Source: Candidatus Zambryskiibacteriota bacterium
GTDB lineage: Bacteria; Patescibacteriota; Minisyncoccia; Phycocordibacterales; WO2-35-19
Length of the DNA: 64,000 bases
Reading direction: 5' to 3'
Assembly: GCA_048499675.1 (NCBI GenBank)
Contig: JASNZL010000004.1
Span: forward strand, 28,463-92,462
Part shown: positions 1-64,000 of the stretch, piece by piece
How positions within the stretch are numbered: the stretch's first letter is position 1
Layout of the letters: the number at the start of each line of letters is the position of its first letter
The notes under the pieces: model-generated
Told to the model about the DNA's origin: nothing
What the model saw: only the letters and a program-made list of their open reading frames with translations
Database searches by the model: none
Program-made: the position numbers and the translations under genes

Positions 1-1317
1 AACTTTAGCCATGGTGATTTTGAGGAGCACGGAAATAGAGTTATAAATCTAAAAAAAGCTGTAGAAAAAACAGGCAAAACAGCAGGAATTTTACAAGATT
101 TAGCGGGGCCAAAAATAAGAATAGGTAATTTTAAAGAAGAAAAAATTGTTCTCAAGGAAGGAAATACTTTTACTTTAACCATTGATGATATAGAAGGTGA
201 TGAAGAAAGAGTCCATATAAATTATAAACATCTACCCGAGGAAGTTAAGGAAGGGCATATCATATATCTCCACGATGGCAAGAAAAAACTTCAAGTTTTG
301 GAGGTAAATGGTAATGATGTGGTTTGTAAAATATTGGTGGGAGGTGAGATAAAAGGAAGAAGAGGGGTGAATCTTCCCGACTCTGATATTTCTATAAGTT
401 GCCTCACAGAAAAAGATAAAAAAGATCTTGAATTTGGGATCAAAAATGATGTCGATTTTATAGCATTCTCTTTTGTAAGAAAACCAGAGGATATTCTTGA
501 GCTCCGAGACATCTTAAACAACGCAAAATCAAATGCAAAAATAATTGCAAAAATAGAAACACCTCAGGCAGTAAAAAATATTGACGAAATTATAGAAAAG
601 GCAGATGGAATAATGGTTGCAAGAGGAGATTTGGCAATAGAAATACCAGCCGAAAAAGTTCCTTTTGTTCAGAAAGAGATTATAAGAAAGTGTAATAACG
701 CAGGCAAACCAGTTATCACAGCAACCCAAATGCTTGAATCTATGATTCACAGCCACGTTCCTACTCGAGCAGAAGTTTCGGATGTTGCTAATGCAATCTT
801 GGATGGAACAGATGCTATAATGCTTTCTGAAGAAACCACTCTTGGCGGTTATCCAGTAGAATCTGTAGAAGTTATGGCACGCGTTGCAAGTGAAATTGAA
901 GGAAGTTATCCAGAAAGACAAATAGTTCACGCGCCCAAAAATGGCAAGACAGAAGTGACAGACTCAATAACTGGTTCTGTGGTCAAAACTGCCCATGACG
1001 TAGGCGCCAAGGCCATTGTAGCGCTAACGCACACAGGTTTTACAGCTAGGATGGTATCTAGACACAAACCACTTGTTCCTATTTTCGCACTTTCTTCAAA
1101 TCAAAAAACTATAAATCAAATAAATCTGTCATATGGATGTATTCCAATTAATATTGAAGATTGGAAAACAGTAGCTGAGGCTTTTCAAGTTGTAAGAGAA
1201 ATATGTTTAGAAAACAAAATTGCCGAGAAAGGGGATAGAGTAGTTATTTCCGCTGGAGCACCGACAATGGAGCCTCAATCAAAAGAAACGAATATGATAC
1301 TGGTGGAGACGATATAA
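1..1317 (+). CDS. pyk: Pyruvate kinase, 5'-partial. The ORF is open from the first base of the window.
   Basis: Frame 1 from position 1 reads NFSHGDFEEHG..., the PK N-terminal region. It continues into the 339 aa ORF with MVARGDLAIEIP and a C-terminal regulatory domain. Confidence 0.9.
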   Translation, partial: NFSHGDFEEHGNRVINLKKAVEKTGKTAGILQDLAGPKIRIGNFKEEKIVLKEGNTFTLTIDDIEGDEERVHINYKHLPEEVKEGHIIYLHDGKKKLQVLEVNGNDVVCKILVGGEIKGRRGVNLPDSDISISCLTEKDKKDLEFGIKNDVDFIAFSFVRKPEDILELRDILNNAKSNAKIIAKIETPQAVKNIDEIIEKADGIMVARGDLAIEIPAEKVPFVQKEIIRKCNNAGKPVITATQMLESMIHSHVPTRAEVSDVANAILDGTDAIMLSEETTLGGYPVESVEVMARVASEIEGSYPERQIVHAPKNGKTEVTDSITGSVVKTAHDVGAKAIVALTHTGFTARMVSRHKPLVPIFALSSNQKTINQINLSYGCIPINIEDWKTVAEAFQVVREICLENKIAEKGDRVVISAGAPTMEPQSKETNMILVETI

Positions 1318-1334
1318 AAACGACACGAATTAGG

Positions 1335-1440
1335 AAACGAGTTACGAAGTACGAGGTACGACAAAAACTTAAATACGAAATTCTAAATCCAAAATCCGAA
1401 ACAAACCATAAATTCAAAATACAAATGTTCAAAACCCTGA
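1335..1440. repeat. Mosaic intergenic repeat block (motif A aaacgagttacgaagtacgaggtacgac plus motif B aattctaaatcc...ataaattcaaaatacaaatgttcaaaa)
   Basis: Near-identical blocks recur at 54492-54575, 55861-55895 and 46640-46703. Confidence 0.7.
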
Positions 1441-1728
1441 AAAATAAAACTATGAAGTAATTTTATTAAGGTTTGAAAGTTTATAAAGTGTAAAAACACA
1501 AAATACAGAAACCAAATTACAAATAAACCACAATAAATAAATTTCAAATAAAAAAATTTAAGTTTTGATATCTTATTTGTTTTATTTATTCCTTATTTGA
1601 ATTTGGTACTTGGGATTTGGAATTTGTTTAGAATAATTAGGCACGCCCTGTAATTTATTATACTACTGGGATCAATTAGAAATTAGAAATTTACTATAAC
1701 CTCTCACCCCCAACCTCTAAGCTTTTTT

Positions 1729-2730
1729 CTAAGGGACTTTGTTAACTACTTCTCCTTTTGAGAAAGAGGAGATATTTTCTGCTGTAGTGTCGAGAATTCT
1801 TTTTACTGCTTCATCTGTATCAAATGCGATATGAGGTGTAATTATAACTTTGGGATGATCTATTAGATAATGATTTGAAAGGGTGATTTTTAGAGCTTCT
1901 AATTCTGGGTGAGGTTGTGTAAGAAGTTTTAATTCATCTGCCTGGTAACCCTCTTCTTCAAGCACATCAAGTCCAGCTCCAGAAAGAATTCCTTCTTCAA
2001 GAGCTTTTACTAGAGCGCTTGTTTTTACTAACCCACCACGGGCTGTATTTATAAGAACGGCACCCTTTTTAATATGATAAATGCTTTCCTCGTTTATCAT
2101 ATGGCGTGTGCTGTCATTTAGAAGTGCATGAATTGTGATAATATCAGAATTACCTAAGAGTTCTTCAAATCCTACATACCGAAATCCGAGCTCTTCGGCA
2201 AGTCCATCTTTGGGAAATGGGTCATAAGCAATCACATTCATACCAAAACCTTTTGCCATTCTTATTGAATTTGTGCCAATCTTGCCCGTGCCAATCACTC
2301 CGATTGTTTTTCCTTTCAAGTCAAAACCTCTGAAATTAGTCTGTGAGAATGAACCAGTCTCTGTCACTTGCTCATGCGCCTCTGGAATCTTCCTAGCAAG
2401 AGCGAGAAGTAGAGCAAAAGCAAATTCTGCTACAGTGTTATCGCCATAAGCGGGGACATAGACAACTTCTATATTTCTCTGCCTTGCTTCCGCAACATCA
2501 ACATGATCAAAGCCAGTTGAACGAGTAGCAATCAGTTTCAAATTTGGCATATTATCCAAATCCTCTTTTTTTATTGGGTGACTTACGAAAACCGATATAA
2601 CCTCAATTTCTTTTAGTATTTCTTCTGGAGTATTTTCTATACTATCTCTAAACTCTAAATTATCACTTCCAAGCTTTTCGCTTATATAAGCCTTCTCCCA
2701 CTCCTCAGTAAATAAATATAATGTTTTCAT
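1729..2730 (-). CDS. D-isomer-specific 2-hydroxyacid dehydrogenase, NAD-binding (D-lactate or glycerate dehydrogenase-like)
   Basis: GVIGTGKIGTNSIRMAKGFGMNVIAYDP Rossmann motif and the catalytic region HIAFDTDEA are typical of the D-2-HDH family. Confidence 0.8.
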   Translation of the reverse strand: MKTLYLFTEEWEKAYISEKLGSDNLEFRDSIENTPEEILKEIEVISVFVSHPIKKEDLDNMPNLKLIATRSTGFDHVDVAEARQRNIEVVYVPAYGDNTVAEFAFALLLALARKIPEAHEQVTETGSFSQTNFRGFDLKGKTIGVIGTGKIGTNSIRMAKGFGMNVIAYDPFPKDGLAEELGFRYVGFEELLGNSDIITIHALLNDSTRHMINEESIYHIKKGAVLINTARGGLVKTSALVKALEEGILSGAGLDVLEEEGYQADELKLLTQPHPELEALKITLSNHYLIDHPKVIITPHIAFDTDEAVKRILDTTAENISSFSKGEVVNKVP

Positions 2731-2785
2731 GCCTTAAGTATAAGTAGCTGGAACATATAGTGCAAGTTAATTATAAACATATTAC

Positions 2786-2803
2786 GTCTCGATGCATCGA
2801 GAC
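2786..2803. promoter_or_regulatory. Perfect 18 bp palindrome gtctcgatgcatcgagac, immediately upstream of the -10 of the TrpR-like gene. Candidate operator.
   Basis: It is its own reverse complement. A tataat-like hexamer follows at 2812-2817 and the gene starts at 2823. A related copy lies at 3268-3285. Confidence 0.5.
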
Positions 2804-2822
2804 ATTTTGATATAATATATAG

Positions 2823-3257
2823 ATGTCCCATATTTCGAAAAGGAAAATAAAAAAGAAAGATTTTGACAATATTTATAATAAGCTTATAGAAATACTTCTT
2901 AAAAATAAGTCAAAAGACGATTTTAGAAAATTTCTAAAAGAATTCTTTTATACAACCGAGAAAATAATGCTAACCAAAAGATTAGCAATAATTTTTATGA
3001 TTATTGAAAAGATTCCTGATAGAAAAATAGAAAAATTGCTTTTAGTAAGTAGGTCTACAATAAATAGAATAAGAAAAAAATGTGAAGGAAGGGAATATGA
3101 TTACATTCATTCTTTAATACTTAGAAATAGAAAAAGTATGTGGGATATTTTAGGTGTTTTACTTTTTGCTACATTTAATCCACCGGCTAGGGTAGGAATG
3201 GCGAGATATAGATGGTTTGAAGATGCTGAAAAAAAATATGCTTCATTCAAAAAATAG
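2823..3257 (+). CDS. TrpR/YerC-like small DNA-binding protein
   Basis: A 144 aa basic helical protein. The motif LLVSRSTINRIRKK resembles the HTH of the TrpR-related YerC/YecD family. It is flanked by two copies of a palindromic motif. Confidence 0.5.
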   Translation: MSHISKRKIKKKDFDNIYNKLIEILLKNKSKDDFRKFLKEFFYTTEKIMLTKRLAIIFMIIEKIPDRKIEKLLLVSRSTINRIRKKCEGREYDYIHSLILRNRKSMWDILGVLLFATFNPPARVGMARYRWFEDAEKKYASFKK

Positions 3258-3267
3258 TTAACGATTT

Positions 3268-3285
3268 GTCTCTATACATCGAGAC
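3268..3285. promoter_or_regulatory. Second copy of the gtctc-N8-gagac motif (gtctctatacatcgagac), between the convergent TrpR-like and ppsA genes
   Basis: It shares catcgagaca(a/t)tttg with the 2786-2803 site. Confidence 0.35.
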
Positions 3286-3360
3286 AATTTGGGTATATGA
3301 ATAATAGTTTAGATATAAAGACACCAAATTATCTTGGTGTCTTTATATATATCATTGTAC

Positions 3361-5763
3361 CTATCGCGCTTCCTCCTCTGCAATTGCAGTAAGCATAGGG
3401 ATTACAGAATCAGGGTTTAGGGAGATTGCTTCGATGTTATTTTGAATTAGGAATCTTGTGAAATCAGGATAATCACTTGGAGCTTGTCCGCAGAAACCAA
3501 TGTATTTGCCTCTTTCTCTACATTTTTGAATTGCCATAGCGACGAGAGTTTTGACGGCTGGATCATTTTCATTTGAAATCGGAGCAACTATCGCAGAGTC
3601 TCTATCAAGTCCGAGAGTAAGTTGAGCTAGGTCATTGCTACCAATTGAGAATCCATCAAAAATGTCTAAGAATTCGTCTGCTCTCAAAACATTGGTTGGA
3701 ATCTCACACATCACGTAAACTTTAAGGCCGTCTTCACCGCGTCTCAAACCTTCTTCAGCCATAATTTCCAAAACTCTTCTGCCTTCGTCCGGTGTCCTGC
3801 AAAATGGAACCATTGGTACAATGTTTTTGATACCAAATTCATCTCTTATTTTTTTGATTGCTTGACACTCCAATCTAAAAGCATCTACGAAATTTGGGTG
3901 AGCGTATCTAGAAGCCCCTCGCCAACCAATCATAGGATTTTCTTCGTCTGGTTCATAATCTTTACCACCAAGAAGGGTAGCGTATTCGTTTGTTTTGAAG
4001 TCACTAAACCTTACAATCACATCACTTGGCCAAAATGCAGAACCAATTTGAGCGATACCTTCTGCCAGTTTATCTACATAAAAGGCGACTTTGTCTTCAT
4101 ACCCCAGAGTTGCTTGTTCAATCTTTTTTTTCAATGTCTCACTCTTTAAGTTATTGAAATCAAGTAATGCTTTTGGATGAACTTTGATGGTAGAGGCAAT
4201 GATAAATTCTTCACGAGCAAGACCGACGCCCTTGTTTGGAATAAAAGAATACATGAAAGCGCTTTCTGGTGAACCAACATTTAGACAAACTTTGGTCCTT
4301 GTCTCAGGTATAGAAGTGATGTCGTGAACGGTCTCTTTCCATTCTAGTTTTCCTTCATAAATCTTACCCGTCGTTCCACTTGATGTGTCTATGGTCAAAA
4401 CATCGCCAGTTTTTATTTTTGATAGAGCATTTCCAGTGCCAATCACAGCAGGAATACCAAGCTCTCGTGAGACAATTGCGGCATGACTCGTCCTACCGCC
4501 TTTTTCTGTAATAATCGCACTAGCAATTTTCATAATTGGTTCCCAGTCAGGATCTGTAATCTCAGTAACCAAAATTTCACCCTTCTCAAATTCGTGGAGT
4601 TTTTTTACATCCGTAATAACACGCGCTTTGCCACTTGCAATCTTTGTACCAACAGCGATACCTGTATCAACAAGTTTACCTTCTGAAACGAGTGCATACT
4701 CTGTGATAGTGAGACGATTCTTTTCTGATTGAACAGTTTCTGGTCTGGCTTGAACAATAAAAAGTTCACCCGTAATACCATCTTTGGCCCATTCAATATC
4801 CATTGGCATATGCTTGCCGGCGTTTTCACTATAATGAGCTTCAATATCCATACCCCAGCGAGCCAAAGTAAGAATTTCATCATTAGTAAGCACATAAACT
4901 TCTCTGTCTTTTTTTAGAACCGGCACTTCTTTTACCGGATTTGTCTTTGTCCCGCTGTAAATCATTTTTGTTTCTTTGCTTCCAATGTCTTTTTTTATGA
5001 TAGGGGAGAAACCATCTTTGAAAGTTTTTTTGAAAACCAAATATGAATCTGGAGTAACCTTACCTTGGACCACCATCTCTCCCAACCCCCACGACGCATC
5101 AATTTCAACCACATCCTTAAAACCACTCTCGGTATCAAGAGTAAACATAACACCAGAAGAACCTTCGTCACTTCTTACCATTTTTTGGACACCTACCGAA
5201 AGAGCCACATCAAAGTGATTGAACCCTTTGTCTACTCTATAAGAAATAGCTCTGTCATTCCAAAGGGAGGCCATCGCTTCTTTGGTAGCTTTCAAAACAT
5301 TTTTGCCACCCACAACATTAAGATATGTTTCGTGCTCTCCTGCAAAACTTGCTCCGGGCAAATCTTCGGCCGTAGCACTACTTCTAACTGCTGTATCAGC
5401 TTCTTTCATGTTATAAGCATTTGATAAGTCGATATAAGCTTTTAGAATTTCTTCTTCTAAATCTTTTGGTAAATCAGAATCTATTATTTTTTCTCTGATT
5501 GCTTTACCAACTTTTTGAAGTTGCTTCACATCATGAGTGTCTAAACCTTCCAAATTCTTTTCTATAAAAGAAGTGAGGCCTTCCTTCTCAATAAAATATC
5601 TATAGGCATATGCCGTGACAGCAAAACCGTTTGGTACCCTAATACCTTTTGGTACAAGAGTTGTATACATTTCGCCGAGAGAGGCATTTTTGCCACCAAC
5701 AAGGGAGACATCCTCTATGTGAAGTTGATCAAACCAGAGTATAAATTTCTTTTCTTTATCCAT
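3361..5763 (-). CDS. ppsA: Phosphoenolpyruvate synthase (pyruvate, water dikinase)
   Basis: 800 aa. It has an N-terminal PPDK_N domain (GGKNASLGEM), a swivel domain GGRTSHAAIVSRELGIPAV, and a C-terminal PEP-utilizers TIM-barrel. Confidence 0.9.
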   Translation of the reverse strand: MDKEKKFILWFDQLHIEDVSLVGGKNASLGEMYTTLVPKGIRVPNGFAVTAYAYRYFIEKEGLTSFIEKNLEGLDTHDVKQLQKVGKAIREKIIDSDLPKDLEEEILKAYIDLSNAYNMKEADTAVRSSATAEDLPGASFAGEHETYLNVVGGKNVLKATKEAMASLWNDRAISYRVDKGFNHFDVALSVGVQKMVRSDEGSSGVMFTLDTESGFKDVVEIDASWGLGEMVVQGKVTPDSYLVFKKTFKDGFSPIIKKDIGSKETKMIYSGTKTNPVKEVPVLKKDREVYVLTNDEILTLARWGMDIEAHYSENAGKHMPMDIEWAKDGITGELFIVQARPETVQSEKNRLTITEYALVSEGKLVDTGIAVGTKIASGKARVITDVKKLHEFEKGEILVTEITDPDWEPIMKIASAIITEKGGRTSHAAIVSRELGIPAVIGTGNALSKIKTGDVLTIDTSSGTTGKIYEGKLEWKETVHDITSIPETRTKVCLNVGSPESAFMYSFIPNKGVGLAREEFIIASTIKVHPKALLDFNNLKSETLKKKIEQATLGYEDKVAFYVDKLAEGIAQIGSAFWPSDVIVRFSDFKTNEYATLLGGKDYEPDEENPMIGWRGASRYAHPNFVDAFRLECQAIKKIRDEFGIKNIVPMVPFCRTPDEGRRVLEIMAEEGLRRGEDGLKVYVMCEIPTNVLRADEFLDIFDGFSIGSNDLAQLTLGLDRDSAIVAPISNENDPAVKTLVAMAIQKCRERGKYIGFCGQAPSDYPDFTRFLIQNNIEAISLNPDSVIPMLTAIAEEEAR

Positions 5764-5951
5764 AATAATTAAAAGTTATAAAATTAAATTTAAAAATACA
5801 AAAATTGCATACTTAAATTTAACTACCACTAATTTATTATATATTTTACACTTTTTATAAATAGAAATGTAAAAAAAGTGTGGGTAAGTAAAATATTTTT
5901 ACAAGAATAATTTGAGAGTAAAAAATTTACTTATAAAAAAGGTTGGAATAT

Positions 5952-7232
5952 TTAATCTCGCAGTAAAATAAACAAATCAGAAACGTTTACACCAAGTCGT
6001 CCAGTAATAATTTGTCCACCAACTTTTTTATAGAAATTATAACTATCATTTTTTTCCAAAAATTCTTGTAGATTTAGGTTTAATTCAAATGATTTATTCA
6101 AAATGTCTTTGTCAGCAATTGCACCAGCATATTCAGTATTATCCCAACCATCAGAAGCCGAAGAAATCAGAACATGTCCTTCTTTGATAAAAGGTAGGGC
6201 AGAGAGCGCCACTTCCTGATTCCTGCCTCCAAAACCTCCACCTTTTATTATTACTGTAGTTTCACCACCAAAAAGAAGACAGGTTTTGTGTTCTAATTCT
6301 TTCTTTGCAAGTTCTATTCCAACTTCTGTCGCATTCCCAGAAAGGGTTCTTGATTCTATGTCTGTGTTATAACCCAAACCTAATGCTTTTTCTTTCATTG
6401 CCAAAAGAGCATCTTCGTTAGTTGCCACTAAAATATTTCTGACTTTTTCGAAGTATTTTTCTTCTTTTGGTGTTTCCATCAAACTACAATCAGGTGGGAT
6501 ACAGAGACCCAAGATTCCATATTTTGATAATATATTTGATGCATCTTCTACTGTAGTTCTGTCAAGCACGGTTGGACCAGAGGCCACAACTCCAATATCA
6601 TCTCCCAAAACATCCGAAAAGATTAGGGACACAACTTCTGCCGGATAGCACATTTTTGCAAGTTGTCCCCCTTGTATCCCAGAAAGATGTTTTCTCACAG
6701 TGTTTAGTTCAAAAATATCTGCTCCATTTTTTGTTAGAGTTCTTGTAACTTCAATCAATGTTTGATAATTTATGCCGTGCGGGAGACAGAGAAGAGATGA
6801 TCCTCCACCAGATATCAAAACCAAAACCAAATCTTTTTCAGTTACACCCTTAATCATTTCTACAATCTTTTTGGTAACGGAAACATTGGTCTCTGAAGGA
6901 TATGGATGTGTACCCTCAAATGATTTTATTTTTTTAAGTTCACCATATTTAACATCAAGAACTATACCATCGGTCAAACTATCTCCAAGCATTTCTTCAA
7001 TTATTTTTGCACCATCAAATGCACACTTTCCTATACCAATAAAAAAAATTCTTTCATATAAAGAGCATTTATAATTTTTGTCATTTATACAAAGAGTTCC
7101 ATCTTTGAATGAAATTTTTTTTCTAAGTATCTTTTCAGTATTAATAGCACTAAATCCAGCCTCTAATATGTCTAGAGCATCTCCTCTAAGTTTGTTAGTT
7201 TTTAAATCCTCTTTGTTTAATATTATTGACAT
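5952..7232 (-). CDS. Glycerate 2-kinase, MOFRL family
   Basis: GGETTVIIKGGGFGGRNQEVALSA and the ISGGGSSLL motifs are typical of GckA/TtuD MOFRL kinases. Confidence 0.8.
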   Translation of the reverse strand: MSIILNKEDLKTNKLRGDALDILEAGFSAINTEKILRKKISFKDGTLCINDKNYKCSLYERIFFIGIGKCAFDGAKIIEEMLGDSLTDGIVLDVKYGELKKIKSFEGTHPYPSETNVSVTKKIVEMIKGVTEKDLVLVLISGGGSSLLCLPHGINYQTLIEVTRTLTKNGADIFELNTVRKHLSGIQGGQLAKMCYPAEVVSLIFSDVLGDDIGVVASGPTVLDRTTVEDASNILSKYGILGLCIPPDCSLMETPKEEKYFEKVRNILVATNEDALLAMKEKALGLGYNTDIESRTLSGNATEVGIELAKKELEHKTCLLFGGETTVIIKGGGFGGRNQEVALSALPFIKEGHVLISSASDGWDNTEYAGAIADKDILNKSFELNLNLQEFLEKNDSYNFYKKVGGQIITGRLGVNVSDLFILLRD

Positions 7233-7244
7233 ATAACAATATTA

Positions 7245-7724
7245 TCACCTAGAGAAATTGTTTGGGGGAAGTTCCTGTTGATACATTTTTTTATTCATCA
7301 TACCCCTACCAAAACCTTTTTTGCTTAAAATTTGGGTTAGACCTATGTAATCAATAACAAAACCTGAGATTAAGATTGATGCTATAAATGCAAGTATTAT
7401 ATATTTAAAATCTAATTTATATGAAAAATTATATCTTTTTACCAAAAATAACCCCACAAAAACAAAAGCTAGGGATAGAATAAAGGCGGACCACGGAAAA
7501 TTATCAATTAATGTTTGAATTTTCATGAGTCTGCCGTATCCAACTGATCTGGTACTCATAAATACAAGGCTTGCAAGATATATCGAGGCGACAAGAGAAA
7601 AAATAATACCCAAAAAAGAAATTAAGGAACCTAGAATGAAGTATATTTTTGGCTTCATTTTAATTTTACCTTCTTTTATTTGACTCATTACGACGTCGTT
7701 TATATTTTTTTGTTCATCATGCAT
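7245..7724 (-). CDS. Membrane protein co-transcribed with the ECF sigma factor; putative anti-sigma factor
   Basis: 159 aa with three or four TM helices. It overlaps the 3' end of the sigma gene by 25 nt and ends with a TGA stop. Confidence 0.4.
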   Translation of the reverse strand: MHDEQKNINDVVMSQIKEGKIKMKPKIYFILGSLISFLGIIFSLVASIYLASLVFMSTRSVGYGRLMKIQTLIDNFPWSAFILSLAFVFVGLFLVKRYNFSYKLDFKYIILAFIASILISGFVIDYIGLTQILSKKGFGRGMMNKKMYQQELPPNNFSR

Positions 7725-8248
7725 ATTTTTTTTAATATCTTTTTTGCTCTATTAATTCTTGTTGCGACCGTACCCATGGGTATTCTTAGAATATCACTTA
7801 TTTCCTCATAACTATTTTGTCCAATATAAAAAAGAAAAAGTGGTTCTCGATACAAAATCGAAATTTGGTCTAGGCAATTATTAATTTCCTCTAGTAATTC
7901 CTTCTTAAAATAATCTTCTTCAATGTCGAGGTCGCTTTCAATATCAAAATCTTCTGGAATATTGGATGTGTTTTTATTTTTTTTAATTAAATTTAAGGCT
8001 TCGTTGTGTACAATTCTATATATCCAGCTTGAAAATTTTCTTTTTATATCAAAACCATTTAGGTTGGTATAGGCTTTAATAAATGACTCCTGTACGATAT
8101 CTATTGATTGATTTTCATCGCGAACTATACTCTTTGCATAACGAATTAGTTTGTTTTGATATCTACTTATAATATAAGAATAGTAATCACTATTTAGAGT
8201 TCGAGTTTTTAGAACTATTTCTTCGTCAGTTAAATTACTTAATTCCAT
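7700..8248 (-). CDS. RNA polymerase sigma factor, ECF (sigma-70 family group 4)
   Basis: Region 2 (VQESFIKAY...YRIVHNEALN) and region 4 (EISDILRIPMGTVATRINRAKKIL) are recognisable. Confidence 0.8.
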   Translation of the reverse strand: MELSNLTDEEIVLKTRTLNSDYYSYIISRYQNKLIRYAKSIVRDENQSIDIVQESFIKAYTNLNGFDIKRKFSSWIYRIVHNEALNLIKKNKNTSNIPEDFDIESDLDIEEDYFKKELLEEINNCLDQISILYREPLFLFYIGQNSYEEISDILRIPMGTVATRINRAKKILKKICMMNKKI

Positions 8249-8282
8249 ATTATAAATTTACAACAAGATTTATAAATACACC

Positions 8283-8310
8283 AAACCCCGTCATGATCGG
8301 GGTTTTTGTG
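8283..8310. terminator. Hairpin aaaccccg-tcatgat-cggggttttt with a T-run, between the 8324 gene and the sigma gene
   Basis: 8 bp GC-rich stem plus a U-tract on the + strand. It may be bidirectional. Confidence 0.5.
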
Positions 8311-8323
8311 TATAATTTTATAA

Positions 8324-8689
8324 TTATTTATTTCTCCATCCCATACCTTTTTGACCCATTTTGGTACCAACATCTAGACCAAGTTCACTTCTTATTTGCT
8401 TAGCCTCTTCTAATCTTCCTTGTTTTGCCAAATTATGTGCTTCTGCAAATCTAGAAAAATTGTTTTCGTTTATAACTGACACAACTCTTCCACCATTTGT
8501 CATCAAGGCCTTCCAAGCATAGTAGTCATTATTTAGAAATGCTCTTGTCATTGCTTCATGTCTATCTGCACTATAATTCGGACCCAAAACGCTAGGGTCT
8601 CCTCTATAAGCAGATGCACCGTTTACAACAAGCAGAATAGCACCCAGAGTCAAACCACCTAAACCAAACATAAATTTTTTGTTTTTCAT
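8324..8689 (-). CDS. Secreted hypothetical protein with a signal peptide
   Basis: N-terminal MKNKKFMFGLGGLTLGAILLVVNGASA signal, with no recognisable domain. Confidence 0.4.
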   Translation of the reverse strand: MKNKKFMFGLGGLTLGAILLVVNGASAYRGDPSVLGPNYSADRHEAMTRAFLNNDYYAWKALMTNGGRVVSVINENNFSRFAEAHNLAKQGRLEEAKQIRSELGLDVGTKMGQKGMGWRNK

Positions 8690-8774
8690 ATTTTATGATG
8701 TTATTAGTAATTCATATCGACCCTACACTTCTTATACAATCGAGGGGTATGATTTCTTTCATATCTAAAAACGA

Positions 8775-8812
8775 AAAGCTCGCCCACAGAGGGCGAGCTC
8801 GATCGTTAGTCA
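8775..8812 (-). terminator. Intrinsic terminator after the L,D-transpeptidase gene
   Basis: On the + strand the hairpin is agctcgccc-acagag-ggcgagct. On the - strand it is followed by ttttcgttttt. Confidence 0.55.
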
Positions 8813-8813
8813 C

Positions 8814-9302
8814 TCATTCAAACAGAACAGTGGCTTGCCGATCTTTTATGACTTCTTTGAGTTGGAGGAAGTCTTCGTTTCGGAGTCTGATACAACCCCT
8901 TGTAACCCTTTCCCCAATTGAGGCAGGGTCATTTGTCCCATGTATCATTATAAGGGGATTGATTCTGCTCTCCCAATTGATGTGCATCTTCCCGATGCCG
9001 ATTGCGTTTAGCTTGTGACCAGGAGGAATTACACTTGGCAATTCTTCTCCTGTTCTCTTTAGGTAGGCCTCTCTGGTAGCTTTTGTGGGATACCAGTGAG
9101 CGTTAATCTCTACCTTTTTCACTGTGCCAACAGCCGGCAATTTGTGTTTGATTCTAGGTAAGGCCACAGGAAGATTGAGGATTGGGATTCCTTCCTCGAG
9201 GACTAAGAGAGTCGCATCCTCAAAATCTACCCTTATTGTGAGTTCTGATTCATTGGCTAAACAAATCAGGGAGAAAAACACAAAGAATAAGCAAGTCTTC
9301 AT
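8814..9302 (-). CDS. L,D-transpeptidase (YkuD domain)
   Basis: IMIHGTNDPASIGERVTRGCIRL is the catalytic His/Cys motif. A signal peptide is present. Confidence 0.75.
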   Translation of the reverse strand: MKTCLFFVFFSLICLANESELTIRVDFEDATLLVLEEGIPILNLPVALPRIKHKLPAVGTVKKVEINAHWYPTKATREAYLKRTGEELPSVIPPGHKLNAIGIGKMHINWESRINPLIMIHGTNDPASIGERVTRGCIRLRNEDFLQLKEVIKDRQATVLFE

Positions 9303-9434
9303 AACCTCCTCCTTCTATATTTCCTATATATATTATACACCCAAAATGACAAACGCTGTAAAATTTTTTGTGAGAATTTTGTTGAAATTTTGTATCACTG
9401 GTATAATTATATTTATTAAAATTAATTTACAAAT

Positions 9435-9710
9435 ATGGGATTTGGACTTGAAAGATTACTTAATTTTGGCTCGAATAAAGATAGTGCTGACCAAGACAAG
9501 GATAAAAAAAATGCTGGTGGTAATTTTATTTCTATACCCGAAAATCCCAGTGACGGACTAGGGGATGATGAATATGCAAAGGAAGACATAAACCAACAAA
9601 AGAAAGAGTTAGAAAAAGGTATACAAGAGGAAGAAAATAGTTCTAACCCAGATATGGGTAGATTAGAACACCTTAGAAAGAAGCTTGATATTTTAAATGA
9701 GACCCAATAA
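9435..9710 (+). CDS. Hypothetical acidic protein
   Basis: 91 aa ORF with no homology recognised. Confidence 0.3.
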   Translation: MGFGLERLLNFGSNKDSADQDKDKKNAGGNFISIPENPSDGLGDDEYAKEDINQQKKELEKGIQEEENSSNPDMGRLEHLRKKLDILNETQ

Positions 9711-9772
9711 ATATGTTATAGATACTCAAAATAATTGACTTTTTTTGGGATTTTGATAATATATCCTTCTAT

Positions 9773-10273
9773 ATGTTAATGGTAAGACTTCAAAGAGTTG
9801 GAAGAAAGCACGAGCCTGTTTTTAGGCTTGTTTTGACTGACTCAAAAAATAGCCCGAAAAGTGGTAAATTCCTAGAAATTCTAGGTAATTTTGATGCAAG
9901 AAGGGGAGACAAATCAGAATTTAAAGCTGACAGAATAAAGCACTGGATTTCAAACGGTGCACAAGTTTCTGACACAGTTCACAATTTACTGATTGATAAA
10001 AAAATTATAGAAGGTAAAAAAATAAATAAACTACCAAAAAAGCAAGCAATTGTGAAAGAAAAAACTGAGACTGATTCACCTAAAACATCGTCACCTAGCG
10101 AAGAAGCTACAGCTGGAGAAACAGTCGAGTCAAAAGAAGAAAATGTAGATGCTACAGAATCTAAAACAGAAGAAGTTGTAACTACAGATAAATCGGAAGA
10201 AGCAATTACCGAATCAGAAGTATCTGAAGAAAAAACCCCTGTTCTTGAAGGTGAGTCAGAAAAGACAGCTTAA
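9773..10273 (+). CDS. rpsP: 30S ribosomal protein S16 with a long acidic, S/T/E-rich C-terminal extension
   Basis: MVRLQRVGRKHEPVFRLVLTDSKNSPKSGKFLEILGNFD is S16. The protein is 166 aa against about 85 aa typical. Confidence 0.9.
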   Translation: MLMVRLQRVGRKHEPVFRLVLTDSKNSPKSGKFLEILGNFDARRGDKSEFKADRIKHWISNGAQVSDTVHNLLIDKKIIEGKKINKLPKKQAIVKEKTETDSPKTSSPSEEATAGETVESKEENVDATESKTEEVVTTDKSEEAITESEVSEEKTPVLEGESEKTA

Positions 10274-10398
10274 TTGTTATAACAAAATCATATTAAGCAA
10301 TCCACATCTTTTGCTTTTTATTTGGAATATTATATACTTATTCAATAGGGACTGGCAGAGATATGCCAATTTCCGGATTATTAATTTATTAAACAGAA

Positions 10399-10716
10399 AT
10401 GGAACAAGACGCACAATTTTTAGATTTTGTGGTAAAAGGATTGGTAGACCATCCTGAGGCGGTAAAAATTACAAGAACAGTTGACGAGATGGGAGTACTT
10501 TTAAATCTAGATGTACACCCAGATGATATGGGTAAAATAATCGGTAGAAGTGGTAACACTGCAAAAGCGATAAGAATTTTACTTAGAGTTGTTGGAATGA
10601 AAAACAACGCTAGGGTAAACCTAAAAATCAACGAACCAGAAGGAGGTAGAAGGAGAGAATCTTCTGAGTCACAAATGAAATCAGTTGACGATGTAATGGA
10701 AGATTTGAAACTATAA
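10399..10716 (+). CDS. KH-domain RNA-binding protein (YlqC/KhpA-like)
   Basis: IGRSGNTAKAIRILLRV contains the GxxG KH motif, in the conserved position between rpsP and trmD. Confidence 0.8.
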   Translation: MEQDAQFLDFVVKGLVDHPEAVKITRTVDEMGVLLNLDVHPDDMGKIIGRSGNTAKAIRILLRVVGMKNNARVNLKINEPEGGRRRESSESQMKSVDDVMEDLKL

Positions 10717-10832
10717 ATCGAGTTGCGAAGTACGAGATACGTGTAACAAAAAACAAAAAAGTCCTTAGTGGACTTTTTTGTTTTATTGTGTTATCTTTAA
10801 TATAAGCTTTAAGCCCTTATCTCTAAGTTTTT

Positions 10833-11480
10833 ATGAATTTTCATATTATTACACTGTTTCCGGAATCATTTGATTCGTATGTAAAATCATCCATTATTGG
10901 ACGAGCCATTTTTGATAAAAAAATAAAAATTAAATATTATAATCCTAGAGATTTTTCAGACAACAAATTTAAACACATTGACCAGAAACCATATAGTGGT
11001 GGTCCCGGAATGGTGATACAAGCGTTACCAGTAATTAAAGCGATTGAGAAGGCTTCTAAAAATAAAACCCCTCTGATTATTTGGCTTAGTCCATCAGGTA
11101 AACAATTTAATACCGAGTATGCCAAAAAAACTGCTAAAAAATATAAAGATATAATAATTATTTGCGGTAGATACGAGGGAATTGACGAGAGAGTAAGAAA
11201 AATATTTAAAACAGAATCCTTGTCAATTGGACCATATGTTTTGACTGGTGGTGAATTGCCAGCAATGGTAATTATGGACTCAATCTCTCGCCAAATAGAA
11301 GGAGTTCTTGGTAATTTCAAATCATTAGAGGAGTCTAGAGTATCGTCCCCAGAAACCTATACTCGTCCAGAGGTTTTGGAATATAAAGGCAAAAAATATA
11401 AAGTACCGAAGGTATTACTATCTGGTAATCATAAAAAAATAGAAGAGTGGCGAGATAAAAAAAGATCTAAAAATAATTAA
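10833..11480 (+). CDS. trmD: tRNA (guanine37-N1)-methyltransferase
   Basis: MNFHIITLFPESF..., GRYEGIDERV and GGELPAMV are TrmD signatures. Confidence 0.9.
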   Translation: MNFHIITLFPESFDSYVKSSIIGRAIFDKKIKIKYYNPRDFSDNKFKHIDQKPYSGGPGMVIQALPVIKAIEKASKNKTPLIIWLSPSGKQFNTEYAKKTAKKYKDIIIICGRYEGIDERVRKIFKTESLSIGPYVLTGGELPAMVIMDSISRQIEGVLGNFKSLEESRVSSPETYTRPEVLEYKGKKYKVPKVLLSGNHKKIEEWRDKKRSKNN

Positions 11481-11504
11481 TTCTATCTGTCTAATATTAT
11501 AAAC

Positions 11505-11546
11505 AACCCAGCCCTAATTCGTTTGAATTAGGGCTGGGTTTCTCAA
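11505..11546 (+). terminator. Intrinsic terminator after trmD
   Basis: A 16 bp perfect stem (aacccagccctaattc / gaattagggctgggtt) with a 4 nt loop and a following T-rich tract. Confidence 0.65.
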
Positions 11547-11817
11547 CATATGGCGCAAAAAATACGCGTAATTTCCGCGCATAAACGTTAAGCCAAAAGA
11601 GAAATGCATTGTTTCTTTATACAAGAAAGCGGTGGACTTCTCTCTTGGTTTATAAATAACTAGTCCTTGAATATATTAACACAAGAAAATTAATATAAAA
11701 GTGCAAAACTACTTAAACAAAAGATTTAGATAGTTTTCAAGTCTCTACATCCAAAGATATATACAGATAATCCACCATATAGAGTGTAATAAATAATTAA
11801 TTGTTTATAATATAAAT

Positions 11818-12234
11818 ATGCAATGGATAATATATGCAATCGCTTCGGCAGTTTTTGCTTCTCTGGTAGCAATATTTGGCAAAATTGGGCTAAAGGAGAT
11901 TGATTCAACACTTGCAACAACAGTGAGAGCTGTAGTGATGGCGCTATTTTTAGTTATAGTTGCCTTTTCATTAAACAAATTTGAAGCTATTGAAACAATT
12001 ACCGGCAAACCACTACTATTCATAATTTTATCTGGAGTTGCGGGCGCACTATCTTGGTTATTTTACTTTTTTGCTATCAAAACGGGCCCGGTTTCTGGAG
12101 TAGTTGCGATAGACAGGACTTCAGTAGTATTTGCCATAGTTCTTGCAGCGCTTTTTTTGGGAGAAACTTTGACAGTAAAAACGGTTCTGGGTGGCTTGCT
12201 TATTCTTGGTGGAGCTTTACTTGTAGCTTTGTAA
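11818..12234 (+). CDS. Small DMT-superfamily (single EamA domain) membrane transporter
   Basis: 138 aa with four TM helices and an EamA-like profile. Confidence 0.55.
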   Translation: MQWIIYAIASAVFASLVAIFGKIGLKEIDSTLATTVRAVVMALFLVIVAFSLNKFEAIETITGKPLLFIILSGVAGALSWLFYFFAIKTGPVSGVVAIDRTSVVFAIVLAALFLGETLTVKTVLGGLLILGGALLVAL

Positions 12235-12259
12235 AAAATTATTAGTTTAATTTATCAAA

Positions 12260-12415
12260 ATGGAGGGATTTAATAATGAACCACAACTAAGTAAGCTTGA
12301 ACAAGCAGAAAAAGCAATCTTTGATTATTTTGGAAACTTGCCAAATCTAGCAATAGAGCGAGTTATAGATAGTCCAAATTATAACAGTTTAAGCGAAAGA
12401 GTTGATTTTTAATTT
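12260..12415 (+). CDS. Small hypothetical protein (51 aa), not in the ORF track
   Basis: atg at 12260 is preceded by ggaggg. It reads MEGFNNEPQLSKLEQAEKAIFDYFGNLPNLAIERVIDSPNYNSLSERVDF and ends 5 nt before the next gene. Confidence 0.25.
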
Positions 12416-12420
12416 TTATA

Positions 12421-12717
12421 ATGAAAAATCCAATTAAAAACGAGCTTGACTTCCTTATAGCTCAAACTCAAAACGAAACGGACATAGCAAAGGAAATCGT
12501 GGAGAGCATAAGGAAGAAAAAAGATTACCACGAAGAAAAACTAGCATTAAAGATGCTTGAATTTTATAAGTGCGAGGAGAAACTCATATCCCTTTATGCA
12601 GAAGCAAAAAACACTTATCCTTTACTTGCTGAACTGATGGAAAACAAAAGACCATACCTTAAGGAAATGCTAGAAGAAGCAAAGAGGTTGTATGAGAAGA
12701 ATATTTTAGGAAAATAA
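12421..12717 (+). CDS. Hypothetical helical protein
   Basis: 98 aa ORF with no homology recognised. Confidence 0.3.
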   Translation: MKNPIKNELDFLIAQTQNETDIAKEIVESIRKKKDYHEEKLALKMLEFYKCEEKLISLYAEAKNTYPLLAELMENKRPYLKEMLEEAKRLYEKNILGK

Positions 12718-12826
12718 TTTTCAATTCATAATTTTGTAATTTTTTAATGAATTTTCATTGTATTAATTTTAAAATTACAAATTTATTCATTATTTAAAAA
12801 TTTTAAATTAAAAATTAAAAATTTTT

Positions 12827-13906
12827 ATGCACATAAATACCGATTTATTAGAAAAACATTTAAACAACATCCGAGAGCTACAGGCACCAACTGGTCTTTT
12901 TCTTGCCTCTCGCAGTGACGTTAGTACGGGATACAACAAAGCGTGGCTTCGGGATAATTTCTACACCTGTCTGGCTTTTGAGGAAATTAATGATATTGAA
13001 ACTGTAAAAAAAACATGGAAAGCAATACTGCAAATTTTTACAAAGCATAAAGATAAATTGAAGTGGGCTTCTGCAAACAAACCGTACGAAACTTTTCAAT
13101 ACATACATGCTCGCTACAATCCAGAAACATTTGAGGAATTTTGGGAAGAATGGGGGAATAAGCAAAATGATGCAGTTGGAGCCATTCTATTTAAGATTGG
13201 AGGTTTGGAGAAAAAGGATATAAAAATAATAGAGACCGAGGAAGAAAAAGAAGTAGTACAAGAACTAATTAATTATCTTGGATCTATAGAGTATTGGCAT
13301 GATCCAGATAATGGAGTATGGGAAGAATATGAGGAGGTTCATGCTTCTTCTGTTGGGGCTTGTATTGCCGGTCTCCGCACCATATCTAAACTTGGTATTT
13401 TTGATGTTCCCCTTGAGTGGATAGAAAAAGGAGAAGAATCATTAGAACAACTTTTACCAAGAGAATCCAGAACAAAATTCGTTGATTTGGCGCAACTTTC
13501 TCTTATTTATCCATTTAATGTAGTACCAGAAAAAATGGCGCGAGAAATAGTAAGACACTTAGAATACCACCTCGAAAAAGATAGGGGAGTAATAAGATAC
13601 AAAAACGACAGGTATTACAACAAGAATGCTGATGGATATAGTGAAGAGGCGGAATGGTGTTTTGGTTTTCCTTGGCTTTCTATTATTTATGATTACTGGG
13701 CAAATGATAAATTAAAGTTTGGCAATATTACTGATGAAGATGACGCTCGAAAAGCAAAAGAATATTTAGAGAAAAGTGTGAGAACGATACACAATGATAA
13801 AATTCCTGAACTCTATTACTCAGATTCAGAAGTACCAAATGATAATACTCCGCTAGGTTGGGCTGAGTCACTTTTTGTAGTAGCTCTATTAAAATCAGGA
13901 TTGTAA
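12827..13906 (+). CDS. Glycoside hydrolase family 15-like (glucoamylase/trehalase-like alpha/alpha barrel) protein
   Basis: NKAWLRDNFY and HDPDNGVWEEYEE resemble the GH15 catalytic-acid region (xWEE). Confidence 0.5.
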   Translation: MHINTDLLEKHLNNIRELQAPTGLFLASRSDVSTGYNKAWLRDNFYTCLAFEEINDIETVKKTWKAILQIFTKHKDKLKWASANKPYETFQYIHARYNPETFEEFWEEWGNKQNDAVGAILFKIGGLEKKDIKIIETEEEKEVVQELINYLGSIEYWHDPDNGVWEEYEEVHASSVGACIAGLRTISKLGIFDVPLEWIEKGEESLEQLLPRESRTKFVDLAQLSLIYPFNVVPEKMAREIVRHLEYHLEKDRGVIRYKNDRYYNKNADGYSEEAEWCFGFPWLSIIYDYWANDKLKFGNITDEDDARKAKEYLEKSVRTIHNDKIPELYYSDSEVPNDNTPLGWAESLFVVALLKSGL

Positions 13907-13991
13907 ATGTAAAGAATTTTCACTCTCCTTGTAAGAGTTTTAGTTTTGTAATTTTATATATATAAAAGTTAAATAAAAATTCACTATAGGT

Positions 13992-14075
13992 TTATCCACA
14001 CCATAGTAAATTTTGGAATTATTGTGCATTTATCCACAAAGGGAGACGTCAAAATCTACTCAAGGGTTATCCACA
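13992..14075 (+). promoter_or_regulatory. Three consensus DnaA boxes (TTATCCACA) in direct orientation, upstream of the rpoB promoter
   Basis: ttatccaca occurs at 13992-14000, 14030-14038 and 14067-14075. A fourth, one-mismatch box in reverse orientation (ttatcaaca) lies at about 14165-14173. Confidence 0.6.
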
Positions 14076-14082
14076 ATAGATA

Positions 14083-14125
14083 TTGACAATCCTTGACTTA
14101 TTTATCTATTTGTATATACTATAAT
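14083..14125 (+). promoter_or_regulatory. Candidate sigma-70 promoter for rpoBC
   Basis: ttgaca at 14083-14088, ttgact at 14093-14098, then tatact/tataat at 14115-14125. Confidence 0.4.
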
Positions 14126-14360
14126 TTAACTATTGAAGGATGAGTTGTGGCTTGTCAATGGTGGGTGTTGATAACCCGAAAAATGCCTTATTTTTCCGTC
14201 TAATTTAGCGGACTACCATAAGGTAATTACAAGCGAATTCTCTTAATTTTGATTCAACAATCAATATCAGTATAAATATGTAAATACAATGTTCCCCAAT
14301 TAATTGGGGTCAGTTTTGTTTGTGTAATTTTTAATAAATTGAATATTAATAAAATAAAAT

Positions 14361-17300
14361 ATGAGTAACACCAGAACAAAAGATAACCTGACAACCAAGA
14401 CACTGTTTCCCAAAAAATATTTTGGACACTTCAGGGAACCTCTAGCCCCTATGCCGAATCTTGTAGAAGATCAACTAAAATCTTTTAGTTGGCTGATCGA
14501 AAAGGGGATAAAGGAAGTTATGGATGAGTTTGCTGTGATAAACGACTTCACTGGTAAAAAATTTAAATTTGAATTTTTAGGTTTTGAACTTGAAAAACCT
14601 AAATACGATGAATACTATGCAAAAGACAAAAAGTTATCCTATGAAGCGCCACTCAAAGTAAGAGTAAAACTGACAAACAAAACTCTGAATATAGAGAAAG
14701 AACAAGAGTTGTATATCGCAGAATTTCCTATGATGACACCTCATGGCACATTTATAGTAAGCGGTATTGAGAGGGTGATTGTTCCGCAGTTGGCGCGCTC
14801 TTTTGGTGTTTTCTTTACAAATACAGAAATCAAAGGCAAATCTCTATTCGGGGCAAAAATAATACCTTCTAGAGGCGCATGGATTGAAATAGAGACAGAT
14901 GCTGATAAAACTATATATGTAAGAATTGATAGAAAAAGAAAATTTCCGGTTACATCTCTCTTAAGAGCATTTGGAGCTGAAACAGATTCAGAAATATTTG
15001 AACTATTCAAAGATAATCCAGATGCAAAAGAATATATAGAGAAGTCTCTCGCTAAGGATCACGCAAAAACAGCAGATGATTCCTTTGTAGAAATATACAG
15101 AAGACTTCGAGACGGTGACTTGGCAACAGCTGAAAATGCTAGAGAGTTTTTCAAAAACCTTTTTGAAGCAGAAAGATACGACTTACAAAAAGTTGGTAGA
15201 TTTAGATTTAACTCAAGATTTGGTTTACCTATAACAGGAAAAGAAGTAGAGCGAAAGACTCTAAACCTAAATGACATAAAACTTGTTGTTAACCAAATAA
15301 TAAACCTAAACATCACTCCAGGATCTATGGAAGATGACATAGATCACCTTGGAAGCAGAAGAGTGAGATATGTAGGTGAAATGTTACAGCAAAAGTTTAG
15401 AATGGGTATGGCTCAAATCAAGAGAAACATGCAAAACAGAATGTCTACTGTAGATACAGACATTACTCTTCCAGTTCAATTTTTAATGCCAAAACCACTA
15501 CAAGCAAGACTGAAAGAATTCTTCACAACAAACCAACTTTCTCAATTCATGAGTCAGGAAAACGCATTGTCCGAAATTGAGCACTTAAGACTGCTTTCTG
15601 CATTGGGTCCCGGTGGACTAAACAGAAGCCGTGCCGGATTTGAAGTTAGAGATGTGCATCATTCTCACTACGGCAGACTATGTCCAATCCACACTCCAGA
15701 AGGTCCAAACATTGGTCTTATTTTGCACTTGTCATTATATGCAAGAATAAATGAGTTTGGAATGATTGAGACTCCTTATGCAAAAGTTAAAAATGGAGTC
15801 GTAACAAAAGAAATAGAATATTTAAATGCTTTAGAAGAAGAGCGATTTGTTATTGCTCACGCTGCAGTTCCTAGAGATGATAGTGGTAAAATCACACCAG
15901 CAATGGTTGAAGCGAGAGTAAATGGTGAACCTGGATTGGTTGAAAAAAATAAAGTTGATTATATAGATGTTGCCACAAACCAAGCTTTCTCAATTGCAAC
16001 TTCTATGATTCCTTTCTTAAACCATGACGACGCAAACAGAGCACTCATGGGATCAAACATGCAGAAACAAGCAACCCCTTGTGTAGAACCAGAAGCACCT
16101 TTGGTTGCTACTGGAATAGAAAGTTTTGCAATGAGAGACACAGGTAGACTCATTATCGCAGAAAAAGACGGCGAGGTTACAAAAGTTGACGGTTCTACTA
16201 TAGAAACAACTGATTCAAAAGGTGAAAAAACTACTTATAAACTAATAAGTTTCTCAAAAACAAACAATTCGACATGTTTCCACCAGAGACCTATTGTAAA
16301 TATAAACCAAAAAGTAAAGAAAGGTGATGTGCTTGCAGACACACTAACAAGTGAACAAGGTGAGATGGCCTTGGGACAAAATATGCTTGTTGCATTCTTG
16401 TCATGGTCTGGAGCAAACTACGAAGACGCGATAATTATTTCAGAAAGAGTCATAAAAGAAAATAAATTTACTACAGTTCACATAGATGAAGTTGTTGTAA
16501 GTGTAAGAGATACAAAACTTGGACCAGAAGTCACAACTTGCGACATTCCAAACGTAGGTGAAGCAAAATTAAAAAACCTAGCAGAAGATGGAATAATAAG
16601 AATTGGAGCAGAAGTTCATCCTGGAGATATTTTAGTTGGTAAAATCACACCTAAAGGCGAGAGTCAACTTACCCCAGAAGAAAGATTACTTAGATCTCTT
16701 TTTGGAGAAAAAGCTAGAGACGTAAAAGATACTTCAAAGAGAGTTGAGGGTGGTAAAAAAGGAAGGATTATAAATGTCCAAGTTTTCTCAAGAGAAAATG
16801 GCGATAAACTTGAATCTGGAATTATAAAAAGAATCCACATTGAAATCGCTCAATTAAGAAACGTTTCAGTTGGAGACAAGTTGGCCGGAAGACACGGTAA
16901 CAAAGGAGTTATATCAAGAATTCTACCAGTTGAAGATATGCCATATTCTAAAGATGGAACTCCTGTGGATGTTATCTTAACACCACTTGGTGTGCCTTCA
17001 AGAATGAACCTGGGCCAGATTTTGGAATTACACTTGGGACTTGCCGCAAAGACATTGGGCTACCAAGCAATCGTCCCACCATTTGCTGGAGCAACAACAA
17101 AAGAAATTGAGGAAGAATTAAAAAAAGCGGGGCAAAACGAGAACGGAAAAATACAACTATTTGATGGAAGAACAGGTGAAGCGTTTATGCAAGAAACTGC
17201 TGTTGGTTATATGTATATCCTCAAACTTAACCATATGGTTGAAGATAAAATTCACATGCGATCAATCGGACCATATTCTCTCATCACTCAACAGCCACTT

Positions 17301-17588
17301 GGAGGAAAAGCCCAAGGAGGAGGTCAACGATTTGGAGAGATGGAAGTCTGGGCACTTTTGGGACATGGGGCATCACACACACTCCGAGAAATGTTAACGA
17401 TCAAATCAGATGACATATTGGGCAGAAGTGCAGCATTTGATGCAATAGTGAAGGGAGAAAGAATAAAAATAGATAACATCCCTGCCGCCTTTAATGTTTT
17501 GATTAGCAACCTAAGAGGATTATCGCTAAATGTTGAACTTGAAAACAAAAATGGTCAAAAATTAGAAGCAAACGAGAAAATTAATTAA
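14361..17588 (+). CDS. rpoB: DNA-directed RNA polymerase subunit beta
   Basis: 1075 aa carrying the canonical beta-subunit motifs. Confidence 0.97.
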   Translation: MSNTRTKDNLTTKTLFPKKYFGHFREPLAPMPNLVEDQLKSFSWLIEKGIKEVMDEFAVINDFTGKKFKFEFLGFELEKPKYDEYYAKDKKLSYEAPLKVRVKLTNKTLNIEKEQELYIAEFPMMTPHGTFIVSGIERVIVPQLARSFGVFFTNTEIKGKSLFGAKIIPSRGAWIEIETDADKTIYVRIDRKRKFPVTSLLRAFGAETDSEIFELFKDNPDAKEYIEKSLAKDHAKTADDSFVEIYRRLRDGDLATAENAREFFKNLFEAERYDLQKVGRFRFNSRFGLPITGKEVERKTLNLNDIKLVVNQIINLNITPGSMEDDIDHLGSRRVRYVGEMLQQKFRMGMAQIKRNMQNRMSTVDTDITLPVQFLMPKPLQARLKEFFTTNQLSQFMSQENALSEIEHLRLLSALGPGGLNRSRAGFEVRDVHHSHYGRLCPIHTPEGPNIGLILHLSLYARINEFGMIETPYAKVKNGVVTKEIEYLNALEEERFVIAHAAVPRDDSGKITPAMVEARVNGEPGLVEKNKVDYIDVATNQAFSIATSMIPFLNHDDANRALMGSNMQKQATPCVEPEAPLVATGIESFAMRDTGRLIIAEKDGEVTKVDGSTIETTDSKGEKTTYKLISFSKTNNSTCFHQRPIVNINQKVKKGDVLADTLTSEQGEMALGQNMLVAFLSWSGANYEDAIIISERVIKENKFTTVHIDEVVVSVRDTKLGPEVTTCDIPNVGEAKLKNLAEDGIIRIGAEVHPGDILVGKITPKGESQLTPEERLLRSLFGEKARDVKDTSKRVEGGKKGRIINVQVFSRENGDKLESGIIKRIHIEIAQLRNVSVGDKLAGRHGNKGVISRILPVEDMPYSKDGTPVDVILTPLGVPSRMNLGQILELHLGLAAKTLGYQAIVPPFAGATTKEIEEELKKAGQNENGKIQLFDGRTGEAFMQETAVGYMYILKLNHMVEDKIHMRSIGPYSLITQQPLGGKAQGGGQRFGEMEVWALLGHGASHTLREMLTIKSDDILGRSAAFDAIVKGERIKIDNIPAAFNVLISNLRGLSLNVELENKNGQKLEANEKIN

Positions 17589-17594
17589 AAAAAT

Positions 17595-20500
17595 ATGCAA
17601 AATAGAATTCAAAACATAAATGATTTCGACATAATGAAGCTCTCGTTAGCTTCTCCTGAAGCAATAAAAAATTGGTCTTTTGGCGAAATTACAAAACCAG
17701 AAACAATAAACTACAGAACACAAAGAAGTGAAAGAAACGGTCTATTTGATGAAAAAATATTTGGTCCAGACAAAGATTATGAGTGCTACTGTGGTAAATA
17801 CAAAGGCATAAGATATAAAGGAATTGTCTGTGAAAAATGCGGAGTAGAAATCACTAGATCAATTGTGAGGAGAGAAAGAATGGGTCACATCGATTTGGCG
17901 GCACCCGTGTCACACATCTGGTTTCTAAAGAGTATGCCATCAAGAATAGCTCTTTTGCTTGGTACAACCACTTCTGAGGTTGAAAAGGTAATATACTTTG
18001 CTGGATACATAATCACAAAAGTTTCAAACGAAGAGAAACAAACTATCCTAAAAGAACTAGACATTGAGTTCAAATCAAAAATAAAACTTTTAACTGATGA
18101 AAAACATAAGGAAGCCCTAAAAGAAAAATTAGTCGAAACAAAAAGAGAAATTGACGGTATAGTAGAAGGAAGAGTTATAGATGAGGTTGTTTATCATAAC
18201 TACTCAGTTAAATATGGTACTTTGTTTGAGGCAGAAATTGGAGCTGAAGCTATTTACAATATATTCAAGACAATTGACCTAAACAAACTTGAAGCAAACA
18301 TAAAAGCAGAACTTGAAAAATCAAAATCTGCAGACACAACAAAAATAGCAAAGAGACTTTCTGTTGTTCAAGCAATGATTAGATCAAACACTAGACCAGA
18401 GTGGATGTTTTTGACTAAGATTCCAGTTATTCCTCCAGCAATGAGACCAATGGTTCCACTAGACGGAGGAAGATACGCAACAAGCGATGTAAACGATCTT
18501 TATAGAAGAGTTATAAACAGAAATAACCGATTGAAAAAACTAAAAGAGATAAGCGCTCCAGATGTAATCCTCAGAAACGAAAAAAGAATTCTACAAGAAG
18601 CCGTAGACGCACTCATAGATAACTCAATCAGACACAGTAGTAACCAGCAACAAAATAGTCAAGCAAACAAAGCTAGAGACTTGAAATCCCTTGCTGATAA
18701 CCTAAAAGGTAAGCGAGGACTATTTAGACAAAACCTACTCGGAAAAAGAGTTGATTACTCTAGTAGGTCTGTTATTGTTGTTGGACCTAGTTTGAAACTA
18801 CACCAATGCGGTTTACCAAAACATATGGCACTTGAATTGTTTAAACCTTTTGTTGTATCAGAACTTTTGAAACAGGAACTTGCTTACAACGTAAGAGGAG
18901 CTAGCAGATTAATTGAAGACAAAATACCAGAAGTTTGGGCGATTCTTGAGGATATAATTAAGAAAAAATATGTATTACTAAACCGAGCACCAACTTTGCA
19001 CAGATTGGGCATACAAGCTTTTAAACCTATACTTATTGAAGGAAACGCTATTCAAGTACATCCCCTAGTTTGTAATGCGTTTAACGCTGACTTTGATGGT
19101 GACCAGATGGCTGTTCACGTACCACTTTCACCGGAGGCGCAACTTGAAGCTGAGATGATAATGTCATCTGACAAAAACATCTTAAAACCAGGTAGTGGTG
19201 ATTCTACAATATCTAACAAACCACTAGACATAATTCTTGGATGTTACTGGATGACCAAGGATGTATCAGGAGAAAAAGGTGAGGGCATGATATTTGAAAG
19301 TCCAAACAGTGCAATTACTGCACATGATTTTGACATTGTAGATTTCAGAGCAAAAATAAAGGTTTTGGGTACCGATTCTCCAAAATACGCAAAATTTGAA
19401 GGGCAAGTTTTTGAAACATCAGTAGGAAGATTATTGTTCAACTCAGTATTACCAAACGACTATCCATTTATTAACGGAGAAATAAACAAGAAAAAACTCT
19501 CTTCTATTATCGACGAATTAATCCAGCTCTATGGAATTGAATCAATTCCACCAATAATGGATAAAATTAAAGACTTCGGCTTCAAATACGCAACAGTATC
19601 AGGAACAACTTGGAGCATTGGCGATATTAACGTGCCAGAAAACAAAAAAGAAATCATTGAAGAAGCTAAAGAAAAAGTTTCTCTGATTCAGGAACAATAT
19701 GAATCAGGACTTCTATCACATAATGAGAAAAGAGCAAAAAATATAGAGAGATGGACACTTGTGAAAGATGAAATTCAAAAATCACTCCAAGATTCTATGG
19801 ACAAAAAAGGTTCGGTCTTTGATCTTGTAAAATCAGAAGCTAGAGGTTCAATGGGTCAGCTAACTCAAATGGCCGGAATGAAAGGTCTTATTGTTAACAC
19901 AGCAGGAGAAACTATTGATTTCCCAATTACTTCTTCATATAAAGAAGGGTTAAATCCGATTGAATACTTCATTACCACTCACGGCGCCAGAAAAGGTTTG
20001 TCAGATACAGCTCTTAATACAGCAAAAGCTGGTTACCTAACTAGAAAACTTTTTGATGTGGCACAAGATTGTATTATCCCCGAGGAAGATTGTGGTAGCA
20101 AGGAAGGTATATTACTAAGCAATGTTACATCTTCGGGTATCGAAGTTTCTATTGCTAAAATTTCAAAAGGAAGATTTCTTGCAGAAGATCTAAAAGATGA
20201 GCAGGGGAACGTACTCTTTAAGAGGAATCATTTTATCACTAGAGATGACGCGACTAAAATCGAGGAGAGTGGTATCAAGAGTTTAGTTGTCAGATCTCCT
20301 CTTACATGTAAAACCAACAATGGAGTTTGTGTACACTGTTATGGTTCAGACTTAGGAAAAAATAAAATCATCGAAGTTGGAGAAGCGGTGGGTACAGTTG
20401 CCGCCCAAGCCATTGGTGAACCGGGAACTCAGCTTACAATGAGAACCTTCCATGCCGGAGGAACAGCTTCAGTTGGCGGAGACATTACACAAGGTCTTCC

Positions 20501-21251
20501 GAGAGTTGAAGAAGTTTTTGAAAATAGATCACCAAAGAACCCAGCAGTAGTAGCTAGAGTCGACGGAATGGTAAGTGAGATAAAAATGGAAGGTAAAGAA
20601 AAAATAATAATCTTATTACCTGAACATGAGAATAAATCAAAAAATAATTCTGATACAGAATACAGTGTAAATTACAATCGTGTTGTCTTAGTTAAGAAAG
20701 GAGATAATGTTAAAAAAGGAGATATATTAACTGACGGTTCAGTAAATCTTGATGAATTGTTCAAATACGGTGGAAAAGAAAAAACACAGAATTATATAAT
20801 TCATGAAATTACCAAAATTTACGAGCTTCAAGGTGAACCTGTTTCTAGAAAACACATTGAAGTTATAATTAAACAAATGTTCTCTAGAATTAAAATACTT
20901 TCTCCAGGTGATACCAAATTCTCACAAGGAGACATAGTTCCATTAGCAGATATTATAGAAGAAAACGAAATAATGAAAGCAGAAGGAAAAGAAGAAGCAA
21001 AATCAGAGCCTCTACTTCTTGGAATTACAGAAGTGTCACTTTCAAGAACAAGCTTCCTGTCATCTGCTTCATTCCAACACACTACAAGAATGTTGATTCA
21101 AAACGCCCTACGAGGAACCGAAGATAATCTAAAAGGTCTAAAAGAAAATGTTATTATCGGTAGATTAATCCCAGCAGGATCTAACTTCAAAGGAAGTGGC
21201 AAGTATGAAATGCTGAACAAATTAAAAGAAGAGTTAGATAGAGCAAATTAA
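17595..21251 (+). CDS. rpoC: DNA-directed RNA polymerase subunit beta'
   Basis: 1218 aa. It has the Zn finger [20 protein letters not shown] and [12 protein letters not shown], the catalytic triad. Confidence 0.97.
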
Positions 21252-21334
21252 AAGATTTGGAATTACACCTTTACTGACGGAAGTCCTGCTCTAAAACTTA
21301 GCCCCTTGTTTTAATTTTAATCTCCTAACCATAT

Positions 21335-23011
21335 ATGACTTCTATTGTAGAACAAATAAAAGAAAGGTTAGACATAGTTGATGTAATTTCGTCATATATA
21401 AAAGTAGAAAAAGCTGGAATAAACTGGAAAGCAAAGTGCCCATTTCACAACGAAAAAACCCCTTCTTTCTTCATATCCCAAACAAGACAAAATTTCTTCT
21501 GCTTTGGGTGCCATGAAAAAGGAGATGTGATATCCTTTGTAGAAAAATATGAAGGGCTTGATTTCAAAGGTGCTCTTGAAAACCTAGCAAATAGAGCTGG
21601 AATAGAAATAAAAAAACAAGACTACAAAAAGACTATTGAAAACAGAGATAAGTTGTTTGAAGCAATGGAGCAAGCAACGATATCTTTTGAAAACAACCTA
21701 GAAAAAGAAGATAAAATAAAAAAGTATCTTTTAGATAGAGGACTAAATACTAAGACAATAAAAGAATGGCGACTCGGTTACGCTAAGGATGAGTGGAGAG
21801 CTCTACTTTCAAATTTAGAAGGTAAAGGATTTACAAAAAAAGAACTTCTAGATGTTGGGTTATTAAAAAAAGTACTAAATGAAGAGAAGTACTACGACAC
21901 ATTCAGAGGAAGAATAATGTTTCCAATGTTTGATAATGCAAACAGAGTGATTGCATTTTCAGGAAGAACCTTAAAGAAAGACGAAAAAACACCAAAATAC
22001 TTAAACTCACCCGAAACAAGTCTTTTTTATAAATCAGAAGTTTTGTATGGATTCAACATTGCCAAAAATTACATTAGAAAACTAGACTACACCGTCATTG
22101 TAGAAGGTCAAATGGACTTAATAATGTCCCATCAATCTGGAGTACATAACACAGTTGCTTCCTCAGGTACAGCATTAACAGAAATTCATTTAAAAAAATT
22201 ACAGAGATTATCCAATAGAATAATAATTGCTTATGATGCCGATAAAGCAGGAGAAAAAGCCGGAGAAAGTGCAGCCTTAATGGCTACGTCACTTGGGATG
22301 GAAGTAAAAATTGCACTACTAAAAGAAGGTGAGGATCCAGCCTCTCTAATACAAAAAAGTGCAGAGGATTGGAAAAAAGTATTAAGGGAATCAAATTTTT
22401 ACTCTGAATACATATTAGACAAAGCAACTTCTATGCAAAATGAGAACCTTACAATGAAATATGTTTTCAGTAATGTACTACCTTTTGCATCTAGAATCAA
22501 AAGCGATATTGAAAAAGAAAAATATATCAAAAAGATTGCATCTAGACTGCGAGTATCAGAAGATAACGTATGGAAAGATCTTCAAAAAATAATAAATAAC
22601 GAAGGAAATGAAGAAAAAGAATATGATATAAAAAAAGAAAATAATCAATCAAATCTAGAAAGAATTCTTGTTGGCATAATATTATTACAAGAATCAATTA
22701 ACAAAGATACCAGTAAATTAAGAACAGAACTTAAAAGAATTTTAGGGAACGATAAAGCAGAAGATATAATCTCAAAGTACGAAGATGAAAAAGATTTATT
22801 AATTTTTGAACTTGAAAAATATAATAATTCAAGAGATTTTGATGATATAGGAAAAGAGGTTATTCAAAGGTTAGAATTAAACTTTTTAAAAGATGAAACG
22901 AGAAGATATGCTGTAGAAATGGACAACAAGAATATTTCTAAAGAAGAGTATAAAAAAATTGAAAATGAGTTTAACAAAATCCAAAACAGGATAAGAGAAT
23001 TAAAAGATTAA
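21335..23011 (+). CDS. dnaG: DNA primase
   Basis: The CPFHNEKTPSF...CFGC Zn ribbon and the TOPRIM segment EGQMDLI are present. Confidence 0.9.
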   Translation: MTSIVEQIKERLDIVDVISSYIKVEKAGINWKAKCPFHNEKTPSFFISQTRQNFFCFGCHEKGDVISFVEKYEGLDFKGALENLANRAGIEIKKQDYKKTIENRDKLFEAMEQATISFENNLEKEDKIKKYLLDRGLNTKTIKEWRLGYAKDEWRALLSNLEGKGFTKKELLDVGLLKKVLNEEKYYDTFRGRIMFPMFDNANRVIAFSGRTLKKDEKTPKYLNSPETSLFYKSEVLYGFNIAKNYIRKLDYTVIVEGQMDLIMSHQSGVHNTVASSGTALTEIHLKKLQRLSNRIIIAYDADKAGEKAGESAALMATSLGMEVKIALLKEGEDPASLIQKSAEDWKKVLRESNFYSEYILDKATSMQNENLTMKYVFSNVLPFASRIKSDIEKEKYIKKIASRLRVSEDNVWKDLQKIINNEGNEEKEYDIKKENNQSNLERILVGIILLQESINKDTSKLRTELKRILGNDKAEDIISKYEDEKDLLIFELEKYNNSRDFDDIGKEVIQRLELNFLKDETRRYAVEMDNKNISKEEYKKIENEFNKIQNRIRELKD

Positions 23012-23042
23012 ATATAAATATTTTATTAGTATAATTTAACAC

Positions 23043-24263
23043 ATGGCAAACAAAACAAAAAAAGATAAATTCAAAAAAATCAAAAAAGAAAGACTAAAAA
23101 AAGTCAAAACTAAAGTTGTGCAAAAAAAGAAAGCTACAGATAAAAAAACAAAAAAAGATTTAAAACAAAAAAAGACTTCCAAGAGCACTACCAAAACACT
23201 GCCAGAAGAAGTAATAAAAAAAGACAAGTTGATTGCAAAAGGAAAAGATCGTGGGTTTATTACCTATGACGAAATAATGAAAGAGTTTCCCACAATCGAA
23301 GAAGACGTATTACTTTTAGAAAAAATATATGATGATTGTGCAACCTTGGGTATTGATATTCTTGAAGGAGGCAAATTATTAGAAGATACATTAACAGTAA
23401 AAGGTAAAGAGTATTTCAAAGAAGAAGCTTCTCATGATTCTATTCAGATGTACCTAAAAGAAATTGGTCAACATTCCTTAATTTCTGGCTCACAGGAAAA
23501 GGAACTGGCAAAAAGAATAGCAAATGACGATGCAGAAGCAAGAAACATCTTAGCAAAAGCAAACCTTAGACTAGTCGTTTCAATCGCAAAAAAATATGTA
23601 GGTAGAAGTTCAGACTTAACACTACTTGACCTTATACAGGAAGGTAATTTAGGCCTATTTAAAGCAGTAGATAAATTTGATCATACCAAAGGTTACAAGT
23701 TTTCAACTTATGCAACTTGGTGGATTAGACAAGCAATTACAAGAGCTCTTGCAGATCAATCGAGAACAATTAGAGTTCCAGTGCATATGGTTGAAACAAT
23801 TGCAAAATACAAACAAGTAGTAAGGAGACTCTCTCAAGATTTGGGTAGAGACCCTCTGCCAGAAGAAATCGCGGTAGAGATGGGTCTAGAACCAGATAAA
23901 ATATATATGATAGAAAAGATTGATCAGGGTACGGTTTCGCTCGAGACTCCAGTAGGTGATGATGATGATACCAAATCTACTTTAGGTGATTTCATTGCGG
24001 ATGATAAAATACTTTCTCCAGAGCAAGAATCAAACAGGAGAATAATAAGAGACCAACTATCAGAAATCCTAGAAGATTTACCACCAAAAGAAAGGAGAAT
24101 TATTGAGATGAGAAATGGTCTTCAAGATGGGGTCTACCACACACTAGAAGATGTCGGAAAAGAATTTGGAGTGACGAGAGAGCGTATTAGACAAATCGAA
24201 GCTAAAGCCCTAGAAAAAATGCGTCAACACGACAAAGCAAAAAGATTGCAACATTTTCTTTAA
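23043..24263 (+). CDS. rpoD: RNA polymerase sigma factor RpoD, with a Lys-rich low-complexity N-terminus
   Basis: Region 2.4 ([13 protein letters not shown]) and region 4 ([23 protein letters not shown]) are recognisable. The N-terminal 60 aa is K/T-rich. Confidence 0.95.
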
Positions 24264-24267
24264 AAAC

Positions 24268-24307
24268 ATAACGATAAAATCCGGTAGCCACAACGACTAT
24301 CGGATTT
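24268..24307. terminator. Hairpin aaaatccg...cggatttt after rpoD
   Basis: 8 bp stem with a large loop, immediately 3' of rpoD. Weak. Confidence 0.3.
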
Positions 24308-24529
24308 TTAGTTACGAACACTCCTTTGTCTTTCTTGAACACGCTCGTCAAGAGTGTAGTGTAAAGAAATAAATTCCATAGCACATTTCCGGATTCGAGC
24401 TCTTATTTCAACATCTTGTTCTTCTTCGATTGCGTCAAAAAGGCGCTCGATTTTGCTATCCAACAGATTCATTCTGAGCATATCCACTGCATTTAACACT
24501 CGTGTTACTAGGTATACAAAACACCTCAT
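24308..24529 (-). CDS. Hypothetical 73 aa ORF in a GC-richer patch next to the IS remnant
   Basis: Helical-looking translation with no homology. It may be cargo or a remnant. Confidence 0.2.
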   Translation of the reverse strand: MRCFVYLVTRVLNAVDMLRMNLLDSKIERLFDAIEEEQDVEIRARIRKCAMEFISLHYTLDERVQERQRSVRN

Positions 24530-24547
24530 AGAACCCCCCCAGATACC

Positions 24548-25540
24548 TTTGAAGTAGGACAGTTATAATTAATTTTTAGCAAAAATTAAATTTTAATTGT
24601 CATGAAAAAGAAATATTGTCATTTGTCGTTTGAAGAGAGATTTGCAATTGAAGTGATGTATCGAAAAGGCACGGAGATTCGCTCCATTGCAGAGTTTTTG
24701 GATCGTAGTCCAAATACAGTGAGCCGAGAGATACGGAAACATAGTGTTAATGGTGCATATGAGGCCAGGAAAGCTAAGCAAAAATCATTAGCAGAAAGAT
24801 GGAGAGCAAAAGCTCAATGTCTCAAAGTAGCAATGAACAGTTTCCTTTGCGTTTTCGTTGAAGAGAAACTTCAAAACAAGTGGTCACCAAAACAAATTAG
24901 TGGGTATTTGAAGAGAGAGTACGGCATCATTTGCTCTAGCAAAGCCATATACAAATTTGCTGAGAGCCGTGGATTAGATCACTTGCTTTTCTGGGGCTGG
25001 AACAACATGAAAGCTTGTCGCAAGAGATACAAATGGAAAACACCCAAAGATGGAAGGAAATATATTGGACAAAGACCAGAAAGAAAAGAAGTTGGTCATC
25101 TAGAGATGGACTTCATTGTCTCAAAAGAAAGTAGCGGGTTCTCTGATTGAATCGTTTTAACAAAAAAAACTTGGGTGGGAAACTACCCCAACAGAAAACA
25201 CTGACACTATTCGTCTTACTTGCTTTCCTCCTGTTCACTCGGATTTGTTTTTGAAGTCGATCACCACGGACAATGATCAGCATTCTATCTGGAAGGCAGA
25301 TTCTCTCAACACTGTCATATCTTTACACATCCATACCATTCTTGGGAAAAGGGATTAGTGGAGAATACTAACCGATGGATCAGATGTTTTGTACCTAAAA
25401 GGAGAAATATCGAGTCAGTGACTGAAGAAGAATTGAAAGGGATTCACACCTTCTTGAACGACCGACCGAGAGAATGTATTGGATTTAGATTACCAACAAG
25501 TTATTATTATGAGTTAACATCTGTCCTACTTGAGGGGTAG
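24548..25540 (+). mobile_element. Degraded IS30-family insertion sequence
   Basis: Imperfect terminal inverted repeats share the core aagtaggacag (24552-24562) and ctgtcctactt (25521-25531). They bracket a transposase frame with IS30 N-terminal HTH and C-terminal motifs. Local GC is higher than in the flanks. Confidence 0.65.
24602..25540 (+). pseudogene. IS30-family transposase interrupted by three in-frame TGA codons and shortened in its core
   Basis: The N-terminus MKKKYCHLSFEERFAIEVMYRKG...SPNTVSREIRKH is the IS30 HTH. GHLEMDF corresponds to GHWEGD. The C-terminus HPYHSWEKGLVENTNRWIRCFVPKR...LNDRPRECIGFRLP corresponds to the NENTNGLIRQYFPKG...LNNRPRK motif. It has the same frame throughout, with stop codons at 25148, 25202 and 25274. 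Confidence 0.7.
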
Positions 25541-25567
25541 CGGGAGGACCTCCTTTCTTGATAAAAT

Positions 25568-28528
25568 ATGCCACAACTTATTTTATCAATCAAATTACAT
25601 ATGTTGTATAATCTACATATGGAATACCAAAAATTCGATGAGGAATATTCAAAATTAAATAAAAGTCAAAAGGATGCTGTTGACTCTATAGATGGTCCTG
25701 TGATGGTAATAGCTGGACCCGGCACCGGCAAGACCACAATTCTCACTCTTCGTATAGCAAATATACTAAAACAAACAGACACTCCATCTTCAGGAATACT
25801 TGCCCTAACATTCACAGAGGCAGGCGTAAAAGCAATGCGAGATAAATTAAAATCCATAATCGGAGAACGGGCTTACGATATACCTATTCATACATTTCAC
25901 GGTTTTGCCTCATCAATCATAAATGAGTTTCCAGAACATTTTATTCATCTTAGAGGTTCTAAACAAATTACTGAAATAGAGTCAGAAGATTTATTAAGAG
26001 AAATACTTAAAAATAGTAAGTACAAAATTTTAAGACCCCTAGGAGACCCCGATTTTTATATAAATAAAATAATTGGTGCTATAAGTGACTCCAAACAAGA
26101 GGCATGGACTCCAGATATGATAATAGAATTTGCAAAATCAGAAATTATAAACATAAACGAAGATGAGAATAATTTATCAACAAGAGGCAAGACCAAGGGT
26201 CAGCTTAAAGGAGAAGCTCTTAAAAGAATTGAAAGATGTGAAAAAACAATAGTTTTTGGAGAAATTTATAGAGAATATGAATCAAGAAAAAAAACAGATA
26301 AAAAAATTGATTTTGATGATTTAATTTTTGAACTCCTATTGGCATTAAGAAATGATGAACTCCTTCTACAAATTATTCAAGAAAAATATTTGTATATTCT
26401 TGTAGATGAACATCAGGACACAAACGATGCTCAGAATTTAATTGTAAAAACCATAGCTGATTTTTTTGAAAATCCAAATCTATTTGTGGTAGGAGACGAA
26501 AAACAAGCTATATACAGATTCCAAGGAGCATCAGTTGATAACTTTTTGTCATTTCAAAAAACATGGAGTCAAATGAAAATAATTTCCCTAGTGGTAAATT
26601 ATAGATCTCACCAAGGAATTCTTGATTCTACTTTTAATATGATAGAGAAAAATTATTTAGATAATGAACACAAAAATCTCAGAATTAAATTGGAAGCTCA
26701 CAATAAGAACGGCGTTCAACCAATTGATATTATAAAATCCAAAGACATTAATAGTGAAGATAATTTTATAGTGGAAAAACTAAAAGATTTAATAAAGGAA
26801 GATAAAAGTAGTATTGCAATAATTGTAAGAAAAAATGCTCAGGTTGGTAGAATATTTTCTTTATTACAAAAAAACGGTATTGAATCTTCAGCCGAAAGGG
26901 GAGCCAACATATTTACTCATTATGTAGGCGAGATATTTTTTTCATTACTTGAATTTCTATACAATCCCTCCAACTCCGCCTCGCTTGCCGAAACTATTGC
27001 TGGGGGATTATGGAACCTAGATTTTAAAAATAGAACTGAAGCTATAAAACAACTTAGAAGCGGAAATGTAGAATTTATAGAAAAAAACATAAAAGGTGTA
27101 AAAGATTTATTAAACAACATAGATTTAAGTGGTGTTATTAACTATATAATTTTGGCAGGCAACGTATCTGGTCTTACAAAAATTGCTAGTAGTAATCCAT
27201 TAAGTATGGAGGTATGGCGGGGGATTATAACACTATCAGAAGAGATTGCTAGATCAAAAGAAATAGACAATCCCAGAACATTAATAAAAGAGCTTCTTTC
27301 ATACAAAAAAACTGCGGAGAGAAGGTCTATAAAAATAAATACTGGGCAAACTAACTCGCGAATTGTAATAATGACCGCACATTCCTCAAAAGGACTTGAG
27401 TTTGATTATGTATTCACCCCATACGCCACAGAAGAATCCTGGATTACAAAAAATCATGGTTCTTATTTTGTATTACCAAAAGAAAAAGAAGATGTAGACG
27501 ACATAAGAGATGAAAGGAGACTTTACTACGTAGCCCTTACAAGAGCAAAAAAACATATTTTTGTTAGCACCCATACCGAAAACAGCGCTGGGAAACCAAC
27601 GACAATTTTGAGATTTTTAGATGACTTACCTAAAGATTTAATAAAAGAAACGGAAATAGAAAAAACTGAGAAAATAGAAACAGAAAAGAGTATAAAAGAT
27701 ATAGACATAGAAAAAAATACTGAGCGTAACGAATACGCAAAAAGAATATTGCTTGAAAAAGGTTTGTCCGTAACTGCACTAAATCATTTTATGAAATGCC
27801 CTAAGGAATTTTATTATAAGAGTGTTTTAAAAGTTCCCGAAGCACCAAGCCCTAGTAGTGAAAAAGGAAATGCTATGCACGAAGCACTCTCTGAGGTTTG
27901 GAAAAACAAATTAACAAATTCAGAAGAAATAAGTGACACAATCCAAAGGACAGTCAAAAATTATATAAAAAAATCATTACTACCATTATACGAAAAAGAA
28001 CAAATAGAAGAAGAATTAATAAAAGACTCAATTAAGGTAGCGGGGTCACTCGAAAACCATTTCAACACACAAGGTGATATCAAAACAGAAAGCTGGGTAG
28101 AAAGTTTTATAACACATAAATTTAATAATGAAGGTATTGAAATAAAAATACATGGAAAATTGGATGTAATTATAAACACACAAGATAAAATCCATGTTTA
28201 TGACTACAAAACTCGCGAAGCTATGAGCGAGAAATCTATAAGAGGTGAGACAGAGAGTAGTGATGGTGGCTACTTTAGACAATTAGTTTTCTATAAAATC
28301 CTTTTAGATAAACTAAACAAAATAGAAAAGAAAAAAATAGAACCATCTCTTGTGTTTATCAAACCAAACAAAAAAGGAGAATGCTCAATCATATCTTTGG
28401 ATATAACCAAAGGAGATGAAGAACGTGTAATAGACGATATAAAAAGACTAATAGATGTGGTTTGGTCAGGAAAACTACTAGAGGAAAATTGTGATGACCC
28501 AGAATGCAGATTCTGTAAGATGTATTAA
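25568..28528 (+). CDS. UvrD/PcrA-type superfamily-1 helicase fused to a C-terminal PD-(D/E)XK Cas4/AddB-like nuclease domain with a Cys cluster
   Basis: It has Walker A AGPGTGKTT, helicase motifs (VDEHQDTN, VGDEKQAIYRFQGA, and YRSHQGI, which resembles the SF1 motif V region), then VYDYKT and FMKCP...CDDPECRFC, which is a four-Cys Fe-S-type arrangement. The true start may be the ATG at 25619, because TGnTATAAT sits at 25604-25612. Confidence 0.8.
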   Translation: MPQLILSIKLHMLYNLHMEYQKFDEEYSKLNKSQKDAVDSIDGPVMVIAGPGTGKTTILTLRIANILKQTDTPSSGILALTFTEAGVKAMRDKLKSIIGERAYDIPIHTFHGFASSIINEFPEHFIHLRGSKQITEIESEDLLREILKNSKYKILRPLGDPDFYINKIIGAISDSKQEAWTPDMIIEFAKSEIININEDENNLSTRGKTKGQLKGEALKRIERCEKTIVFGEIYREYESRKKTDKKIDFDDLIFELLLALRNDELLLQIIQEKYLYILVDEHQDTNDAQNLIVKTIADFFENPNLFVVGDEKQAIYRFQGASVDNFLSFQKTWSQMKIISLVVNYRSHQGILDSTFNMIEKNYLDNEHKNLRIKLEAHNKNGVQPIDIIKSKDINSEDNFIVEKLKDLIKEDKSSIAIIVRKNAQVGRIFSLLQKNGIESSAERGANIFTHYVGEIFFSLLEFLYNPSNSASLAETIAGGLWNLDFKNRTEAIKQLRSGNVEFIEKNIKGVKDLLNNIDLSGVINYIILAGNVSGLTKIASSNPLSMEVWRGIITLSEEIARSKEIDNPRTLIKELLSYKKTAERRSIKINTGQTNSRIVIMTAHSSKGLEFDYVFTPYATEESWITKNHGSYFVLPKEKEDVDDIRDERRLYYVALTRAKKHIFVSTHTENSAGKPTTILRFLDDLPKDLIKETEIEKTEKIETEKSIKDIDIEKNTERNEYAKRILLEKGLSVTALNHFMKCPKEFYYKSVLKVPEAPSPSSEKGNAMHEALSEVWKNKLTNSEEISDTIQRTVKNYIKKSLLPLYEKEQIEEELIKDSIKVAGSLENHFNTQGDIKTESWVESFITHKFNNEGIEIKIHGKLDVIINTQDKIHVYDYKTREAMSEKSIRGETESSDGGYFRQLVFYKILLDKLNKIEKKKIEPSLVFIKPNKKGECSIISLDITKGDEERVIDDIKRLIDVVWSGKLLEENCDDPECRFCKMY

Positions 28529-29236
28529 CTAGCTTTGCAAAATCATATCAATAACTTGTTTGAGTTGAGAATATGGATATGCTCCCTCTATTGGATATTT
28601 ATCACCTGTTTTGGTATCTAACAAAACACTATACGGAGTACCGATTGCCCCCAATTCTTTTGCATTATTGATATCGGCTTCAATCCTTGCGCGAAACTCT
28701 CCGCTATCTAGACATACTTTAAAATCAACTGATGATAGACCAACATCAACTGCTATTTTTTCTAATTCTAAAGGATCTAGCCCATCATTTGATGGTGTTA
28801 CTTCATAAAGCTTGTTTGTATATTCCCAAAATTTACTATTACCACCCAGAGCAGCTGCGCACTCCTGAGCTTCGGCTTCTCTCATTGATTTTTTGTGTAT
28901 CTCAGTAATAGGGAAATGTCTATAGACCCAAGCTACTCTCTCGTCGCTTCCATAATCTCTCATTATAGCAAGCATGGTTGTGTGGAATATTTTGCAAAAA
29001 GCACATTCTGTATCTGAATACTCAACCAAAATAATCCTTGCATTTGGACTACCTAATATATGATCATTCTGGTCCACTGGCCGCATTACGCCCGATATAC
29101 TCTTTGAAAGCTCTTGCTGTCTCTTTTCAAAAGTGCCCACTTCAGTATTTTTATTTTTATTACTTAGCAAAAAACCACTACCAATTAAAATACCAGCTAT
29201 AATTATAGAAACAGGGAGCAATAGTTTATCGTTCAT
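28529..29236 (-). CDS. DsbA-like thiol:disulfide oxidoreductase, membrane-anchored
   Basis: An N-terminal TM helix and the thioredoxin-fold CAFC active site are present. Confidence 0.75.
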   Translation of the reverse strand: MNDKLLLPVSIIIAGILIGSGFLLSNKNKNTEVGTFEKRQQELSKSISGVMRPVDQNDHILGSPNARIILVEYSDTECAFCKIFHTTMLAIMRDYGSDERVAWVYRHFPITEIHKKSMREAEAQECAAALGGNSKFWEYTNKLYEVTPSNDGLDPLELEKIAVDVGLSSVDFKVCLDSGEFRARIEADINNAKELGAIGTPYSVLLDTKTGDKYPIEGAYPYSQLKQVIDMILQS

Positions 29237-29290
29237 AATAGTGATATTATTTTTAATAATGTGTATTATAACACAATATATTAATATTTT

Positions 29291-30088
29291 TTGTATATGA
29301 GTATTATAGAGTCAATAATTTTAGGTCTAATACAAGGATTAACTGAATTCTTACCAGTTTCTTCATCTGGGCACCTGATAGCAATAAGACAGTTTATGAA
29401 TCTGTCTCTCGAAAATACGATGGCTTTTGATGTTGTGCTCCATATGGCAACCCTGGTGGCTATACTAATTTATTTTAAAGGGGATATTAAGAGAATTATT
29501 ACCGACTTTAAAACAGAAGGACCAAGCAATCGTTCAATTAAATTAGTTGGCGCAATAATAATTGGAACAATACCAGCCGGACTTATAGGTTTTTTTTATG
29601 GTGATGTAATAGAAGATATTTTTAGGAGCCCCACATTAGTCGCATATTCTCTTATTGCAGGTAGCTTACTTTTTTGGTTTGCAGATAGGTTTGCAAAACT
29701 AAAAGGAGGAATAAATATTTTCAAAGGATTCCTGATTGGAATTTTTCAATCTCTAGCGCTCATATCTGGTTTTTCAAGGTCTGGCTCAACAATTTCGGGA
29801 GGTTTGTTAGTCGGCCTTTCTAGAGAAGAGAGTATCAAATTCTCTTTCTTACTAGGTATCCCAATAATTGCAGGAGCAGGACTCAAAACTTTGTCAGAAA
29901 TTGGTTTAGAAGGAAGACTTGGGGAATTTTTAAACCTAGAAGTATTTATTGGATTTGTTGTCGCTCTATTATCTGGTTTATGGGCAGTCAGATTTTTAGT
30001 TAGATATCTATCAAACAATTCTTTTAATGTTTTTATTGTATACAGAATACTCCTCGCAATTCTAATACTTGTAGTTTCAAAATTCTAG
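29291..30088 (+). CDS. uppP: Undecaprenyl-diphosphatase
   Basis: GLIQGLTEFLPVSSSGHL and a polytopic membrane profile are BacA/UppP features. Confidence 0.9.
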   Translation: MYMSIIESIILGLIQGLTEFLPVSSSGHLIAIRQFMNLSLENTMAFDVVLHMATLVAILIYFKGDIKRIITDFKTEGPSNRSIKLVGAIIIGTIPAGLIGFFYGDVIEDIFRSPTLVAYSLIAGSLLFWFADRFAKLKGGINIFKGFLIGIFQSLALISGFSRSGSTISGGLLVGLSREESIKFSFLLGIPIIAGAGLKTLSEIGLEGRLGEFLNLEVFIGFVVALLSGLWAVRFLVRYLSNNSFNVFIVYRILLAILILVVSKF

Positions 30089-30094
30089 TTAACA

Positions 30095-30673
30095 CTAAAA
30101 AGGTAGAGTGTGGTTTAGTATGGAAGACGAAGGTACATTTTCCCAATCACTTGTGTCTAGTTTTACTTCATTCATATTCGGACCTTCCTTAAAAATTAAC
30201 TTACCATTTTTTAGCGCATACTCATAAACTTCTTTTGTAATTTTTACATCGTCCAAACAATATTTAATTATTTTGTCTATCTCTCCAGATTTCCACCACC
30301 TTATAGCATCAAGGCCGTGGCCACTTTTTTTGATACCAAGAGTACCTTCGGCTATTTGATCTAGTTTCATTCTTCTGCCAGCAGATTTTTGCATCTCTTT
30401 CAAAATATCGACGCTCTTTATTTTAAACAAGTCTCCAGCATAATATTTATTCAAAAGGGGAATATCAAAATGGTCTCCATTAAAAGTTATAAAGGTATCA
30501 GTATTTTCAATAACCCTCCACAATTCTCCAAAATCTTCCTCCAAATAAGCTTTGTAAGAATCAGTTTCGTAATCATAAATTCCAACCACAGAAATAGAAA
30601 GATCAACTGGGTTATTACTCCCAACATCTTGAAAAATATTTTTAGTTTCTATATCAAATACAATTTTTTTCAT
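30095..30673 (-). CDS. DEDD-family 3'-5' exonuclease-like protein (RNase H-like fold)
   Basis: FDIET (Exo I), NGDHFDIP (Exo II) and YCLDDV (Exo III) are present. Confidence 0.55.
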   Translation of the reverse strand: MKKIVFDIETKNIFQDVGSNNPVDLSISVVGIYDYETDSYKAYLEEDFGELWRVIENTDTFITFNGDHFDIPLLNKYYAGDLFKIKSVDILKEMQKSAGRRMKLDQIAEGTLGIKKSGHGLDAIRWWKSGEIDKIIKYCLDDVKITKEVYEYALKNGKLIFKEGPNMNEVKLDTSDWENVPSSSILNHTLPF

Positions 30674-30682
30674 TCTAGAAAA

Positions 30683-31984
30683 TTACTGGTTATTACCTTT
30701 TATAAAGTCCTTAATTTCTAGAACATTTCCAGAAAATTCTTCGCGAGTTTTTGTATTTCTAATTGTAAATTTACCACTTTCTAATTCACTAGATCCCACA
30801 GTAATAACAAAAGGAACATTCCTTTTATCTAAACTTTTTAGCTGATCAGCTAATTTTCTTCCCGATATGTCTACCATAACATTCAAATTTTGTTCTCTAA
30901 AACTAGAAGCTATTTTGTAAACTTCTTCGATATTTGTTTCAGGAACAGTACATATGTATAGGTCTGTTGTTGACCTTTTATTAGGTAACAAATTATGAGT
31001 TGTTAGGAAATCTTTTATGGTCACATCGCCCATACCAAAACCAATAGCAGGAACCGAGCGATTAGAAAACATCTCTATCAGGTTGTCGTATCTACCACCA
31101 CCAAATAATGATCTTGGATTTTCAGGATTTGTATCAAAAACCTCAAATACTATCCCGGTGTAATAATCAAAACCTCGAGTCAAAGTTCCACTAAAGACGA
31201 TATTCGAAATACCTCGGTCCCTTAGAGTTTGAATTACCTTACCTATGTACTTTGCAGACTCCAATCCTCCCAACATAGAAAATATACCCTCTCCGTAATA
31301 CAGATTTTCAAAAAGACTTGTTGTCTTATCCTCCCCAATCAAATCCTTAATAGAATTTCTAAACTTGTCTTCGGACATCTTTTCTTTCTTATCTATAAGT
31401 CTGAGTAATTCATTTTTGTTAGAATCAGCTATGCCAATTTTTTTGAATAAATCATCCATTAAGGAACGGCTATTTATCTTTATTTGAAAGTCCTCTGGTT
31501 TAGCGCCAAAATTTTTCATAATTTGACTTGCAACCTGTATCACTTCCACATCAGCAGTAAATTCGGATACACCAAAAATATCAACATTTAACTGCCAATG
31601 TTCTCGAAGTCTACCTCTTTGAGGTTTTTCGTATCTAAAAAGGTTTGGTATTGAATACCATCTAATAGGGAAGATAAGTTCCTGTATTTTTTGAGCAACC
31701 ATTCGCGCAACCGTTGGAGTCATTTCTGGCCGGAGTGCAACGCTTCTATCTCCTCTATCTTTAAAAGTATAGATTTGTTCATTTATTATTTCTTCGCTAG
31801 TTTTTGATTTATATAAATCTAGTGGTTCCAAAATAGAAGCATTGTATTCTTCATAACCCCAAGATTCAACTGTTTTCCTCATTATGCCAAAAATATAATT
31901 TTGAACTGATTGATCTTCTGGATAAAAATCTCTGACACCTTTGTAGCTTTCCGTTCCTATTTTGTTTTTGCCGAATCCAAACAT
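30683..31984 (-). CDS. hisS: Histidine--tRNA ligase
   Basis: Class II motifs YKGVRDFYP and ALRPEMT, plus the C-terminal anticodon-binding domain, are present. Confidence 0.9.
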   Translation of the reverse strand: MFGFGKNKIGTESYKGVRDFYPEDQSVQNYIFGIMRKTVESWGYEEYNASILEPLDLYKSKTSEEIINEQIYTFKDRGDRSVALRPEMTPTVARMVAQKIQELIFPIRWYSIPNLFRYEKPQRGRLREHWQLNVDIFGVSEFTADVEVIQVASQIMKNFGAKPEDFQIKINSRSLMDDLFKKIGIADSNKNELLRLIDKKEKMSEDKFRNSIKDLIGEDKTTSLFENLYYGEGIFSMLGGLESAKYIGKVIQTLRDRGISNIVFSGTLTRGFDYYTGIVFEVFDTNPENPRSLFGGGRYDNLIEMFSNRSVPAIGFGMGDVTIKDFLTTHNLLPNKRSTTDLYICTVPETNIEEVYKIASSFREQNLNVMVDISGRKLADQLKSLDKRNVPFVITVGSSELESGKFTIRNTKTREEFSGNVLEIKDFIKGNNQ

Positions 31985-32007
31985 ATGTTGTAAATTATAG
32001 AAGATTT

Positions 32008-33309
32008 ATGAACAAATCACAAGACACAAAAACAGACCAAAATTGGCCATATTTAGTAAACAAGAAAAACCTCTCAAAAATTCCACCCAAAGCTGGGGTT
32101 TATAAATTTTTAGGCAAAAATAATAAAATTCTTTATATTGGCAAAGCTACAAACCTCAAAAGTAGAGTGAGGAGCTATTTCTCTAAAGATCTGGAAGTAA
32201 AAAGAAGTCCGCTTATAAGTAAGATGGTTAATGAGGCAAAAAAGATAAAATATGAGGTTACAGAAACCGTATTAGAGTCTCTTATATTAGAAGCCCATCT
32301 AATAAAAAAATTCACACCGCCCTATAATACCGCAGACAAAGATCAAAAAAGTTTTTATTTTGTAGTCGTTACAAAAAAAAGTTTTCCAAGAATTCTTTTG
32401 GTAAGAGAAAGAGAAATTAAATCTGGAAAACTAAATTTTGAAATTGATGAATATTTTGGACCATACCCGCACGGAAGCGAATTAAAAGAAGCACTCAAAA
32501 TAATAAGGAAGATTTTTCCTTTTAGGGATAAGTGTAGTCCATATACAGAAGATTCAAAAAGCGACATAAAAAAGAAGCCGTGTTTTAATTTTCAAATTGG
32601 TCTATGTCCGGGAGTTTGTATTGGATTAATCAACGAAAAGGAATACGCAAAAACAATCAAAAATATAAAAACTTTTTTTAGAGGAAATAAAAAAAGTTTA
32701 ATAAAAGATCTTGAGAAAGAAATGAAATTGTTGGCTAAGAAAAAGGAATTTGAAAAAGCTTCTATAATAAAAAAGAAAATATTTGCTCTTAATCACATAA
32801 ATGACGTGTCCTTAATTCGCGCGAATAAGGAAGCGAGTATAAATAATTTTAGGATTGAAGCATATGACATCGCACATTTATCCGGCACAAATATGGTTGG
32901 TGTAATGACTGTAATAGAAAATGGGGAAATAAACAAAAAAGAATACAAAATGTTTAAAATAAAAGAGCAGAAGAACACAGACGACACAAAAGCTCTGAGC
33001 GAGATTTTGAGAAGGAGATTCAAACACAATGAATGGAATACACCAAACTTGATTGTTGTAGATGGTGGGGTTGCTCAGCTCAACACAGCAAAAAAAGTCT
33101 TAAAGGAAGCAGAAAAAAATCTTCCAATTGTTGCTGTCACAAAAGACGAGAGACACAAACCAAAAGAAATACTAGGAATTGAAGAATTAAAAAATATAAA
33201 GACTGAAACACTAAAAAACCAAATTCTCCTAGCAAATAGCGAAGCGCACCGATTTGCAATTAAGTATCATAGGAAAAGAAGAGGTAAATCAACTTTTATT
33301 GATGTTTAA
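32008..33309 (+). CDS. uvrC: UvrC-like excinuclease, short form (GIY-YIG, UVR and endonuclease regions) without the C-terminal HhH module
   Basis: GVYKFLGKNNKILYIGKATNLKSRVRSYF is the GIY-YIG motif. The UVR motif EKASIIKKKIFAL is present. The protein is 433 aa against about 600 aa typical. Confidence 0.75.
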   Translation: MNKSQDTKTDQNWPYLVNKKNLSKIPPKAGVYKFLGKNNKILYIGKATNLKSRVRSYFSKDLEVKRSPLISKMVNEAKKIKYEVTETVLESLILEAHLIKKFTPPYNTADKDQKSFYFVVVTKKSFPRILLVREREIKSGKLNFEIDEYFGPYPHGSELKEALKIIRKIFPFRDKCSPYTEDSKSDIKKKPCFNFQIGLCPGVCIGLINEKEYAKTIKNIKTFFRGNKKSLIKDLEKEMKLLAKKKEFEKASIIKKKIFALNHINDVSLIRANKEASINNFRIEAYDIAHLSGTNMVGVMTVIENGEINKKEYKMFKIKEQKNTDDTKALSEILRRRFKHNEWNTPNLIVVDGGVAQLNTAKKVLKEAEKNLPIVAVTKDERHKPKEILGIEELKNIKTETLKNQILLANSEAHRFAIKYHRKRRGKSTFIDV

Positions 33310-33336
33310 TAAATATATTTTGTTATAATAATCAAT

Positions 33337-33714
33337 ATGCATTTTGGCGAACACGTTACAATAGATGGATACGGAGGGAACAAAGATAGACTTAATAACA
33401 AAGAGTTTGTTTTGGAAACTTTAAATGAGCTTCCAGAAAAATTAGGTATGCATAAATTATCCTCACCCGAAATTTACTTCGCAAAAGGAAACGACATAAA
33501 GGACCCAGGTGGTTGGAGTGGTTTTGTTGTGATAGAAGAGAGCCATATAAGCATTCATACTTTTCCGGATAAAGGTTTTTTGAGCGCAGATGTTTACACC
33601 TGCAAAAACGGAATGGATACAGATTATATAATTCAATATTTCAAACAAAAGTTTCTACTTTCTGATATAGAAAGTAATTTTATAATAAGAGGAACAAAAT
33701 ACTCTAAAATCTAA
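33337..33714 (+). CDS. speH: S-adenosylmethionine decarboxylase proenzyme (SpeH-type)
   Basis: VVIEESHISIHTFPDKG contains the E-S self-cleavage site. It is about 125 aa, the class 1b size. Confidence 0.85.
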   Translation: MHFGEHVTIDGYGGNKDRLNNKEFVLETLNELPEKLGMHKLSSPEIYFAKGNDIKDPGGWSGFVVIEESHISIHTFPDKGFLSADVYTCKNGMDTDYIIQYFKQKFLLSDIESNFIIRGTKYSKI

Positions 33715-33722
33715 ACACAACA

Positions 33723-34634
33723 ATGAATTGGTTTTTTATTGCCATACTTGCACCTTTTTTATGGAGTATAAGCAACTTTGTAGATAAATACCTACTTTCA
33801 AGCTTTTTTAAAAATAAGGGAATCGGTGCTCTTTTGATTTTTTCTTCTCTAGTATCAATAATAATGATGCCTATTTTTTTTGTAATGGATAGAAATGTTT
33901 TAGAAATACCATTATCCAATATAATTATTCTTGTACTGGGAGGAATCATAAGTGTACTCGCGATACTATTTTATTTGTATGCAATAAACAAAGATGATGC
34001 ATCCACAGTTGTTCCATTTTTTCAACTAATACCAGTTTTTTTATATATTTTTGGTTATTTTCTTCTTGGCGAATCACTCCAAAAAAACGAGATTATCGCA
34101 GGAATTTTAATTATTATAGGCGCTGGGATACTATCACTAGAAATACAAGAAGATAAAAGTATAAAGATCAAGAAGAAATTAGTTTTCTTAATGATTTTAT
34201 CATCGATGTTGTATGCTTTATACGAGGTATTATTTAAATTTATTGCTATAGAAAATAGTTTTTGGGTTTCAAATTTCTGGCAGCACTTCGGTCTGTTACT
34301 ATCAGGGTTTGTATTTTTTATTTTTTTTAAAAAATTTAGAACAGATTTTATTTCATTGTTTAAAAATAGTAAATCTAAAATAATTAGCTTAAATATATTT
34401 AATGAAATAATTACAATTATAGGAAACTTATTTATGCTTTTTGCAATATTACTAGCACCTATCGCAGTTGTTGGTTTGGTAAATGCCTACCAACCTTTGA
34501 TGGTGTTTGTGATGGGTATACTTCTAACTAAGTTCATACCAAAACTATACAAAGAAAAAATTGATAGTAGAAATATTTACCAAAAAATATTTGCGATTGT
34601 TGTGATATTTATTGGAACTTATTTGCTTTATTAA
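33723..34634 (+). CDS. DMT-superfamily (EamA/RhaT-like) transporter
   Basis: 303 aa with ten TM helices and duplicated EamA domains. Confidence 0.7.
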   Translation: MNWFFIAILAPFLWSISNFVDKYLLSSFFKNKGIGALLIFSSLVSIIMMPIFFVMDRNVLEIPLSNIIILVLGGIISVLAILFYLYAINKDDASTVVPFFQLIPVFLYIFGYFLLGESLQKNEIIAGILIIIGAGILSLEIQEDKSIKIKKKLVFLMILSSMLYALYEVLFKFIAIENSFWVSNFWQHFGLLLSGFVFFIFFKKFRTDFISLFKNSKSKIISLNIFNEIITIIGNLFMLFAILLAPIAVVGLVNAYQPLMVFVMGILLTKFIPKLYKEKIDSRNIYQKIFAIVVIFIGTYLLY

Positions 34635-34637
34635 TAT

Positions 34638-35936
34638 CTAAAGATAACCCCATTTTTTTAGTTTAGATGCATTCTCGTTCACAAAATCTAAACCAATATC
34701 ATTTCTATACATCATTTTTGGTATAGATATTTTTTCAATTCGATTATAAACACTTTCTCTACATTTCTCTACCGTTTTTTCTACTCCCGTGACGTACATA
34801 ACATAGCCTCTATTATCGGATACATAATAATCATCGCTTTCTTTCCTTTTGGATACTTCCTCAAAGTGAATATGTGACATAAAATCTTCATCTTTTTTGT
34901 CAAAATAAATGTTCACATTCTTTAACAAATTTTCTTGCAATCTTGCAACGTAAGGAAATGGGGGTATAGCAACCAAAACAACAATCCCAAATCCTTTATT
35001 CCATTTTAAGTCGTAATCATTACCACTTGCCAGAGCATACAAAAATTCACCCCAAGGAGAAGTGTGTATTTCAGATTGTAGATGCACAATAGGGGAGCCA
35101 ACTCTCGCAGTACATTCTATGGCGGTAGCACCATTTTCGTTTACAATACAGTCAATCTCATAATCACCAACAAAACCTATCTCTCGCAAAAATGGTTCTA
35201 TTTTTTTCAGTGTATCAACATAGAGTTTTCCATTTAAGTTATCGTCATACCAACCCAATGTTCCCATCTCGCTTGTAAGTGGTCCTATATTTCCAGGAAA
35301 AAATCTCGGGTATTCTAGATTGTATTCAATCGGACCAACAAACTCTTTACCGTTGAAATATCTTCCGACCCCAATTTCTATACCAACCACTTTTTCTTGT
35401 AGGGTAATTTTCTCATTTCTAACCACTGGATTAGATAGATAATTTATAAGTAAACTTTTTGCATCTCTACCATCATCGTATTTTGGGACATAATTCAAAA
35501 CTTTTGAATAATGATGATTATTTTGTTTTATTACCCATGGTTTTTTGTTTTCATCTACGTAGTTTATAGCTTCTTTAATGTCATCAAAATCACGGAGTGG
35601 AGATGTTTTGATTTTATACTTGTTAAATATTTCATAACCAAATGATCTATCAAGCTCCACCTTGTCCCCCAACTTACTTCCTCCAAAAACTTTATATCCG
35701 TCTTTTCTTAATTCATCTTGATGGTGTCCGTAACCAACATCATCAAAAATAATCAGACCATCTTTCCCAACCCAATCTAGGCAATTTTTCCAATTATTGG
35801 TTTTTTTAACCATATTAGTAAAATTGCCCCGCCTCCTTTTATCGTCTATAAAGAGCTTTACATCGTGACCCTCCTTGGTCAGCAAATATGCAATATTACC
35901 CCCAATTAAATCATTTGATATAAAAAGTATTCGCAT
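34638..35936 (-). CDS. PurD-like ATP-grasp protein (phosphoribosylamine--glycine ligase homolog)
   Basis: Collinear similarity to PurD runs from the N-terminal Rossmann region (MRILFIS...) through the ATP-grasp and C-domains (EIDCIVNENGATAIECTARVGSP corresponds to IEFNCRFGDPE). Confidence 0.5.
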   Translation of the reverse strand: MRILFISNDLIGGNIAYLLTKEGHDVKLFIDDKRRRGNFTNMVKKTNNWKNCLDWVGKDGLIIFDDVGYGHHQDELRKDGYKVFGGSKLGDKVELDRSFGYEIFNKYKIKTSPLRDFDDIKEAINYVDENKKPWVIKQNNHHYSKVLNYVPKYDDGRDAKSLLINYLSNPVVRNEKITLQEKVVGIEIGVGRYFNGKEFVGPIEYNLEYPRFFPGNIGPLTSEMGTLGWYDDNLNGKLYVDTLKKIEPFLREIGFVGDYEIDCIVNENGATAIECTARVGSPIVHLQSEIHTSPWGEFLYALASGNDYDLKWNKGFGIVVLVAIPPFPYVARLQENLLKNVNIYFDKKDEDFMSHIHFEEVSKRKESDDYYVSDNRGYVMYVTGVEKTVEKCRESVYNRIEKISIPKMMYRNDIGLDFVNENASKLKKWGYL

Positions 35937-36094
35937 TATAATTAAATAAAATATGAAAAATAAAAGAATTGCAATTATTATTATAACATTATGTATATCA
36001 TTATCTTATACATTTTATCAAACTGTGGTCCTTCAAAAAACCGAGGTTGTAAATATGCCAGATAGAGAAATACCTGAGGATTATAATAATACAA

Positions 36095-37762
36095 ATGAAT
36101 AATTTTTTTAATAATTTGCCTTTATGTTTAGACGCTAACCCAGACATATGGGGGTTTTTTGATATAGATATAGCACCACCGCTTTTATTCTATTCATACA
36201 TGCCAATACTAATCATATCTGGCTTGTTGGGATTAATTATCTTTCATAAAAGGGAAGGTTCTCCACTAAATCGTGCATTTTTTGGAATTATGGTTTCTTT
36301 TATGATTTGGGTGGCGCTCATTCTAATCCAATGGACAGCCGTCCATCTTCACATTGTGCATTTTGCTTGGCAAGCATTAATATTTTTTGAGTTAGCTATA
36401 TATTTATTATCTATTTATTTCTGCTATTTCCTGATATACAAAAAGGATTTATCTACTTTTTTAAAAAATATACTATTCCTAATCAGCATGGTCGTAATAG
36501 TCCTTATACCAACAAAGTTAAATATTCAATCCTTTGATATAACTCACTGCGAAGGAGTGGTTGGTAAACTTTGGGACTTACAATATGTATTTGAAGCGAT
36601 AGCCATAATTACAATAGCATCAATGATAATTGATGGATTAATAAGTAGGAAGAATAAAATAAAATCTGAAGAAACAATCATATCGTTTGGAATTATGATT
36701 TTCTTGTTAGTTTTCTTCCTATCGAATTTGTTTGGTGAAATAACAAAATTCTACGACATAAACCTTGTCGGTCCAGTAGGAATGCTTTTCTTGTTTGCGC
36801 TTATGTCGTACGCAATTATTAAATACCAATCTTTAAATATAAAATTTTTTGGTACTCAGATTCTGGTAATAACACAGCTAATTTTTATATCCTCTTTATT
36901 CTTTATACAAAGTATTTACCACTTACAAATAATTGTTGGGGTTACTCTTTTAATAACAGTGCCGTTAGGATTTTTTGTCATCACTTCTGTCAAACGGGAA
37001 ATTGAACAAAGGGAAAAGATTGAAAGATTGGCGATTGATTTGGAAAAGGCAAACGAGAAACTTCAAGAACTTGATCAAATGAAGTCAGAATTCTTATCAC
37101 TTGCAACTCACCAAATCAGGGCACCGCTTACAGCCATAAAAGGTTATGCATCTATGCTTTATGACGGAGATTTTGGTGTACTTCCCGAAAAAGCAAAACA
37201 TTCTTCAGAAGTAATTATAAAATCTACCGAGACACTAATCACTATAGTTAACGATTTTTTGAATATTTCAAGAATAGAACAAGGTCGAATGGTTTATGAT
37301 AAAAGCACTTTCAAACTAAATGAGGTTCTCAAAGAAGTGGTCCTAGAAATTGAACCAAATATATCAAAAGCAAAACTTGAATTAAATTTAAATATAAAAG
37401 AAGGTCCGCAATACGAAGTAACAGCAGATAAGGCAAAAATAAAACAAATCATAGGAAACATAATTGATAATTCAATTAAATACACACAAAAAGGTTTTAT
37501 TCATATCAACTTATTTGAGGAAAAAGATATGTATAAAATTTCTATAAAAGACAGTGGTGTTGGTATAGATTCAAGTGAAATCAACAAACTCTTCACAAAA
37601 TTCTCAAGAACAAAAGATGCAAGTAAAGTAAATGTAATTGGTACTGGTCTTGGATTATATATAGCAAAGAAAATGATAACAGCCCAAGGTGGAGACATAG
37701 AAGTAAAATCAGAAGGACTAGGTAAGGGAACAGAATTCATAATTGACTTTCCAAAGAATTAA
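36095..37762 (+). CDS. Sensor histidine kinase with a multi-TM N-terminal domain (orphan)
   Basis: The HisKA H-box is LATHQIRAPLTAIKGY. The HATPase_c N, G1 and G2 boxes are NIIDNSIKYT, DSGVGI and GTGLGL. No response regulator is adjacent. Confidence 0.85.
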   Translation: MNNFFNNLPLCLDANPDIWGFFDIDIAPPLLFYSYMPILIISGLLGLIIFHKREGSPLNRAFFGIMVSFMIWVALILIQWTAVHLHIVHFAWQALIFFELAIYLLSIYFCYFLIYKKDLSTFLKNILFLISMVVIVLIPTKLNIQSFDITHCEGVVGKLWDLQYVFEAIAIITIASMIIDGLISRKNKIKSEETIISFGIMIFLLVFFLSNLFGEITKFYDINLVGPVGMLFLFALMSYAIIKYQSLNIKFFGTQILVITQLIFISSLFFIQSIYHLQIIVGVTLLITVPLGFFVITSVKREIEQREKIERLAIDLEKANEKLQELDQMKSEFLSLATHQIRAPLTAIKGYASMLYDGDFGVLPEKAKHSSEVIIKSTETLITIVNDFLNISRIEQGRMVYDKSTFKLNEVLKEVVLEIEPNISKAKLELNLNIKEGPQYEVTADKAKIKQIIGNIIDNSIKYTQKGFIHINLFEEKDMYKISIKDSGVGIDSSEINKLFTKFSRTKDASKVNVIGTGLGLYIAKKMITAQGGDIEVKSEGLGKGTEFIIDFPKN

Positions 37763-37809
37763 CTAAAAAGATTAAAGTTTATATTAAACTAAGAATTAAC
37801 ACACAAAAT

Positions 37810-38262
37810 ATGCAAGAAAACATAGATCCGAAATTTTGGGAACAAAAATTAAAAGATGAGGGTTTAGATATCCAAAGAGGGGAACCTGAGGAGGTGCCCA
37901 TAGAAGCAATAGAAGAAAATACTCTACTGAAACATATAGACGAAGAAACAATGAAATCTTTTTCCCTTTTAAGTACCAAGATGCAATCAAATATTATAGA
38001 TTATTTAAAAGAGCAGAAATCCCTAGGAATTGATACCCGAACCGCTTTGGATAAGTTGAAAGAAGTAGTAGAAAAAAGCCTTCTTCTAGAAGGTATGGAT
38101 TCTGAGGATTCAGATAAGAATCATAAACCAGAAAATAATTCCGAGGTAGAACCTGTGATAGAGGAACTAATTGAAGAAACTGTTGATGGTCTTATAAGAA
38201 GATTAGAAAAAATAAGACACAAAGAACCAAATACAGAGAGTGATAATAGGTGGGTAAACTAA
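37810..38262 (+). CDS. Hypothetical acidic protein
   Basis: 150 aa, Glu/Asp-rich, with no domain recognised. Confidence 0.3.
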   Translation: MQENIDPKFWEQKLKDEGLDIQRGEPEEVPIEAIEENTLLKHIDEETMKSFSLLSTKMQSNIIDYLKEQKSLGIDTRTALDKLKEVVEKSLLLEGMDSEDSDKNHKPENNSEVEPVIEELIEETVDGLIRRLEKIRHKEPNTESDNRWVN

Positions 38263-38317
38263 ACATAATTAATGGTTTTTCTACATTTTTGAGATTATAT
38301 TTGGTAGAATACCGTCT

Positions 38318-39955
38318 ATGACTCAAAAAGAGGCGCTGGATATATTGAAAACTGGTAGAAACGTATTCCTGACCGGACAGGCGGGAAGTGGAAAAACTTA
38401 CGTATTAAGGCAATATATAAATCATTTAAAAGAATTAAATGCTTCTTTTGGTGTTACAGCTTCAACGGGAATCGCAGCAACTCATATGGAGGGTATAACA
38501 ATCCACTCTTGGTCTGGAATGGGTATTCGGGATAGTTTGACCAAAAGCGACATTCTAGAAATTGCCGACAAAAGCCACGTAAGAAAAAAAATAAAAGACG
38601 CTAGTGTTTTGATAATAGACGAAGTATCAATGTTGCATCATTACCGAATCGACATTATTGATGCAATAGTGAGAGAAGTAAAAAGTAAAAATGAACCATT
38701 TGGTGGAATGCAGGTAGTTTTTTGTGGTGATTTTTTTCAACTCCCTCCAGTAAGCAGAAGTGGGGAGAGAGAAAGTTTTTTTGCCTATCATTCAGATTCT
38801 TGGAAAAACCTAAATCCAAAAGTTTGTTATCTATCCGAACAGCACAGGCAAAACGACTTAGAATACCTAGAAATTTTAAACTCCATAAGAGGAGCAAACT
38901 TGAGTGAAAAAACAAAAAAATCTTTGATGGATAGATTGGGAATCAAATCAGAATTTTCTCCAACAAGACTTTATACCCACAACATAGATGTAGACAAAGA
39001 AAATAATCTGGAATTAGGGAATATAAGTGGAAAAGTTTTTGAATATGAAATGAGAAGTAAAGGCAACAGAAATCTTGTAGAGTCACTAAAAAAAGGATGT
39101 CTAGCCCCAGAAATTTTAAAACTAAAAGTGGGTGCAAAAGTAATGTTTGTTAAAAATAATTTTGAGGAGGGTTATGTAAACGGAACGGTGGGAATAGTAG
39201 AGAAGTGTGATTACGAAGAGATACAAGTGAGAACAGTTTCTGGCAAACTAATTGATGCAAAAAGAGAATCTTGGGTTCTAGAAGAAGACGGCAAAATAAA
39301 AGCAGAAATAGACCAGTTTCCACTGCGTCTCGCTTGGGCAATTACAATACACAAAAGCCAAGGAATGTCCCTTGACTCTGCAGAAATTGATTTGGGAAAA
39401 GCTTTTGAAAAAGGGATGGGCTATGTGGCACTATCTCGAATTAGGACCCTTAATGGCCTATTTCTAAAAGGAATTAACGACAGGGCTCTGGAGGTAAATG
39501 ATGAGGTTTTGCGCCACGATAAAAAATTTAGGGAACTTTCAGAAAAAAACTCTTTTCATATTAGAACAATGGGAAAACCAAAAATAGAGGAGTTGCACAA
39601 AGAATTTAAAGAAAAAATCAAAAACTCACCAAAAAAAGAGAAAAAGTTAGATACCGTTTCCGAGACCAAAGCACTTCTAGATCAAGGTTTTGGAATAAAA
39701 GAAATAGCAAAAATGAGAAGCCTGAAAGCGGGAACAATATTGGACCATATAGAAGAAATTAAGGATGAAGACCCAAGATACAATATTTATAATTTGAGAA
39801 AAGAGATAGGAGCTACCAAATTTAAAAATATTTACAGTGCTTTCAAAAAAGTAGGCTTGAGTGAGGATGGCAAATTTAGACTAGCCCCCGTAAAAGATCT
39901 ACTTGGTAGCAAATATTCTTACGACGACATTCGCCTCGTCCGATTATTTTTGTAA
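38318..39955 (+). CDS. Pif1/RecD-like superfamily-1B DNA helicase with a C-terminal HTH-like extension
   Basis: Walker A GQAGSGKTY, Walker B LIIDEVSM, the Pif1 signature FCGDFFQLPPV and ITIHKSQG are present. Confidence 0.8.
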   Translation: MTQKEALDILKTGRNVFLTGQAGSGKTYVLRQYINHLKELNASFGVTASTGIAATHMEGITIHSWSGMGIRDSLTKSDILEIADKSHVRKKIKDASVLIIDEVSMLHHYRIDIIDAIVREVKSKNEPFGGMQVVFCGDFFQLPPVSRSGERESFFAYHSDSWKNLNPKVCYLSEQHRQNDLEYLEILNSIRGANLSEKTKKSLMDRLGIKSEFSPTRLYTHNIDVDKENNLELGNISGKVFEYEMRSKGNRNLVESLKKGCLAPEILKLKVGAKVMFVKNNFEEGYVNGTVGIVEKCDYEEIQVRTVSGKLIDAKRESWVLEEDGKIKAEIDQFPLRLAWAITIHKSQGMSLDSAEIDLGKAFEKGMGYVALSRIRTLNGLFLKGINDRALEVNDEVLRHDKKFRELSEKNSFHIRTMGKPKIEELHKEFKEKIKNSPKKEKKLDTVSETKALLDQGFGIKEIAKMRSLKAGTILDHIEEIKDEDPRYNIYNLRKEIGATKFKNIYSAFKKVGLSEDGKFRLAPVKDLLGSKYSYDDIRLVRLFL

Positions 39956-39977
39956 TTAAAAAAGGTATTCTATTCTT

Positions 39978-40838
39978 ATGAAAAATAATATAGAAATATG
40001 GACGGGGGAAATAGGGAGTTACAAACTGCTTGATAGTGGTGAAAGAGAGAAAATAGAAGAAATAGATGGTTTTAGAATTGTTAGACCTGAGCCGAGAGCT
40101 TGGTGGGGGAAAAGTGAAGCTAAGAGCTGGAATCTAGAAGCTAGAGAAAAACAAAAAAACGAATTTGAAACAGTAATTAATCTTGGAATAGGGGACATAA
40201 AAGCAAAAATAAAATACAAAAAAGGATCAAAACACATTGGCATCTTCCCCGAGCAGTTTCCACAATGGAAATGGGTTAAAGAACGAGTTACGAGGTACGA
40301 GGTACGAGGTACGAATAGAAAATTGAAAATTTTGAACCTATTCGGTTATACAGGTATTGCGAGTTTGGTTGCGGGAAGCGCGAGAGCTCTGGTCACTCAT
40401 GTTGACGCTTCAAAACAGAGTGTAGAGTGGGCAAAAGAAAATCAAAAATTATCAGGACTTGAAAACGCTCCCATTAGGTGGATCGTTGACGATGTCTTGA
40501 AATTTTTGAAAAGAGAACTAAGTCGGGGAGTTAAATACGACGCAATAATTATGGACCCCCCAAGTTACGGTAAAGGTCCAAAAGGAGAAGTTTGGAAGGT
40601 TGAGAGTAGTCTGACTCAACTACTTGATCTCTGCAAAAAACTCCTAAGCAATGACCCACAATTTATAATATTAAATATGTATTCAATAGAACTTTCTTCA
40701 ATATCCCTAAGAAATTTACTTGGTGATATTACAAAGGATTTGGGTGGGGAAATAATAAACGGCGAACTCACTCTAAAAGAAGAAGCGGGGGAGAGACTCC
40801 TTCCTTTATCCCTTTTTGCAATTTGGGATAAAAAATAG
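39978..40838 (+). CDS. Class I SAM-dependent RNA methyltransferase (RlmI/RlmK-like). It carries an in-frame copy of a dispersed repeat.
   Basis: The catalytic region AIIMDPPSYGKGPKGEVW and the SAM pocket GYTGIASLVAG are present. A triplicated gaggtac motif encoding RVTRYEVRGTNRK lies at 40282-40337. Confidence 0.7.
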   Translation: MKNNIEIWTGEIGSYKLLDSGEREKIEEIDGFRIVRPEPRAWWGKSEAKSWNLEAREKQKNEFETVINLGIGDIKAKIKYKKGSKHIGIFPEQFPQWKWVKERVTRYEVRGTNRKLKILNLFGYTGIASLVAGSARALVTHVDASKQSVEWAKENQKLSGLENAPIRWIVDDVLKFLKRELSRGVKYDAIIMDPPSYGKGPKGEVWKVESSLTQLLDLCKKLLSNDPQFIILNMYSIELSSISLRNLLGDITKDLGGEIINGELTLKEEAGERLLPLSLFAIWDKK

Positions 40839-40850
40839 TTTAATTAAAGT

Positions 40851-41804
40851 ATGAACAAAAGGATATTATCTGGGGTTAAACCCACAGGCAAACCGCATTT
40901 GGGAAATTACTTTGGTGCTATGCGCCAGTTTGTTGATTTACAAAATCAAAACGAGGGAGAGAATTTCTTTATGATTGCAAACTATCACGCTCTCAATTTT
41001 ATCCAAAATGGCGAAGAACTTAGAGAACTAACGGATAGTTTGATTATTGATTTCCTCGCAATAGGTTTGGACCCAAAGAAATCTAATATATTCAAACAAT
41101 CTGATGTTTCGGAGCACACAGAACTTGCTTGGATTTTTGATTCAATTACGACAGTCCCTTATTTGAAAAGAGCTCATGCTTACAAAGACGCACTAGCAAA
41201 GGGCGGGGAAGAGAGTGTGAGCGCTGGCACATTTACATATCCAATGCTTATGGCTTCTGACATTCTGCTCTACTCGCCGGACATTGTTCCTGTGGGCTAT
41301 GACCAAAAACAACACATTGAATTTGCAAGAGATACTGCAGAAAAATTTAATAGAATTTTCTCTGAAACTTTCAAAATGCCCGAGGATTATATTATTCCAA
41401 ATGTAGAAACAGTCCCCGGTATTGATGGTAAAAAAATGAGTAAGAGTTATGGAAATACAATAGGGCTTTTTGCAAACGATGAAGAAATTGAAGAAAAAGT
41501 GATGGCTATTGTTACAGATTCTAGTGGTGAAGTACCTACAAATGTTTATGCGATACATCGACTAATAAGAAATGAAGAGGAGATAAATAATATCTACGAA
41601 GATAATAAAGGTAAGTACAAAATACTAAAAGAAATTTTGATAGAAGATTTGAAAAATTTTATAAGACCTCTAAGAGAAAAAAGGCAAGAAATTGAATCAA
41701 ATAAAAACTATATTAGTGAAGCACTAAAAACAGGCACAGAAAGAGCCCGCGCGGTCGCGAGCTCAAAACTTGTTGAGGCCAAAGGAGCTATTGGTGCTCT
41801 TTAG
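40851..41804 (+). CDS. trpS: Tryptophan--tRNA ligase
   Basis: Class I HIGH-like GKPHLGNYFG and KMSKS (KKMSKS) are present. Confidence 0.9.
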   Translation: MNKRILSGVKPTGKPHLGNYFGAMRQFVDLQNQNEGENFFMIANYHALNFIQNGEELRELTDSLIIDFLAIGLDPKKSNIFKQSDVSEHTELAWIFDSITTVPYLKRAHAYKDALAKGGEESVSAGTFTYPMLMASDILLYSPDIVPVGYDQKQHIEFARDTAEKFNRIFSETFKMPEDYIIPNVETVPGIDGKKMSKSYGNTIGLFANDEEIEEKVMAIVTDSSGEVPTNVYAIHRLIRNEEEINNIYEDNKGKYKILKEILIEDLKNFIRPLREKRQEIESNKNYISEALKTGTERARAVASSKLVEAKGAIGAL

Positions 41805-41935
41805 GTTCATTTGGCAAACGACGGATGTCCTCATCCACATCCTTACCAAAAAACAATGCTCGGCCAAGTGCAAGAATTGCTACACCGACCATAATCTGGA
41901 ATAATTTTCCAAAAATGAAGTGTGCATCCTCCATT
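41789..41935 (-). CDS. Small single-TM protein (48 aa), not in the ORF track
   Basis: atg at 41935 has GGAGG five nt upstream on the - strand. It reads MEDAHFIFGKLFQIMVGVAILALGRALFFGKDVDEDIRRLPNEPKEHQ and overlaps the trpS 3' end by 16 nt. Confidence 0.3.
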
Positions 41936-41989
41936 TAAACCCTCCTTTTCCTTTGACAGGATAGTACAATTTTAATATAATGTCAACTT

Positions 41990-43771
41990 ATGCAAACTGA
42001 ACAATCAAATAACGTAGGTATGCTGGTAGTCTTAAAGTACCTATGGAAAGCAGTCAGTCCACAAAAATGGTCTGTTTACTTCACCATATCTGCTTTTTTG
42101 GTAACAAACATCATATCTATACTTATCCCTTTAATATACAAAAAATTCTTTGATATCTTGGCACAAGACGGAGATAAACTACTTTTGAGTCCTAGCCTCA
42201 TAAAATTAATTTTGTATATTTTCTTCCTCCACTGCGTAGTTTGGGTATTTTTCAGAACTGGAATGCTTGCATTAAATAAACTAGAGTCGAGAACCATGGC
42301 GAGAATAAGGCAGATGTCTTTTGACTACATGCTTAAACATTCTTATTCTTTTTACACAAACAACTTTACTGGTTCATTAGTTCAAAAAGTGAGCCGTTTT
42401 AGTAGATCTTTTGAAAGACTCTACGATATGCTTGTTTTCAATGTTATACCACTAGTCATACACGCGACTGGAGTAATAATTGTGGTTTATTTCCAAGAGC
42501 CTTTTATTTCCTACATCATACTTGCTTGGATAACAATTATTTTTATTTTTAATTACTTCTTCCAAAAGTGGAAATTAAAATATGATTTGCTCGCCACAAA
42601 AGCAGACTCCGCAACAAGCGGAGCTTTGGCCGATGCTCTCTCAAATCAAAACACAATCGTTTCTTTCAATGGTTTTTTGAAAGAGTCAGAAGACTTCAAA
42701 AAAATTACCCTAGACCAGTCTGACAAGCAAATACATACTTGGAATCTTTCGATTATAAAAGATTTGGTCCAGTCGGGGCTTATGATTATAGTCGAGCTTG
42801 TGATTTTCTATTACGCAATAAAATTCTGGGAAAGAGATTTGATAACGGTCGGTACTTTTGTATTAATCCAAGTTTATATTTTGGGATTATCAAATAGGTT
42901 GTGGGATTTTGGAAGAATAATCAGAAACATATATGAAAGCTTTGCCGACTCAAAGGAAATGGTTGAGATACTAGAGATGCCATATGAAATAAAAGATATC
43001 CCAACAGCAAAAGACTTAAACGTAACAAAAGGTGAGATAGAATTTAAAAATGTAAATTTTGCTTTCAATCAAACAAGAAATGTTTTGGATGATATTAATT
43101 TGAGAATAAACAATGGTGAAAAAGTTGCGCTTATCGGACCATCCGGAGCAGGCAAATCTACAATAGTTAAATTGCTTCTAAGGATGTATGACTTAACTTC
43201 AGGAACAATAGAGATTGACGGACAAAACATAAAAGAAGCAACTCAAAATAGTCTGAGACAAAACATAAGTTTGGTACCACAAGATCCAGTACTCTTCCAT
43301 AGAACACTTATGGACAATATTAGATACGGCCGAGAAAATGCAACTGATGAAGAAGTTATGGAAGCTTCAAAACTGGCACACTGCGATGAGTTTATACAAG
43401 AGCTACCGCTAAAATACGAAACCTTTGTAGGAGAAAGGGGAATAAAACTTTCTGGTGGAGAAAGACAGCGAGTCGCTATCGCAAGAGCCATCTTAAAAAA
43501 TGCTCCAATCCTTATTCTAGACGAAGCCACTTCGAGTTTAGACTCACATTCTGAAAGTCTTATCCAAGATGCGCTTGAAAAATTGATGCATGGCAAAACA
43601 AGTATCGTAATCGCTCACCGACTTTCAACAATAAGAAAGATGGACAAAGTTATAGTTATAAAAGATGGGAAAGTCGCAGAAGAAGGAAGTCACGAAGAAT
43701 TAACCAAAAAAGAAGAAGGTATATACAAAAACCTATGGGAACTCCAAGCAGGTGGATTTTTGCCTGAATAG
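41990..43771 (+). CDS. ABC exporter, fused permease and ATPase (MsbA/type I exporter-like)
   Basis: Six N-terminal TM helices. Walker A GPSGAGKST, the signature LSGGERQR and Walker B ILILDEATS are present. Confidence 0.9.
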   Translation: MQTEQSNNVGMLVVLKYLWKAVSPQKWSVYFTISAFLVTNIISILIPLIYKKFFDILAQDGDKLLLSPSLIKLILYIFFLHCVVWVFFRTGMLALNKLESRTMARIRQMSFDYMLKHSYSFYTNNFTGSLVQKVSRFSRSFERLYDMLVFNVIPLVIHATGVIIVVYFQEPFISYIILAWITIIFIFNYFFQKWKLKYDLLATKADSATSGALADALSNQNTIVSFNGFLKESEDFKKITLDQSDKQIHTWNLSIIKDLVQSGLMIIVELVIFYYAIKFWERDLITVGTFVLIQVYILGLSNRLWDFGRIIRNIYESFADSKEMVEILEMPYEIKDIPTAKDLNVTKGEIEFKNVNFAFNQTRNVLDDINLRINNGEKVALIGPSGAGKSTIVKLLLRMYDLTSGTIEIDGQNIKEATQNSLRQNISLVPQDPVLFHRTLMDNIRYGRENATDEEVMEASKLAHCDEFIQELPLKYETFVGERGIKLSGGERQRVAIARAILKNAPILILDEATSSLDSHSESLIQDALEKLMHGKTSIVIAHRLSTIRKMDKVIVIKDGKVAEEGSHEELTKKEEGIYKNLWELQAGGFLPE

Positions 43772-43789
43772 TATTTTTTATCGTATTGT

Positions 43790-44100
43790 GATATAATAAA
43801 AGAAAGCAATGAAGCTGGCTTGAGTGTAGTAGCTCAAGAAAACACAGCTGAGCTTGAGGAAGAAAGTTGCCCTAAAACATTACTTAGTAATGTTCGGGTA
43901 AACAAGTAGAACCTCACGGGTAAGCCCGTTATAGCGATAATGAGTAATTTGCGAGTACCAGAGAATTGACCCTAAACACCAATAAATTGGTGTCGGGTGA
44001 TCCGCTCTAGTATAAGTGAATCAAGTAAGGTGGCACCGCGTTTAGAGACGCCCTTACAAAATTTCAACTTGTTTGAAATTTTGTAAGGGCGTATTTAATT
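43790..44100 (+). promoter_or_regulatory. T-box riboswitch leader controlling aspS (promoter, Stem I region, T-box sequence, and intrinsic terminator)
   Basis: Extended -10 TGaTATAAT at 43789-43797. T-box consensus aaGUAaGGUGGcACCGCG at 44023-44040. A 20 bp perfect terminator stem at 44049-44068 / 44074-44093 is followed by atttaattt. The T-box overlaps the 5' side of the terminator, as in antiterminator/terminator switching. The UGGC bulge base C fits tRNA-Asp G73. Confidence 0.65.
44049..44100 (+). terminator. Intrinsic terminator of the aspS T-box leader
   Basis: acgcccttacaaaatttcaa / ttgaaattttgtaagggcgt stem with a 5 nt loop and a U-rich tail. Confidence 0.7.
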
Positions 44101-44134
44101 TAAATTATTCCAAAATTAACATTAACCAAAAATT

Positions 44135-45529
44135 ATGGAGAGAATATATATAAAAGACCTAAACAAAGAAATAGGCAAAGAAGTTGTTATCAAAGGATGG
44201 GTGGATGTTGTAAGAGACCAAGGCAAAATGGTATTTTTTGATTTTAGAGACATGACAGGCAAGGTACAAGGAGTTGTTCTTACCGGCAATCAAGAATTAA
44301 CAGACCTTGCAAAGACAATAAGGCCTGAATGGGTAGTTTCAATAAATGGAATAGTCAACAAAAGACCTACAAAAATGGTAAATGAAAAAGTTTTAAACGG
44401 AGATATAGAACTTGAAGTAAAAGAAATAGAAATTCTAAACAAAGCCGAAACACTACCTTTTGATATAACAGTAGATACAGGAAATATAGATGAAAATACA
44501 AGACTCAAATACAGATATCTAGATCTTAGAAGCGAGAGGATGCAAAAAAATATTCGCCTTAGAAGTGAATTTGTAAAAAGAGTAAGGGAGCATTTGTTCA
44601 AAAAAATGTTTACCGAAATTGAGACGCCACTTCTTACCGAATCCACACCAGAAGGTAGTAGAGACTTTGTGGTGCCAAGCAGATTAAACCCTGGAAAATT
44701 TTATGCACTTCCGCAATCACCACAACAATACAAGCAACTCCTAATGACAGCTGGATTTGAAAAATATTTTCAAATAGCGAGAGCAATCAGAGACGAGGAC
44801 TTGAGAGCGGACCGTGGATTTGAACACACTCAAGTCGACATTGAAATGTCTTTTGTAAATATGGAGGATGTAATGAACACTGTAGAAGAGATGATTACAG
44901 AAGTTGTAGAAAGTCTTGGATATACAATCAAACAAAAACCATTTCCAAGAATAAGTTATAAAGATGCTATGGAAAAATACGGTGCTGATAAATTTGATTT
45001 GAGAACTGAAGAGGAAAAAGAGAAAGGAATTTTGGCTTATGCTTGGGTAGTAAACTTTCCATTTTTTGAAAAGACAGACGATGGTAAATGGACATTTACA
45101 CATAACCCATTTTCAATGCCAATCCCTGAACACGTTGAGTGGCTCTTGGAAGGCAAAAACATTGAGAAAATACTTACAACCCAATACGACCTTGTTTGCA
45201 ACGGATACGAGTCAGGAGGTGGGTCTGTAAGAGCACATAAGCCCGAAATTCTTCGCGCAACGTACAAAGTTATGGAATATACCGATGAGCAAATAGAACA
45301 CAGTGTAGGGCATATGTTAGACGCATTCAAATACGGAACACCTCCACATGGCGGAATTGCTCTTGGAGTTGAGAGAAATATAATGAACCTGACAGGAGAA
45401 TCTTTTCTTCGTGAAGTTCAAACATTTCCAATGACAAGAGGAGGACAGACGGCAGTGATGAAAGCGCCGAGCGATTTAAGCGAGAAACAGTTGAAGGAGT
45501 TGGGGATAGAGGTGAAGAAAGGGAAGTAG
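44135..45529 (+). CDS. aspS: Aspartate--tRNA ligase, short bacterial-type without the GAD insertion domain
   Basis: N-terminal OB fold. Motif 2 is FQIARAIRDEDLRADRGFEHTQVDIEMSF (bacterial FRDEDLRADRQPEFTQID). QSPQQYKQLLM and the motif 3 region GGGSVRAH are present. The protein is 464 aa. Confidence 0.9.
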   Translation: MERIYIKDLNKEIGKEVVIKGWVDVVRDQGKMVFFDFRDMTGKVQGVVLTGNQELTDLAKTIRPEWVVSINGIVNKRPTKMVNEKVLNGDIELEVKEIEILNKAETLPFDITVDTGNIDENTRLKYRYLDLRSERMQKNIRLRSEFVKRVREHLFKKMFTEIETPLLTESTPEGSRDFVVPSRLNPGKFYALPQSPQQYKQLLMTAGFEKYFQIARAIRDEDLRADRGFEHTQVDIEMSFVNMEDVMNTVEEMITEVVESLGYTIKQKPFPRISYKDAMEKYGADKFDLRTEEEKEKGILAYAWVVNFPFFEKTDDGKWTFTHNPFSMPIPEHVEWLLEGKNIEKILTTQYDLVCNGYESGGGSVRAHKPEILRATYKVMEYTDEQIEHSVGHMLDAFKYGTPPHGGIALGVERNIMNLTGESFLREVQTFPMTRGGQTAVMKAPSDLSEKQLKELGIEVKKGK

Positions 45530-45716
45530 AATTATCCTAATTTACCTAATTTCTAATTATTCTAAAGAAATAAGAAAGAAATTTTAGAATTAAAACAAAT
45601 AATTGTAGTTTTTGACCCTCAGATTTTTAATTTTGGATTTGTTTCGGATTTAGAGCTTAGAATTTAGTATTTAATTGTAGGTTACTTTATAAACCTTCTA
45701 ACTTCCCAACCTCCTC

Positions 45717-45755
45717 ATTCGTGTCATTCGCGCTAATTCGCGTATTGGTGTCGTG
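45717..45755. repeat. Motif F copy (attcgtgtcattcgc...gtattggtgtcg) upstream of scpA
   Basis: A second copy at 63447-63535 carries a 50 bp GC-rich internal insertion. Confidence 0.55.
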
Positions 45756-45804
45756 TTATTGACTTTCAAACTTTTTAACTAATTTTTATGCTAAAATATC
45801 CTTA

Positions 45805-46599
45805 ATGTTTGAAGATTTTAAGGTAAAGACAGAAGATTTTGAAGGACCCTTAGAGGTTCTTTTGGAACTAATCGAAAAAAGGAAACTGCACATAAGCACA
45901 GTGTCGCTATCAAAAGTGGCAGACGATTTTATAGAATTTACTAATTCTTTAGAAGAGAAAGATGGGAATTATATATCCAATCTAAGCGATTTTATTTTGG
46001 TTGCCTCAACACTTTTACTCATAAAATCAAAATCACTTTTGCCAACACTTGATTTATCCGAGGAAGAAGAAGAGAACATAGACGACCTAGAAAAAAGACT
46101 CCTTGAATACAAAAAGTTTAAGGAACTTTCTTTGGAGATAAGCAAAATGTTTGGTAATTTTCTATATTTCCCCCAAGAAAGAAAGAAAATAAATGTTGTA
46201 TTTGCTCCAACAAAGGAGATAAATTTGATTACACTAAAAGAAGCCTTGCAAAATGCATTGAACAATATTCCAGTCAAAGAGACAAAGCTCGCAGAAATCA
46301 CAGTCAAAAAAATAGTGAGTTTGGAAGATATGATAGATAAATTATCCGAGCGAATTCAAACAAGCATGAAAACTAGTTTTAAGAACTTCGCTAAAGCTAC
46401 GACAGGAGAGAATGATTTCTCAAAAGTAGGCAAAGGTGGACTTTATGAAATCCCAAAAGAAGAAAGGATAAATGTAATTGTTAGTTTCCTTGCTATGCTA
46501 GAACTAGTAAAACAAGGTATTATAAGAGTAAACCAAGAAAGCGAGTTTGATGATATAGAGATGGAGAATGATAGGGCAGGGGTACCGACATATAGTTAG
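45805..46599 (+). CDS. scpA: Segregation and condensation protein A
   Basis: FEGPLEVLLELIEKRKLHISTVSLSKVADDF is the ScpA N-terminus. Confidence 0.85.
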   Translation: MFEDFKVKTEDFEGPLEVLLELIEKRKLHISTVSLSKVADDFIEFTNSLEEKDGNYISNLSDFILVASTLLLIKSKSLLPTLDLSEEEEENIDDLEKRLLEYKKFKELSLEISKMFGNFLYFPQERKKINVVFAPTKEINLITLKEALQNALNNIPVKETKLAEITVKKIVSLEDMIDKLSERIQTSMKTSFKNFAKATTGENDFSKVGKGGLYEIPKEERINVIVSFLAMLELVKQGIIRVNQESEFDDIEMENDRAGVPTYS

Positions 46600-46792
46600 A
46601 AAGTTCATAAAGGCGCAAGTTATAAAGTAACCCGCAATTAAATACGAAATCCTAAATCCGAAATTCTAAACAAATTCTAAATCCGAAATTATAAATTCAA
46701 AACTTATGAGTAATTAGTGACTAAAAGTTTAAAATTAAATCATTGAAAATTTATTGAAAATTCTAAATTGAAAATTAAAAATTTTAAAAACC
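46600..46792. repeat. Repeat block (motifs B and C) separating scpA from scpB
   Basis: aatacgaaatcctaaatccgaaattctaaa... and tcattgaaaatttattgaaaattctaaattgaaaatt are shared with 54655-54700 and 57640-57695. Confidence 0.65.
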
Positions 46793-47338
46793 ATGAATCT
46801 CGAGTCAAAAATTGAAGCAATACTTTTTTATAAGAACGAGCCATTAAAGATAAAAAAATTATCAGAGATTTTGGGTGAATCAGAAAGCGCGATAAAAGAT
46901 TCTATAAAAAACTTATCCTCTTCACTCGAAGGAAGAGGAATATGTGTTGTGCAAACAGACGATGAAGTCTCTCTCGTGGTCTCCCTAGCACACAAAGAAC
47001 TAATAGATAAAATATCCCTAGACGAGATGAGTAAAGACATAGGCAAAGCTGGACTTGAGACTCTAGCAATCGTCCTATACAAAGGACCAATATCAAGAAG
47101 AGAAGTTGACCACATAAGAGGAGTTAATTCTACTTTTATCCTCCGAAACCTAACAATAAGAGGTTTGGTAGAAAAGGCCGAAAATACCGAAAACCAACGA
47201 GTACCAAAATACAAAGCAAGTATAAACCTACTTTCGCACTTGGGTATAAGAAACATTGAGGAATTGCCTGAATTTGCTATTTTAAATAGTAAGGCAAGTG
47301 AGGTAATACAAGAAGCAGAAACAGCACAAGAAGAATAA
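46793..47338 (+). CDS. scpB: Segregation and condensation protein B
   Basis: IEAILFYKNEPLKIKKLSEIL and a tandem winged-helix profile are present. Confidence 0.85.
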   Translation: MNLESKIEAILFYKNEPLKIKKLSEILGESESAIKDSIKNLSSSLEGRGICVVQTDDEVSLVVSLAHKELIDKISLDEMSKDIGKAGLETLAIVLYKGPISRREVDHIRGVNSTFILRNLTIRGLVEKAENTENQRVPKYKASINLLSHLGIRNIEELPEFAILNSKASEVIQEAETAQEE

Positions 47339-47342
47339 ATTT

Positions 47343-48290
47343 ATGAACAAACTAAAAGAATTTTTTAATATAGAAAACAGAACCAAATACTTTTTTCACG
47401 TACTTGTTTTTCTCTCTGTTCTGTCTATAATTTTTTTCTACTTACTGCTAATTGGTGAGAGGGCGCTCTATCGAAATGAACAGGTTGTCACTGCCGAAAA
47501 AATAAACCCTTTTGATGAAATAAGCTTAGAAGCCAAGAGTGCTTTTGTGTGGGATGTTATAAATCAAAGAGAATTATTTTCCAAAAATAGCGATCTACCG
47601 CTACCTCTTGCTTCACTGACAAAAGTAATGACAGCAATCACTGCGGATATTTACTTACCAGAAAATGCAAAAATAATTATTATAGATGAATATTTAAAAC
47701 CAGAAGGAGACTCAGGTCTTCTTGTGGGTGATATTTGGGATGCAAAAGATTTGCGAGATTTTATGCTAATGACATCTTCAAATGACGGCGCATACGCACT
47801 TGCTTCTGTCGCCCAAGCAATAAAAAGAAACGAACTCGACCCCCAAGCAGAGTTTATAAAAAAAATGAATGAAATAGCTTTGGATATTGGGCTAACAAAT
47901 AGCAAGTATATAAATGAACACGGACTTGATGAAAGTTTGGACAGGGGAGGAGCTTATGGAACAGCACGAGATAGTGCAATTCTGTTTGAATACGCCCTAA
48001 CAAATCACGGAGATATAATGGAAGCAACGAGATACAAAAACTTGAATTTCCAAAGTGGAGCACAAGCGTATAATGCAATCAACACCAACGGCTCAATTGA
48101 CGAAATACCGGGTCTTATTGCCTCAAAAACGGGCTTTACTGACCTCGCAGGGGGTAATTTGGTAATAGCGTTTGATGCCGGCCTCGGAAGGCCTATTATA
48201 GTCTCTATCCTTGGTTCCAGCCGAGAAGGCAGGTTTGTAGATACAAAGAAGTTGGTAGATGCAACGCTACAATACCTTTGGGAAGAATAG
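47343..48290 (+). CDS. D-alanyl-D-alanine carboxypeptidase (peptidase S11, PBP5/6-like)
   Basis: PLASLTKVMTA (SxxK), SSND (SxN) and KTGFT (KTG) are present. There is an N-terminal TM anchor. Confidence 0.8.
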   Translation: MNKLKEFFNIENRTKYFFHVLVFLSVLSIIFFYLLLIGERALYRNEQVVTAEKINPFDEISLEAKSAFVWDVINQRELFSKNSDLPLPLASLTKVMTAITADIYLPENAKIIIIDEYLKPEGDSGLLVGDIWDAKDLRDFMLMTSSNDGAYALASVAQAIKRNELDPQAEFIKKMNEIALDIGLTNSKYINEHGLDESLDRGGAYGTARDSAILFEYALTNHGDIMEATRYKNLNFQSGAQAYNAINTNGSIDEIPGLIASKTGFTDLAGGNLVIAFDAGLGRPIIVSILGSSREGRFVDTKKLVDATLQYLWEE

Positions 48291-48527
48291 ATATAAGAGA
48301 TAAGATATAAGAGATATGAGGATGATGGTTTGAAAGTTTATAAAGTTGGAAAGTTCATAAAGTTACCCACTAATCCGCGAATGCACACTAATCATACGAA
48401 TAAAAACCGGAAATTTAAAGATTGAATAATTGAAAATTTAAACAATATTTAAAAATTAAAAATTACAAAATTAAAAATTGATTAGTAATTAGTTATTCAT
48501 AACTCGTACTTCGTTACTTCGTATATC
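48291..48527. repeat. Repeat block (motifs D, C, E and a reverse-complement copy of A) preceding direct repeat 1
   Basis: gttacccactaatccgcgaatgcacactaatcatacgaataaaa matches 55937-55985. cataactcgtacttcgttacttcgtat is the reverse complement of motif A. Confidence 0.65.
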
Positions 48528-48557
48528 ATGATCGACATCGTAAAAGTATTTTTGCCG
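48528..48557 (+). repeat. Direct repeat 1: exact 30 bp copy of the 5' end of mraY (atgatcgacatcgtaaaagtatttttgccg)
   Basis: It is identical to 54775-54804. The match extends to 34 bp with one mismatch (tat[c/t]atg...). It lies in the intergenic region upstream of the dikinase operon. Confidence 0.85.
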
Positions 48558-48633
48558 CTAATTTACAATTGGAATTTGGAATTTATTTAAAATAATTAGG
48601 ATAATTAGAATAATTGTATTTAAACTTCGTATC

Positions 48634-51015
48634 ATGATTTATACAAAACATTTTAAAGAATTAAATAAGAACGATGCTAATATTGCTGGGGGCAAGGGAG
48701 CATCATTGGGGGAGATGACTCAGTCCGGCATACCGGTGCCCGAGGGCTTTGTTGTCTTATCAACTACATTTGACCATTTCCTCAAAGAAACTGATCTTGT
48801 TCAAGAAATTGATGCGATTTTAAAAACTGTGGACCACAAAGCAATTCACACTGTAGATTCTGCTTCTGAAAAAATAAGGGGACTCATTGAAAGCAGAGAA
48901 GTGCCGGACGATATAGCAAAAGAAATAATGAGCGACTTTGAAAAGCTCGGTGCCGAATTTGTGGCGGTGAGATCATCGGCCACAGCCGAAGATGGTGCTG
49001 AACACGCTTGGGCAGGTCAGCTTGAAAGTTTTCTTAATACTGACAAAAATTCACTGTTGGACCATGTTCGCAAATGTTGGGGTTCACTATTCACTCCTCG
49101 CGCTATTTTTTACCGATTTGAAAAAGATTTGAGCGGGACAGAAATCTCTGTCGCTGTTGTTGTCCAAAAAATGATTCAATCTGAAGTTTCGGGTATTGCC
49201 TTCTCAGTTCACCCTATTACCGAAGACTACAATCAACTCATAATTGAAGCGGGGTATGGCTTGGGCGAAGCGATTGTCTCTGGCTCAATTACTCCTGACT
49301 CTTATGTGGTAGAAAAGGGGCCGTTGCAAATCATTGACCAAAATATTGCGGAGCAGAAGAAAGCTTTAGTAAAAGAAGGAGCGAGCAACAATTGGGTGAT
49401 GGTAGAAAAAGAAAAAAGAGAACAACAAAAGCTCTCGGGAAAAGAAATTACAGAGCTCTCAAAAATTATTATACAAATAGAAAAACATTATGGTTTCCCT
49501 TGTGACATAGAATGGGCTTTAGAGGGTGGCAAATTTTATATTGTCCAAAGTAGACCCATCACTACACTTGCTCCGAAAAAAGAATTAAAAACTTTAATAA
49601 ATACTGAAGACTATCATTTTTTTGGTCTATGGAAATGCAACCTTTTCTCTGATTGGTACTGGTCTAAATGGCTTGTTCCTGAATATGCTAAAAGAATTGG
49701 TCTCGATCTAAATGATAGCGGTATTTTTGTAATAAACGGAGGATATTTCTTCACAAAAAAATCTGTTATAGAAACAATCCGCGAGTACGCAAAAAATATT
49801 ATTGAGAGTAAGGATAAGGAAAAATTGGCTCTCCTTAGGAAACTAACAAATGAAATTTATGACACTTCTCTTGCTGTTTCAGAAAAAATAAGCGAGGCAG
49901 AGCCGAATGAAATAAATGTTAGAGAAATGGCTGAGTCGGGTCAGCAAATAATGTTTCCATGGTGTTTCGGGTATATTCTTTCTGAAGTTTTTGATGAATT
50001 TCTTATTCCTGCTGCAGACAAAGCTGGAATTAATAGAGAAGATATTTCTGCTCTTATTCCACCATTTAAAACTCCTCTTATTGAAGCCCAAGATAATTTA
50101 CGCTTAATAAAAAAAGTTTTGGAAGATAAGGGTCATTGGAATCTACTTCTTGAAGATTCCACCAAAGCTATTAATGAAATTCAGAAAGATGAGCAGGTGT
50201 CCAAATTGATTCAAGAGCATTCATTTAAATATGGATGGACTAATATTATGAACCTTGTAGGTGAGGACCCAAATATTGAGCAAGTTATTGATCAGATAAC
50301 CCACATTCCATCTCAACAAACTCATATCACAAACTCTGTAGCGGACGAAGATTTTGAATTTCTAATTCAATGTGCTTCAACCACCGCATATCTCCGTCAA
50401 ACTGGTGTTGAATATTTCTCTATATACTCACGATACGCACAAAAACTTTTAGGATTAGCAGCAAATAAAATTGGTATTACTTACCGAGAACTTCTTGATC
50501 TCAATCTCAACGAAATTATTGATGGAGTTAATGGAAAAGATGTTAAAGAAATTGTAAAAAGACGAGCAAATGATAACTGGGCTATCTATTCAATGCTTAA
50601 CAACGAAGAGCCAGTTGTGTTTGATGACCCTGAAGTAATAAAACAGCTTGTTTCTGTAATGGTGCCAAAAGCCGAGGCTTCAGAAGATGGAACTATCAAG
50701 GGACAGATTGGTAATAAAGGATCAGGGAAAGGAAAAGTAAAAATTATTCTTTCTCTGGATGATTTTCACAAAATGGAACCTGGAGCCGTATTGGTTACTA
50801 CAATGACTACGCCAGATTACGTTCCGTTAATGCAAAAAGCTTCTGCAATTATTACTGATATTGGAGGTTTGCTTTGTCATGCGGCAATCATTTCCCGCGA
50901 GTTAAATATTCCTTGTGTGATTGGTACAAAATTTGCAACTCAACTCCTAAAAGATGATATGGAAGTGGAAGTGGATGCGGATAATGGAGTAGTTAAGATA
51001 TTAGCTAAAAATTAA
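48634..51015 (+). CDS. PEP synthase / rifampin-phosphotransferase-like dikinase (PPDK_N ATP-binding domain, central domain, and C-terminal phosphohistidine swivel domain), with no PEP-utilizers TIM-barrel
   Basis: The N-terminus NDANIAGGKGASLGEM...VAVRSSATAEDG is PPDK_N. The C-terminus AVLVTTMTTPDYVPLMQKASAIITDIGGLLCHAAIISRELNIPCVIGT is the swivel domain with the His. Confidence 0.75.
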   Translation: MIYTKHFKELNKNDANIAGGKGASLGEMTQSGIPVPEGFVVLSTTFDHFLKETDLVQEIDAILKTVDHKAIHTVDSASEKIRGLIESREVPDDIAKEIMSDFEKLGAEFVAVRSSATAEDGAEHAWAGQLESFLNTDKNSLLDHVRKCWGSLFTPRAIFYRFEKDLSGTEISVAVVVQKMIQSEVSGIAFSVHPITEDYNQLIIEAGYGLGEAIVSGSITPDSYVVEKGPLQIIDQNIAEQKKALVKEGASNNWVMVEKEKREQQKLSGKEITELSKIIIQIEKHYGFPCDIEWALEGGKFYIVQSRPITTLAPKKELKTLINTEDYHFFGLWKCNLFSDWYWSKWLVPEYAKRIGLDLNDSGIFVINGGYFFTKKSVIETIREYAKNIIESKDKEKLALLRKLTNEIYDTSLAVSEKISEAEPNEINVREMAESGQQIMFPWCFGYILSEVFDEFLIPAADKAGINREDISALIPPFKTPLIEAQDNLRLIKKVLEDKGHWNLLLEDSTKAINEIQKDEQVSKLIQEHSFKYGWTNIMNLVGEDPNIEQVIDQITHIPSQQTHITNSVADEDFEFLIQCASTTAYLRQTGVEYFSIYSRYAQKLLGLAANKIGITYRELLDLNLNEIIDGVNGKDVKEIVKRRANDNWAIYSMLNNEEPVVFDDPEVIKQLVSVMVPKAEASEDGTIKGQIGNKGSGKGKVKIILSLDDFHKMEPGAVLVTTMTTPDYVPLMQKASAIITDIGGLLCHAAIISRELNIPCVIGTKFATQLLKDDMEVEVDADNGVVKILAKN

Positions 51016-51017
51016 TT

Positions 51018-51815
51018 ATGGAAGGGTTAAATCAGGAAAATCAAGAGAGTAGAGAAAACGGTAAAAATGTTCATATTAAAACCCAATTTCTTAGACACGG
51101 AGAAAAAAGCTCATTTTATGGGGATTTGAGTGAAAAAGGAATTGAAGATGCTAAAAAGTATGGGAGAGAATTTCCGTCTTCAGAGGGTGGTGTAAAAGGA
51201 TTTCATAGTCATATAAAAAGGTCAAAAGATACATTAGAAAATATTATCCAGGAAGTAGAATCAGAGAAGAAATATAAATCCAGACCACGTAATGAACTGC
51301 TACTTAACGACCCAGGTGAAATATCTTGGTCGGAAGAATCAATAAAAAAATACAGAGAACTAACAGAAAGCCATAAAGGCGATGAGAATGCTGCTTTAGA
51401 CTGGTATTTATCTTATGGCGATAAAAGGCCTGATCAAGATACTATCTCGCCGAAAGAAGCGGCTACGAGAATAGCTCGCTTAATTGAGAAGTATACGCGC
51501 ATGGTTGCTCGCCTAAAAAGCAATTCATCTGTTGATTTTATACACGTATCACATTCTGGAACAATGGAACCATTCCTTCAACAAATTATAGGTGATGAAA
51601 TTGAAGAAAACCCCATAAACCCAGCTGGAAAAACTTTTCTTGAAAAACTTGGTGGAGTAATAAATTTTTTGGAAGGATTCCAGATTGATGTAAAAAGTGA
51701 TGAAAATGATAATATTATGGCCGAACTTACTTTTAGAGGGCGTAAATTCTCCATAGACCTAAAAAAATTGGAGGAAATAACATTCTACGATCGGGATGTT
51801 AATAATGATGAATGA
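51018..51815 (+). CDS. Histidine-phosphatase superfamily protein (PGM/SixA branch)
   Basis: FLRHGEKS is the RHG catalytic motif and VSHSGT is the second His. It overlaps the next gene by 4 nt (ATGA). Confidence 0.55.
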   Translation: MEGLNQENQESRENGKNVHIKTQFLRHGEKSSFYGDLSEKGIEDAKKYGREFPSSEGGVKGFHSHIKRSKDTLENIIQEVESEKKYKSRPRNELLLNDPGEISWSEESIKKYRELTESHKGDENAALDWYLSYGDKRPDQDTISPKEAATRIARLIEKYTRMVARLKSNSSVDFIHVSHSGTMEPFLQQIIGDEIEENPINPAGKTFLEKLGGVINFLEGFQIDVKSDENDNIMAELTFRGRKFSIDLKKLEEITFYDRDVNNDE

Positions 51816-52945
51816 CTATGAAAATTGAGGATATCAAAAAAGAAAATTGGCAGTATCTGGCAAGTAGAGAAATCCCAATTCTGTTTGGTTCATTGGTCAC
51901 TCAAAGTTATAAAGAAACTTTTCCCAAAACCGGAATAATTGGGATAGAGGCGGCACTAGGAACCGATATTATTAATTGTGGAAAATATTTAGTCTTTAGG
52001 TCATACAGAAAAGTATCTGCCCTCAATAAATCTACAGAATTTTTTGTAAAAACTTTTAAACACAATCCAGAAAGAGTTGATAATATCTTTAAATTAGCAG
52101 CGGCGGCAACGGATAGTGCAAATCATAATATTTCTAAATTATCCAAAATATCAGATTATTTAACAAAAAAAGACTTAAAGAGTTTTTACTTCTTATTTAG
52201 AGAAGCTTTCATATCATTTTTCCCATTGCAAGTATTTCCATTCTCGTTAGAGCAAGTATTAAATGGGGCAGGAGAAGTAGATTTAGTGAATCAATACAAG
52301 GATATTTTGGTTAAATGGAGAAGTGAAGTGCATGATACCGAAATAAAACTAGAAGATTTCTTGGGAATATTTTTAAATAAAGCAAAAGAACTCTTAAATA
52401 TAGATTTTAGATACTGGTCCGATAAAGAAGTGTTAGATTATTTCAATACTTCTGCTGTTGTCCCCGATACCACAATCAAAAACAGGAAAGAATACTCTGT
52501 GCTTGTTTTTGATACCAATTTGACACCTCCTTACCAAGTTATTGATGGTACAGATGCAGAAGAAATTTGTACTTTTATGGACGAACCAGTTAAAGAAAAA
52601 GTATTTGGAACAGAATTTAAAGGAAGGCCTGTATATCCCGGCCATGTTAAAGCAAACGTTTTTTTAATAAATAAAAAAGAAGATTTTAAAAATATCCCTG
52701 AAGAATCTGTAGTGGTCGCCCGCGTTATTGAAATGGACGATATCAGATGGATTAAATTAAAAAAAATTGCAGCAGCCATAACGGAGGAAGGTGGGCTTAC
52801 AACTCATATAGCAATTATGGGACGTGAACTTAAAATACCGACGATAGTAGGAGTTAAGGGTATCGTTGAATCAGTAAGAACAAATGATACATTGGATGTG
52901 GATTCTGAAAATGGGCTAATTAAAATTATCAATAAATTACAATAA
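51812..52945 (+). CDS. PEP-utilizing-enzyme swivel (phosphohistidine) domain protein with an uncharacterised N-terminal domain. Paralog of the C-terminal part of 48634-51015.
   Basis: The C-terminus SVVVARVIEMDDIRWIKLKKIAAAITEEGGLTTHIAIMGRELKIPTIVGV is a swivel domain. There is no ATP-binding domain. Confidence 0.6.
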   Translation: MTMKIEDIKKENWQYLASREIPILFGSLVTQSYKETFPKTGIIGIEAALGTDIINCGKYLVFRSYRKVSALNKSTEFFVKTFKHNPERVDNIFKLAAAATDSANHNISKLSKISDYLTKKDLKSFYFLFREAFISFFPLQVFPFSLEQVLNGAGEVDLVNQYKDILVKWRSEVHDTEIKLEDFLGIFLNKAKELLNIDFRYWSDKEVLDYFNTSAVVPDTTIKNRKEYSVLVFDTNLTPPYQVIDGTDAEEICTFMDEPVKEKVFGTEFKGRPVYPGHVKANVFLINKKEDFKNIPEESVVVARVIEMDDIRWIKLKKIAAAITEEGGLTTHIAIMGRELKIPTIVGVKGIVESVRTNDTLDVDSENGLIKIINKLQ

Positions 52946-52954
52946 TTTAAAATC

Positions 52955-53962
52955 ATGCAAACATATAAACAAGTTTATACAAGAGAAGTTTGTTTAATCG
53001 CCCTTGAAATTTGGGAGGAGCATCAGTTGCACCTTCTTAAAGAAGTTTTCGGAGATGTGCCACCACTTTCAATTTTTGACGTCTATGGAGGTGTAGGTAA
53101 AGTTTATTACCAAGAGGACACACAGGATATATGGTCCAATATTATCGCTAACAAAGCTAATAAAGATTTATCTTTTGTGCCTGAGCAGATGGAATTACTT
53201 GGCAAGAATGTAGATAGGCTTGAAAAAATTTGGCACCAAAAGAAGCTTTCTTCCAGAGAAGAAGTCGTCGATTTGTTTTCACTAGCCGCTTGGACTTGGG
53301 TTGGTGTTTCCGTCTCATATTTCCTGCCAGACATAAAAGATGTATCTCAAAAAGACCAGGATTTGGGCATGGCTTTACGAAATCGCACCTTAGACTTCCT
53401 TGAATTCACCGACCATGTTTTACAGGACACACTTAAAGATCTTTACCCTAATCTTGGCGATTTGGTCAAATATATATCAATTGATGAATTGAAGAGAAAT
53501 GAGATCCCAAATGAAGAAGTTTTGAAAGAAAGAGAGAAACATTACATTTATTACGATTTTAAGATTCACACTAACATAAGCATAGCTGAATTTTTGAAGG
53601 ATAATAATATTGAAATTAAAGAAGATGCTATTCCAGAAAATCTAAAAGAAATAAAAGGGCAAACCGCTATGGGCGGTAAAGTCACGGGTCCTGTTAGGAT
53701 TCTGCATAAAAAATCAGAGATTCCAGAATTACTAGATGGTGAAGTTTTGGTTGCTACAATGACTACTCCCGACTATCTACCGGCCATGAATAAAGCCATA
53801 GCCTTTGTAACTGACGAAGGAGGTGTAACTTGTCATGCTGCTATCGTGGCTAGAGAAATTGGTAAACCTTGTGTTATAGGAACAAAAATAGCAACAAAAG
53901 CACTCAAAACCGGTGATATAATAGAAATTGACGCTGATGCCGGTCTTATCAAAATTTTGTAG
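52955..53962 (+). CDS. PEP-utilizing-enzyme swivel (phosphohistidine) domain protein with an uncharacterised N-terminal domain. Second paralog.
   Basis: The C-terminus EVLVATMTTPDYLPAMNKAIAFVTDEGGVTCHAAIVAREIGKPCVIGT is a swivel domain. Confidence 0.6.
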   Translation: MQTYKQVYTREVCLIALEIWEEHQLHLLKEVFGDVPPLSIFDVYGGVGKVYYQEDTQDIWSNIIANKANKDLSFVPEQMELLGKNVDRLEKIWHQKKLSSREEVVDLFSLAAWTWVGVSVSYFLPDIKDVSQKDQDLGMALRNRTLDFLEFTDHVLQDTLKDLYPNLGDLVKYISIDELKRNEIPNEEVLKEREKHYIYYDFKIHTNISIAEFLKDNNIEIKEDAIPENLKEIKGQTAMGGKVTGPVRILHKKSEIPELLDGEVLVATMTTPDYLPAMNKAIAFVTDEGGVTCHAAIVAREIGKPCVIGTKIATKALKTGDIIEIDADAGLIKIL

Positions 53963-54183
53963 ACAAAAGACCGCTCCGAAGAGCAGTCTGTTTCTCACCT
54001 CCTTTCTGGTGAATTAAGCCTCTTGATTTACGACCGTGGCTTAGTTTGGGTCGGTTCTTTTTCATTGTCCTTGTTGTTGGGTTGCTCTGTCCGCGTTTGC
54101 GAAACAGGTTTTTGTTGGGGCCGATCCTTACGGATAACCCCCACAAATCGCAAGCCACCACGCGATCCGAATCCGGCCATGTT

Positions 54184-54381
54184 CTACCCCTTTCTTTTCT
54201 GTTCTGCTTGTCTCACCACTTCCTCGAGCGAGATGTCATTCGGAGTCCCTCCGGAAATCGAAACGAGGAATACGATGAAAATAGCAGCACCGACCCCCCA
54301 GTGGATGAAATAGCTAGCAGCCAAACAGGCAACAACCATCATCAGAGAAACGAGAAGGATAGATTTGTCTTTGGGTGTCAT
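54184..54381 (-). CDS. Small two-TM membrane protein in a GC-rich segment
   Basis: The 65 aa reads SILLVSLMMVVACLAASYFIHWGVGAAIFIVFLVSISGG. The overlapping + strand ORFs look non-protein-like. There is no clear RBS. Confidence 0.25.
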   Translation of the reverse strand: MTPKDKSILLVSLMMVVACLAASYFIHWGVGAAIFIVFLVSISGGTPNDISLEEVVRQAEQKRKG

Positions 54382-54419
54382 ATCTAAATACTATTATACA
54401 CAAAACTACCATTCTGTCA

Positions 54420-54774
54420 ATAGTAAAAAATTAATAAATTTATATAGTTTATCTCTGAAATTTAGGGTATTATGAGAGATACGGGTTCAAAAAACGAGAT
54501 ACGAAGTACGAGATAAGATAAAATTCTAAATACGAAACAAATTATAAATTCAAAATACAAATGTTCAAAAATAGATAATTTAACATGGAATTTGTGTTTT
54601 AAATAATAAGATTGGTAAACATTAGTAATTAATGAGTTAGAATTAAAAATTAAATCATTGAAAATTTATTGAAAATTCTAAATTGGAAATTGAAAATTTA
54701 TTAGCGAAATTAGCGTGCATTAGTGGATTGGTGGGTAGTGATTTTACACTTTGATATTTAAATTTTAAATTATT
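54420..54774. repeat. Repeat block (A, B, C, E, and D in reverse complement) preceding mraY
   Basis: aaacgagatacgaagtacgagataag, attctaaatacgaaacaaattataaattcaaaatacaaatgttcaaaa and the attgaaaatttattgaaaattctaaattggaaattgaaaattt motifs are present. Confidence 0.65.
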
Positions 54775-54804
54775 ATGATCGACATCGTAAAAGTATTTTT
54801 GCCG
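54775..54804 (+). repeat. Direct repeat 2: the first 30 nt of the mraY CDS, identical to 48528-48557
   Basis: Exact 30/30 match with copy 1. Confidence 0.85.
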
Positions 54805-55836
54805 GCAGTAGGGGCGTTTGCGCTCGGTGTTTTGATTACACCATTTCTCACAAACTTTTTATACAAACATAAATGCTGGAAAAAGAAGTCTGGCAAAACC
54901 GCACTAGATGGCAACGAAGCAAAAATATTTAATGAACTTCACAAAGAAAAAGAAGTAAACACTCCAAGAATGGGGGGCATTGTCATTTGGGCAAGCGCTT
55001 TTATTGTAATCGCTCTGGTCTGGATTATTTCTAACGTTTTCCCAACAGAGATAACTACCAAGCTTGATTTCCTATCAAGAAACCAAACGTGGATTCCTCT
55101 TGCGACACTTCTTTTTGGTTCAATTGTAGGACTAGTAGATGACTATTTGGAAGTCAGGGGACTTGAAAAAGGAGGACTTTCGCTCAAAAAAAGATTAGTT
55201 GCCGTAAGCTTGGTTACTCTTTCGGTTGCGTTTTGGTTTTACTTCAAACTTGATATAGACAGTATTGGGCTTCCATTTAAAGAAGAAGGTTTTTATTTGG
55301 GACCACTCTTTATAATTTTATTTTTGCTTACAGCACTATTTATTTACGCAGGAGGAGTAATAGATGGGATAGACGGTCTCGCTGGTGGAGTCTTTGCCAC
55401 AATGTTTGCTGCCTATGCTGGAATCGCATTTTATCAACAACAAATAGACCTCGCAGCTTTTTCGGCTACAGTCTCTGGTGGAATTTTGGCTTTTCTTTGG
55501 TTCAACATACCTCCGGCCAGATTTTATATGTCAGAAACTGGCTCAATGGGACTTACAATCACTCTTACAGTAGTAGCTTTTATGACAGACTCGCTTGGTA
55601 AGGGTTATGGATTTTTGGTCCTACCAATTATTGCTCTCCCACTTGTCATAACAGTTCTATCAAACATAATTCAAGTCTTATCAAAAAAAATAAGAGGCAA
55701 AAAAGTTTTTTTGGTGGCACCACTTCATCACCATTTTGAGGCAATTGGCTGGCCAGCATATAAAGTTACAATGAGATACTGGGTGTTCTCGACCATTTGT
55801 GCAATACTCGGCATATCGCTAGCACTTATTGGATAA
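54775..55836 (+). CDS. mraY: Phospho-N-acetylmuramoyl-pentapeptide transferase
   Basis: NTPRMGG and the GLVDDY (DD) motif are present, with a ten-TM profile. Confidence 0.9.
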   Translation: MIDIVKVFLPAVGAFALGVLITPFLTNFLYKHKCWKKKSGKTALDGNEAKIFNELHKEKEVNTPRMGGIVIWASAFIVIALVWIISNVFPTEITTKLDFLSRNQTWIPLATLLFGSIVGLVDDYLEVRGLEKGGLSLKKRLVAVSLVTLSVAFWFYFKLDIDSIGLPFKEEGFYLGPLFIILFLLTALFIYAGGVIDGIDGLAGGVFATMFAAYAGIAFYQQQIDLAAFSATVSGGILAFLWFNIPPARFYMSETGSMGLTITLTVVAFMTDSLGKGYGFLVLPIIALPLVITVLSNIIQVLSKKIRGKKVFLVAPLHHHFEAIGWPAYKVTMRYWVFSTICAILGISLALIG

Positions 55837-55860
55837 CGCGACACAAATAAACGATTATGG

Positions 55861-56030
55861 AAACGAGTTACGAAGTACGAGATACGAGTAACGATATATT
55901 TGAAATTAAAAATTGAAAGATTGAAAATTAAAATAAAAAACAAAAGTAACCCACCAATCACACGAATTTACACGAATCATAACGAATAAATATTAGTAAG
56001 ATTAGTATGCATTAGTAATTGGTGTGTTGT
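55861..56030. repeat. Repeat block (A, C, D, E) between mraY and ftsW
   Basis: aaacgagttacgaagtacgagatacgagtaacgat and gtaacccaccaatcacacgaatttacacgaatcataacgaataaa are present. Confidence 0.65.
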
Positions 56031-56044
56031 GGTAGAATAATAAA

Positions 56045-57151
56045 ATGAAAAAAACTGGAAAAATAAGTAGGCCTTTTTTGTTTTGGACAATTGTACTTGT
56101 TGTTTTTGGTTTTTTTATTTTTAGTTCAGCATCACTTGGAGTACTTGCAAGAAACGAAATAAAATTTGCAAACGTCGCCTTTAATCAAATATTTTTTGGA
56201 CTTTTTTTGGGCTCAATTGCTTGTATAATCTTTGCTCGCATTGATTACAAAATTTGGAAAAAATATGCATTTTATATTTTTATTGGCTCAATTGTTTTAA
56301 CCTTACTGGTATTTATTGACGCCCTAAGTCTCACACACGGCGGAGCAAGACGCTGGATAAATTTGAAATTTATATCTTTCCAACCATCTGAATTTTTAAA
56401 GATTGGATTTATTGCATATTTTTCTGCTTGGCTTAGTAGCATAAAAACAAAAGTAGAAACAATAAAATGGGGACTTTTTCCTTTCCTTTTATTTATGGGA
56501 ATTGTTGGTGGGATTCTGCTTGCTCAACCCGATACGGACACATTTGCTGTGATTATTTTTGCGTCCCTTGCAATATATATATCGGCTGGGGCTAGATGGA
56601 AACATATAGCGTCTATTGTTTTAATTGGTATTGCAATTATTACAATTTTGGCATTCACGAGACCTTATATTATGCAGAGAATACAAACAATGATTGATCC
56701 AAGCGCCAATGTTCAAACTACTGGATATCAATTGAGACAATCTCTTATTGCTGTTGGCTCTGGACAGATGTGGGGTAGGGGATTTGGTCAAAGTATTCAA
56801 AAATTTGAATATTTACCAGAGCCAATTGGTGATTCAGTTTTTGCTGTAGCAGCTGAGGAATTTGGTTTTGTGGGAGCAGTCACACTTATGTTCGTATTCG
56901 TAATGTTTGCACTTGAGGGAATAAAGATTGCAAACAGAGCACCTGATGATTTTGGGAAATATTTAACGCTCGGAATTATTGTAATGATAGTGTCGCAGGC
57001 TTTTTTGAATATCGGAGGTATGATAGGTGTTTTGCCACTAACGGGTATACCTCTGCCTTTTATAAGTCACGGTGGGACCGCTTTGTTTATAACCCTTATT
57101 GAAGTAGGTGTTATAATGAATGTGTCTAGGTCTGGAGGCACAAGAGGATAG
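56045..57151 (+). CDS. ftsW: SEDS-family peptidoglycan polymerase (FtsW/RodA)
   Basis: Ten TM helices. The conserved C-terminus PLTGIPLPFISHGGTALF is present. It lies between mraY and murG. Confidence 0.85.
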   Translation: MKKTGKISRPFLFWTIVLVVFGFFIFSSASLGVLARNEIKFANVAFNQIFFGLFLGSIACIIFARIDYKIWKKYAFYIFIGSIVLTLLVFIDALSLTHGGARRWINLKFISFQPSEFLKIGFIAYFSAWLSSIKTKVETIKWGLFPFLLFMGIVGGILLAQPDTDTFAVIIFASLAIYISAGARWKHIASIVLIGIAIITILAFTRPYIMQRIQTMIDPSANVQTTGYQLRQSLIAVGSGQMWGRGFGQSIQKFEYLPEPIGDSVFAVAAEEFGFVGAVTLMFVFVMFALEGIKIANRAPDDFGKYLTLGIIVMIVSQAFLNIGGMIGVLPLTGIPLPFISHGGTALFITLIEVGVIMNVSRSGGTRG

Positions 57152-57202
57152 CAGAATTTCCAATTTTCAATTTAAAATTTTCAATAAATTTTTAATTTAA
57201 AA

Positions 57203-57577
57203 ATGACTCAAACGGAGAAAAAATACGACTTGGAAGAAAGAACAGCTGTTTTTGGAGAATCAATTATAAAACTTTGTAGAAGTATAAAACAAGATAATAT
57301 AACTGCTCCAATAATAAACCAGCTCATCCGCTCTGGTACGAGCATCGGGGCAAATTATATGGAAGCAAATGGTGCAAGTTCAAAAAGGGATTTTGTAAAT
57401 AAGATTTTTATTTGTAAAAAAGAATCTCAAGAAACCAAACATTGGCTCCGTATGCTTTCTCTGAGTGTTACAGAGAACATTAAAGATGAATTAGAAAAAA
57501 TATCAAAAGAATGTCAGGAACTCGTGTTTATATTTCAGAAAATTGCTAGCACATCAAGAAACAATGAAAAAATATAG
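57203..57577 (+). CDS. Four-helix-bundle protein (TIGR02436, the family found in 23S rRNA intervening sequences)
   Basis: IGANYMEANGASSKRDF...ICKKESQETKHWLRML is the hallmark pattern of this family. It is inserted between ftsW and murG. Confidence 0.7.
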   Translation: MTQTEKKYDLEERTAVFGESIIKLCRSIKQDNITAPIINQLIRSGTSIGANYMEANGASSKRDFVNKIFICKKESQETKHWLRMLSLSVTENIKDELEKISKECQELVFIFQKIASTSRNNEKI

Positions 57578-57695
57578 CGAAAGAAGTTTTACAGGAATGT
57601 TATTAATTATGTTAAAATTTGGGTAATTAATTGAAAATTGAAACATTGTAAATTTAATGAAAATTCTAAATTATAAATTGAAAATTTAAAATAAT

Positions 57696-58835
57696 ATGAA
57701 AATTGTATTTACGGGTGGAGGAAGTGGGGGACACTTTTATCCAATAATAGCCATTGCAGAATCCATAAAAAAAATATCTAAAGAAAAGAAATTTCTATCA
57801 CCAGAGATGTATTTTTTTGGTCCAACCCCATATAACCCCGGACTTCTTTTTGATCATGGAATTATTTATAAAAAAGTTACAGCCGGAAAATTAAGGAGAT
57901 ACTTCTCGATAAAAAATTTTTTTGATTTATTTAAAACCGCTTGGGGCACTCTAAAAGCACTATTTGATATTTTTGGAATTTATCCAGACGTTGTTTTTAG
58001 CAAAGGGGGTTATGGTAGTTTCCCCGTTGTCCTTGCGGCAAGAATTTTAAGAATCCCAGTTTTTGTACATGAATCTGACTCAGCTCCAGGTAGAGCCAAT
58101 AAGTGGGCAGGAAAATTCGCAACAAGAATTGCTCTTTCTTACCGAGAAGCTTCTGAATATTTTAAAAGAAAAGATGCAATCGCTTATACCGGACAACCAA
58201 TAATAGAAGAAAAATTAACTCCAATTACAAACGGCGCCTTTGAATTTTTTAATTTTGATGAAAGCATCCCTGTAATATTTATTATCGGAGGTTCACAAGG
58301 AGCAAACATAATCAATAATATTATTCTTGACTCACTTCCTTTGCTCATAAAGGAGTATCAAATTATTCACCAAACAGGTGCGGGTAATATAGATGTAATC
58401 AAAGAATCTGCTGATGCCATTTTGCTCGATAACCCAAACAGAAAAAGATATAAAGCGTTTGGATATATGAATAATCTTGAAATGAGGATGGCCTCTGGTG
58501 CCTGTAGTCTTGTGATAAGTAGAGGTGGCTCTACTATATTTGAAATTGCATCATGGCACAAACCATCGATCATTATCCCGATTACAGAATCAAACGAAAA
58601 CCACCAAGTAAAAAATGCTTTTGCATATGCAAGGAGTGGCGCCTGCTCTGTTATCCAAGAAGAAAATTTAAAAGTAAATATAATTCTTTCTGAAATAAGA
58701 AGAATTTTGGAGAACGAAGAACTAAAAAACAAAATGACCCTTGGAGCAGAAAACTTTTTTAAAGTCGGTGCATCAGATGAGATAGCAAAAGAAATACTAA
58801 AAATTGCTCTGTCTCACGAAGGATTGGAAGAGTAA
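57696..58835 (+). CDS. murG: Undecaprenyldiphospho-muramoylpentapeptide beta-N-acetylglucosaminyltransferase
   Basis: MKIVFTGGGSGGHFYP and the C-terminal GT-B UDP-GlcNAc-binding domain are present. Confidence 0.9.
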   Translation: MKIVFTGGGSGGHFYPIIAIAESIKKISKEKKFLSPEMYFFGPTPYNPGLLFDHGIIYKKVTAGKLRRYFSIKNFFDLFKTAWGTLKALFDIFGIYPDVVFSKGGYGSFPVVLAARILRIPVFVHESDSAPGRANKWAGKFATRIALSYREASEYFKRKDAIAYTGQPIIEEKLTPITNGAFEFFNFDESIPVIFIIGGSQGANIINNIILDSLPLLIKEYQIIHQTGAGNIDVIKESADAILLDNPNRKRYKAFGYMNNLEMRMASGACSLVISRGGSTIFEIASWHKPSIIIPITESNENHQVKNAFAYARSGACSVIQEENLKVNIILSEIRRILENEELKNKMTLGAENFFKVGASDEIAKEILKIALSHEGLEE

Positions 58836-58879
58836 GAAAAAAGCTTAGAGGTTTTAGGTATAAGGTATAAGGGGTGCCG

Positions 58880-59030
58880 AAACTCTAAACAATAAAAACA
58901 TAAAAAAATTCAAATCTCAAAATTTTTTTAATTTTTAATTTTTAATTTAGAATTTTAAATAAATTTTCAATGGATTTAATTTAAAATTTAATCCTTACTC
59001 GTAACTCGTGTTTCGTAACTCGTCTCTTTT
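58880..59030. repeat. Repeat block (motif C plus a reverse-complement motif A) upstream of gltX
   Basis: ccttactcgtaactcgtgtttcgtaactcgtctc is the reverse complement of motif A. It is followed by TGTGCTATAAT, an extended -10, at about 59027-59038. Confidence 0.55.
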
Positions 59031-59046
59031 GTGCTATAATGAATAA

Positions 59047-60399
59047 ATGGCTCTAAATAATGATATTATAGTTAGATTTCCACCTTCACCTACCGGTTTT
59101 TTGCATATAGGTAATGCTCGTACCTTTCTTTTTAATTATCTTTTTGCCAAGAAAAACAGTGGTAAAATCGTTTTTAGACTTGAAGATACTGACAAAGAAA
59201 GATCAAAAAAGGAGTACGAGGACGACATAATAGAAAATTTAAAATGGCTCGGAATAGAACCTGATTTTTCGACACAAATAAGACAATCAGAGAGGGGTCA
59301 TATCTACAAAAAATATATAGAAGAAATGATAGCAAAAGGCAAAGCCTATATCTCAAAAGAGGAGAAAACTGAAGAAGGCCAGAGGGACGAGGTAATAAGA
59401 TTTAGAAATCCAAACAAAGAGATTATATTTAGTGATTTAATTAGGGGTGATATAAAATTCGACACAACTGAACTTGGAGATTTTGTAATAGCAAAAAGCC
59501 TTGAAGAGCCAGTTTACCACCTAGCAGTTGTTATTGATGATTTCCTTATGGGAGTAAATCATATAATAAGAGGGGACGATGGTATATCAAATACCCCAAG
59601 ACAAATTCTTATCCAAGAAGCCATCGGAGCGAATAGACCAACCTATGCTCACTTGCCTTTAATGCTAGCACCCGACAAAACAAAGCTTTCAAAAAGAAAG
59701 CACGGCGAGACCGTTTCGGTTAAATATTATAGAGAAAAAGGCTATATAAAAGAAGCTGTCGTTAACTACCTAGCTCTTGTTGGTTGGAATCCAGGGGTTA
59801 ATCAGGAACTTTTTAGTCTAGACGAATTAATTAATTTTTTTGATATAAAAAAGGTCCAAAAAAAGGGCGCCATTTTTGATTTAGAAAAATTAAACTGGGT
59901 CAACAGACAATATTTATTGCAGACTCCACACAACCTCCAAATAGAAGAACTTAAAAATCAAATAAATAAAACTGAACTTGCAAATCACAAAAAAATGGAT
60001 GATTCCGTTTTTGTAACAAACTTTTTGATTATATTGATGGAGAGAATAAATGTTTGGAGTGATATTAAAATGAGTATAGAAGAAGGGGAGTATGATTACC
60101 TTTTTGAAGAACCAGAGATAGACCCCAACCTTATAAAATGGAAATATACGGATAATCCAACCACACTTAAACACTTAATATTCCTTAAACAATTAATAGA
60201 AAATTCAAAAGAGAAAGAATTAATTACTGAAGAAATAAAATCTTACGCAGAAAAAGAGGGGAAGGGAGATGTATTGTGGCCACTTCGCTATTCCCTATCG
60301 GGAAGAGAAAAATCACCAGACCCATTTACCTTGGTTAATATTTTAGAAATTGAAGAATCTATAAATCGATTATCAAAAGCTATCAGTTTATTGTCATAA
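59047..60399 (+). CDS. gltX: Glutamate--tRNA ligase
   Basis: RFPPSPTGFLHIGNART is the class I HIGH motif. KLSKRK is the KMSKS-like motif. Confidence 0.9.
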   Translation: MALNNDIIVRFPPSPTGFLHIGNARTFLFNYLFAKKNSGKIVFRLEDTDKERSKKEYEDDIIENLKWLGIEPDFSTQIRQSERGHIYKKYIEEMIAKGKAYISKEEKTEEGQRDEVIRFRNPNKEIIFSDLIRGDIKFDTTELGDFVIAKSLEEPVYHLAVVIDDFLMGVNHIIRGDDGISNTPRQILIQEAIGANRPTYAHLPLMLAPDKTKLSKRKHGETVSVKYYREKGYIKEAVVNYLALVGWNPGVNQELFSLDELINFFDIKKVQKKGAIFDLEKLNWVNRQYLLQTPHNLQIEELKNQINKTELANHKKMDDSVFVTNFLIILMERINVWSDIKMSIEEGEYDYLFEEPEIDPNLIKWKYTDNPTTLKHLIFLKQLIENSKEKELITEEIKSYAEKEGKGDVLWPLRYSLSGREKSPDPFTLVNILEIEESINRLSKAISLLS

Positions 60400-60418
60400 T
60401 TTATTCCCTAAAAAATAA

Positions 60419-60595
60419 ATGCTATTAAATTTATTCAAAAAATTAAAAAATTATAGGAAAGATCAAAAAAATATTTTTTTTACTATTCTTCTAATTCCTA
60501 TTATTGGTATATTTTTGTCATTTACCAACACTTCTTATTCGCAATCCATAGACGTAATTAAGACAAACATAGACTCCCTCATGGTGACAAAATAA
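60419..60595 (+). pseudogene. N-terminal signal-anchor fragment (58 codons), apparently separated from the M23 peptidase by a +1 frameshift in an A-run
   Basis: It reads MLLNLFKKLKNYRKDQKNIFFTILLIPIIGIFLSFTNTSYSQ... in frame 2, with stop taa at 60593. Skipping one base at acaaaa|t|aag joins it to the frame-0 ORF that continues into the peptidase. Confidence 0.45.
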
Positions 60596-60671
60596 GGCAA
60601 CTAGAAGAAGAAGAAATCAGATAAAAAAGACCGAAACTAATATCCAAAAAACAAACGAAACCATAAGTAGT

Positions 60672-61637
60672 TTGGGTCTTCAAATTGGTGACACTGAAGT
60701 AAAGATAAGCGCTAATTCAGATGCCATAGCAAAAGCCCTAAACAGTATGCGCCAGCGAGACGATGTTTCTATGATCGAAACCCTTTTGACTAATAAAAGC
60801 ATTTCTGAATTTTTGAATGAATACGAATCAGTAAGTCAATTTCAACAAAAAGTTAGAGAACAATCCAAAGAGCTTTCTTATTATAAAGAGGAACTGGGAA
60901 CCAAAAAAACTGATACAGAAAAAGAAAAGAGCAAATTAATTGCACTGAAGAGTCAATTGAGTGACCAAAATAAAATACTTGAAATAAGCCGAAAAGAACA
61001 AGCAGATTTACTCAAAGCTACACAAAACAAAGAATCAGAGTACCGAAACTTGCTTGCGAGCAAACAAGCAGAAAAAGAAAGGTTTGAGAAAGAACTTTTT
61101 GAATTTGAATCTGCGCTCAAAAGAGCGGTTGACCCCGGAAGCTATCCTTCGCCAAGAAAAGGTATTTTGTCATGGCCATTAGACAATATATTTATTACCC
61201 AACCTTTTGGGAAAACAGTTGACTCCAAGAGACTCTACGTATCAGGAACGCACAATGGAGTCGATTTTAGAGCAAGTAGAGGTACAAGAGTTATGTCAGT
61301 CTTGGATGGTATTGTAGAAGGTACCGGAAATACTGATGAACAAATAGGGTGTTACTCGTATGGTAAATGGGTCCTAATAAAGCACCCGAACGGCCTCACA
61401 AGTTTATACGCTCACCTCGACCTAATAAAAGTAAGTGCTGGAGAGAGGGTTTCGACTGGAGATATCATAGGATATAGTGGTCAGACCGGTTATTCCACTG
61501 GACCACACCTACACTTGACATTGCTTGCAAGTCAGGGTGTAGAGATACAAAGATATTCCTCCAGCAGAAACTGTAAAAATGTGAGTATTCCAATTGCAGA
61601 TACTAAATCATATTTAGATCCTATGCTATACTTCTAA
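60672..61637 (+). CDS. M23 (LytM-domain) metallopeptidase with an N-terminal coiled coil. The annotated start is a TTG; the frame is open from 60588.
   Basis: HNGVDFRASRGTRVMSVLDGIV and GYSGQTGYSTGPHLHL carry the HxxxD and HxH motifs. The coiled coil spans about residues 20-160. Confidence 0.8.
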   Translation: MGLQIGDTEVKISANSDAIAKALNSMRQRDDVSMIETLLTNKSISEFLNEYESVSQFQQKVREQSKELSYYKEELGTKKTDTEKEKSKLIALKSQLSDQNKILEISRKEQADLLKATQNKESEYRNLLASKQAEKERFEKELFEFESALKRAVDPGSYPSPRKGILSWPLDNIFITQPFGKTVDSKRLYVSGTHNGVDFRASRGTRVMSVLDGIVEGTGNTDEQIGCYSYGKWVLIKHPNGLTSLYAHLDLIKVSAGERVSTGDIIGYSGQTGYSTGPHLHLTLLASQGVEIQRYSSSRNCKNVSIPIADTKSYLDPMLYF

Positions 61638-61672
61638 TTTGCAAAATTTTTAAATAAATTATAATTATTTAT

Positions 61673-61951
61673 ATGCCATTCAAAAAAAGTAAATTTAGAA
61701 GGGGAGCCGGTTTTATCCAAATTACTCTCATAATCGTGGGAGCTCTGGTTATATTGAAGTATGCCTATGATATAGATATCGTCGGATACTTAACCACAGG
61801 CAAATTTAGAGAGTATCTTGATAAGTTTTACTTTTTAGGATTGAAGGGCTGGAACAACTACAGCGACACAATAATCAATGTATGGAACATGACAGTCGAT
61901 TTTGTGAAAAATCTACTATCAAAGAGAACGGGAGAGAGTGTGGAAATATAA
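61673..61951 (+). CDS. Small membrane protein, hypothetical
   Basis: 92 aa with one TM helix (GFIQITLIIVGALVIL). Confidence 0.35.
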   Translation: MPFKKSKFRRGAGFIQITLIIVGALVILKYAYDIDIVGYLTTGKFREYLDKFYFLGLKGWNNYSDTIINVWNMTVDFVKNLLSKRTGESVEI

Positions 61952-62105
61952 ACCAATATATAAATATAATTAGTGCCTAAAACAAAAAAATATTAAGAGG
62001 GAAGAGTTATAGGTTTGTGCTAAAGGTTTATTTAAGCCTTATTTTTATATGATTTAATGTGACAAAAGATATATTGTGGGACATTACTAATCTTTCTACA
62101 TAGAG

Positions 62106-62114
62106 TTATCCACA
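62106..62114 (+). promoter_or_regulatory. Isolated consensus DnaA box TTATCCACA
   Basis: Exact 9-mer in the 460 bp intergenic region between 61951 and 62411. Confidence 0.3.
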
Positions 62115-62377
62115 GGTACATAAAATGGATTGAATAATTTTTAATTAACCACTTCCCTCGGACTAAGTCTTCCTCAAAATATTTTAGTGATTATTTTTAT
62201 TTTATTTATTAAATCAGAATTAAATTTTGGAGAGAGTAGGGCTCCACGAAGAAAGTCTCTGAGATTATAAGAATCTCAAATATCTAAACTAGAATTTTGT
62301 TTCTTATTACTTCCCCACTCGAGCGTACTCTCAATTGATTGGCATACTTGAAAGTAATAGTATTTTTTGCAAACAAA

Positions 62378-62408
62378 AATTCCGCAGTAAGGCGGAATTT
62401 TTGTTAAG
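62378..62408. terminator. Bidirectional intrinsic terminator (aaaaattccgc-agtaag-gcggaatttttg)
   Basis: An 8-9 bp stem flanked by A- and T-runs, immediately 3' of the minus-strand gene that ends at 62411. Confidence 0.6.
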
Positions 62409-62410
62409 TA

Positions 62411-63016
62411 TTATTTCATTGCTAATTCTTTGTATTCAGAATAAGCAACTGATTTTGACCAACATGGTGAAGATGATATCCAAGGCTGTACTCCTGATTT
62501 CTCATAGATGTACCTTGCATAAGCTGTATTGCCTTCGATAGTTAATATGTCATAACCAAGTTTTTTTGAGTCTTCCAAATGGTAGAACTCATTTACCTGC
62601 ATAACACCTCTATCAAGACTATTTACTTCTCCTCTTAAGACTTCGCCATTTTCGTCGTGCTGACGAAATCTAGATTCACACCAAGCAATCTCAACCATTA
62701 TAGGTATGTCTGAAAAATAATTTCTAACATACTCCTCAACTGTAATACTTCTTTCTACCTGTGTTTTCTTATCTTCTTTAGGTAGTGTTTCTTTTACTTC
62801 TATTCTTTCCGGCTGAATTAAGGGAACAACATTATTCTTTGTTCCAAATCCGGTAAAGCTAGATGCTATCATTAGCATCCCCACAGCAGTAGTTTGAAAA
62901 ATAAGCCAATTGTTTAATTTTAATCTCGGTATAATAACTATTTTTATCTCCCCTATTTTATTAGTAGAAGAATAGTTATAACCAAGGAATCCGAAGTGAA
63001 AGTAATTCATAAACAC
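62411..63016 (-). CDS. Membrane-anchored lysozyme-like / lytic transglycosylase (GH23-like) domain protein
   Basis: IAWCESRFRQHD...RGVMQVNEFYH matches the E-S...G-x-MQ(I/V) pattern of SLT/GH23 domains. There is an N-terminal TM helix. The start codon is uncertain. Confidence 0.45.
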   Translation of the reverse strand: MFMNYFHFGFLGYNYSSTNKIGEIKIVIIPRLKLNNWLIFQTTAVGMLMIASSFTGFGTKNNVVPLIQPERIEVKETLPKEDKKTQVERSITVEEYVRNYFSDIPIMVEIAWCESRFRQHDENGEVLRGEVNSLDRGVMQVNEFYHLEDSKKLGYDILTIEGNTAYARYIYEKSGVQPWISSSPCWSKSVAYSEYKELAMK

Positions 63017-63411
63017 GAACCTAAGTTTTTAGTTTATGCTTTACACTCTAGACTCTAGGTTTTAGGCCATATAATGACCTATCCCCTTTTAAACGCAAAA
63101 TCCAGCTATATACTGGACTCTTATACAAGTATAGCATACTTTAGACTTGCCGTCAAGCCCAAAATATGGTCAAATAATAACGGCCATTGATACGAAAGAC
63201 ATACGAAATAATACGAAAAGCTACGAAAATTGATATAAATAAAAAAGTTATACAGTACCCATAAATTACTAATTTATAAATACCAAATTACAGTATCCAA
63301 ACTACAAACAATAAACAAATAACAAAATACAAATCCTAAAATGTTTTTTGTGCTTTATTTACTGTGCTTTTTTGTGTTCTGTTTACTGTGTTGTGTATAT
63401 TTATTGTTTTA

Positions 63412-63536
63412 ATTTTCAATCTTTCAACCTTCAATCTATCGTACCTCGTTTCCCCAATTCGTGTCATTCGCCCGCCTGCAACGCCTGAAGCGTAGCACTG
63501 GCGGGCAGGCATACATTCGTGTATTGGTGTCGCATA
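63412..63536. repeat. Motif A/C (reverse complement) plus a motif F copy with a GC-rich internal insertion
   Basis: aattcgtgtcattcgc[ccgcctgcaacgcctgaagcgtagcactggcgggcaggcatacattcgt]gtattggtgtcg. Upstream is ggggaaacgaggtacgatagattgaaggttgaaagattgaaaatt in reverse complement. Confidence 0.5.
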
Positions 63537-64000
63537 CTAGAACTCCTTATAATTAGGATCTATAGCAAAGTTTGCAATGATAGTTGTATTTCCATTTATT
63601 GTTGTTGAACACGTCCCCCTTCCGGTACATCCTCCCCCACTCCATCCAGTAAATATTCTTCCTGTCCCTGGTTCGGCAGTCAAATCTACAGATGTACCTT
63701 CATCATACGAAATAGTACAAACAGAACCGCAATTAATATTTGTCTGAGCTGGATTTGAAGAACTGGTCACCGTTCCCTGTCCTGATTTAATAACAGTCAA
63801 ACTGTATGTTGGAGTCACAGCACTATTTACAGTCACCACGGCCTGACTGGATTCATTAGGTACTCCGGACTTAGAACAAGTGATTGTGTAGGTATAGGTT
63901 CCGGCGGTTAGGCCTGTTCTAGATTCAGTACCACCAGTTGCTGACTTTGTGCCAGACCAACTACCAGAGGCAGTACATGATGTTGGACTACCAGTTGTTG
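63537..64000 (-). CDS. 3'-terminal part of a large secreted protein made of divergent InlB B-repeat (Flg_new_2-like) domains. The gene continues beyond the window.
   Basis: The frame stays open to the window edge. Repeats of the form TCSKSGVPNESSQAVVTVN... and LTVIKSGQGTVTSS...NCGSVCTISYDEGTSVDLTAEPGTGRIFTGWSGGGCTGRGTCSTTINGNTTIIANF match the B-repeat consensus (GWSG..C.G...C). Confidence 0.6.
   Translation of the reverse strand, partial: TTGSPTSCTASGSWSGTKSATGGTESRTGLTAGTYTYTITCSKSGVPNESSQAVVTVNSAVTPTYSLTVIKSGQGTVTSSSNPAQTNINCGSVCTISYDEGTSVDLTAEPGTGRIFTGWSGGGCTGRGTCSTTINGNTTIIANFAIDPNYKEF

Follow-up and report, generated by a model that had tools for sequence, protein, structure and literature searches.

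Inverted heptamer arrays as the proposed arms of a mobile four-helix-bundle cassette in a Parcubacteria genome

What are the AT-rich repeats that lie between the genes of this Parcubacteria (Patescibacteria) genome, and are they the traces of a mobile system? An earlier note on the 64-kb stretch analyzed here (the window) had described a mosaic family of intergenic repeats, and all 12 of the spacers it listed do hold the claimed motifs where it placed them. Among these spacers, a repeat search returned repeat families D1–D8 and inverted pairs I1–I13, and Tandem Repeats Finder detected period-7 arrays. Self-BLASTN of the window gave 49 matches at E ≤ 1e-3, 38 of them spacer against spacer, compared with 0–1 in 20 dinucleotide-preserving shuffles. 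The repeats are not lost to low-complexity masking, as 20 matches survive DUST (e.g., 45527–45692 against 46786–46620 and 55860–55945 against 59026–58933). Copies extend over 1.3–63.5 kb and recur in other genomes and thus do not reflect a local duplication. The repeats form a real family, dispersed and modular, with copies in both orientations.

How are the modules built? In the repeat spacers, identity at lags of 7, 14, and 21 nt is 0.447, 0.382, and 0.365, respectively, against a flat background of ~0.29 in the remaining intergenic DNA (0.292 at lag 7). The 7-nt phasing is found in all motifs, with D and E closer to 9–10. Degenerate 7-nt tandem arrays have colonized the spacers of this genome; they belong to one class with the short tandemly repeated repetitive (STRR) sequences of cyanobacteria and with the heptamer simple-sequence repeats that bacteria are known to carry in excess. 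Motif F corresponds to the D family in reverse complement, and motif E to reversed D in an ATTAGT variant; in some cases, the modules probably share an origin. The modules are more aptly regarded as distinct heptamer arrays than as pieces of a single mosaic element.

The arrays do split normally tight operons, as had been proposed. In L122, a Zambryskibacteria relative with the same gene order, the spacers measure 1–40 nt versus 118–390 nt in the window, and the repeats are absent from relatives that keep these genes in a tight operon. The comparison supports the view that the repeats expand an operon that was ancestrally tight.

A ~530-nt cassette between ftsW and murG has motif C (units AATTTNC / GNAAATT) as its pair of inverted terminal arms (Table 1). 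The gene at 57203–57577, earlier taken as merely repeat-flanked, is the core of this element. The full-length element encodes not a recombinase but a 124-aa four-helix-bundle (4HB) protein (PF05635) of the kind known from 23S-rRNA intervening sequences (IVSs), homologous to Avd of diversity-generating retroelements (DGRs). The protein scores 74.2 bits against TIGR02436 (cutoff 24), matches PDB 2RLD at E = 7.5e-15, and has 46 columns invariant among 32 homologs; the gene call on the contig bears PF05635, and it is the only PF05635 gene in the window. In the minimum-free-energy fold, the arm–arm stem closes the cassette (arm duplex, −22.3 kcal/mol), and homology to cassettes at other sites (L127 and L128) begins and stops at its termini. 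No promoter of its own was found in the cassette.

Table 1. Repeat arrays and cassette features in the window (E values, nhmmer with an arm profile built solely from cassettes of other metagenomes)
Feature	Position	Strand	Remarks
Complete 4HB cassette: left arm, PF05635 ORF, tail, right arm	57155..57686	+	Termini AATTTCCAATTT ... AAATTGAAAATT
Left arm, (AATTTNC)n	57152..57202	+	Fills ftsW stop codon to 4HB ATG; E=2e-9; ~95% identical to L119 and L132 (orthologous site)
4HB gene, PF05635 / TIGR02436	57203..57577	+	S23p, 23S-rRNA-IVS protein family
Right arm, (GNAAATT)n	57620..57692	+	Ends 4-10 nt 5' of murG ATG; minus-strand hits, E=3e-5 and 8e-3; ~96% identical to L119; inverted pair I11 is 57156-57202 with 57646-57692
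ORF-less hairpin, left arm then right arm directly	12710..12831	.	Just upstream of gene starting 12827; both strands, E=1.8e-4 and 5e-3
C-like array	13938-13983		Missed by the earlier note
Solo right arm, motif C	46724..46790	+	Abuts scpB ATG; E=6.9e-10; region matches 54601-54699 at 84% over 101 nt (self-BLASTN)
Degenerate right-arm-like array, motif C	48411..48483	+	Spacer dac / PEP-synthase-like island; weak, E=0.39; repeat families D1 and D3
Solo right arm, motif C	54637..54704	+	Upstream of mraY; E=3.5e-10
Solo array, left-arm orientation (reversed motif C)	58923..58989	+	Downstream of murG; E=4e-5; inverted pairs I2-I4
Motif A array, (ACGAGNT)n	1335..1361	+	Repeat family D2; inverted pairs I7, I10, I22, I23
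Motif A, other copies	10716-10741, 54492-54518, 55861-55894	+	
Motif A, other copies	48495-48522, 58989-59026, 63436-63456	-	
Motif A array, (ACGAGGT) x 4.6	40283..40314	+	In frame in methyltransferase CDS; period 7, 96% matches (Tandem Repeats Finder)
Motif B array, (AAATNCN)n	1369..1435	+	Repeat families D4, D20; inverted pairs I1, I5, I15; inside self-BLAST match 1334-1577 vs 54478-54702
Motif B, other copies	46620-46715, 54519-54570	+	
Motif B, other copies	1590-1640, 45597-45692, 48569-48615	-	
Motif D then E, local imperfect hairpin	55946..56031	+	Upstream of ftsW; read from sequence; fold z-score just -1.19
D/F, other copy	48362-48404	+	
D/F, other copies	45717-45753, 54699-54739, 63457-63532	-	
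GC-rich mini-hairpin nested in D/F array	63472..63509	-	-34.2 kcal/mol, z-score -2.07
Motif G, period ~17, GTTGGAAAGTTCATAAA	48322..48363	+	Repeat family D10; period 17 (Tandem Repeats Finder)
Motif G, other copies	1465-1489, 46597-46626		
Motif G, other copy	45680-45712	-	

Where in the window does motif C occur? At E ≤ 0.01 the arm profile hit seven places, with one weaker hit (E = 0.39) and none in 10 shuffled windows. The solo right arms at 46724 and 54637 align with the cassette's 3′ portion, and the block at 48385–48525 is the reverse complement of the mraY–ftsW spacer of L119. The earlier note had also missed the C hairpin at 12710–12831 and the A array at 40283–40314. At scpB, murG, and the gene at 12827, the right arm stops 3–10 nt short of the start codon, and the solo arms, now lying directly against downstream start codons, look like scars.

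Is the cassette mobile? It is found between ftsW and murG in the window and in L132–137 and between pilB and pilC in L127–131 and L187, with arms, tail, and ORF conserved at both sites. In the 4HB gene, the window agrees with L127 at 36/46 fourfold sites and with L128 at 28/41, whereas fourfold sites of the host genes have reached saturation (46–48% identity). The 4HB gene is thus far less diverged at synonymous sites than its hosts, which, on this sequence comparison, indicates mobility and horizontal transfer of the cassette. Because arms, tail, and ORF share the same 90–95% identity across different loci, they move as a unit. Neighbors of 4HB genes fall into 106 clusters. The cargo between such arms can be a 4HB gene alone, a 4HB gene with a membrane ORF or with an HD-like ORF, or a membrane ORF alone. 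In L119, both arms surround an unrelated membrane ORF and the 4HB gene is absent there, so the arms do not depend on it in cis.

What might move the cassette? A reading as a miniature inverted-repeat transposable element (MITE) or REP/REPIN, proposed earlier, would make it a classical nonautonomous transposon, with a transposase or RAYT acting in trans from elsewhere and 4HB as passenger cargo. Part of that proposal holds for motif C, which has inverted ends (a 12-nt perfect inverted repeat, AATTTYCAATTT...AAATTGAAAATT), ORF-less miniature hairpin copies, varying cargo within the same arms, and mobility; a transposase could also sit outside the 64 kb examined. Within the window, neither a transposase nor a RAYT goes with the repeats, and no target-site duplication was found at three independent insertions. 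An IS30-like remnant, unrelated to the repeats, is all that the window shows of a transposase. In place of defined termini, the element's "ends" consist of 40–60-nt arrays built from 7-nt units, and the 4HB gene is co-oriented with its neighbors in 128/135 cases (95%), which is unlike a DNA transposon unless imposed by selection. With 4HB also the constant partner of wholly different arm sequences across phyla (see below), which is unlike passenger cargo, we regard a classical transposon as quite unlikely.

Are heptamer arms a general feature of 4HB genes? An arm-pairing score of at least 16 is reached by 89% of 4HB genes across 70 Patescibacteria loci, compared with 2–3% of other genes at the same loci (P = 2e-24). 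In 74 cassettes, the score averages 23.3 versus 11.5 with shuffled partners, and the observed mean is reached in 1 of 2,000 permutations of arm partners. Lag-7 identity in these cassettes is 0.527 upstream and 0.459 downstream but 0.27 within the ORF. The arm units covary (AATTTTC/GAAAATT, AATTTTG/CAAAATT, AATTTAA/TTAAATT, and CAGTTTT/AAAACTG), and unit type tracks the 4HB protein clade. Inverted heptamer arrays flank all 12 plasmid-borne 4HB genes fetched, from Cyanobacteriota, Chloroflexota, Bacteroidota, and Spirochaetota, with a different heptamer unit in each; two genomic 4HB genes sit between motif-A arrays. The window cassette resembles the Coxiella 23S IVS in ORF family, inverted ends, and heptamers: that IVS has a 4HB-family ORF, terminal inverted repeats, excision by RNase III, and tandem GACAGAT heptamers preceding the ATG (PMC4990558).

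Could the arrays instead be ordinary, immobile products of slippage, with 4HB genes preferring preexisting heptamer hairpin loops much as they do rRNA helix loops? Many bacteria carry an excess of heptamer repeats, often as gene-less convergent pairs (e.g., 70–75 pairs in Xanthomonas) (PMC4692102). The "empty" ftsW/murG spacer of L122 is already a 27-nt mini-array (cagaatttagaattttaaatttatttt), and orphan arrays far exceed ORF-bearing copies. The motif-A heptamer array occurs in >116 loci of many phyla, in other phyla mostly as orphan hairpins right behind stop codons, and 116 such loci (0.82 Mb) contain just 2–3 4HB genes. Against slippage, however, are the composite, nontandem blocks of ~100 nt common to spacers (84% over 101 nt), none of which appear in shuffled spacers, the joint movement of arms, tail, and ORF, and the clade-specific arm units. 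The arms also do not vary in copy number among population copies, which speaks against short-term slippage. We therefore consider slippage alone unlikely.

Host cis-regulatory elements under selection (internal promoters, A/U-rich translation leaders, terminators, or mRNA-stabilizing stems) offer a further explanation, which we judge very unlikely. Repeat blocks keep 88–97% identity between relatives with 50–54% identity at third codon positions of ftsW (i.e., saturated); the D/E hairpin, for instance, is 88% identical to L126 (an 82% relative), against 51% at ftsW third positions. Recent transfer of a mobile unit explains this conservation equally well. The closeness of right arms to start codons and of motif A to stop codons (at 1318, 10716, and 55861, and in other phyla) would suit such a role, but tight-operon relatives do without these elements, and their orientation relative to transcription goes both ways. 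Promoter-like sites are not enriched (63 vs. 54.9 ± 7.0 expected), a search of the repeats against Rfam matched no family, and fold z-scores are weak (−1.47 for the whole cassette, −1.19 for the D/E hairpin).

How do the remaining motifs relate to the cassette? Motifs A, B, D/F, E, and G belong to the same array class as motif C and are orphans. The A array at 40283 falls in a variable linker of the methyltransferase, as judged from protein alignment with orthologs. The GC-rich insertion reported in one F copy is present as a ~38-nt hairpin (63472–63509), with kin nested in other arrays (L129 and L156). As orphan arrays vastly outnumber ORF-bearing copies, a cassette origin of these motifs stays a proposal.

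Overall, we favor, with a probability of roughly 0.6, a reading of the repeats as heptamer arrays of which motif C makes up the arms of a mobile 4HB cassette, including the following mechanism. Read-through from the host operon would transcribe the cassette, and its arms would pair into a ~40-bp stem, allowing RNase III to excise the cassette from the polycistronic transcript, as happens with rRNA IVSs. The arms are predicted to form RNA duplexes averaging −26.3 kcal/mol over ~40 bp versus −14.7 for shuffled partners; only 82% of arm pairs are Watson–Crick, and mismatches are about as often A·C (85) as G·U (77), which gives no sign of selection for sense-RNA pairing and fits the DNA-level symmetry of a MITE/REP element. 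Alternatively, the stem arms may act at the DNA level as inverted ends; we infer that one of these two routes operates. Recombination involving the arrays could then spread the cassette, and orphan arrays may derive from decayed cassettes, slippage, or both. Points against this reading are the weak fold z-scores, the lack of a target duplication, the excess of orphan arrays, the arms of L119 that enclose no 4HB gene, and the fact that we identified no catalyst of cassette mobility, a 124-aa helical bundle not being a known recombinase. Heptamer ends on 4HB genes across several phyla may tie together two features of bacterial genomes that have long lacked an explanation.

Homologs of the window's ftsW at 67-82% identity are named Parcubacteria, Zambryskibacteria or Paceibacterota, which makes the host a Patescibacterium (CPR) and rules out a cyanobacterial origin, at first suspected from the resemblance of the repeats to STRR sequences. 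At 31-38% GC, the window encodes divergent housekeeping genes, among them pyk, trmD, rpoB, rpoC, dnaG, rpoD, hisS, a short aspS, scpA, scpB, a dac-like gene, mraY, ftsW, murG and gltX. Repeat finding and Tandem Repeats Finder recovered the AT-rich motifs A-F in every spacer to which the earlier note had assigned them. Self-BLASTN of the window returned 49 hits, 38 of them spacer versus spacer, compared with 0-1 in 20 dinucleotide-preserving spacer shuffles; 20 hits persisted after low-complexity masking with DUST, and long matches that are not simple tandem repeats were among the hits (see the table).

What do these motifs have in common? Within the repeat spacers, nucleotide identity is 0.447, 0.382 and 0.365 at lags of 7, 14 and 21 nt and ~0.30-0.33 at other lags; in the remaining 4.9 kb of intergenic DNA it is flat (0.28-0.30). 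Tandem Repeats Finder likewise reports period-7 arrays in the repeat spacers. The shared feature is thus a 7-nt phase. Each "motif" is a degenerate array, with the unit ACGAGNT in A, AAATNCN in B, AAAATTG in C and ATTAGTA in E, while D/F is ACGAAT-based with a period of 9-10 and a further motif, G, has a period of about 17. Reverse-complementing D gives F, and E corresponds to reversed D in an ATTAGT variant. Three further copies were found in the window, one of which, (ACGAGGT) x 4.6, lies in frame within a methyltransferase coding sequence, where it encodes ERVTRYEVRGT in a linker that varies among orthologs; heptamer arrays can therefore be tolerated inside coding sequence. Inverted repeats bracket scpA, mraY, ftsW, murG, the gene at 12827 and a gene for a PF05635/TIGR02436 four-helix-bundle protein (4HB), but we rejected this bracketing as a designed feature: because ~12 spacers carry arrays in both orientations, the pattern is indistinguishable from chance.

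A GC-rich palindromic mini-element of ~33-42 nt (CCTGCCCGCCA...GGCAGGCGGG) is nested within different AT-rich arrays in the window and in the comparison loci L129 and L156, and other small GC hairpins are nested in the arms of L185 and L212. Three PEP-utilising mobile-domain segments with ~66% DNA identity are coding paralogs outside the intergenic repeat family. One ORF carries HTH_38 and HTH_32 domains, which we take to be typical of the N terminus of an IS30-family transposase, the next 400 nt presumably resembling a degraded C-terminal part; no link was observed between this putative remnant and the heptamer arrays.

The earlier note held that the repeats split normally tight operons, and comparison with relatives bears this out. 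In L122, a Zambryskibacteria relative (ftsW 70% identical), the order pif1, methyltransferase, trpS, aspS, scpA, scpB, dac, mraY, ftsW, murG, gltX, M23 is held together by spacers of 1-40 nt, whereas the same gene order in the window contains repeat spacers of 118-390 nt. The repeats expand an ancestrally tight operon. Relative to L122, the window also has an ABC transporter gene, a 6.2-kb PEP-synthase-like island and the 4HB gene. In relatives at 80-82% identity (L119, L125/126), the same motifs occupy orthologous spacers in rearranged form—in L119, for instance, the spacer between mraY and ftsW matches a stretch of window repeat in reverse complement—and in L120, a 75% relative, the motifs are absent. 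Repeat blocks keep 88-97% identity between genomes in which ftsW DNA has only 75% and its third codon positions 50-54%. One such block, an imperfect D/E hairpin just 5' of ftsW, is 88-93% conserved among relatives with saturated synonymous sites, and it folds no better than shuffled sequence (z = -1.19); it may be a regulatory leader or a recently shared repeat.

Nonrepeat DNA is also found in the same operon. A stretch made up of the first 30 nt of mraY and the 4 nt before them occurs twice (33/34 identical), and these direct repeats enclose a 6.2-kb segment with a PEP-synthase-like gene, a histidine phosphatase and two PEP-utilising mobile-domain proteins. The segment is missing at that site in L119, L120 and L122 and looks like an island inserted at the mraY 5' end with the gene start restored. 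The ABC transporter gene (membrane and ATPase domains) sits between trpS and aspS, which are neighbours in L120 and L122; it is followed by a terminator-like hairpin with a 20-bp stem, and its flanks carry no heptamer arrays. In the groundwater Patescibacteria L132-L137, the dac-mraY-ftsW-murG operon gained an NYN-domain gene, an MNT/HepT toxin-antitoxin pair and long nonrepeat spacers. Accessory genes thus seem to have landed repeatedly in this operon within the clade.

The 4HB gene between ftsW and murG is the centre of a discrete element. Its product scores 74.2 bits against TIGR02436 (cut-off 24; E=8.6e-21), is assigned to PF05635 in the precomputed gene call and matches PDB 2RLD (E=7.5e-15). 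Motif C arrays bracket the ORF as an inverted pair (I11; 47 nt, 74% complementary): the left arm spans the whole gap from the ftsW stop to the 4HB ATG, and the right arm, which follows a 3' tail, stops just 5' of the murG ATG. Homology among three independent insertions (window, L127 and L128) runs from AATTTYCAATTT to AAATTGAAAATT, a 12-nt perfect terminal inverted repeat that delimits the element. The arms are ~82% complementary over ~39 nt, and in the minimum-free-energy fold an arm-arm stem closes the window cassette (duplex -22.3 kcal/mol).

Features of the window and of comparison loci (L numbers); positions in the window unless another locus is named
Feature	Locus	Position (strand)	Remark
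4HB element	window	57155-57686	delimited by terminal inverted repeats
4HB ORF	window	57203-57577	
Arm-profile match	window	12710-12780 (+)	
Arm-profile match	window	12767-12831 (-)	
Arm-profile match	window	46724-46785 (-)	
Arm-profile match	window	48442-48483 (-)	weak
Arm-profile match	window	54642-54704 (-)	
Arm-profile match	window	57148-57203 (+)	
Arm-profile match	window	57620-57687 (-)	
Arm-profile match	window	58930-58979 (+)	
Additional repeat copy	window	12710-12831	
Additional repeat copy	window	13938-13983	
Additional repeat copy	window	40283-40314	in methyltransferase CDS
Long self-match	window	46686-46784 vs 54601-54699	84% over 101 nt
Long self-match	window	1334-1577 vs 54478-54702	
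Repeat matching L119 mraY-ftsW spacer	window	48385-48525	reverse complement
D/E hairpin	window	55946-56031	
D/E hairpin	L125	1-105	
D/E hairpin	L126	30-135	
D/E hairpin	L119	3900-3962	
mraY-start duplication	window	48524-48557 vs 54771-54804	
Genes of 6.2-kb segment	window	48634-54387	
ABC transporter gene	window	41990-43771	region 41990-44134
Terminator-like hairpin	window	44048-44092	3' of ABC transporter gene
PEP-utilising segment	window	50781-50982	in island gene
PEP-utilising segment	window	53737-53938	in island gene
PEP-utilising segment	window	4436-4572 (-)	in PPDK gene 3361-5763
HTH_38/HTH_32 ORF	window	24602-25150	region 24602-25567
GC mini-element	window	63472-63509	nested in D/F array
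GC mini-element	L129	~964-1005	nested in motif G
GC mini-element	L156	~40-75	nested in 4HB left arm
Mini-array, "empty" ftsW/murG spacer	L122	11111-11137	
Operon with accessory genes	L132-L137	1514-4840	
Insert in 4HB gene	L041	~1755-1975	

How general is this arrangement among Patescibacteria? A metagenome scan with the 4HB alignment collected 80 loci at 59-86% identity, and nearly every 4HB gene among them had (AATTTNC)n adjoining the ATG and a complementary array past the stop codon. Across 74 cassettes, the arm-pairing score was 23.3, versus 11.5 for shuffled arms and 14.8 in direct orientation, and arms paired better with their own partner than with permuted partners (the observed value was reached in 1 of 2000 permutations). 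Lag-7 identity was 0.527 upstream, 0.459 downstream and 0.27 within the ORF. The arms are specific to 4HB genes: scores of at least 16 were found for 89% of 4HB loci and for 2-3% of other genes at the same loci (P=2e-24). The arm RNA duplexes of the 74 cassettes average -26.3 kcal/mol over ~40 bp (shuffled, -14.7). Arm units co-vary between the two arms and track protein clades. Genes next to the cassettes group into 106 clusters; of 135 such neighbours, 128 point the same way as the 4HB gene.

Close homologs (88-95% amino-acid identity) with the same arms and 3' tail lie between pilB and pilC in L127-L131 and L187 and between ftsW and murG in L132-L137. At fourfold degenerate sites, the 4HB gene of the window agrees with that of L127 in 36/46 positions and with that of L128 in 28/41; the corresponding sites of ftsW, murG and pilC on the same or neighbouring contigs are 46-48% identical, which is saturation. 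With different insertion sites and such low divergence, the cassette must have been exchanged much later than the lineages split: it is mobile. The ftsW/murG site itself exists in several states, with arms and 4HB gene in the window, arms, 4HB gene and a 190-aa ORF in L132, arms around an unrelated membrane ORF in L119, a right arm alone in L125 and a 27-nt mini-array in L122. Because the L187 cassette holds both a 4HB gene and a homolog of the L119 membrane ORF, the cargo is modular. The L122 mini-array (cagaatttagaattttaaatttatttt) occupies the otherwise "empty" spacer, and at both ends it matches the outermost sequence of the cassette inserted in L132, a close relative; either a preferred target or a footprint left by excision could explain it. 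A candidate "empty" pilB/pilC site in the window was discarded, the ORFs in question proving to be dnaG and rpoD.

The window also holds derivatives of the cassette. A profile of the arms, built without the window or its relatives and searched with nhmmer, gave the matches listed in the table and none in shuffled windows; besides one intact cassette, the window therefore has a single ORF-less hairpin and several solo arms. Solo right arms align to the 3' part of the cassette. Neither tblastn nor HMM searches of the other window spacers found 4HB pseudogene remnants, and the window has a single 4HB gene.

The earlier note attributed the repeats to an active or recently active MITE/REP-like system. 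Part of that description stands: like MITEs and REPINs, the elements are short, dispersed, intergenic and hairpin-capable, with terminal inverted repeats, ORF-less copies and presence/absence differences among relatives. Unlike them, the elements have ends built of 7-nt unit arrays and a strongly sense-oriented full-length form that encodes a small helical protein, not a recombinase, and a transposase, RAYT or target-site duplication was not found (window; three insertions). The full-length form, which in a MITE system would be the autonomous element, encodes 4HB only, at times with small cargo ORFs, and the window has no matching transposase. As for REPs, RAYT is absent among the window ORFs and the units are tandem heptamers, not 20-40-nt palindromes. 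No shared flanking duplication was seen at the three independent insertions; the sole empty/filled pair, L122 and L132, is ambiguous in this respect because the empty site is itself a mini-array. No recombinase is associated with the cassette. Readings of the element as an integron attC site, a retron, a group II intron or a TnpB/omega-RNA system were rejected because no integrase, reverse transcriptase or nuclease gene is present and the arms are inverted around an ORF.

Do the arms act as RNA or as DNA? Mismatches between arms show no bias toward G.U (77) over A.C (85), and the arms are only 82% Watson-Crick. Fold z-scores are -1.2 to -1.5, leaving significant RNA structure unsupported; the GC mini-hairpin alone reaches -2.07. 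With no G.U bias and weak z-scores, selection for an RNA stem is unsupported; that the inverted arrays act at the DNA level is no less likely. Promoter-like sites showed no enrichment and the arrays do not resemble terminators, so a promoter or terminator function was also rejected. The window has no rRNA, tRNA or other Rfam family. Hypervariable contingency-type repeats were ruled out because array length is constant between close strains, with no sign of slippage in copy number: in this small sample, no array indels separate L001 from L002 (contigs 99.2-99.96% identical), and none were seen among the population copies L128-131 and L132-137.

The rule linking arms to 4HB genes does not run in reverse. 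Motif A is not a lineage-specific MITE, since the same (GTACGAR)n array occurred in more than 116 loci of a species genome scan, from Bacteroidota, Verrucomicrobiota, Gemmatimonadota, Acidobacteriota, Patescibacteria and other phyla. Nor does a 4HB gene lie beside most motif-A arrays (2-3 such genes in 116 loci, 0.82 Mb); most arrays are orphans. The other motifs (A, B, D/F, E and G) could not be demonstrated to be mobile or to descend from cassettes. Combinations of D-head, D, G and A are limited to the window's close clade.

Are 4HB genes of other phyla similarly flanked? A Bacteroidota 4HB protein used as a tblastn query against plasmids found 20 records, and in all 12 of those examined inverted, lineage-specific heptamer arrays flank the 4HB gene. 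Their units are AATCCCC/AATCGTA in Planktothrix, AATCTAA in Chlorohelix and Gloeocapsa, TAGTGAT x 17 in Bernardetia, AATTCGT, CAGATTG and GTCGGAG in Nostoc, AAAAGTA in Anabaena and Nostoc TCL26, and CTCTCCG in Treponema. Two genome examples (L085 and L041) have motif-A arrays on both sides of the gene. Several window motifs thus have 4HB-arm counterparts elsewhere: A in L085/L041, B in Planktothrix and Chlorohelix, D/F in Nostoc (ACGAATT) and E in Bernardetia. That PF05635 genes sit between inverted heptamer arrays across phyla is the most interesting outcome, one that calls for a genome-wide census; a literature search, incomplete in coverage, found no paper tying these genes to heptamer arrays in general.

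The plasmid 4HB genes are mostly sense within operons, including DISARM/BREX and DUF1156-HEPN; in both cas2-cas1 cases (Anabaena and Nostoc TCL26) the gene is antisense, between the cas genes. Cassettes in defence loci were seen on plasmids of Planktothrix, Chlorohelix, Gloeocapsa, Anabaena and Nostoc (L218-L220, L225, L228). One lies between DISARM drmD and BREX pglX, and a site between DUF1156 and Swt1-HEPN genes is occupied in both Chloroflexota and cyanobacterial plasmids. In L041, an Acidobacteriota metagenome-assembled genome, a ~200-nt insert with ~30-nt perfect inverted repeats (tagtgtagtgtccaataaataactggactat...) interrupts the 4HB gene; it has the look of another miniature element, distinct from the cassette in which it is nested.

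Among known systems, the element is best filed as an IVS/S23p element outside rRNA, with arms in the STRR/heptamer simple-sequence repeat class. It shares the PF05635 ORF with rRNA intervening sequences (IVS) of Leptospira, Coxiella, Xanthomonas and Brucella and with CPR rRNA insertions; both have stem-forming complementary termini bracketing the ORF, ORF-less versions, sporadic and horizontally transferred occurrence and sense orientation inside a host transcript. In Coxiella, the 23S IVS carries an ORF of this family, ends in inverted repeats, is excised by RNase III and has tandem GACAGAT heptamers just ahead of the ATG (PMC4990558); 23S_rRNA_IVP ORFs are reported in CPR 16S and 23S insertions (PMC11270868). 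Unlike an rRNA IVS, our element lies between protein-coding operon genes (ftsW/murG, pilB/pilC and ~100 other contexts), not in an rRNA helix, and its arms are degenerate heptamer arrays of 40-60 nt; RNase III excision is putative for the cassette, whose arm mismatches lack an RNA-specific signature, and the 4HB protein is strongly conserved, whereas it is decaying in Coxiella.

The comparison class for the arms is STRR/heptamer simple-sequence repeats (Mazel 1990 and Mrazek 2007, both cited in PMC4692102), which are over-represented in bacteria, often as convergent pairs, and for which no mechanism is reported. The window arrays resemble them in being tandem, imperfect, intergenic 7-nt units of lineage-specific sequence, in both orientations and often in inverted pairs, between co-oriented genes. 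They differ in that the units are AT-rich (AATTTNC, AAATCCG, ACGAGNT, ATTAGTA), they occur in a Patescibacterium, they join into ~100-nt blocks common to several spacers and, in contrast to STRR as described, they are directly linked to PF05635 cassettes, a link absent from the literature searched.

Two further resemblances are more distant. In diversity-generating retroelements (DGRs), the protein Avd (accessory variability determinant) binds nucleic acid and the DGR reverse transcriptase. Avd is a homologous, PF05635-like four-helix-bundle protein (PMC10053308). Unlike Avd, the window 4HB gene stands alone between its arms, flanked by ftsW and murG; a scan of the window ORFs found no reverse transcriptase, and the window has no template repeat or variable repeat. 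The GC-rich mini-hairpin is a candidate counterpart of the small dispersed repeats (SDR) of Nostoc, reportedly described by Elhai and colleagues in 2008. Like them, it is a very small palindromic insert inside other repeats; it has a different sequence, a Patescibacterium host and three copies seen.

The analysis establishes the anatomy of the cassette, its 4HB specificity, its mobility and its orientation bias. Beyond this, we propose that it has no promoter of its own and would depend on read-through from the host operon, as an IVS does on rRNA transcription. Its arms would pair over ~40 bp. RNase III might then free the cassette from the polycistronic RNA, keeping the flanking cistrons functional; alternatively, the arms may be inverted DNA ends made of iterated 7-bp binding sites. 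The cassette would spread horizontally and within genomes via recombination at arrays. Where the ORF and left arm were lost, the right arm would remain, the initiation region of the downstream gene having come to depend on it. As for the orphan arrays built of other units, these may be older scars, slippage products or both.

Our broadest reading, to which we give a probability of about one in three, is that PF05635 cassettes with inverted heptamer arms form a widespread and so far unrecognised class of operon-dwelling mobile elements, of which rRNA IVSs would be the special case found in rRNA operons. Much of the unexplained excess of heptamer repeats (STRR and heptamer simple-sequence repeats) in bacterial genomes, and of the ubiquitous multi-copy "four helix bundle protein" genes, would then come from these cassettes together with their derivatives, whether decayed, ORF-less or reduced to solo arms; the 7-nt arrays would be the substrate that the 4HB protein binds or propagates. 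If true, two old puzzles would merge into one testable problem. Heptamer tandem repeats have been known in cyanobacteria since 1990 and their over-representation in many bacteria was shown in 2007, with no generating mechanism or function reported (PMC4692102); PF05635 "S23p/four helix bundle" proteins, first met in rRNA intervening sequences in the 1990s, are multi-copy in many genomes and functionally uncharacterised (PMC4990558, PMC11270868). Sampled PF05635 genes from six phyla lie between inverted heptamer arrays, and the Patescibacteria unit moves whole among sites and lineages. If general, this pairing would supply a cis-element and protein for in vitro tests, explain genes that split operons and defence loci (BREX/DISARM, cas1-cas2, DUF1156-HEPN) and offer a rule by which intergenic repeats of a very common type could be annotated. 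In genome-reduced CPR bacteria, it would mean that otherwise tight essential operons have been expanded by selfish elements.

Follow-up and report, generated by a model that had tools for sequence, protein, structure and literature searches.

The spacer upstream of rpoB in the genome studied here contains three perfect DnaA boxes, which raises the question of whether they belong to an origin of replication or to the promoter of the genes that follow. A preliminary description of this DNA had left both possibilities standing. We approached the question from two sides, from the window, by which we mean the whole 64-kb stretch of DNA that was analysed, and from 160 related rpoB loci.

The rpoB spacer and its neighbours

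The window genome belongs to the Paceibacteria (Parcubacteria, CPR). Its nearest RpoB relatives, at 65-85% identity, all come from Paceibacteria/Parcubacteria, the nearest among them being a Zambryskibacteria MAG and Paceibacterota MAGs. A lookup of the exact RpoB protein returned a single 4-kb Logan contig of the same organism, which added no context; the organism occurs in SRR21762701. All sizeable ORFs of the window were annotated with Pfam. According to this annotation, the spacer (13907-14360, 454 bp) is followed on the + strand by rpoB (14361-17588), rpoC (17595-21251), dnaG (21335-23011) and rpoD (23043-24263), and the short intergenic gaps suggest that the four genes (14361-24263) are co-transcribed. 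The annotation also bears out the earlier remark that rpoBC is joined to dnaG-rpoD without rplKAJL on its 5' side. The order rpoB-rpoC-dnaG-rpoD is kept in 55 of the 64 related loci with enough flanking sequence, with trmD usually just 5', and being seen class-wide it is thus normal for the lineage and no peculiarity of the window genome.

On its 5' side the spacer borders a GH15-family gene (12827-13906), which is co-oriented with rpoB. Just after the stop codon of that gene, at 13922-13948 (+ strand), the sequence shows a weak hairpin (ACTCT-7 nt-AGAGT) and then a T-rich run, possibly the terminator of the GH15-family gene; our terminator scan, which needs at least three G-C pairs, did not call it. 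ARAGORN reported no tRNA or tmRNA in the window. A mobile element was considered as the source of the spacer and rejected, as there were no further copies in the window or in the fetched loci.

Three DnaA boxes and the rpoB promoter

Exact matches to TTATCCACA, the canonical DnaA box of highest affinity (PMC2533591), were found at 13992-14000 (box 1), 14030-14038 (box 2) and 14067-14075 (box 3), all on the + strand and spaced 38 and 37 bp apart, just as they had been described. The window contains four matches to TTATCCACA vs 0.61 expected, a number reached by none of 100 dinucleotide shuffles. Furthermore, a density scan, which the preliminary description had suggested as a check, ranks the rpoB spacer first in the whole 64-kb window for the density of TTATNCACA.

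A promoter scan placed a sigma-70-type core promoter with 10/12 matches at 14093-14120 on the + strand. Its -35 element TTGACT (14093-14098) lies 17 bp after box 3 and is separated by a 16-nt spacer from the -10 element TATACT (14115-14120). The AT-rich spacer (27.5% GC vs 34.2% for the window) does hold the -35/-10 elements for rpoB that had been attributed to it. Both elements are aligned and conserved in relatives. We place the probable transcription start near 14127-14129, which would put the centres of boxes 1, 2 and 3 at about -132, -94 and -57, respectively. Between box 3 and the core promoter there is a distal TTGACA hexamer (14083-14088, + strand), 7 nt after the box and 10 nt upstream of the -35 element, and this doubled TTGACA is kept in five relatives (L002, L003 and L083-L085). 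More generally, a distal TTGAC occurs in 11 of the 51 promoters with a box vs 4 of the 96 promoters without one, and the core elements themselves score slightly better in the presence of a box (11.2 vs 10.6, p=0.015).

A single box recurs at a fixed position of related rpoB promoters

The availability of related genomes allowed us to assess how far the boxes are conserved. We collected 160 rpoB loci (L002-L161), 80 from species-representative genomes and, independently, 80 from metagenome contigs. A DnaA-type box was defined as TTATCC[A/C]CA in either orientation and a relaxed box as NTATCCMCA or TNATCCMCA. As positional landmark we used a class-wide motif of the rpoB leader, GATTGAGTT, which was recognised within two mismatches in 76/80 genome loci and 73/78 metagenome loci, and a box was counted if it lay within about 100 bp upstream of this motif. 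In most loci the -10 element ends 14-18 nt before the leader motif.

Perfect boxes in the 80 genome loci reach 0.43/kb in the 500 bp upstream of rpoB vs 0.011/kb elsewhere, the latter density being the compositional expectation. A relaxed box is present within 100 bp 5' of the leader motif in 29 of 76 genome loci (0.93 expected) and in 23 of 73 loci of the independent metagenome set (0.85 expected); in the metagenome set, 16 of the 36 perfect boxes fall in that 110-bp stretch upstream of the motif. The enrichment of DnaA-type boxes just upstream of the rpoB promoter amounts to 30-40 times in the two sets of loci. An unbiased search for 7-mers enriched upstream of the -35 element gave ATCCACA, GTGGATA, GGATAAC and ATCCCCA as top words, ahead of the words of the -35 element itself. 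With a weight matrix, 32 of 76 promoters exceed the 99th percentile of control windows, a score that is partly circular because the matrix was built from the same sites.

The position of the box is constrained, even if its orientation is not. It typically starts about 70 nt before the leader motif, both orientations are found, and the gap between the end of the box and the -35 element is bimodal, with values of 5-8 and 15-19 nt, i.e. one helical turn apart. Such a geometry would suit a protein that binds asymmetrically as a monomer, as DnaA domain IV does. A few relatives have the box between the two core elements (L025, L027) or at the -10 element (L020, L026), and in three others (L004, L057, L053) two boxes are paired at a distance of 11-12 bp, as is seen in DnaA-box arrays. 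The exact canonical high-affinity DnaA 9-mer is by far the commonest form. A recognisable box is present in only about 35-50% of promoters.

Box 3 of the window starts 71 nt before the leader motif, which is the position enriched class-wide. It is perfect and in the same orientation in L082-L085, whose RpoB proteins are 82-85% identical to that of the window, and the aligned sites in L002 and L003 (TTATCCCCA and CTATCCACA, respectively) differ from it by one mismatch each; L035, the closest relative in the genome collection, has no box. Boxes 1 and 2, on the other hand, are confined to the window genome: they have no counterpart in L082-L085, L035, L002 or L003 and are located in about 110 bp of extra spacer that is missing from L083-L085. 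Indeed, among 143 promoters the window alone has three boxes, its relatives having one or none. Roughly one in three of some 150 related promoters has a box at this position, which looks like a conserved regulatory site and not like an origin. Thus, of the two possibilities raised at the outset, a DnaA-controlled promoter is supported both by the enrichment at a fixed position in two sets of loci and by the conservation of box 3 in the closest relatives.

A second type of promoter with the box

Outside the rpoB promoter, perfect boxes are also found preferentially between genes: 9 of 17 and 8 of 16 in the two sets are intergenic, where non-coding DNA makes up only about 12%. In eight relatives, a gene for a 192-residue Peptidase_S24 (LexA-like) protein lies 2-4 kb upstream of rpoB. 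An SOS box (GAAC-N4-GTTC) stands upstream of lexA in 8/8 of them, and in 7/8 the sequence (N)TATCCACA, 27-36 nt 5' of the SOS box, directly precedes a TTGAC -35 element. The boxes at lexA and rpoB promoters suggest that the motif behaves as the operator of one regulator at at least two types of promoter. One of these types, lexA, belongs to the DNA-damage response.

Which protein binds the site?

We consider it probable that the three TTATCCACA boxes are DnaA operators on the promoter of rpoB-rpoC-dnaG-rpoD, box 3 being the class-wide element and boxes 1 and 2 local additions. That DnaA is the binder, and that its binding changes transcription, we infer from sequence. DnaA and DnaN are encoded by Paceibacteria (PMC12102498), and DnaA is known to activate or repress from promoter-adjacent boxes, as at nrdAB, dnaA, sda, ywlC and yydA (PMC8203912, PMC2533591). 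A scan of viral contigs with a DnaA alignment, made to find a dnaA of Paceibacteria, returned a single proteobacterial one (59% GC). As at DnaA-regulated promoters, the box described here adjoins the promoter and is conserved relative to it. The limited share of promoters with a recognisable box, and its absence from L035, weigh against DnaA operators.

The site could instead be the operator of another transcription factor of the Paceibacteria, recognising TTATCC[A/C]CA, with a merely coincidental likeness to the DnaA box. Sites that are single and locked to the promoter, as ordinary operators are, would suit this explanation, and so would the frequent variant with C at position 7 (8/30 sites): the variant TTATCCCCA, seen no fewer than 8 times, departs from the E. 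coli box at one of its important positions, which might reflect a slightly altered specificity or another binding protein. We nevertheless regard this explanation as unlikely, given that the canonical 9-mer is by far the commonest form, that tandem pairs 11-12 bp apart occur, and that the site is asymmetric, lacks a dyad partner and is used in both orientations, unlike the sites of typical dimeric regulators. The co-regulated targets, the primase operon on the one hand and lexA on the other, also suit a regulator linked to replication. Taken together, the asymmetry, the two orientations, the tandem pairs and the canonical 9-mer fit DnaA domain IV and not a dimeric regulator, and in combination with the known action of DnaA next to promoters this leads us to read box 3 as a probable DnaA operator, centred near -57 of a near-consensus promoter. 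A TrpR-like ORF in the window (2823-3257) was also considered as the binder of the boxes; it gave no DnaA-domain-IV signal and nothing ties it to the site.

A third possibility is that DnaA does bind, with the array serving mainly as a sink or inactivation site, similar to E. coli datA or the B. subtilis box clusters outside the origin, which would buffer free DnaA and have little direct effect on the transcription of rpoB. Boxes 1 and 2, which are specific to the window genome and lie far upstream (-132 and -94), could be understood in this way, and in B. subtilis DnaA binds stably at intergenic clusters outside oriC (PMC2533591). Against this, the element conserved in the class is a single box, which is too few for titration and is locked to the geometry of the promoter, and the same geometry recurs at lexA promoters. 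Titration sites have at least 4-5 closely spaced boxes that give stable binding at high occupancy, and datA has an IHF site as well, while we find three boxes with an average spacing of about 37 bp, and the B. subtilis clusters themselves regulate adjacent genes (PMC2533591). A role mainly as a sink therefore seems improbable to us. The sink and DnaA-operator readings are compatible with each other.

A replication origin at rpoB appears unlikely

The spacer might also be oriC, or one half of a bipartite origin, in which DnaA bound to the three boxes would open the adjacent AT-rich tract. Like a bacterial oriC, the spacer has perfect boxes beside such a tract, which reaches 92.5% A+T over 40 bp (13938-13977), 15 bp upstream of box 1, and belongs to the top 0.35% of 40-bp windows in the window, AT-rich spacers being common at 34% GC. 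The three boxes share one orientation and give the spacer the top box density, and both the switch in gene orientation and the minimum of the cumulative GC skew of the window lie only about 5 kb upstream, near 8.7 kb.

Several lines of evidence argue against an origin. Neither dnaA nor dnaN, gyrB, recF, rpmH, rnpA or parAB is among the Pfam-annotated ORFs of the window, and dnaA and dnaN, which the preliminary description had advised locating, are absent within 10 kb of rpoB in the 160 relatives. When the window and all loci were searched by tblastn with DnaA and DnaN of E. coli, there was no hit at E<1 other than a single chance match. A survey of Patescibacteria places the dnaA, dnaN, rpmH and rnpA cluster of the Paceibacteria elsewhere, near virB4 (PMC12102498).

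The layout of the locus is also unlike that of an oriC. The genes flanking the spacer are co-oriented in the window and in 64 of 74 relatives, so there is no strand switch at rpoB, and the box-3 site follows the promoter and not the neighbouring genes. The three boxes are too few; there is neither the mixed orientation nor the mixed affinity of an origin cluster, closely spaced low-affinity sites being absent, and no cluster is conserved in relatives, which carry one box or, in the case of L035, none. A search for DnaA-trios, which in many phyla accompany the DNA-unwinding element, found no run of [TA]A[GA] triplets adjoining any box.

The GC skew of the window follows the coding strand: - strand genes inside the + block have the same coding-strand skew as the genes left of the orientation switch. 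The skew at third codon positions gives no origin-type signal; decomposed by strand it shows a weak change of sign with the wrong polarity for an origin, a comparison to which we attach no weight, as it is based on few genes and affected by the codon bias of rpoBC. A switch of skew or orientation, usually beside dnaA/dnaN, as is found at origins, is missing at the spacer. The suggestion that the boxes form part of an origin is not upheld by these results, and we consider a replication origin at the spacer, whole or half, to be very unlikely.

The remaining explanation, that a local tandem duplication copied a 75-bp promoter segment and left three boxes of which only the ancestral one is functional, is hardly credible: boxes 1 and 3 do share a similar 15-nt upstream flank (repeat family D2) and the two 75-bp units align better than shuffles when the boxes are included (p=0.001), but the similarity becomes marginal once the shared box is masked (p=0.055), and the flanks are near-random by now, yet all three 9-mers are perfect. 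The other unit has no box that would match box 2, which was therefore gained or kept separately. An old local tandem duplication of the units carrying boxes 1 and 3 is possible.

How DnaA might act on the rpoB promoter

Under the DnaA-operator reading, DnaA bound at box 3, which precedes the -35 element by one or two helical turns, would modulate the recruitment of RNA polymerase, and the synthesis of core polymerase, primase and main sigma factor would thereby depend on how much initiator is present and in which state. With boxes 1 and 2 the local occupancy by DnaA would rise, and a DnaA oligomer nucleated there could extend as far as the promoter; at a spacing of 37-38 bp, adjacent boxes face opposite sides of the DNA, a less than ideal arrangement for a DnaA filament. 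The control that we envisage depends on occupancy, as at nrdAB of E. coli, and would on balance be repressive when DnaA-ATP is high. A second layer of control could reside in the transcript, which has a conserved structured leader with a terminator-like hairpin at its end.

Whether the net effect is positive or negative is a close call, and our best guess leans only slightly towards repression over activation. In favour of repression, promoters with a box have slightly better core elements, and box and core promoter overlap in some relatives. In favour of activation, helical phasing upstream of the -35 element is as typical of activators as it is of repressors.

The closest parallel is nrdAB of E. 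coli, where the core promoter of a gene needed for DNA synthesis is likewise directly preceded by high-affinity boxes and where DnaA can stabilise RNA polymerase at low occupancy and exclude it at high DnaA-ATP (PMC8203912). Unlike at nrdAB, the target here is a cluster for the RNA polymerase core, primase and sigma factor, the host is a CPR bacterium, and what is conserved is a single box of either orientation, known to us from sequence. Intergenic groups of TTATCCACA-type boxes outside oriC are also found in B. subtilis, at yqeG-sda, ywlC, yydA, ywcI-vpr, gcp-ydiF and jag-thdF, where they bind DnaA stably, regulate adjacent genes and are variably conserved among relatives (PMC2533591). Those clusters consist of 4-10 boxes with a mean spacing of 4-21 bp (PMC2533591), whereas here there are three boxes 37-38 bp apart, mostly one in relatives, and the neighbouring genes differ. 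As in the autoregulation of dnaA and its replication-stress regulon, DnaA would act through 9-mer boxes at promoters, and the link to lexA recalls a role in stress; unlike there, dnaA lies outside the window and the regulon is deduced from the positions of the motif. The co-location of dnaG and rpoD has been taken to suggest a coordinated control of priming and transcription initiation (PMC10532879). In contrast to dnaG-rpoD linked to rpsU, here the pair follows rpoBC, and rpoB has its own promoter and a leader outside Rfam.

DnaA is well known as a transcription factor. To our knowledge, few regulators have been described in the CPR group. A literature search returned no report of a conserved DnaA box at the promoter of rpoB or of the RNA polymerase core, nor of regulation by DnaA in CPR bacteria. 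It would be attractive to generalise, and we think it possible, at somewhat less than even chances, that DnaA is a global regulator in the Paceibacteria, perhaps also in a wider part of the CPR, directly gating the synthesis of the whole machinery of transcription initiation and priming (rpoB-rpoC-dnaG-rpoD) and of LexA through one phased high-affinity box together with a previously undescribed leader/attenuator, a link that the three-box array would strengthen in the window genome. If DnaA does bind, the supply of RNA polymerase, primase and main sigma factor would be linked directly to the replication initiator, giving uncultured bacteria with tiny genomes a very short circuit between replication and transcription capacity. 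On a practical matter, when genomes are rotated or replication rates estimated, one should not mistake a triplet of perfect DnaA boxes in a CPR assembly for an origin.

A structured leader and the supposed fourth box

The leader of the rpoB transcript is predicted to form several hairpins. The first (14129-14162, + strand) has the arms ACTATTGA (14129-14136) and TCAATGGT (14155-14162) and encloses the leader motif, which reads GGATGAGTT in the window (14138-14146, + strand). RNAalifold predicted the first helix on the close subclade, the only set that gave a consensus structure. Across the whole class the stem has only tentative support: a search for the best stem there gave a mean of 5.96 vs 5.47 bp in shuffles, which is not significant, and the z-scores of leader folding energy (MFE) averaged -0.12. 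On 17 sequences of the 'CTTC' type, RNAalifold predicted no helix, because MAFFT had misplaced the arms. Further copies of the leader hairpin were sought with a descriptor, a search that we discarded as too permissive since its matches were mostly coding sequence.

The second hairpin (14164-14187, + strand) consists of GGTGTT, a 12-nt loop and AATGCC. Its counterpart in relatives is GCTGTT...AACAGC, and the alignment shows one compensatory exchange of G-C to C-G relative to the window; RNAalifold did not call this helix on the subclade. The hairpin contains what had been described as a fourth, inverted box. A near-consensus site is indeed present there, TTATCAACA on the - strand at 14166-14174 with one mismatch, overlapping the 5' arm and the loop of the hairpin. 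Close relatives have TGTTTATAA, TGTTTATAT or TGTTGATAT at this position, and with these differing letters the site probably belongs to the leader and is no DnaA box.

Towards its end, about 40 nt before the ATG of rpoB, the leader has a terminator-like hairpin, CCCCAATTAATTGGGG, with a U-rich run (14294-14320, + strand, terminator scan). The hairpin (14294-14309) is conserved in the subclade with one compensatory pair, and many relatives show an equivalent hairpin with its own U-run. We regard the element at 14294-14320 as a putative attenuator. The rplL-rpoB attenuator of E. coli is likewise a terminator-like element upstream of rpoB. In the window, Rfam 15 gave no match at gathering score, and between 13850 and 14450 only chance-level matches at E<10. 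The conserved leader/attenuator RNA may be a more novel object than the boxes, and the rpoB leader with its terminator offers a separate lead to a new cis-regulatory RNA.

Around 61.9-62.4 kb, Rfam gave nothing meaningful at E<10. This region includes the further isolated box that had been noted at 62106-62114 (+ strand); it is present and perfect, matches the extended consensus AGTTATCCACAGG and lies in a 460-bp non-coding stretch, with TTGAAT 16 nt downstream and a hairpin terminator at 62376-62404.

A leader RNA upstream of rpoB

In Paceibacteria, rpoB is preceded by a conserved 5' leader, which occupies positions 14127-14330 of the window and is also found in the related rpoB loci (L002-L161). 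The motif GATTGAGTT lies about 15-18 nt 3' of the -10 element in approximately 150 of 158 loci, and in many of them it is followed by GGATTACAAGG. Many loci also carry, after GATTGAGTT and a short way 5' of the rpoB ATG, a terminator-like hairpin with a U-run. When the close subclade was folded with RNAalifold, four helices were recovered in the leader, with 5 compensatory pairs in total. Across the class, shuffle and z-score controls for the first leader hairpin were not significant, so that class-wide support for this hairpin is weak. The leader matched no Rfam family; it may be an attenuator or riboregulator of a new type that controls the RNA polymerase operon.

Distal promoter hexamers and DnaA-type boxes

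Many rpoB promoters, including that of the window (both hexamers at 14083-14098) and those of relatives, contain an extra TTGACA hexamer 9-12 nt 5' of the true -35 element, and in some relatives there are three such hexamers. The second TTGACA is associated with the DnaA-type box: among 51 promoters that have a box, 11 carry it, versus 4 of 96 that lack one.

DnaA-type boxes were also observed at another gene of the relatives. Eight of the related rpoB loci (L004, L006, L007, L009, L011, L015, L098 and L113) harbour a LexA-like gene (192 aa, Peptidase_S24) 2-4 kb upstream of rpoB, whose promoter holds a Gram-positive-type SOS box, GAAC-N4-GTTC. A DnaA-type box is found 27-36 nt upstream of this SOS box in seven of the eight, and the gap between promoter and ORF start is about 270 nt, or about 400 nt in L015.

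The window itself has an isolated perfect DnaA box with the extended consensus AGTTATCCACAGG, starting at 62106. It lies in a 460-bp stretch without a credible ORF, with TTGAAT 16 nt 3' of the box and a strong hairpin terminator at 62376-62404. The region 62106-62410 has no Rfam match; it may hold a small RNA that has escaped annotation, or else a long untranslated region.

Other genes and sites in the window

Directly downstream of rpoD, a 182-aa ORF (24602-25150) matches the IS30-family transposase model (HTH_38; 267 positions) over its N-terminal 146 positions only, and looks like a truncated insertion-sequence remnant. PEP-utilising enzymes and mobile-domain ORFs are found at 3361-5763, 48634-51015, 51812-52945 and 52955-53962, comprising two full-length enzymes of the PPDK_N type and a pair of shorter ORFs with the mobile PEP-utilizers domain only, a number of paralogues that is unusual for a small CPR genome. 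Finally, TTATACACA, fitting TTATNCACA, is located on the minus strand (8249-8323), 59 nt upstream of an ECF-type sigma factor gene (7700-8248, minus strand) and close to a switch in gene orientation at about 8.7 kb.

Follow-up and report, generated by a model that had tools for sequence, protein, structure and literature searches.

A heptanucleotide tandem array translated in frame in the interdomain linker of a Parcubacterial methyltransferase, at codons where related bacteria also carry 7-nt arrays

How does a short repeat that otherwise lies between genes come to be translated, in frame, in the middle of a conserved enzyme? The question is raised by a 64,000-nucleotide stretch of a Candidatus Zambryskiibacteriota genome (the window), in which the original prediction placed a dispersed intergenic repeat, composed of a motif A and a motif C, inside a methyltransferase gene, and read it as a mobile insertion in the style of Rickettsia palindromic elements (RPEs). 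The quoted sequence is indeed present at 40282-40337 inside the CDS 39978..40838 (+), the ORF is open across it, and the translation (...KERVTRYEVRGTNRKLKILNLF...) is correct. The central observation also stands: the reading frame runs through a repeat common to intergenic DNA, in the linker that joins the N-terminal and Rossmann domains, and at this place the protein exceeds the length usual for its family. The nature of the element has to be described differently, as shown below.

The CDS (286 aa) encodes a class I SAM-dependent methyltransferase of family PF10672, an assignment that draws on the ORF, Pfam, PDB entry 2IGT and synteny. The PF10672 profile match lies above the gathering score (E = 8e-11, 42.2 bits versus a cut-off of 27), and 2IGT is the structural-database match (E = 4.8e-63); similarity to RlmI (3C0K) is only weak (E = 1.4e-11). 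The protein is predicted to be RlmI/RlmK-like by family membership, and the JGI name '23S rRNA (cytosine1962-C5)-methyltransferase' is an automatic label. The neighbouring genes, as identified with Pfam, are that of a Pif1-family helicase (38318-39955) on one side and trpS (40851-41804) on the other, and the gene order around the methyltransferase is kept across 10 Parcubacterial loci. The protein aligns over its full length to 45 orthologs and to 2IGT with motifs I and IV intact; the SAM-binding motif I, LNLFGYTG, is invariant in these orthologs, and motif IV, IMDPPSYG, is conserved.

The repeat lies in the interdomain linker, which the ortholog alignment delimits as the 20 residues K98-K117 (40269..40328, +) between the invariant FPEQ..W and (K)ILNLFGYTG. 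The linker is hypervariable in length in Parcubacteria (12-32 aa, median 21). The canonical length, found in 37 of 57 distant homologs among the matches listed, is 15 aa as against 20 aa here; these homologs, from genomes of 26-73% GC, served as the outgroup and came from a metagenome scan whose listed matches were mostly relatives of about 40% identity with hardly any Parcubacterial DNA. In the alignment with 2IGT, a 5-residue gap in 2IGT lies opposite TRYEV of the linker. The excess, as judged from these alignments, is 5 aa over the family norm, and not the insertion of about 18 aa that had been proposed. In the AF2 model (pLDDT 87), the linker forms the end of helix 91-109 and loop 110-116 ahead of strand 117-121, and R103-N113, comprising the end of the helix and the loop preceding beta-1, is plausibly a permissive surface site.

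The array itself (40283..40314, +) was delimited by TRF, the lag-7 score and the register of the orthologs, and consists of one ACGAGTT unit, three ACGAGGT units and a terminal ACGA. TRF gave a period of 7, 4.6 copies and 96% matches over 32 nt. The translation is (E)RVTRYEVRGT(N), and the first unit overlaps the native conserved codons R103-V104. The lag-7 score is 20/21, and none of 30 codon shuffles, in which all 54 genes of the window were shuffled, reached 18/21; the array is the only strong one of its kind in approximately 56 kb of coding DNA (54 genes). A weak 7-periodic, GAAGCTA-like stretch in the gene's N-terminal variable region (40116..40145, +; TRF period 7, 65% matches) is suggestive at most, because its 15/21 falls inside the codon-shuffle null; locus L110 shows an array of 16/21 at the corresponding position, and the region is alignable neither to the near relative L001 nor to 2IGT. 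When three spans around the array (40275-40320, 40282-40337 and 40240-40360) were folded and compared with shuffles, neither a palindrome nor a stable hairpin was found (MFE -4.0 kcal/mol, z = 0 to +0.9), and the flanks, GTTAAAGA before and ATAGAAAA after the array, have no terminal inverted repeats or target-site duplication. A promoter and terminator scan of 39900-40900 was at background level around the array, and neither Rfam, at its gathering thresholds, nor a tRNA search gave a match anywhere in the window. Since a 7-nt unit changes the frame at every repeat, only the total length of the array is in frame: gain or loss of one unit leads to a stop within 3-5 codons (codon 114-116), and removal of three units leaves the frame intact.

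The two motifs of the original prediction fared differently. Motif A is beyond chance: a 26-mer search allowing up to 3 mismatches gave 6 matches versus 0.00 expected in 100 shuffles (at 1336, 10717, 40282 in two overlapping registers, 54493 and 55862), and ACGA-N3-ACGA-N3-ACGA never occurred in 200 shuffles. Motif C was not confirmed as a dispersed repeat: a 16-mer count of gaaaattgaaaatttt gave 5 matches versus 1.3 expected, and one of 100 shuffles reached 5. Resemblance within chance expectation, which had been named for motif A as a ground for refutation, applies to motif C and does not apply to motif A. Nor is motif C part of an insertion. Alignments and the 16-mer count identify it as the native codons N113-R-K-L-K-I-L-N-L121 (40315..40337, +), which encode the conserved RKLK-ILNLF. 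Its peptide is the ancestral (G)RPLK-VLNL leading into SAM-binding motif I; the canonical outgroup linker ends in ..GRPxK followed by VLNLFGYTG, and DRPLKVLNLF of 2IGT aligns without gaps to NRKLKILNLF.

Strong lag-7 arrays are a general feature of the spacers of this genome. Fifteen were found in the window, 14 of them in the approximately 8 kb of intergenic DNA (12.5% of the window), and the period is specific, with 15 arrays at lag 7 versus 0-3 at lags 4-13 and 9 at the harmonic lag 14, and with intergenic autocorrelation peaks at 7, 14 and 21. The units in the window are ACGAGGT/ACGAAGT, ATTGAAA, TAAATCC, AGAGATA and TTAAAAA. The ACGA-type unit occurs at 5-7 sites besides the CDS, and every one of these copies is intergenic, as had been claimed for motif A. 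The copy at 1336..1361 (+), 18 nt past the pyruvate kinase stop codon, is identical to the CDS copy at 25 of 26 positions and has the same GTT first unit, a likeness that speaks against an origin of the CDS array in place; the approximately 70 nt on its 3' side are shared with the copy at 54493..54518 (+), which lies in a composite dispersed repeat of about 100 nt, 85-90% identical to 1335-1434. The array at 55862..55894 (+; 4.6 units by TRF) begins 25 nt past a stop codon and is followed by A/T-rich 7-8-nt arrays, and that at 58997..59023 (-) lies 24 nt ahead of the gltX start and is part of an inverted match of 52 nt to 55860-55911. Two further sites in the original list are weak copies: 10717..10742 (+), with 3 mismatches, which immediately follows a stop codon and lies just ahead of a hairpin plus T-run, terminator-like by eye, and 48497..48525 (-; listed as 48499), which is degenerate and partly 8-periodic. 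The list had missed a short 2-unit copy at 63439..63451 (-). Three of the four forward ACGA-type arrays follow a stop codon at a distance of 0-25 nt; ATTGAAA-type arrays finish 2-5 nt ahead of start codons. Because the intergenic ACGA copies sit in longer dispersed composites (about 100 nt, 85-90% identity, both orientations), some dispersal mechanism exists in this genome; their membership in such composites is a further observation that sits uneasily with an origin in place. Between the CDS array and the spacer composite, identity drops to 67% over 46 nt, and only the periodic part is common.

Comparison with orthologs showed that most sampled Parcubacterial orthologs and one more distant homolog have a four-unit heptamer array in the same linker and in the same register, the orthologs with such a homologous array having 45-70% protein identity. 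In all six orthologs compared, the four units occupy the same codons and begin at native R/K/Q-[V/I] codons. The unit differs by lineage, being ACGAGGT here and ATGAATT, AAGAATT, AGAATCT or AGAGCCA elsewhere, the last in the outgroup locus L032, where (AGAGCCA)n begins at the same R-V. Units within a lineage have an identity of 0.79-0.93 in four of the six orthologs versus 0.52-0.69 for orthologous positions between lineages, that is, they are homogenised within lineages. The median 7-periodicity of the linker is 0.64 in Parcubacteria versus 0.38 in the outgroup (Mann-Whitney p = 3.6e-7), and the linker scores at least 16/21 at lag 7 in five of 11 other Parcubacterial loci (L001, L002, L003, L112 and L113), in each of which it is the only or main 16/21 array of the fragment. 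L110 has its lag-7 array in the N-terminal variable region instead, and the other five have none. In L110 and L111 (approximately 65-70% protein identity), where the array has decayed and the gene is retained, the corresponding codons contain ACGA-like units (GTTACGA, AACTCGA, AATACGA; CGAGTTA); the array is therefore older than the proliferation of repeats in the spacers of this genome. A periodicity that lasts across 60-70% protein identity exceeds what is expected of a neutral microsatellite, though the arrays of L110 and L111 decay.

The original prediction had held that orthologs with the same peptide segment but without the repeat would count against it, and this applies in part. The ortholog P0002 has the identical RVTRYEVRGT, but it is from a near relative that carries the repeat too, and P0003, P0004, P0013 and P0014 have diverged versions of equal length. 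Distant homologs, with a 15-aa linker, lack the segment, and all close and intermediate orthologs have a homologous array at these codons. The near relative L001 has flanks 93-96% identical and an identical array, copy number included. We had considered its 30-nt identity as a sign of selection at the DNA level, and dropped this idea in view of the closeness of the relative.

The same linker site holds other elements in other lineages, either an 8-nt array or a GC-rich hairpin. A hairpin of 44 nt (z = -7.1) occupies it in 7 of 116 orthologs; it looks like a true insertion, and its resemblance to one is at odds with an origin of linker elements in place. The coding linker of L002 contains a 27-mer identical to the intergenic 46753-46779 of the window, a match that is hard to obtain by independent slippage. 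Across Parcubacterial loci totalling approximately 150 kb, this genome and its near relative were the only ones to show ACGA-type arrays, and linker 12-mers sought elsewhere in loci L114-L117 gave no matches. (GGTACGA)n arrays occur in 26 loci of unrelated phyla (a raw count), many of them in GC-rich hosts; all frames of this unit are free of stop codons. Among viral contigs, a TTGAAAA-type 24-mer gave no matches, and motif A gave three uninformative ones.

With moderate confidence we regard the CDS element as a probable resident heptanucleotide microsatellite: it would have originated where it now lies, its units would evolve in concert, and the helix-loop linker would tolerate it. As related bacteria have 7-base arrays at the same spot, the repeat looks long-lived in its place and not like a new mobile insertion. 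In an ancestor of this Parcubacterial clade, replication slippage or unequal exchange would have produced head-to-tail duplicates of the native R-[V/I] codons (CGAGTTA here) of a 15-aa linker, giving a four-unit array that would add a few surface residues to the last helix and the loop before the Rossmann beta-1. With a unit of 7 nt, gain or loss of one copy would destroy the gene, and we infer that purifying selection therefore holds the total length in frame. Within this limit the units would be homogenised repeatedly, by intra-array conversion or by slippage followed by a compensating change, so that each lineage would come to have its own unit. The same short-period repeat process may have packed the spacers of this genome with many 7-nt arrays, and the sharing of the ACGA-type unit between linker and spacers would most likely stem from ectopic conversion, or copying, that occasionally takes place among similar arrays.

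A more far-reaching view, which we hold tentatively and consider doubtful at present, is that Parcubacteria and allied CPR lineages have in this linker a conserved 'repeat niche' inside a gene. A process at the DNA level that normally acts in spacers, or a factor reading periodic repeats, would repeatedly build, homogenise and exchange 7-8-nt arrays and GC hairpins at one codon position of a housekeeping gene, and these would be kept for a function at the nucleic-acid level (such as control of the methyltransferase-trpS transcript) or because coding and spacer arrays recombine there. A further, unlikely alternative is that the array is a cis-acting nucleic-acid element in the CDS, read in DNA or mRNA by a factor recognising short periodic repeats, with an effect, for example, on how the methyltransferase-trpS unit is transcribed or translated or on the stability of its mRNA; the additional residues would be a side effect that the protein tolerates, and the same factor would act on the spacer arrays just after stops or before starts. 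The periodicity kept at the same register despite different units suggests that the period itself matters, but the differing units also mean that there is no conserved recognition sequence. The non-random placement of the spacer arrays (ACGA-type after stops, ATTGAAA-type before starts) echoes that of the TAACTGA repeats lying ahead of start codons, where a post-transcriptional regulator has been proposed (PMC4679880), and the 26 loci with (GGTACGA)n arrays in unrelated phyla are consistent with such a factor. Against it are the lack of an Rfam match and of secondary structure, the background level of the promoter and terminator scans, the failure to find a candidate binding protein, and the decay of the array without gene loss in L110 and L111.

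Unlikely to a similar degree is the alternative that a mobile intergenic repeat of RPE or MITE type, whole or in part, entered the linker in frame by insertion or by ectopic gene conversion. The element resembles RPEs and MITE-like repeats in that an intergenic-type repeat is translated in frame at a tolerant place of a conserved enzyme with the ORF open, and an insertion would be in keeping with the near-identity to the 1336 copy, the dispersed composites in both orientations to which the spacer copies belong, the 5 additional residues of the linker, and the restriction of ACGA-type arrays to this genome and its near relative. It would also agree with the occupation of the same site elsewhere by the 44-nt hairpin, an unrelated repeat class, and by TTGAAAA-type arrays with 27 nt identical to spacers of the window. 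However, RPEs are palindromic, about 100-150 bp long and encode a conserved peptide module (PMC10969869). The array in the CDS is a non-palindromic tandem heptamer of 32 nt (the shared part being 26-32 nt) that appears to have grown from native codons, and without terminal inverted repeats or target-site duplication it lacks the defining features of RPEs and MITEs. The limitation of the shared sequence to the periodic part, the native R-V codon pair in the first unit, the native status of motif C and the ACGA-like units that L110 and L111 have at these codons are likewise contrary to a mobile insertion, and this part of the original prediction was not upheld.

That the gene is a contingency locus, in which slippage by 7 nt would frameshift the methyltransferase off and on, is distinctly improbable. 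The non-triplet unit in an ORF, the stop that follows a change by one unit and the near-perfect array (96%) would suit phase variation, for which the heptanucleotide SSR of Haemophilus influenzae hmw1A, also with a unit of non-triplet length 7, is a precedent (PMC8262952, PMC12721329). Unlike that SSR, the array has only about four units, with equal copy number in every relative examined (identical in L001, four units in six of six orthologs compared) and no polymorphism observed, and it lies in a conserved housekeeping-type RNA/SAM methyltransferase gene of conserved synteny, not in a surface or restriction-modification gene. In addition, 116 of the best 120 homologs could be parsed through FPEQ..W and LNLFGYTG, the motifs flanking the linker, and no truncated variant was seen, which argues against frameshifts at the array. 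Chance resemblance from AT-rich codon usage and low complexity suits motif C, in which K-L-K-I-L-N in AT-rich codons is almost forced to AAATTGAAAATTTTGAA, but can be dismissed for the array, as the shuffles described above refute it for motif A.

The array has its closest counterparts among the heptameric SSRs, which are over-represented in many bacteria and for which polymerase slippage has been proposed as the cause; they include the cyanobacterial heptanucleotide repeats (STRR), the GGGAATC repeats of Xanthomonas and the GGGGAYT repeats of Nostoc (PMC4692102). TAACTGA repeats are known from Beggiatoaceae, cyanobacteria and Bacteroidetes (MacGregor 2015, PMC4679880), and intergenic assemblages of differing heptamer repeats, with rare cases within ORFs, have been described (PMC4679880). 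The arrays of the window are like the TAACTGA and STRR arrays in having 2 to tens of head-to-tail 7-nt units, in being overwhelmingly intergenic, with different heptamers side by side in one spacer near start or stop codons, in the occasional copies translated at tolerant places of ORFs, and in a fast turnover of length and sequence between relatives, for which slippage has been proposed. They differ in the host, a Patescibacteria/Parcubacteria genome, a group for which we found no report of heptamer repeats in the literature. The copy in the ORF is internal, in the interdomain linker of a conserved enzyme and not at a protein terminus, and arrays at orthologous codons in many lineages have not been described for the known cases. 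The tandem repeats of Borg elements, which create new disordered protein regions (PMC9879509), are also comparable; they are reported to lie between and within genes, add peptide segments, evolve fast and have a local origin. Here, in contrast, the array has a 7-nt unit, so that its frame is kept over the total length alone, is very short, resides in a bacterial chromosome and persists across orthologs instead of being recently formed. The units of the window (ACGAGGT, ATTGAAA, TAAATCC and others) are neither TAACTGA nor G-rich and match no named family; we therefore assign them to the general class of heptanucleotide repeats and to no named family.

Non-triplet microsatellites within genes are usually lost fast or used as on/off switches. 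The gene of this conserved methyltransferase has kept a 7-nt array in frame, at corresponding codons, over a broad section of the CPR, with its units homogenised lineage by lineage. It offers a natural system for studying how heptamers originate, why the period is 7, whether coding and spacer arrays exchange sequence, and how new linker peptides arise in tiny streamlined genomes. For annotation, segments such as RVTRYEVRGT, LKIENSKLKI and NPSPTPPLRGGARGG in CPR proteins are to be read as translated repeats and not as conserved protein motifs. If the 'repeat niche' is real, it would be the first orthologously conserved non-triplet tandem array maintained in frame.

The 56 nt at 40282-40337 lie within an open ORF of 286 codons (39978..40838, + strand) and were translated correctly in the original prediction. 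The product is a class I SAM-dependent methyltransferase (MTase; Pfam PF10672, scoring 42.2 bits where the cut-off is 27), and its nearest solved relative is PDB 2IGT (E=4.8e-63). About 8,000 homologs were scored, and the best 120 (58-74% identity, metagenome-derived) were taken; the few of these 120 that carry source names are labelled Parcubacteria, Paceibacterota, Zambryskibacteria or Patescibacteria. The GC content of the window is 31-38%. The MTase gene is flanked by a Pif1-family helicase gene and trpS, and this gene order is kept in ten related loci. The locus L001 of a near relative has an extra ORF at the MTase/trpS junction (161 aa, L001 4355-4840; absent from window 40838-40851) and another, encoded on the other strand, ahead of the Pif1 gene (175 aa, L001 1188-1715; absent from window 38262-38318); both are gene insertions or deletions on a small scale between two genomes of about 93-96% identity. 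Within the N-terminal part of the MTase gene, 40028-40226 could not be aligned to L001 with blastn, between flanks of 91-96% identity; L001 has there an unrelated-looking segment 16 aa longer, and this looks like a second region of the gene that is hypervariable or has recombined. A weak 7-periodic stretch lies at 40116-40145, with a clearer one at the equivalent place in the related locus L110.

The original prediction described a mobile repeat of about 18 aa, made of motif A plus motif C and inserted in frame in the style of a Rickettsia palindromic element (RPE). The motif A observation is real: 40283-40314 is a heptanucleotide tandem array (period 7, 4.6 copies, 96% matches by Tandem Repeats Finder) reading ACGAGTT ACGAGGT ACGAGGT ACGAGGT ACGA, and it is far from chance. 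The motif A 26-mer has six matches in the window with up to 3 mismatches, against 0.00 expected, and the pattern ACGA-N3-ACGA-N3-ACGA occurs at five intergenic sites and in the CDS, against none in 200 shuffles. Forward intergenic copies matching the 26-mer lie at 1336, 10717 (degenerate), 54493 and 55862, and reverse or degenerate copies at 58997-59023, about 48497 and 63439. A stop codon lies 0-25 nt before the start of three of the four forward copies. Those at 1336 and 54493 are parts of a longer dispersed composite (about 100 nt, 85-90% identity); composites are present in both orientations (repeat families D2, D4, I7 and I10). Directly after the copy at 10717, a hairpin followed by a T-run (10743-10790, AAAAAAGTCCTTAGTGGACTTTTTTGTTTT) looks like an intrinsic terminator, so that this array would sit between a stop codon and a terminator.

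Arrays with a 7-nt period are a general feature of this genome's spacers, and the CDS copy is the sole coding exception within the window. When arrays were defined by at least 16/21 self-matches at a given lag, lag 7 yielded 15, the other lags from 4 to 13 yielded 0-3 each and the harmonic lag 14 yielded 9. Of the 15, 14 were intergenic; intergenic DNA makes up 12.5% of the window. Their units are many (ACGARGT, TAAATCC, ATTGAAA, AGAGATA, TTAAAAA, ATTTGGA), and autocorrelation peaks at 7, 14 and 21 in intergenic DNA, against only a 3-nt period in coding DNA. The MTase array scores 20/21 at lag 7; 30 codon-shuffles of all 54 genes never reached 18/21. Other arrays were also observed. Heptamer arrays of A/T-rich type (ATTGAAA/TTCTAAA/TTAAAAA; 46753-46788, 57658-57694, 12794-12823 and 54668-54701) stop 2-5 nt upstream of start codons (ATG at 46793, 57696 and 12827), recalling the TAACTGA repeats upstream of Beggiatoaceae start codons, and two copies of the 29-mer ATTGAAAATTTATTGAAAATTCTAAATTG, at 46742 and 54657, are 100% identical. 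TAAATCC-type arrays in 96-nt inverted copies (45597-45692 and 46620-46715; 72% complementary) lie on either side of the scpA gene (45805-46599, PF02616). A GC-rich hairpin at about 63469-63507 (within 63455-63525, minus strand; -28 kcal/mol, z=-2.5, in a genome of 34% GC) has no match in Rfam. The motif on its flanks, TTCGTGTCATTCGC...ATTCGTGTATTGGTGTCG, is found again upstream of scpA (45717-45757).

The motif C observation is wrong. Its 16-mer gaaaattgaaaatttt has five near-matches in the window against 1.3 expected, and within the MTase gene motif C (40315-40337) encodes R-K-L-K-I-L-N, running into LNLFGYTG, which is invariant among 45 aligned orthologs. In distant homologs from genomes of 26-73% GC, the linker between the two domains ends with G-R-P-x-K and then V-L-N-L-F-G-Y-T-G, and DRPLKVLNLF of 2IGT aligns without a gap to NRKLKILNLF. 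Motif C is native coding sequence; R-K-L-K-I-L-N in AT-rich codons is nearly forced to read AAATTGAAAATTTTGAA, and the composite of A plus C inside the gene is thus an illusion. The excess is also far smaller than 18 aa. From FPEQ..W to xLNLFGYTG the window protein has a linker of 20 aa; of the 57 distant homologs that could be read, 37 have exactly 15 aa there, and HMMER aligns TRYEV with a gap of 5 residues in 2IGT, giving +5 aa. Among 116 Parcubacterial orthologs the linker ranges from 12 to 32 aa (median 21), with only nine at 15 aa or less. In an AlphaFold model built on the 45-sequence alignment (mean pLDDT 87.4), with a helix at 91-109, a loop at 110-116 and strand beta-1 at 117-121, the array-encoded R103-N113 (pLDDT 85-86) is predicted to extend the helix end and the following loop.

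The array of L001 is identical, which reflects only recent shared ancestry with this near relative, whose flanking genes are 93-96% identical. We wrote the arrays of further orthologs in 7-nt register from the codon of a conserved R/K/Q-[V/I] pair: CGAGTTA CGAGGTA CGAGGTA CGAGGTA in the window, CAAGTTA AAAGTTA CGAAACT CGAAATA in L110, CGAGTTA AAAAATA TGAGTTA AAAAATA in L111, AGAATTA TGAATTA TGAATTA AGAAGTA in L112, AAAATTA AGAATTA TGAATCA AGAATTA in L113, and AGAATCT CGAATCT AGAATCT AGAATCA in L002. All six have four units in one register, starting at native codons. In four lineages the units of one array had identities of 0.93, 0.86, 0.83 and 0.79 to each other, whereas comparison between lineages at equal unit positions gave 0.52-0.69; a resident array that evolves in concert would be expected to show this pattern. 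With values of 0.50 and 0.60, the arrays of L110 and L111 look decayed. The more distant homolog L032 (45% identity) reads AGAGTTC AGAGCCA AGAGCCA AGAGTTA AGAGTGC from the same R-V. The median best-window score for 7-periodicity of linker DNA was 0.64 in Parcubacterial orthologs against 0.38 in the outgroup (Mann-Whitney p=3.6e-7). At 16/21, the linker carries a lag-7 array in five of 11 other Parcubacterial loci (L001, L002, L003, L112 and L113), where it is the only or main such array of the fragment. In L110 such an array lies in the N-terminal variable region rather than in the linker, and the scan found none in five of the eleven. At the same site, L002 and L003 have a second array (TTGAAAA/TTCTAAA units), L115 an 8-nt array AAAGATTN and L117 a GC-rich heptamer array. 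A 44-nt GC-rich hairpin occupies the linker site in 7 of 116 orthologs (-40 kcal/mol, z=-7.1 in L114). The L114 palindrome (3123-3206, protein P0048; CCCCTCCCCAACCCCTCCCCTTAGGGGAGGGGCAAGGGGTGGGG, translated as NPSPTPPLRGGARGG; 38% GC genome) does look like a palindromic in-frame insertion; its peptide type is found in the same proportion of orthologs, and four G4 runs make its G-rich half quadruplex-like. TTGAAAA-type arrays also lie inside the gltX C-terminal coding region (L002 20651-20686; L003 20233-20268), which may be another in-frame array site in these two genomes.

We consider it somewhat probable that the linker array is a resident heptanucleotide microsatellite, which originated at this site and undergoes concerted evolution within a permissive linker, and this reading largely replaces that of a mobile-element insertion. 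RPEs are elements of about 150 bp inserted in frame (PMC10969869), and the linker array lacks RPE or MITE anatomy: folding of three windows gave no hairpin potential for the array region (-4.0 kcal/mol, z +0.05 to +0.9), its flanks show neither terminal inverted repeats nor a target duplication, and the stretch common to CDS and spacers is only the periodic 26-32 nt. The likeness to RPEs is limited to the outcome, in that a repeat is translated in frame where the protein tolerates it.

Copying of the array from spacers is an unlikely but serious alternative. The CDS array and the spacer copy at 1336 are identical at 25 of 26 positions, including the GTT first unit, and the 27-mer ATTGAAAATTCTAAATTGAAAATTAAA of the L002 coding linker is identical to window spacer 46753-46779; a simple slippage model does not fully explain these links. 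Among about 150 kb of related loci, ACGA-type arrays outside the window genome occur only in the L001 linker, and spacer arrays number 0-2 per 20 kb, against 14 in the 64-kb window. ACGA-like units are already present at the linker codons of L110 and L111, so the gene array predates the spacer proliferation of the window genome, and any transfer could equally well have run from gene to spacers or in the other direction. Equally improbable in our estimate is retention for a function at the nucleic-acid level. A phase-variable switch is very improbable; the likeness to contingency loci is limited to the non-triplet unit and copy number is constant in the relatives examined.

Other lineages also have heptamer arrays of the ACGA type, since the 21-mer GTTACGA-RGTACGA-GRTACGA occurs at 26 loci (L004-L029) in GTDB species genomes of Bacteroidota, Chloroflexota, Acidobacteriota, Kapaibacteria, Streptomyces and others, with no Patescibacteria among the hosts; about one was expected by chance, an estimate from database size for a random 21-mer of equal degeneracy rather than from matched heptamers. 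In all 26 the 21-mer is part of a longer heptamer array, often beside arrays of other units or followed by its inverted complement. These (GGTACGA)n/(GTTACGA)n arrays reach more than 10 units, often abutted by GTTACTA, GTCGTGA or GTAGACA. The linker array belongs to the general class of bacterial heptamer direct repeats such as TAACTGA, which are mostly intergenic and near start codons, with few in-ORF copies, mostly at protein ends, and with "larger assemblages of heptamer repeats" in some Bacteroidetes spacers (MacGregor, PMC4679880). Unlike those cases, its host is a CPR bacterium, for which our literature searches returned no report of such repeats, and the array is internal to a conserved enzyme and lies at orthologous codons across many lineages. 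The most interesting point is that one codon position of one housekeeping gene hosts 7-8-nt arrays or hairpins across much of Parcubacteria.
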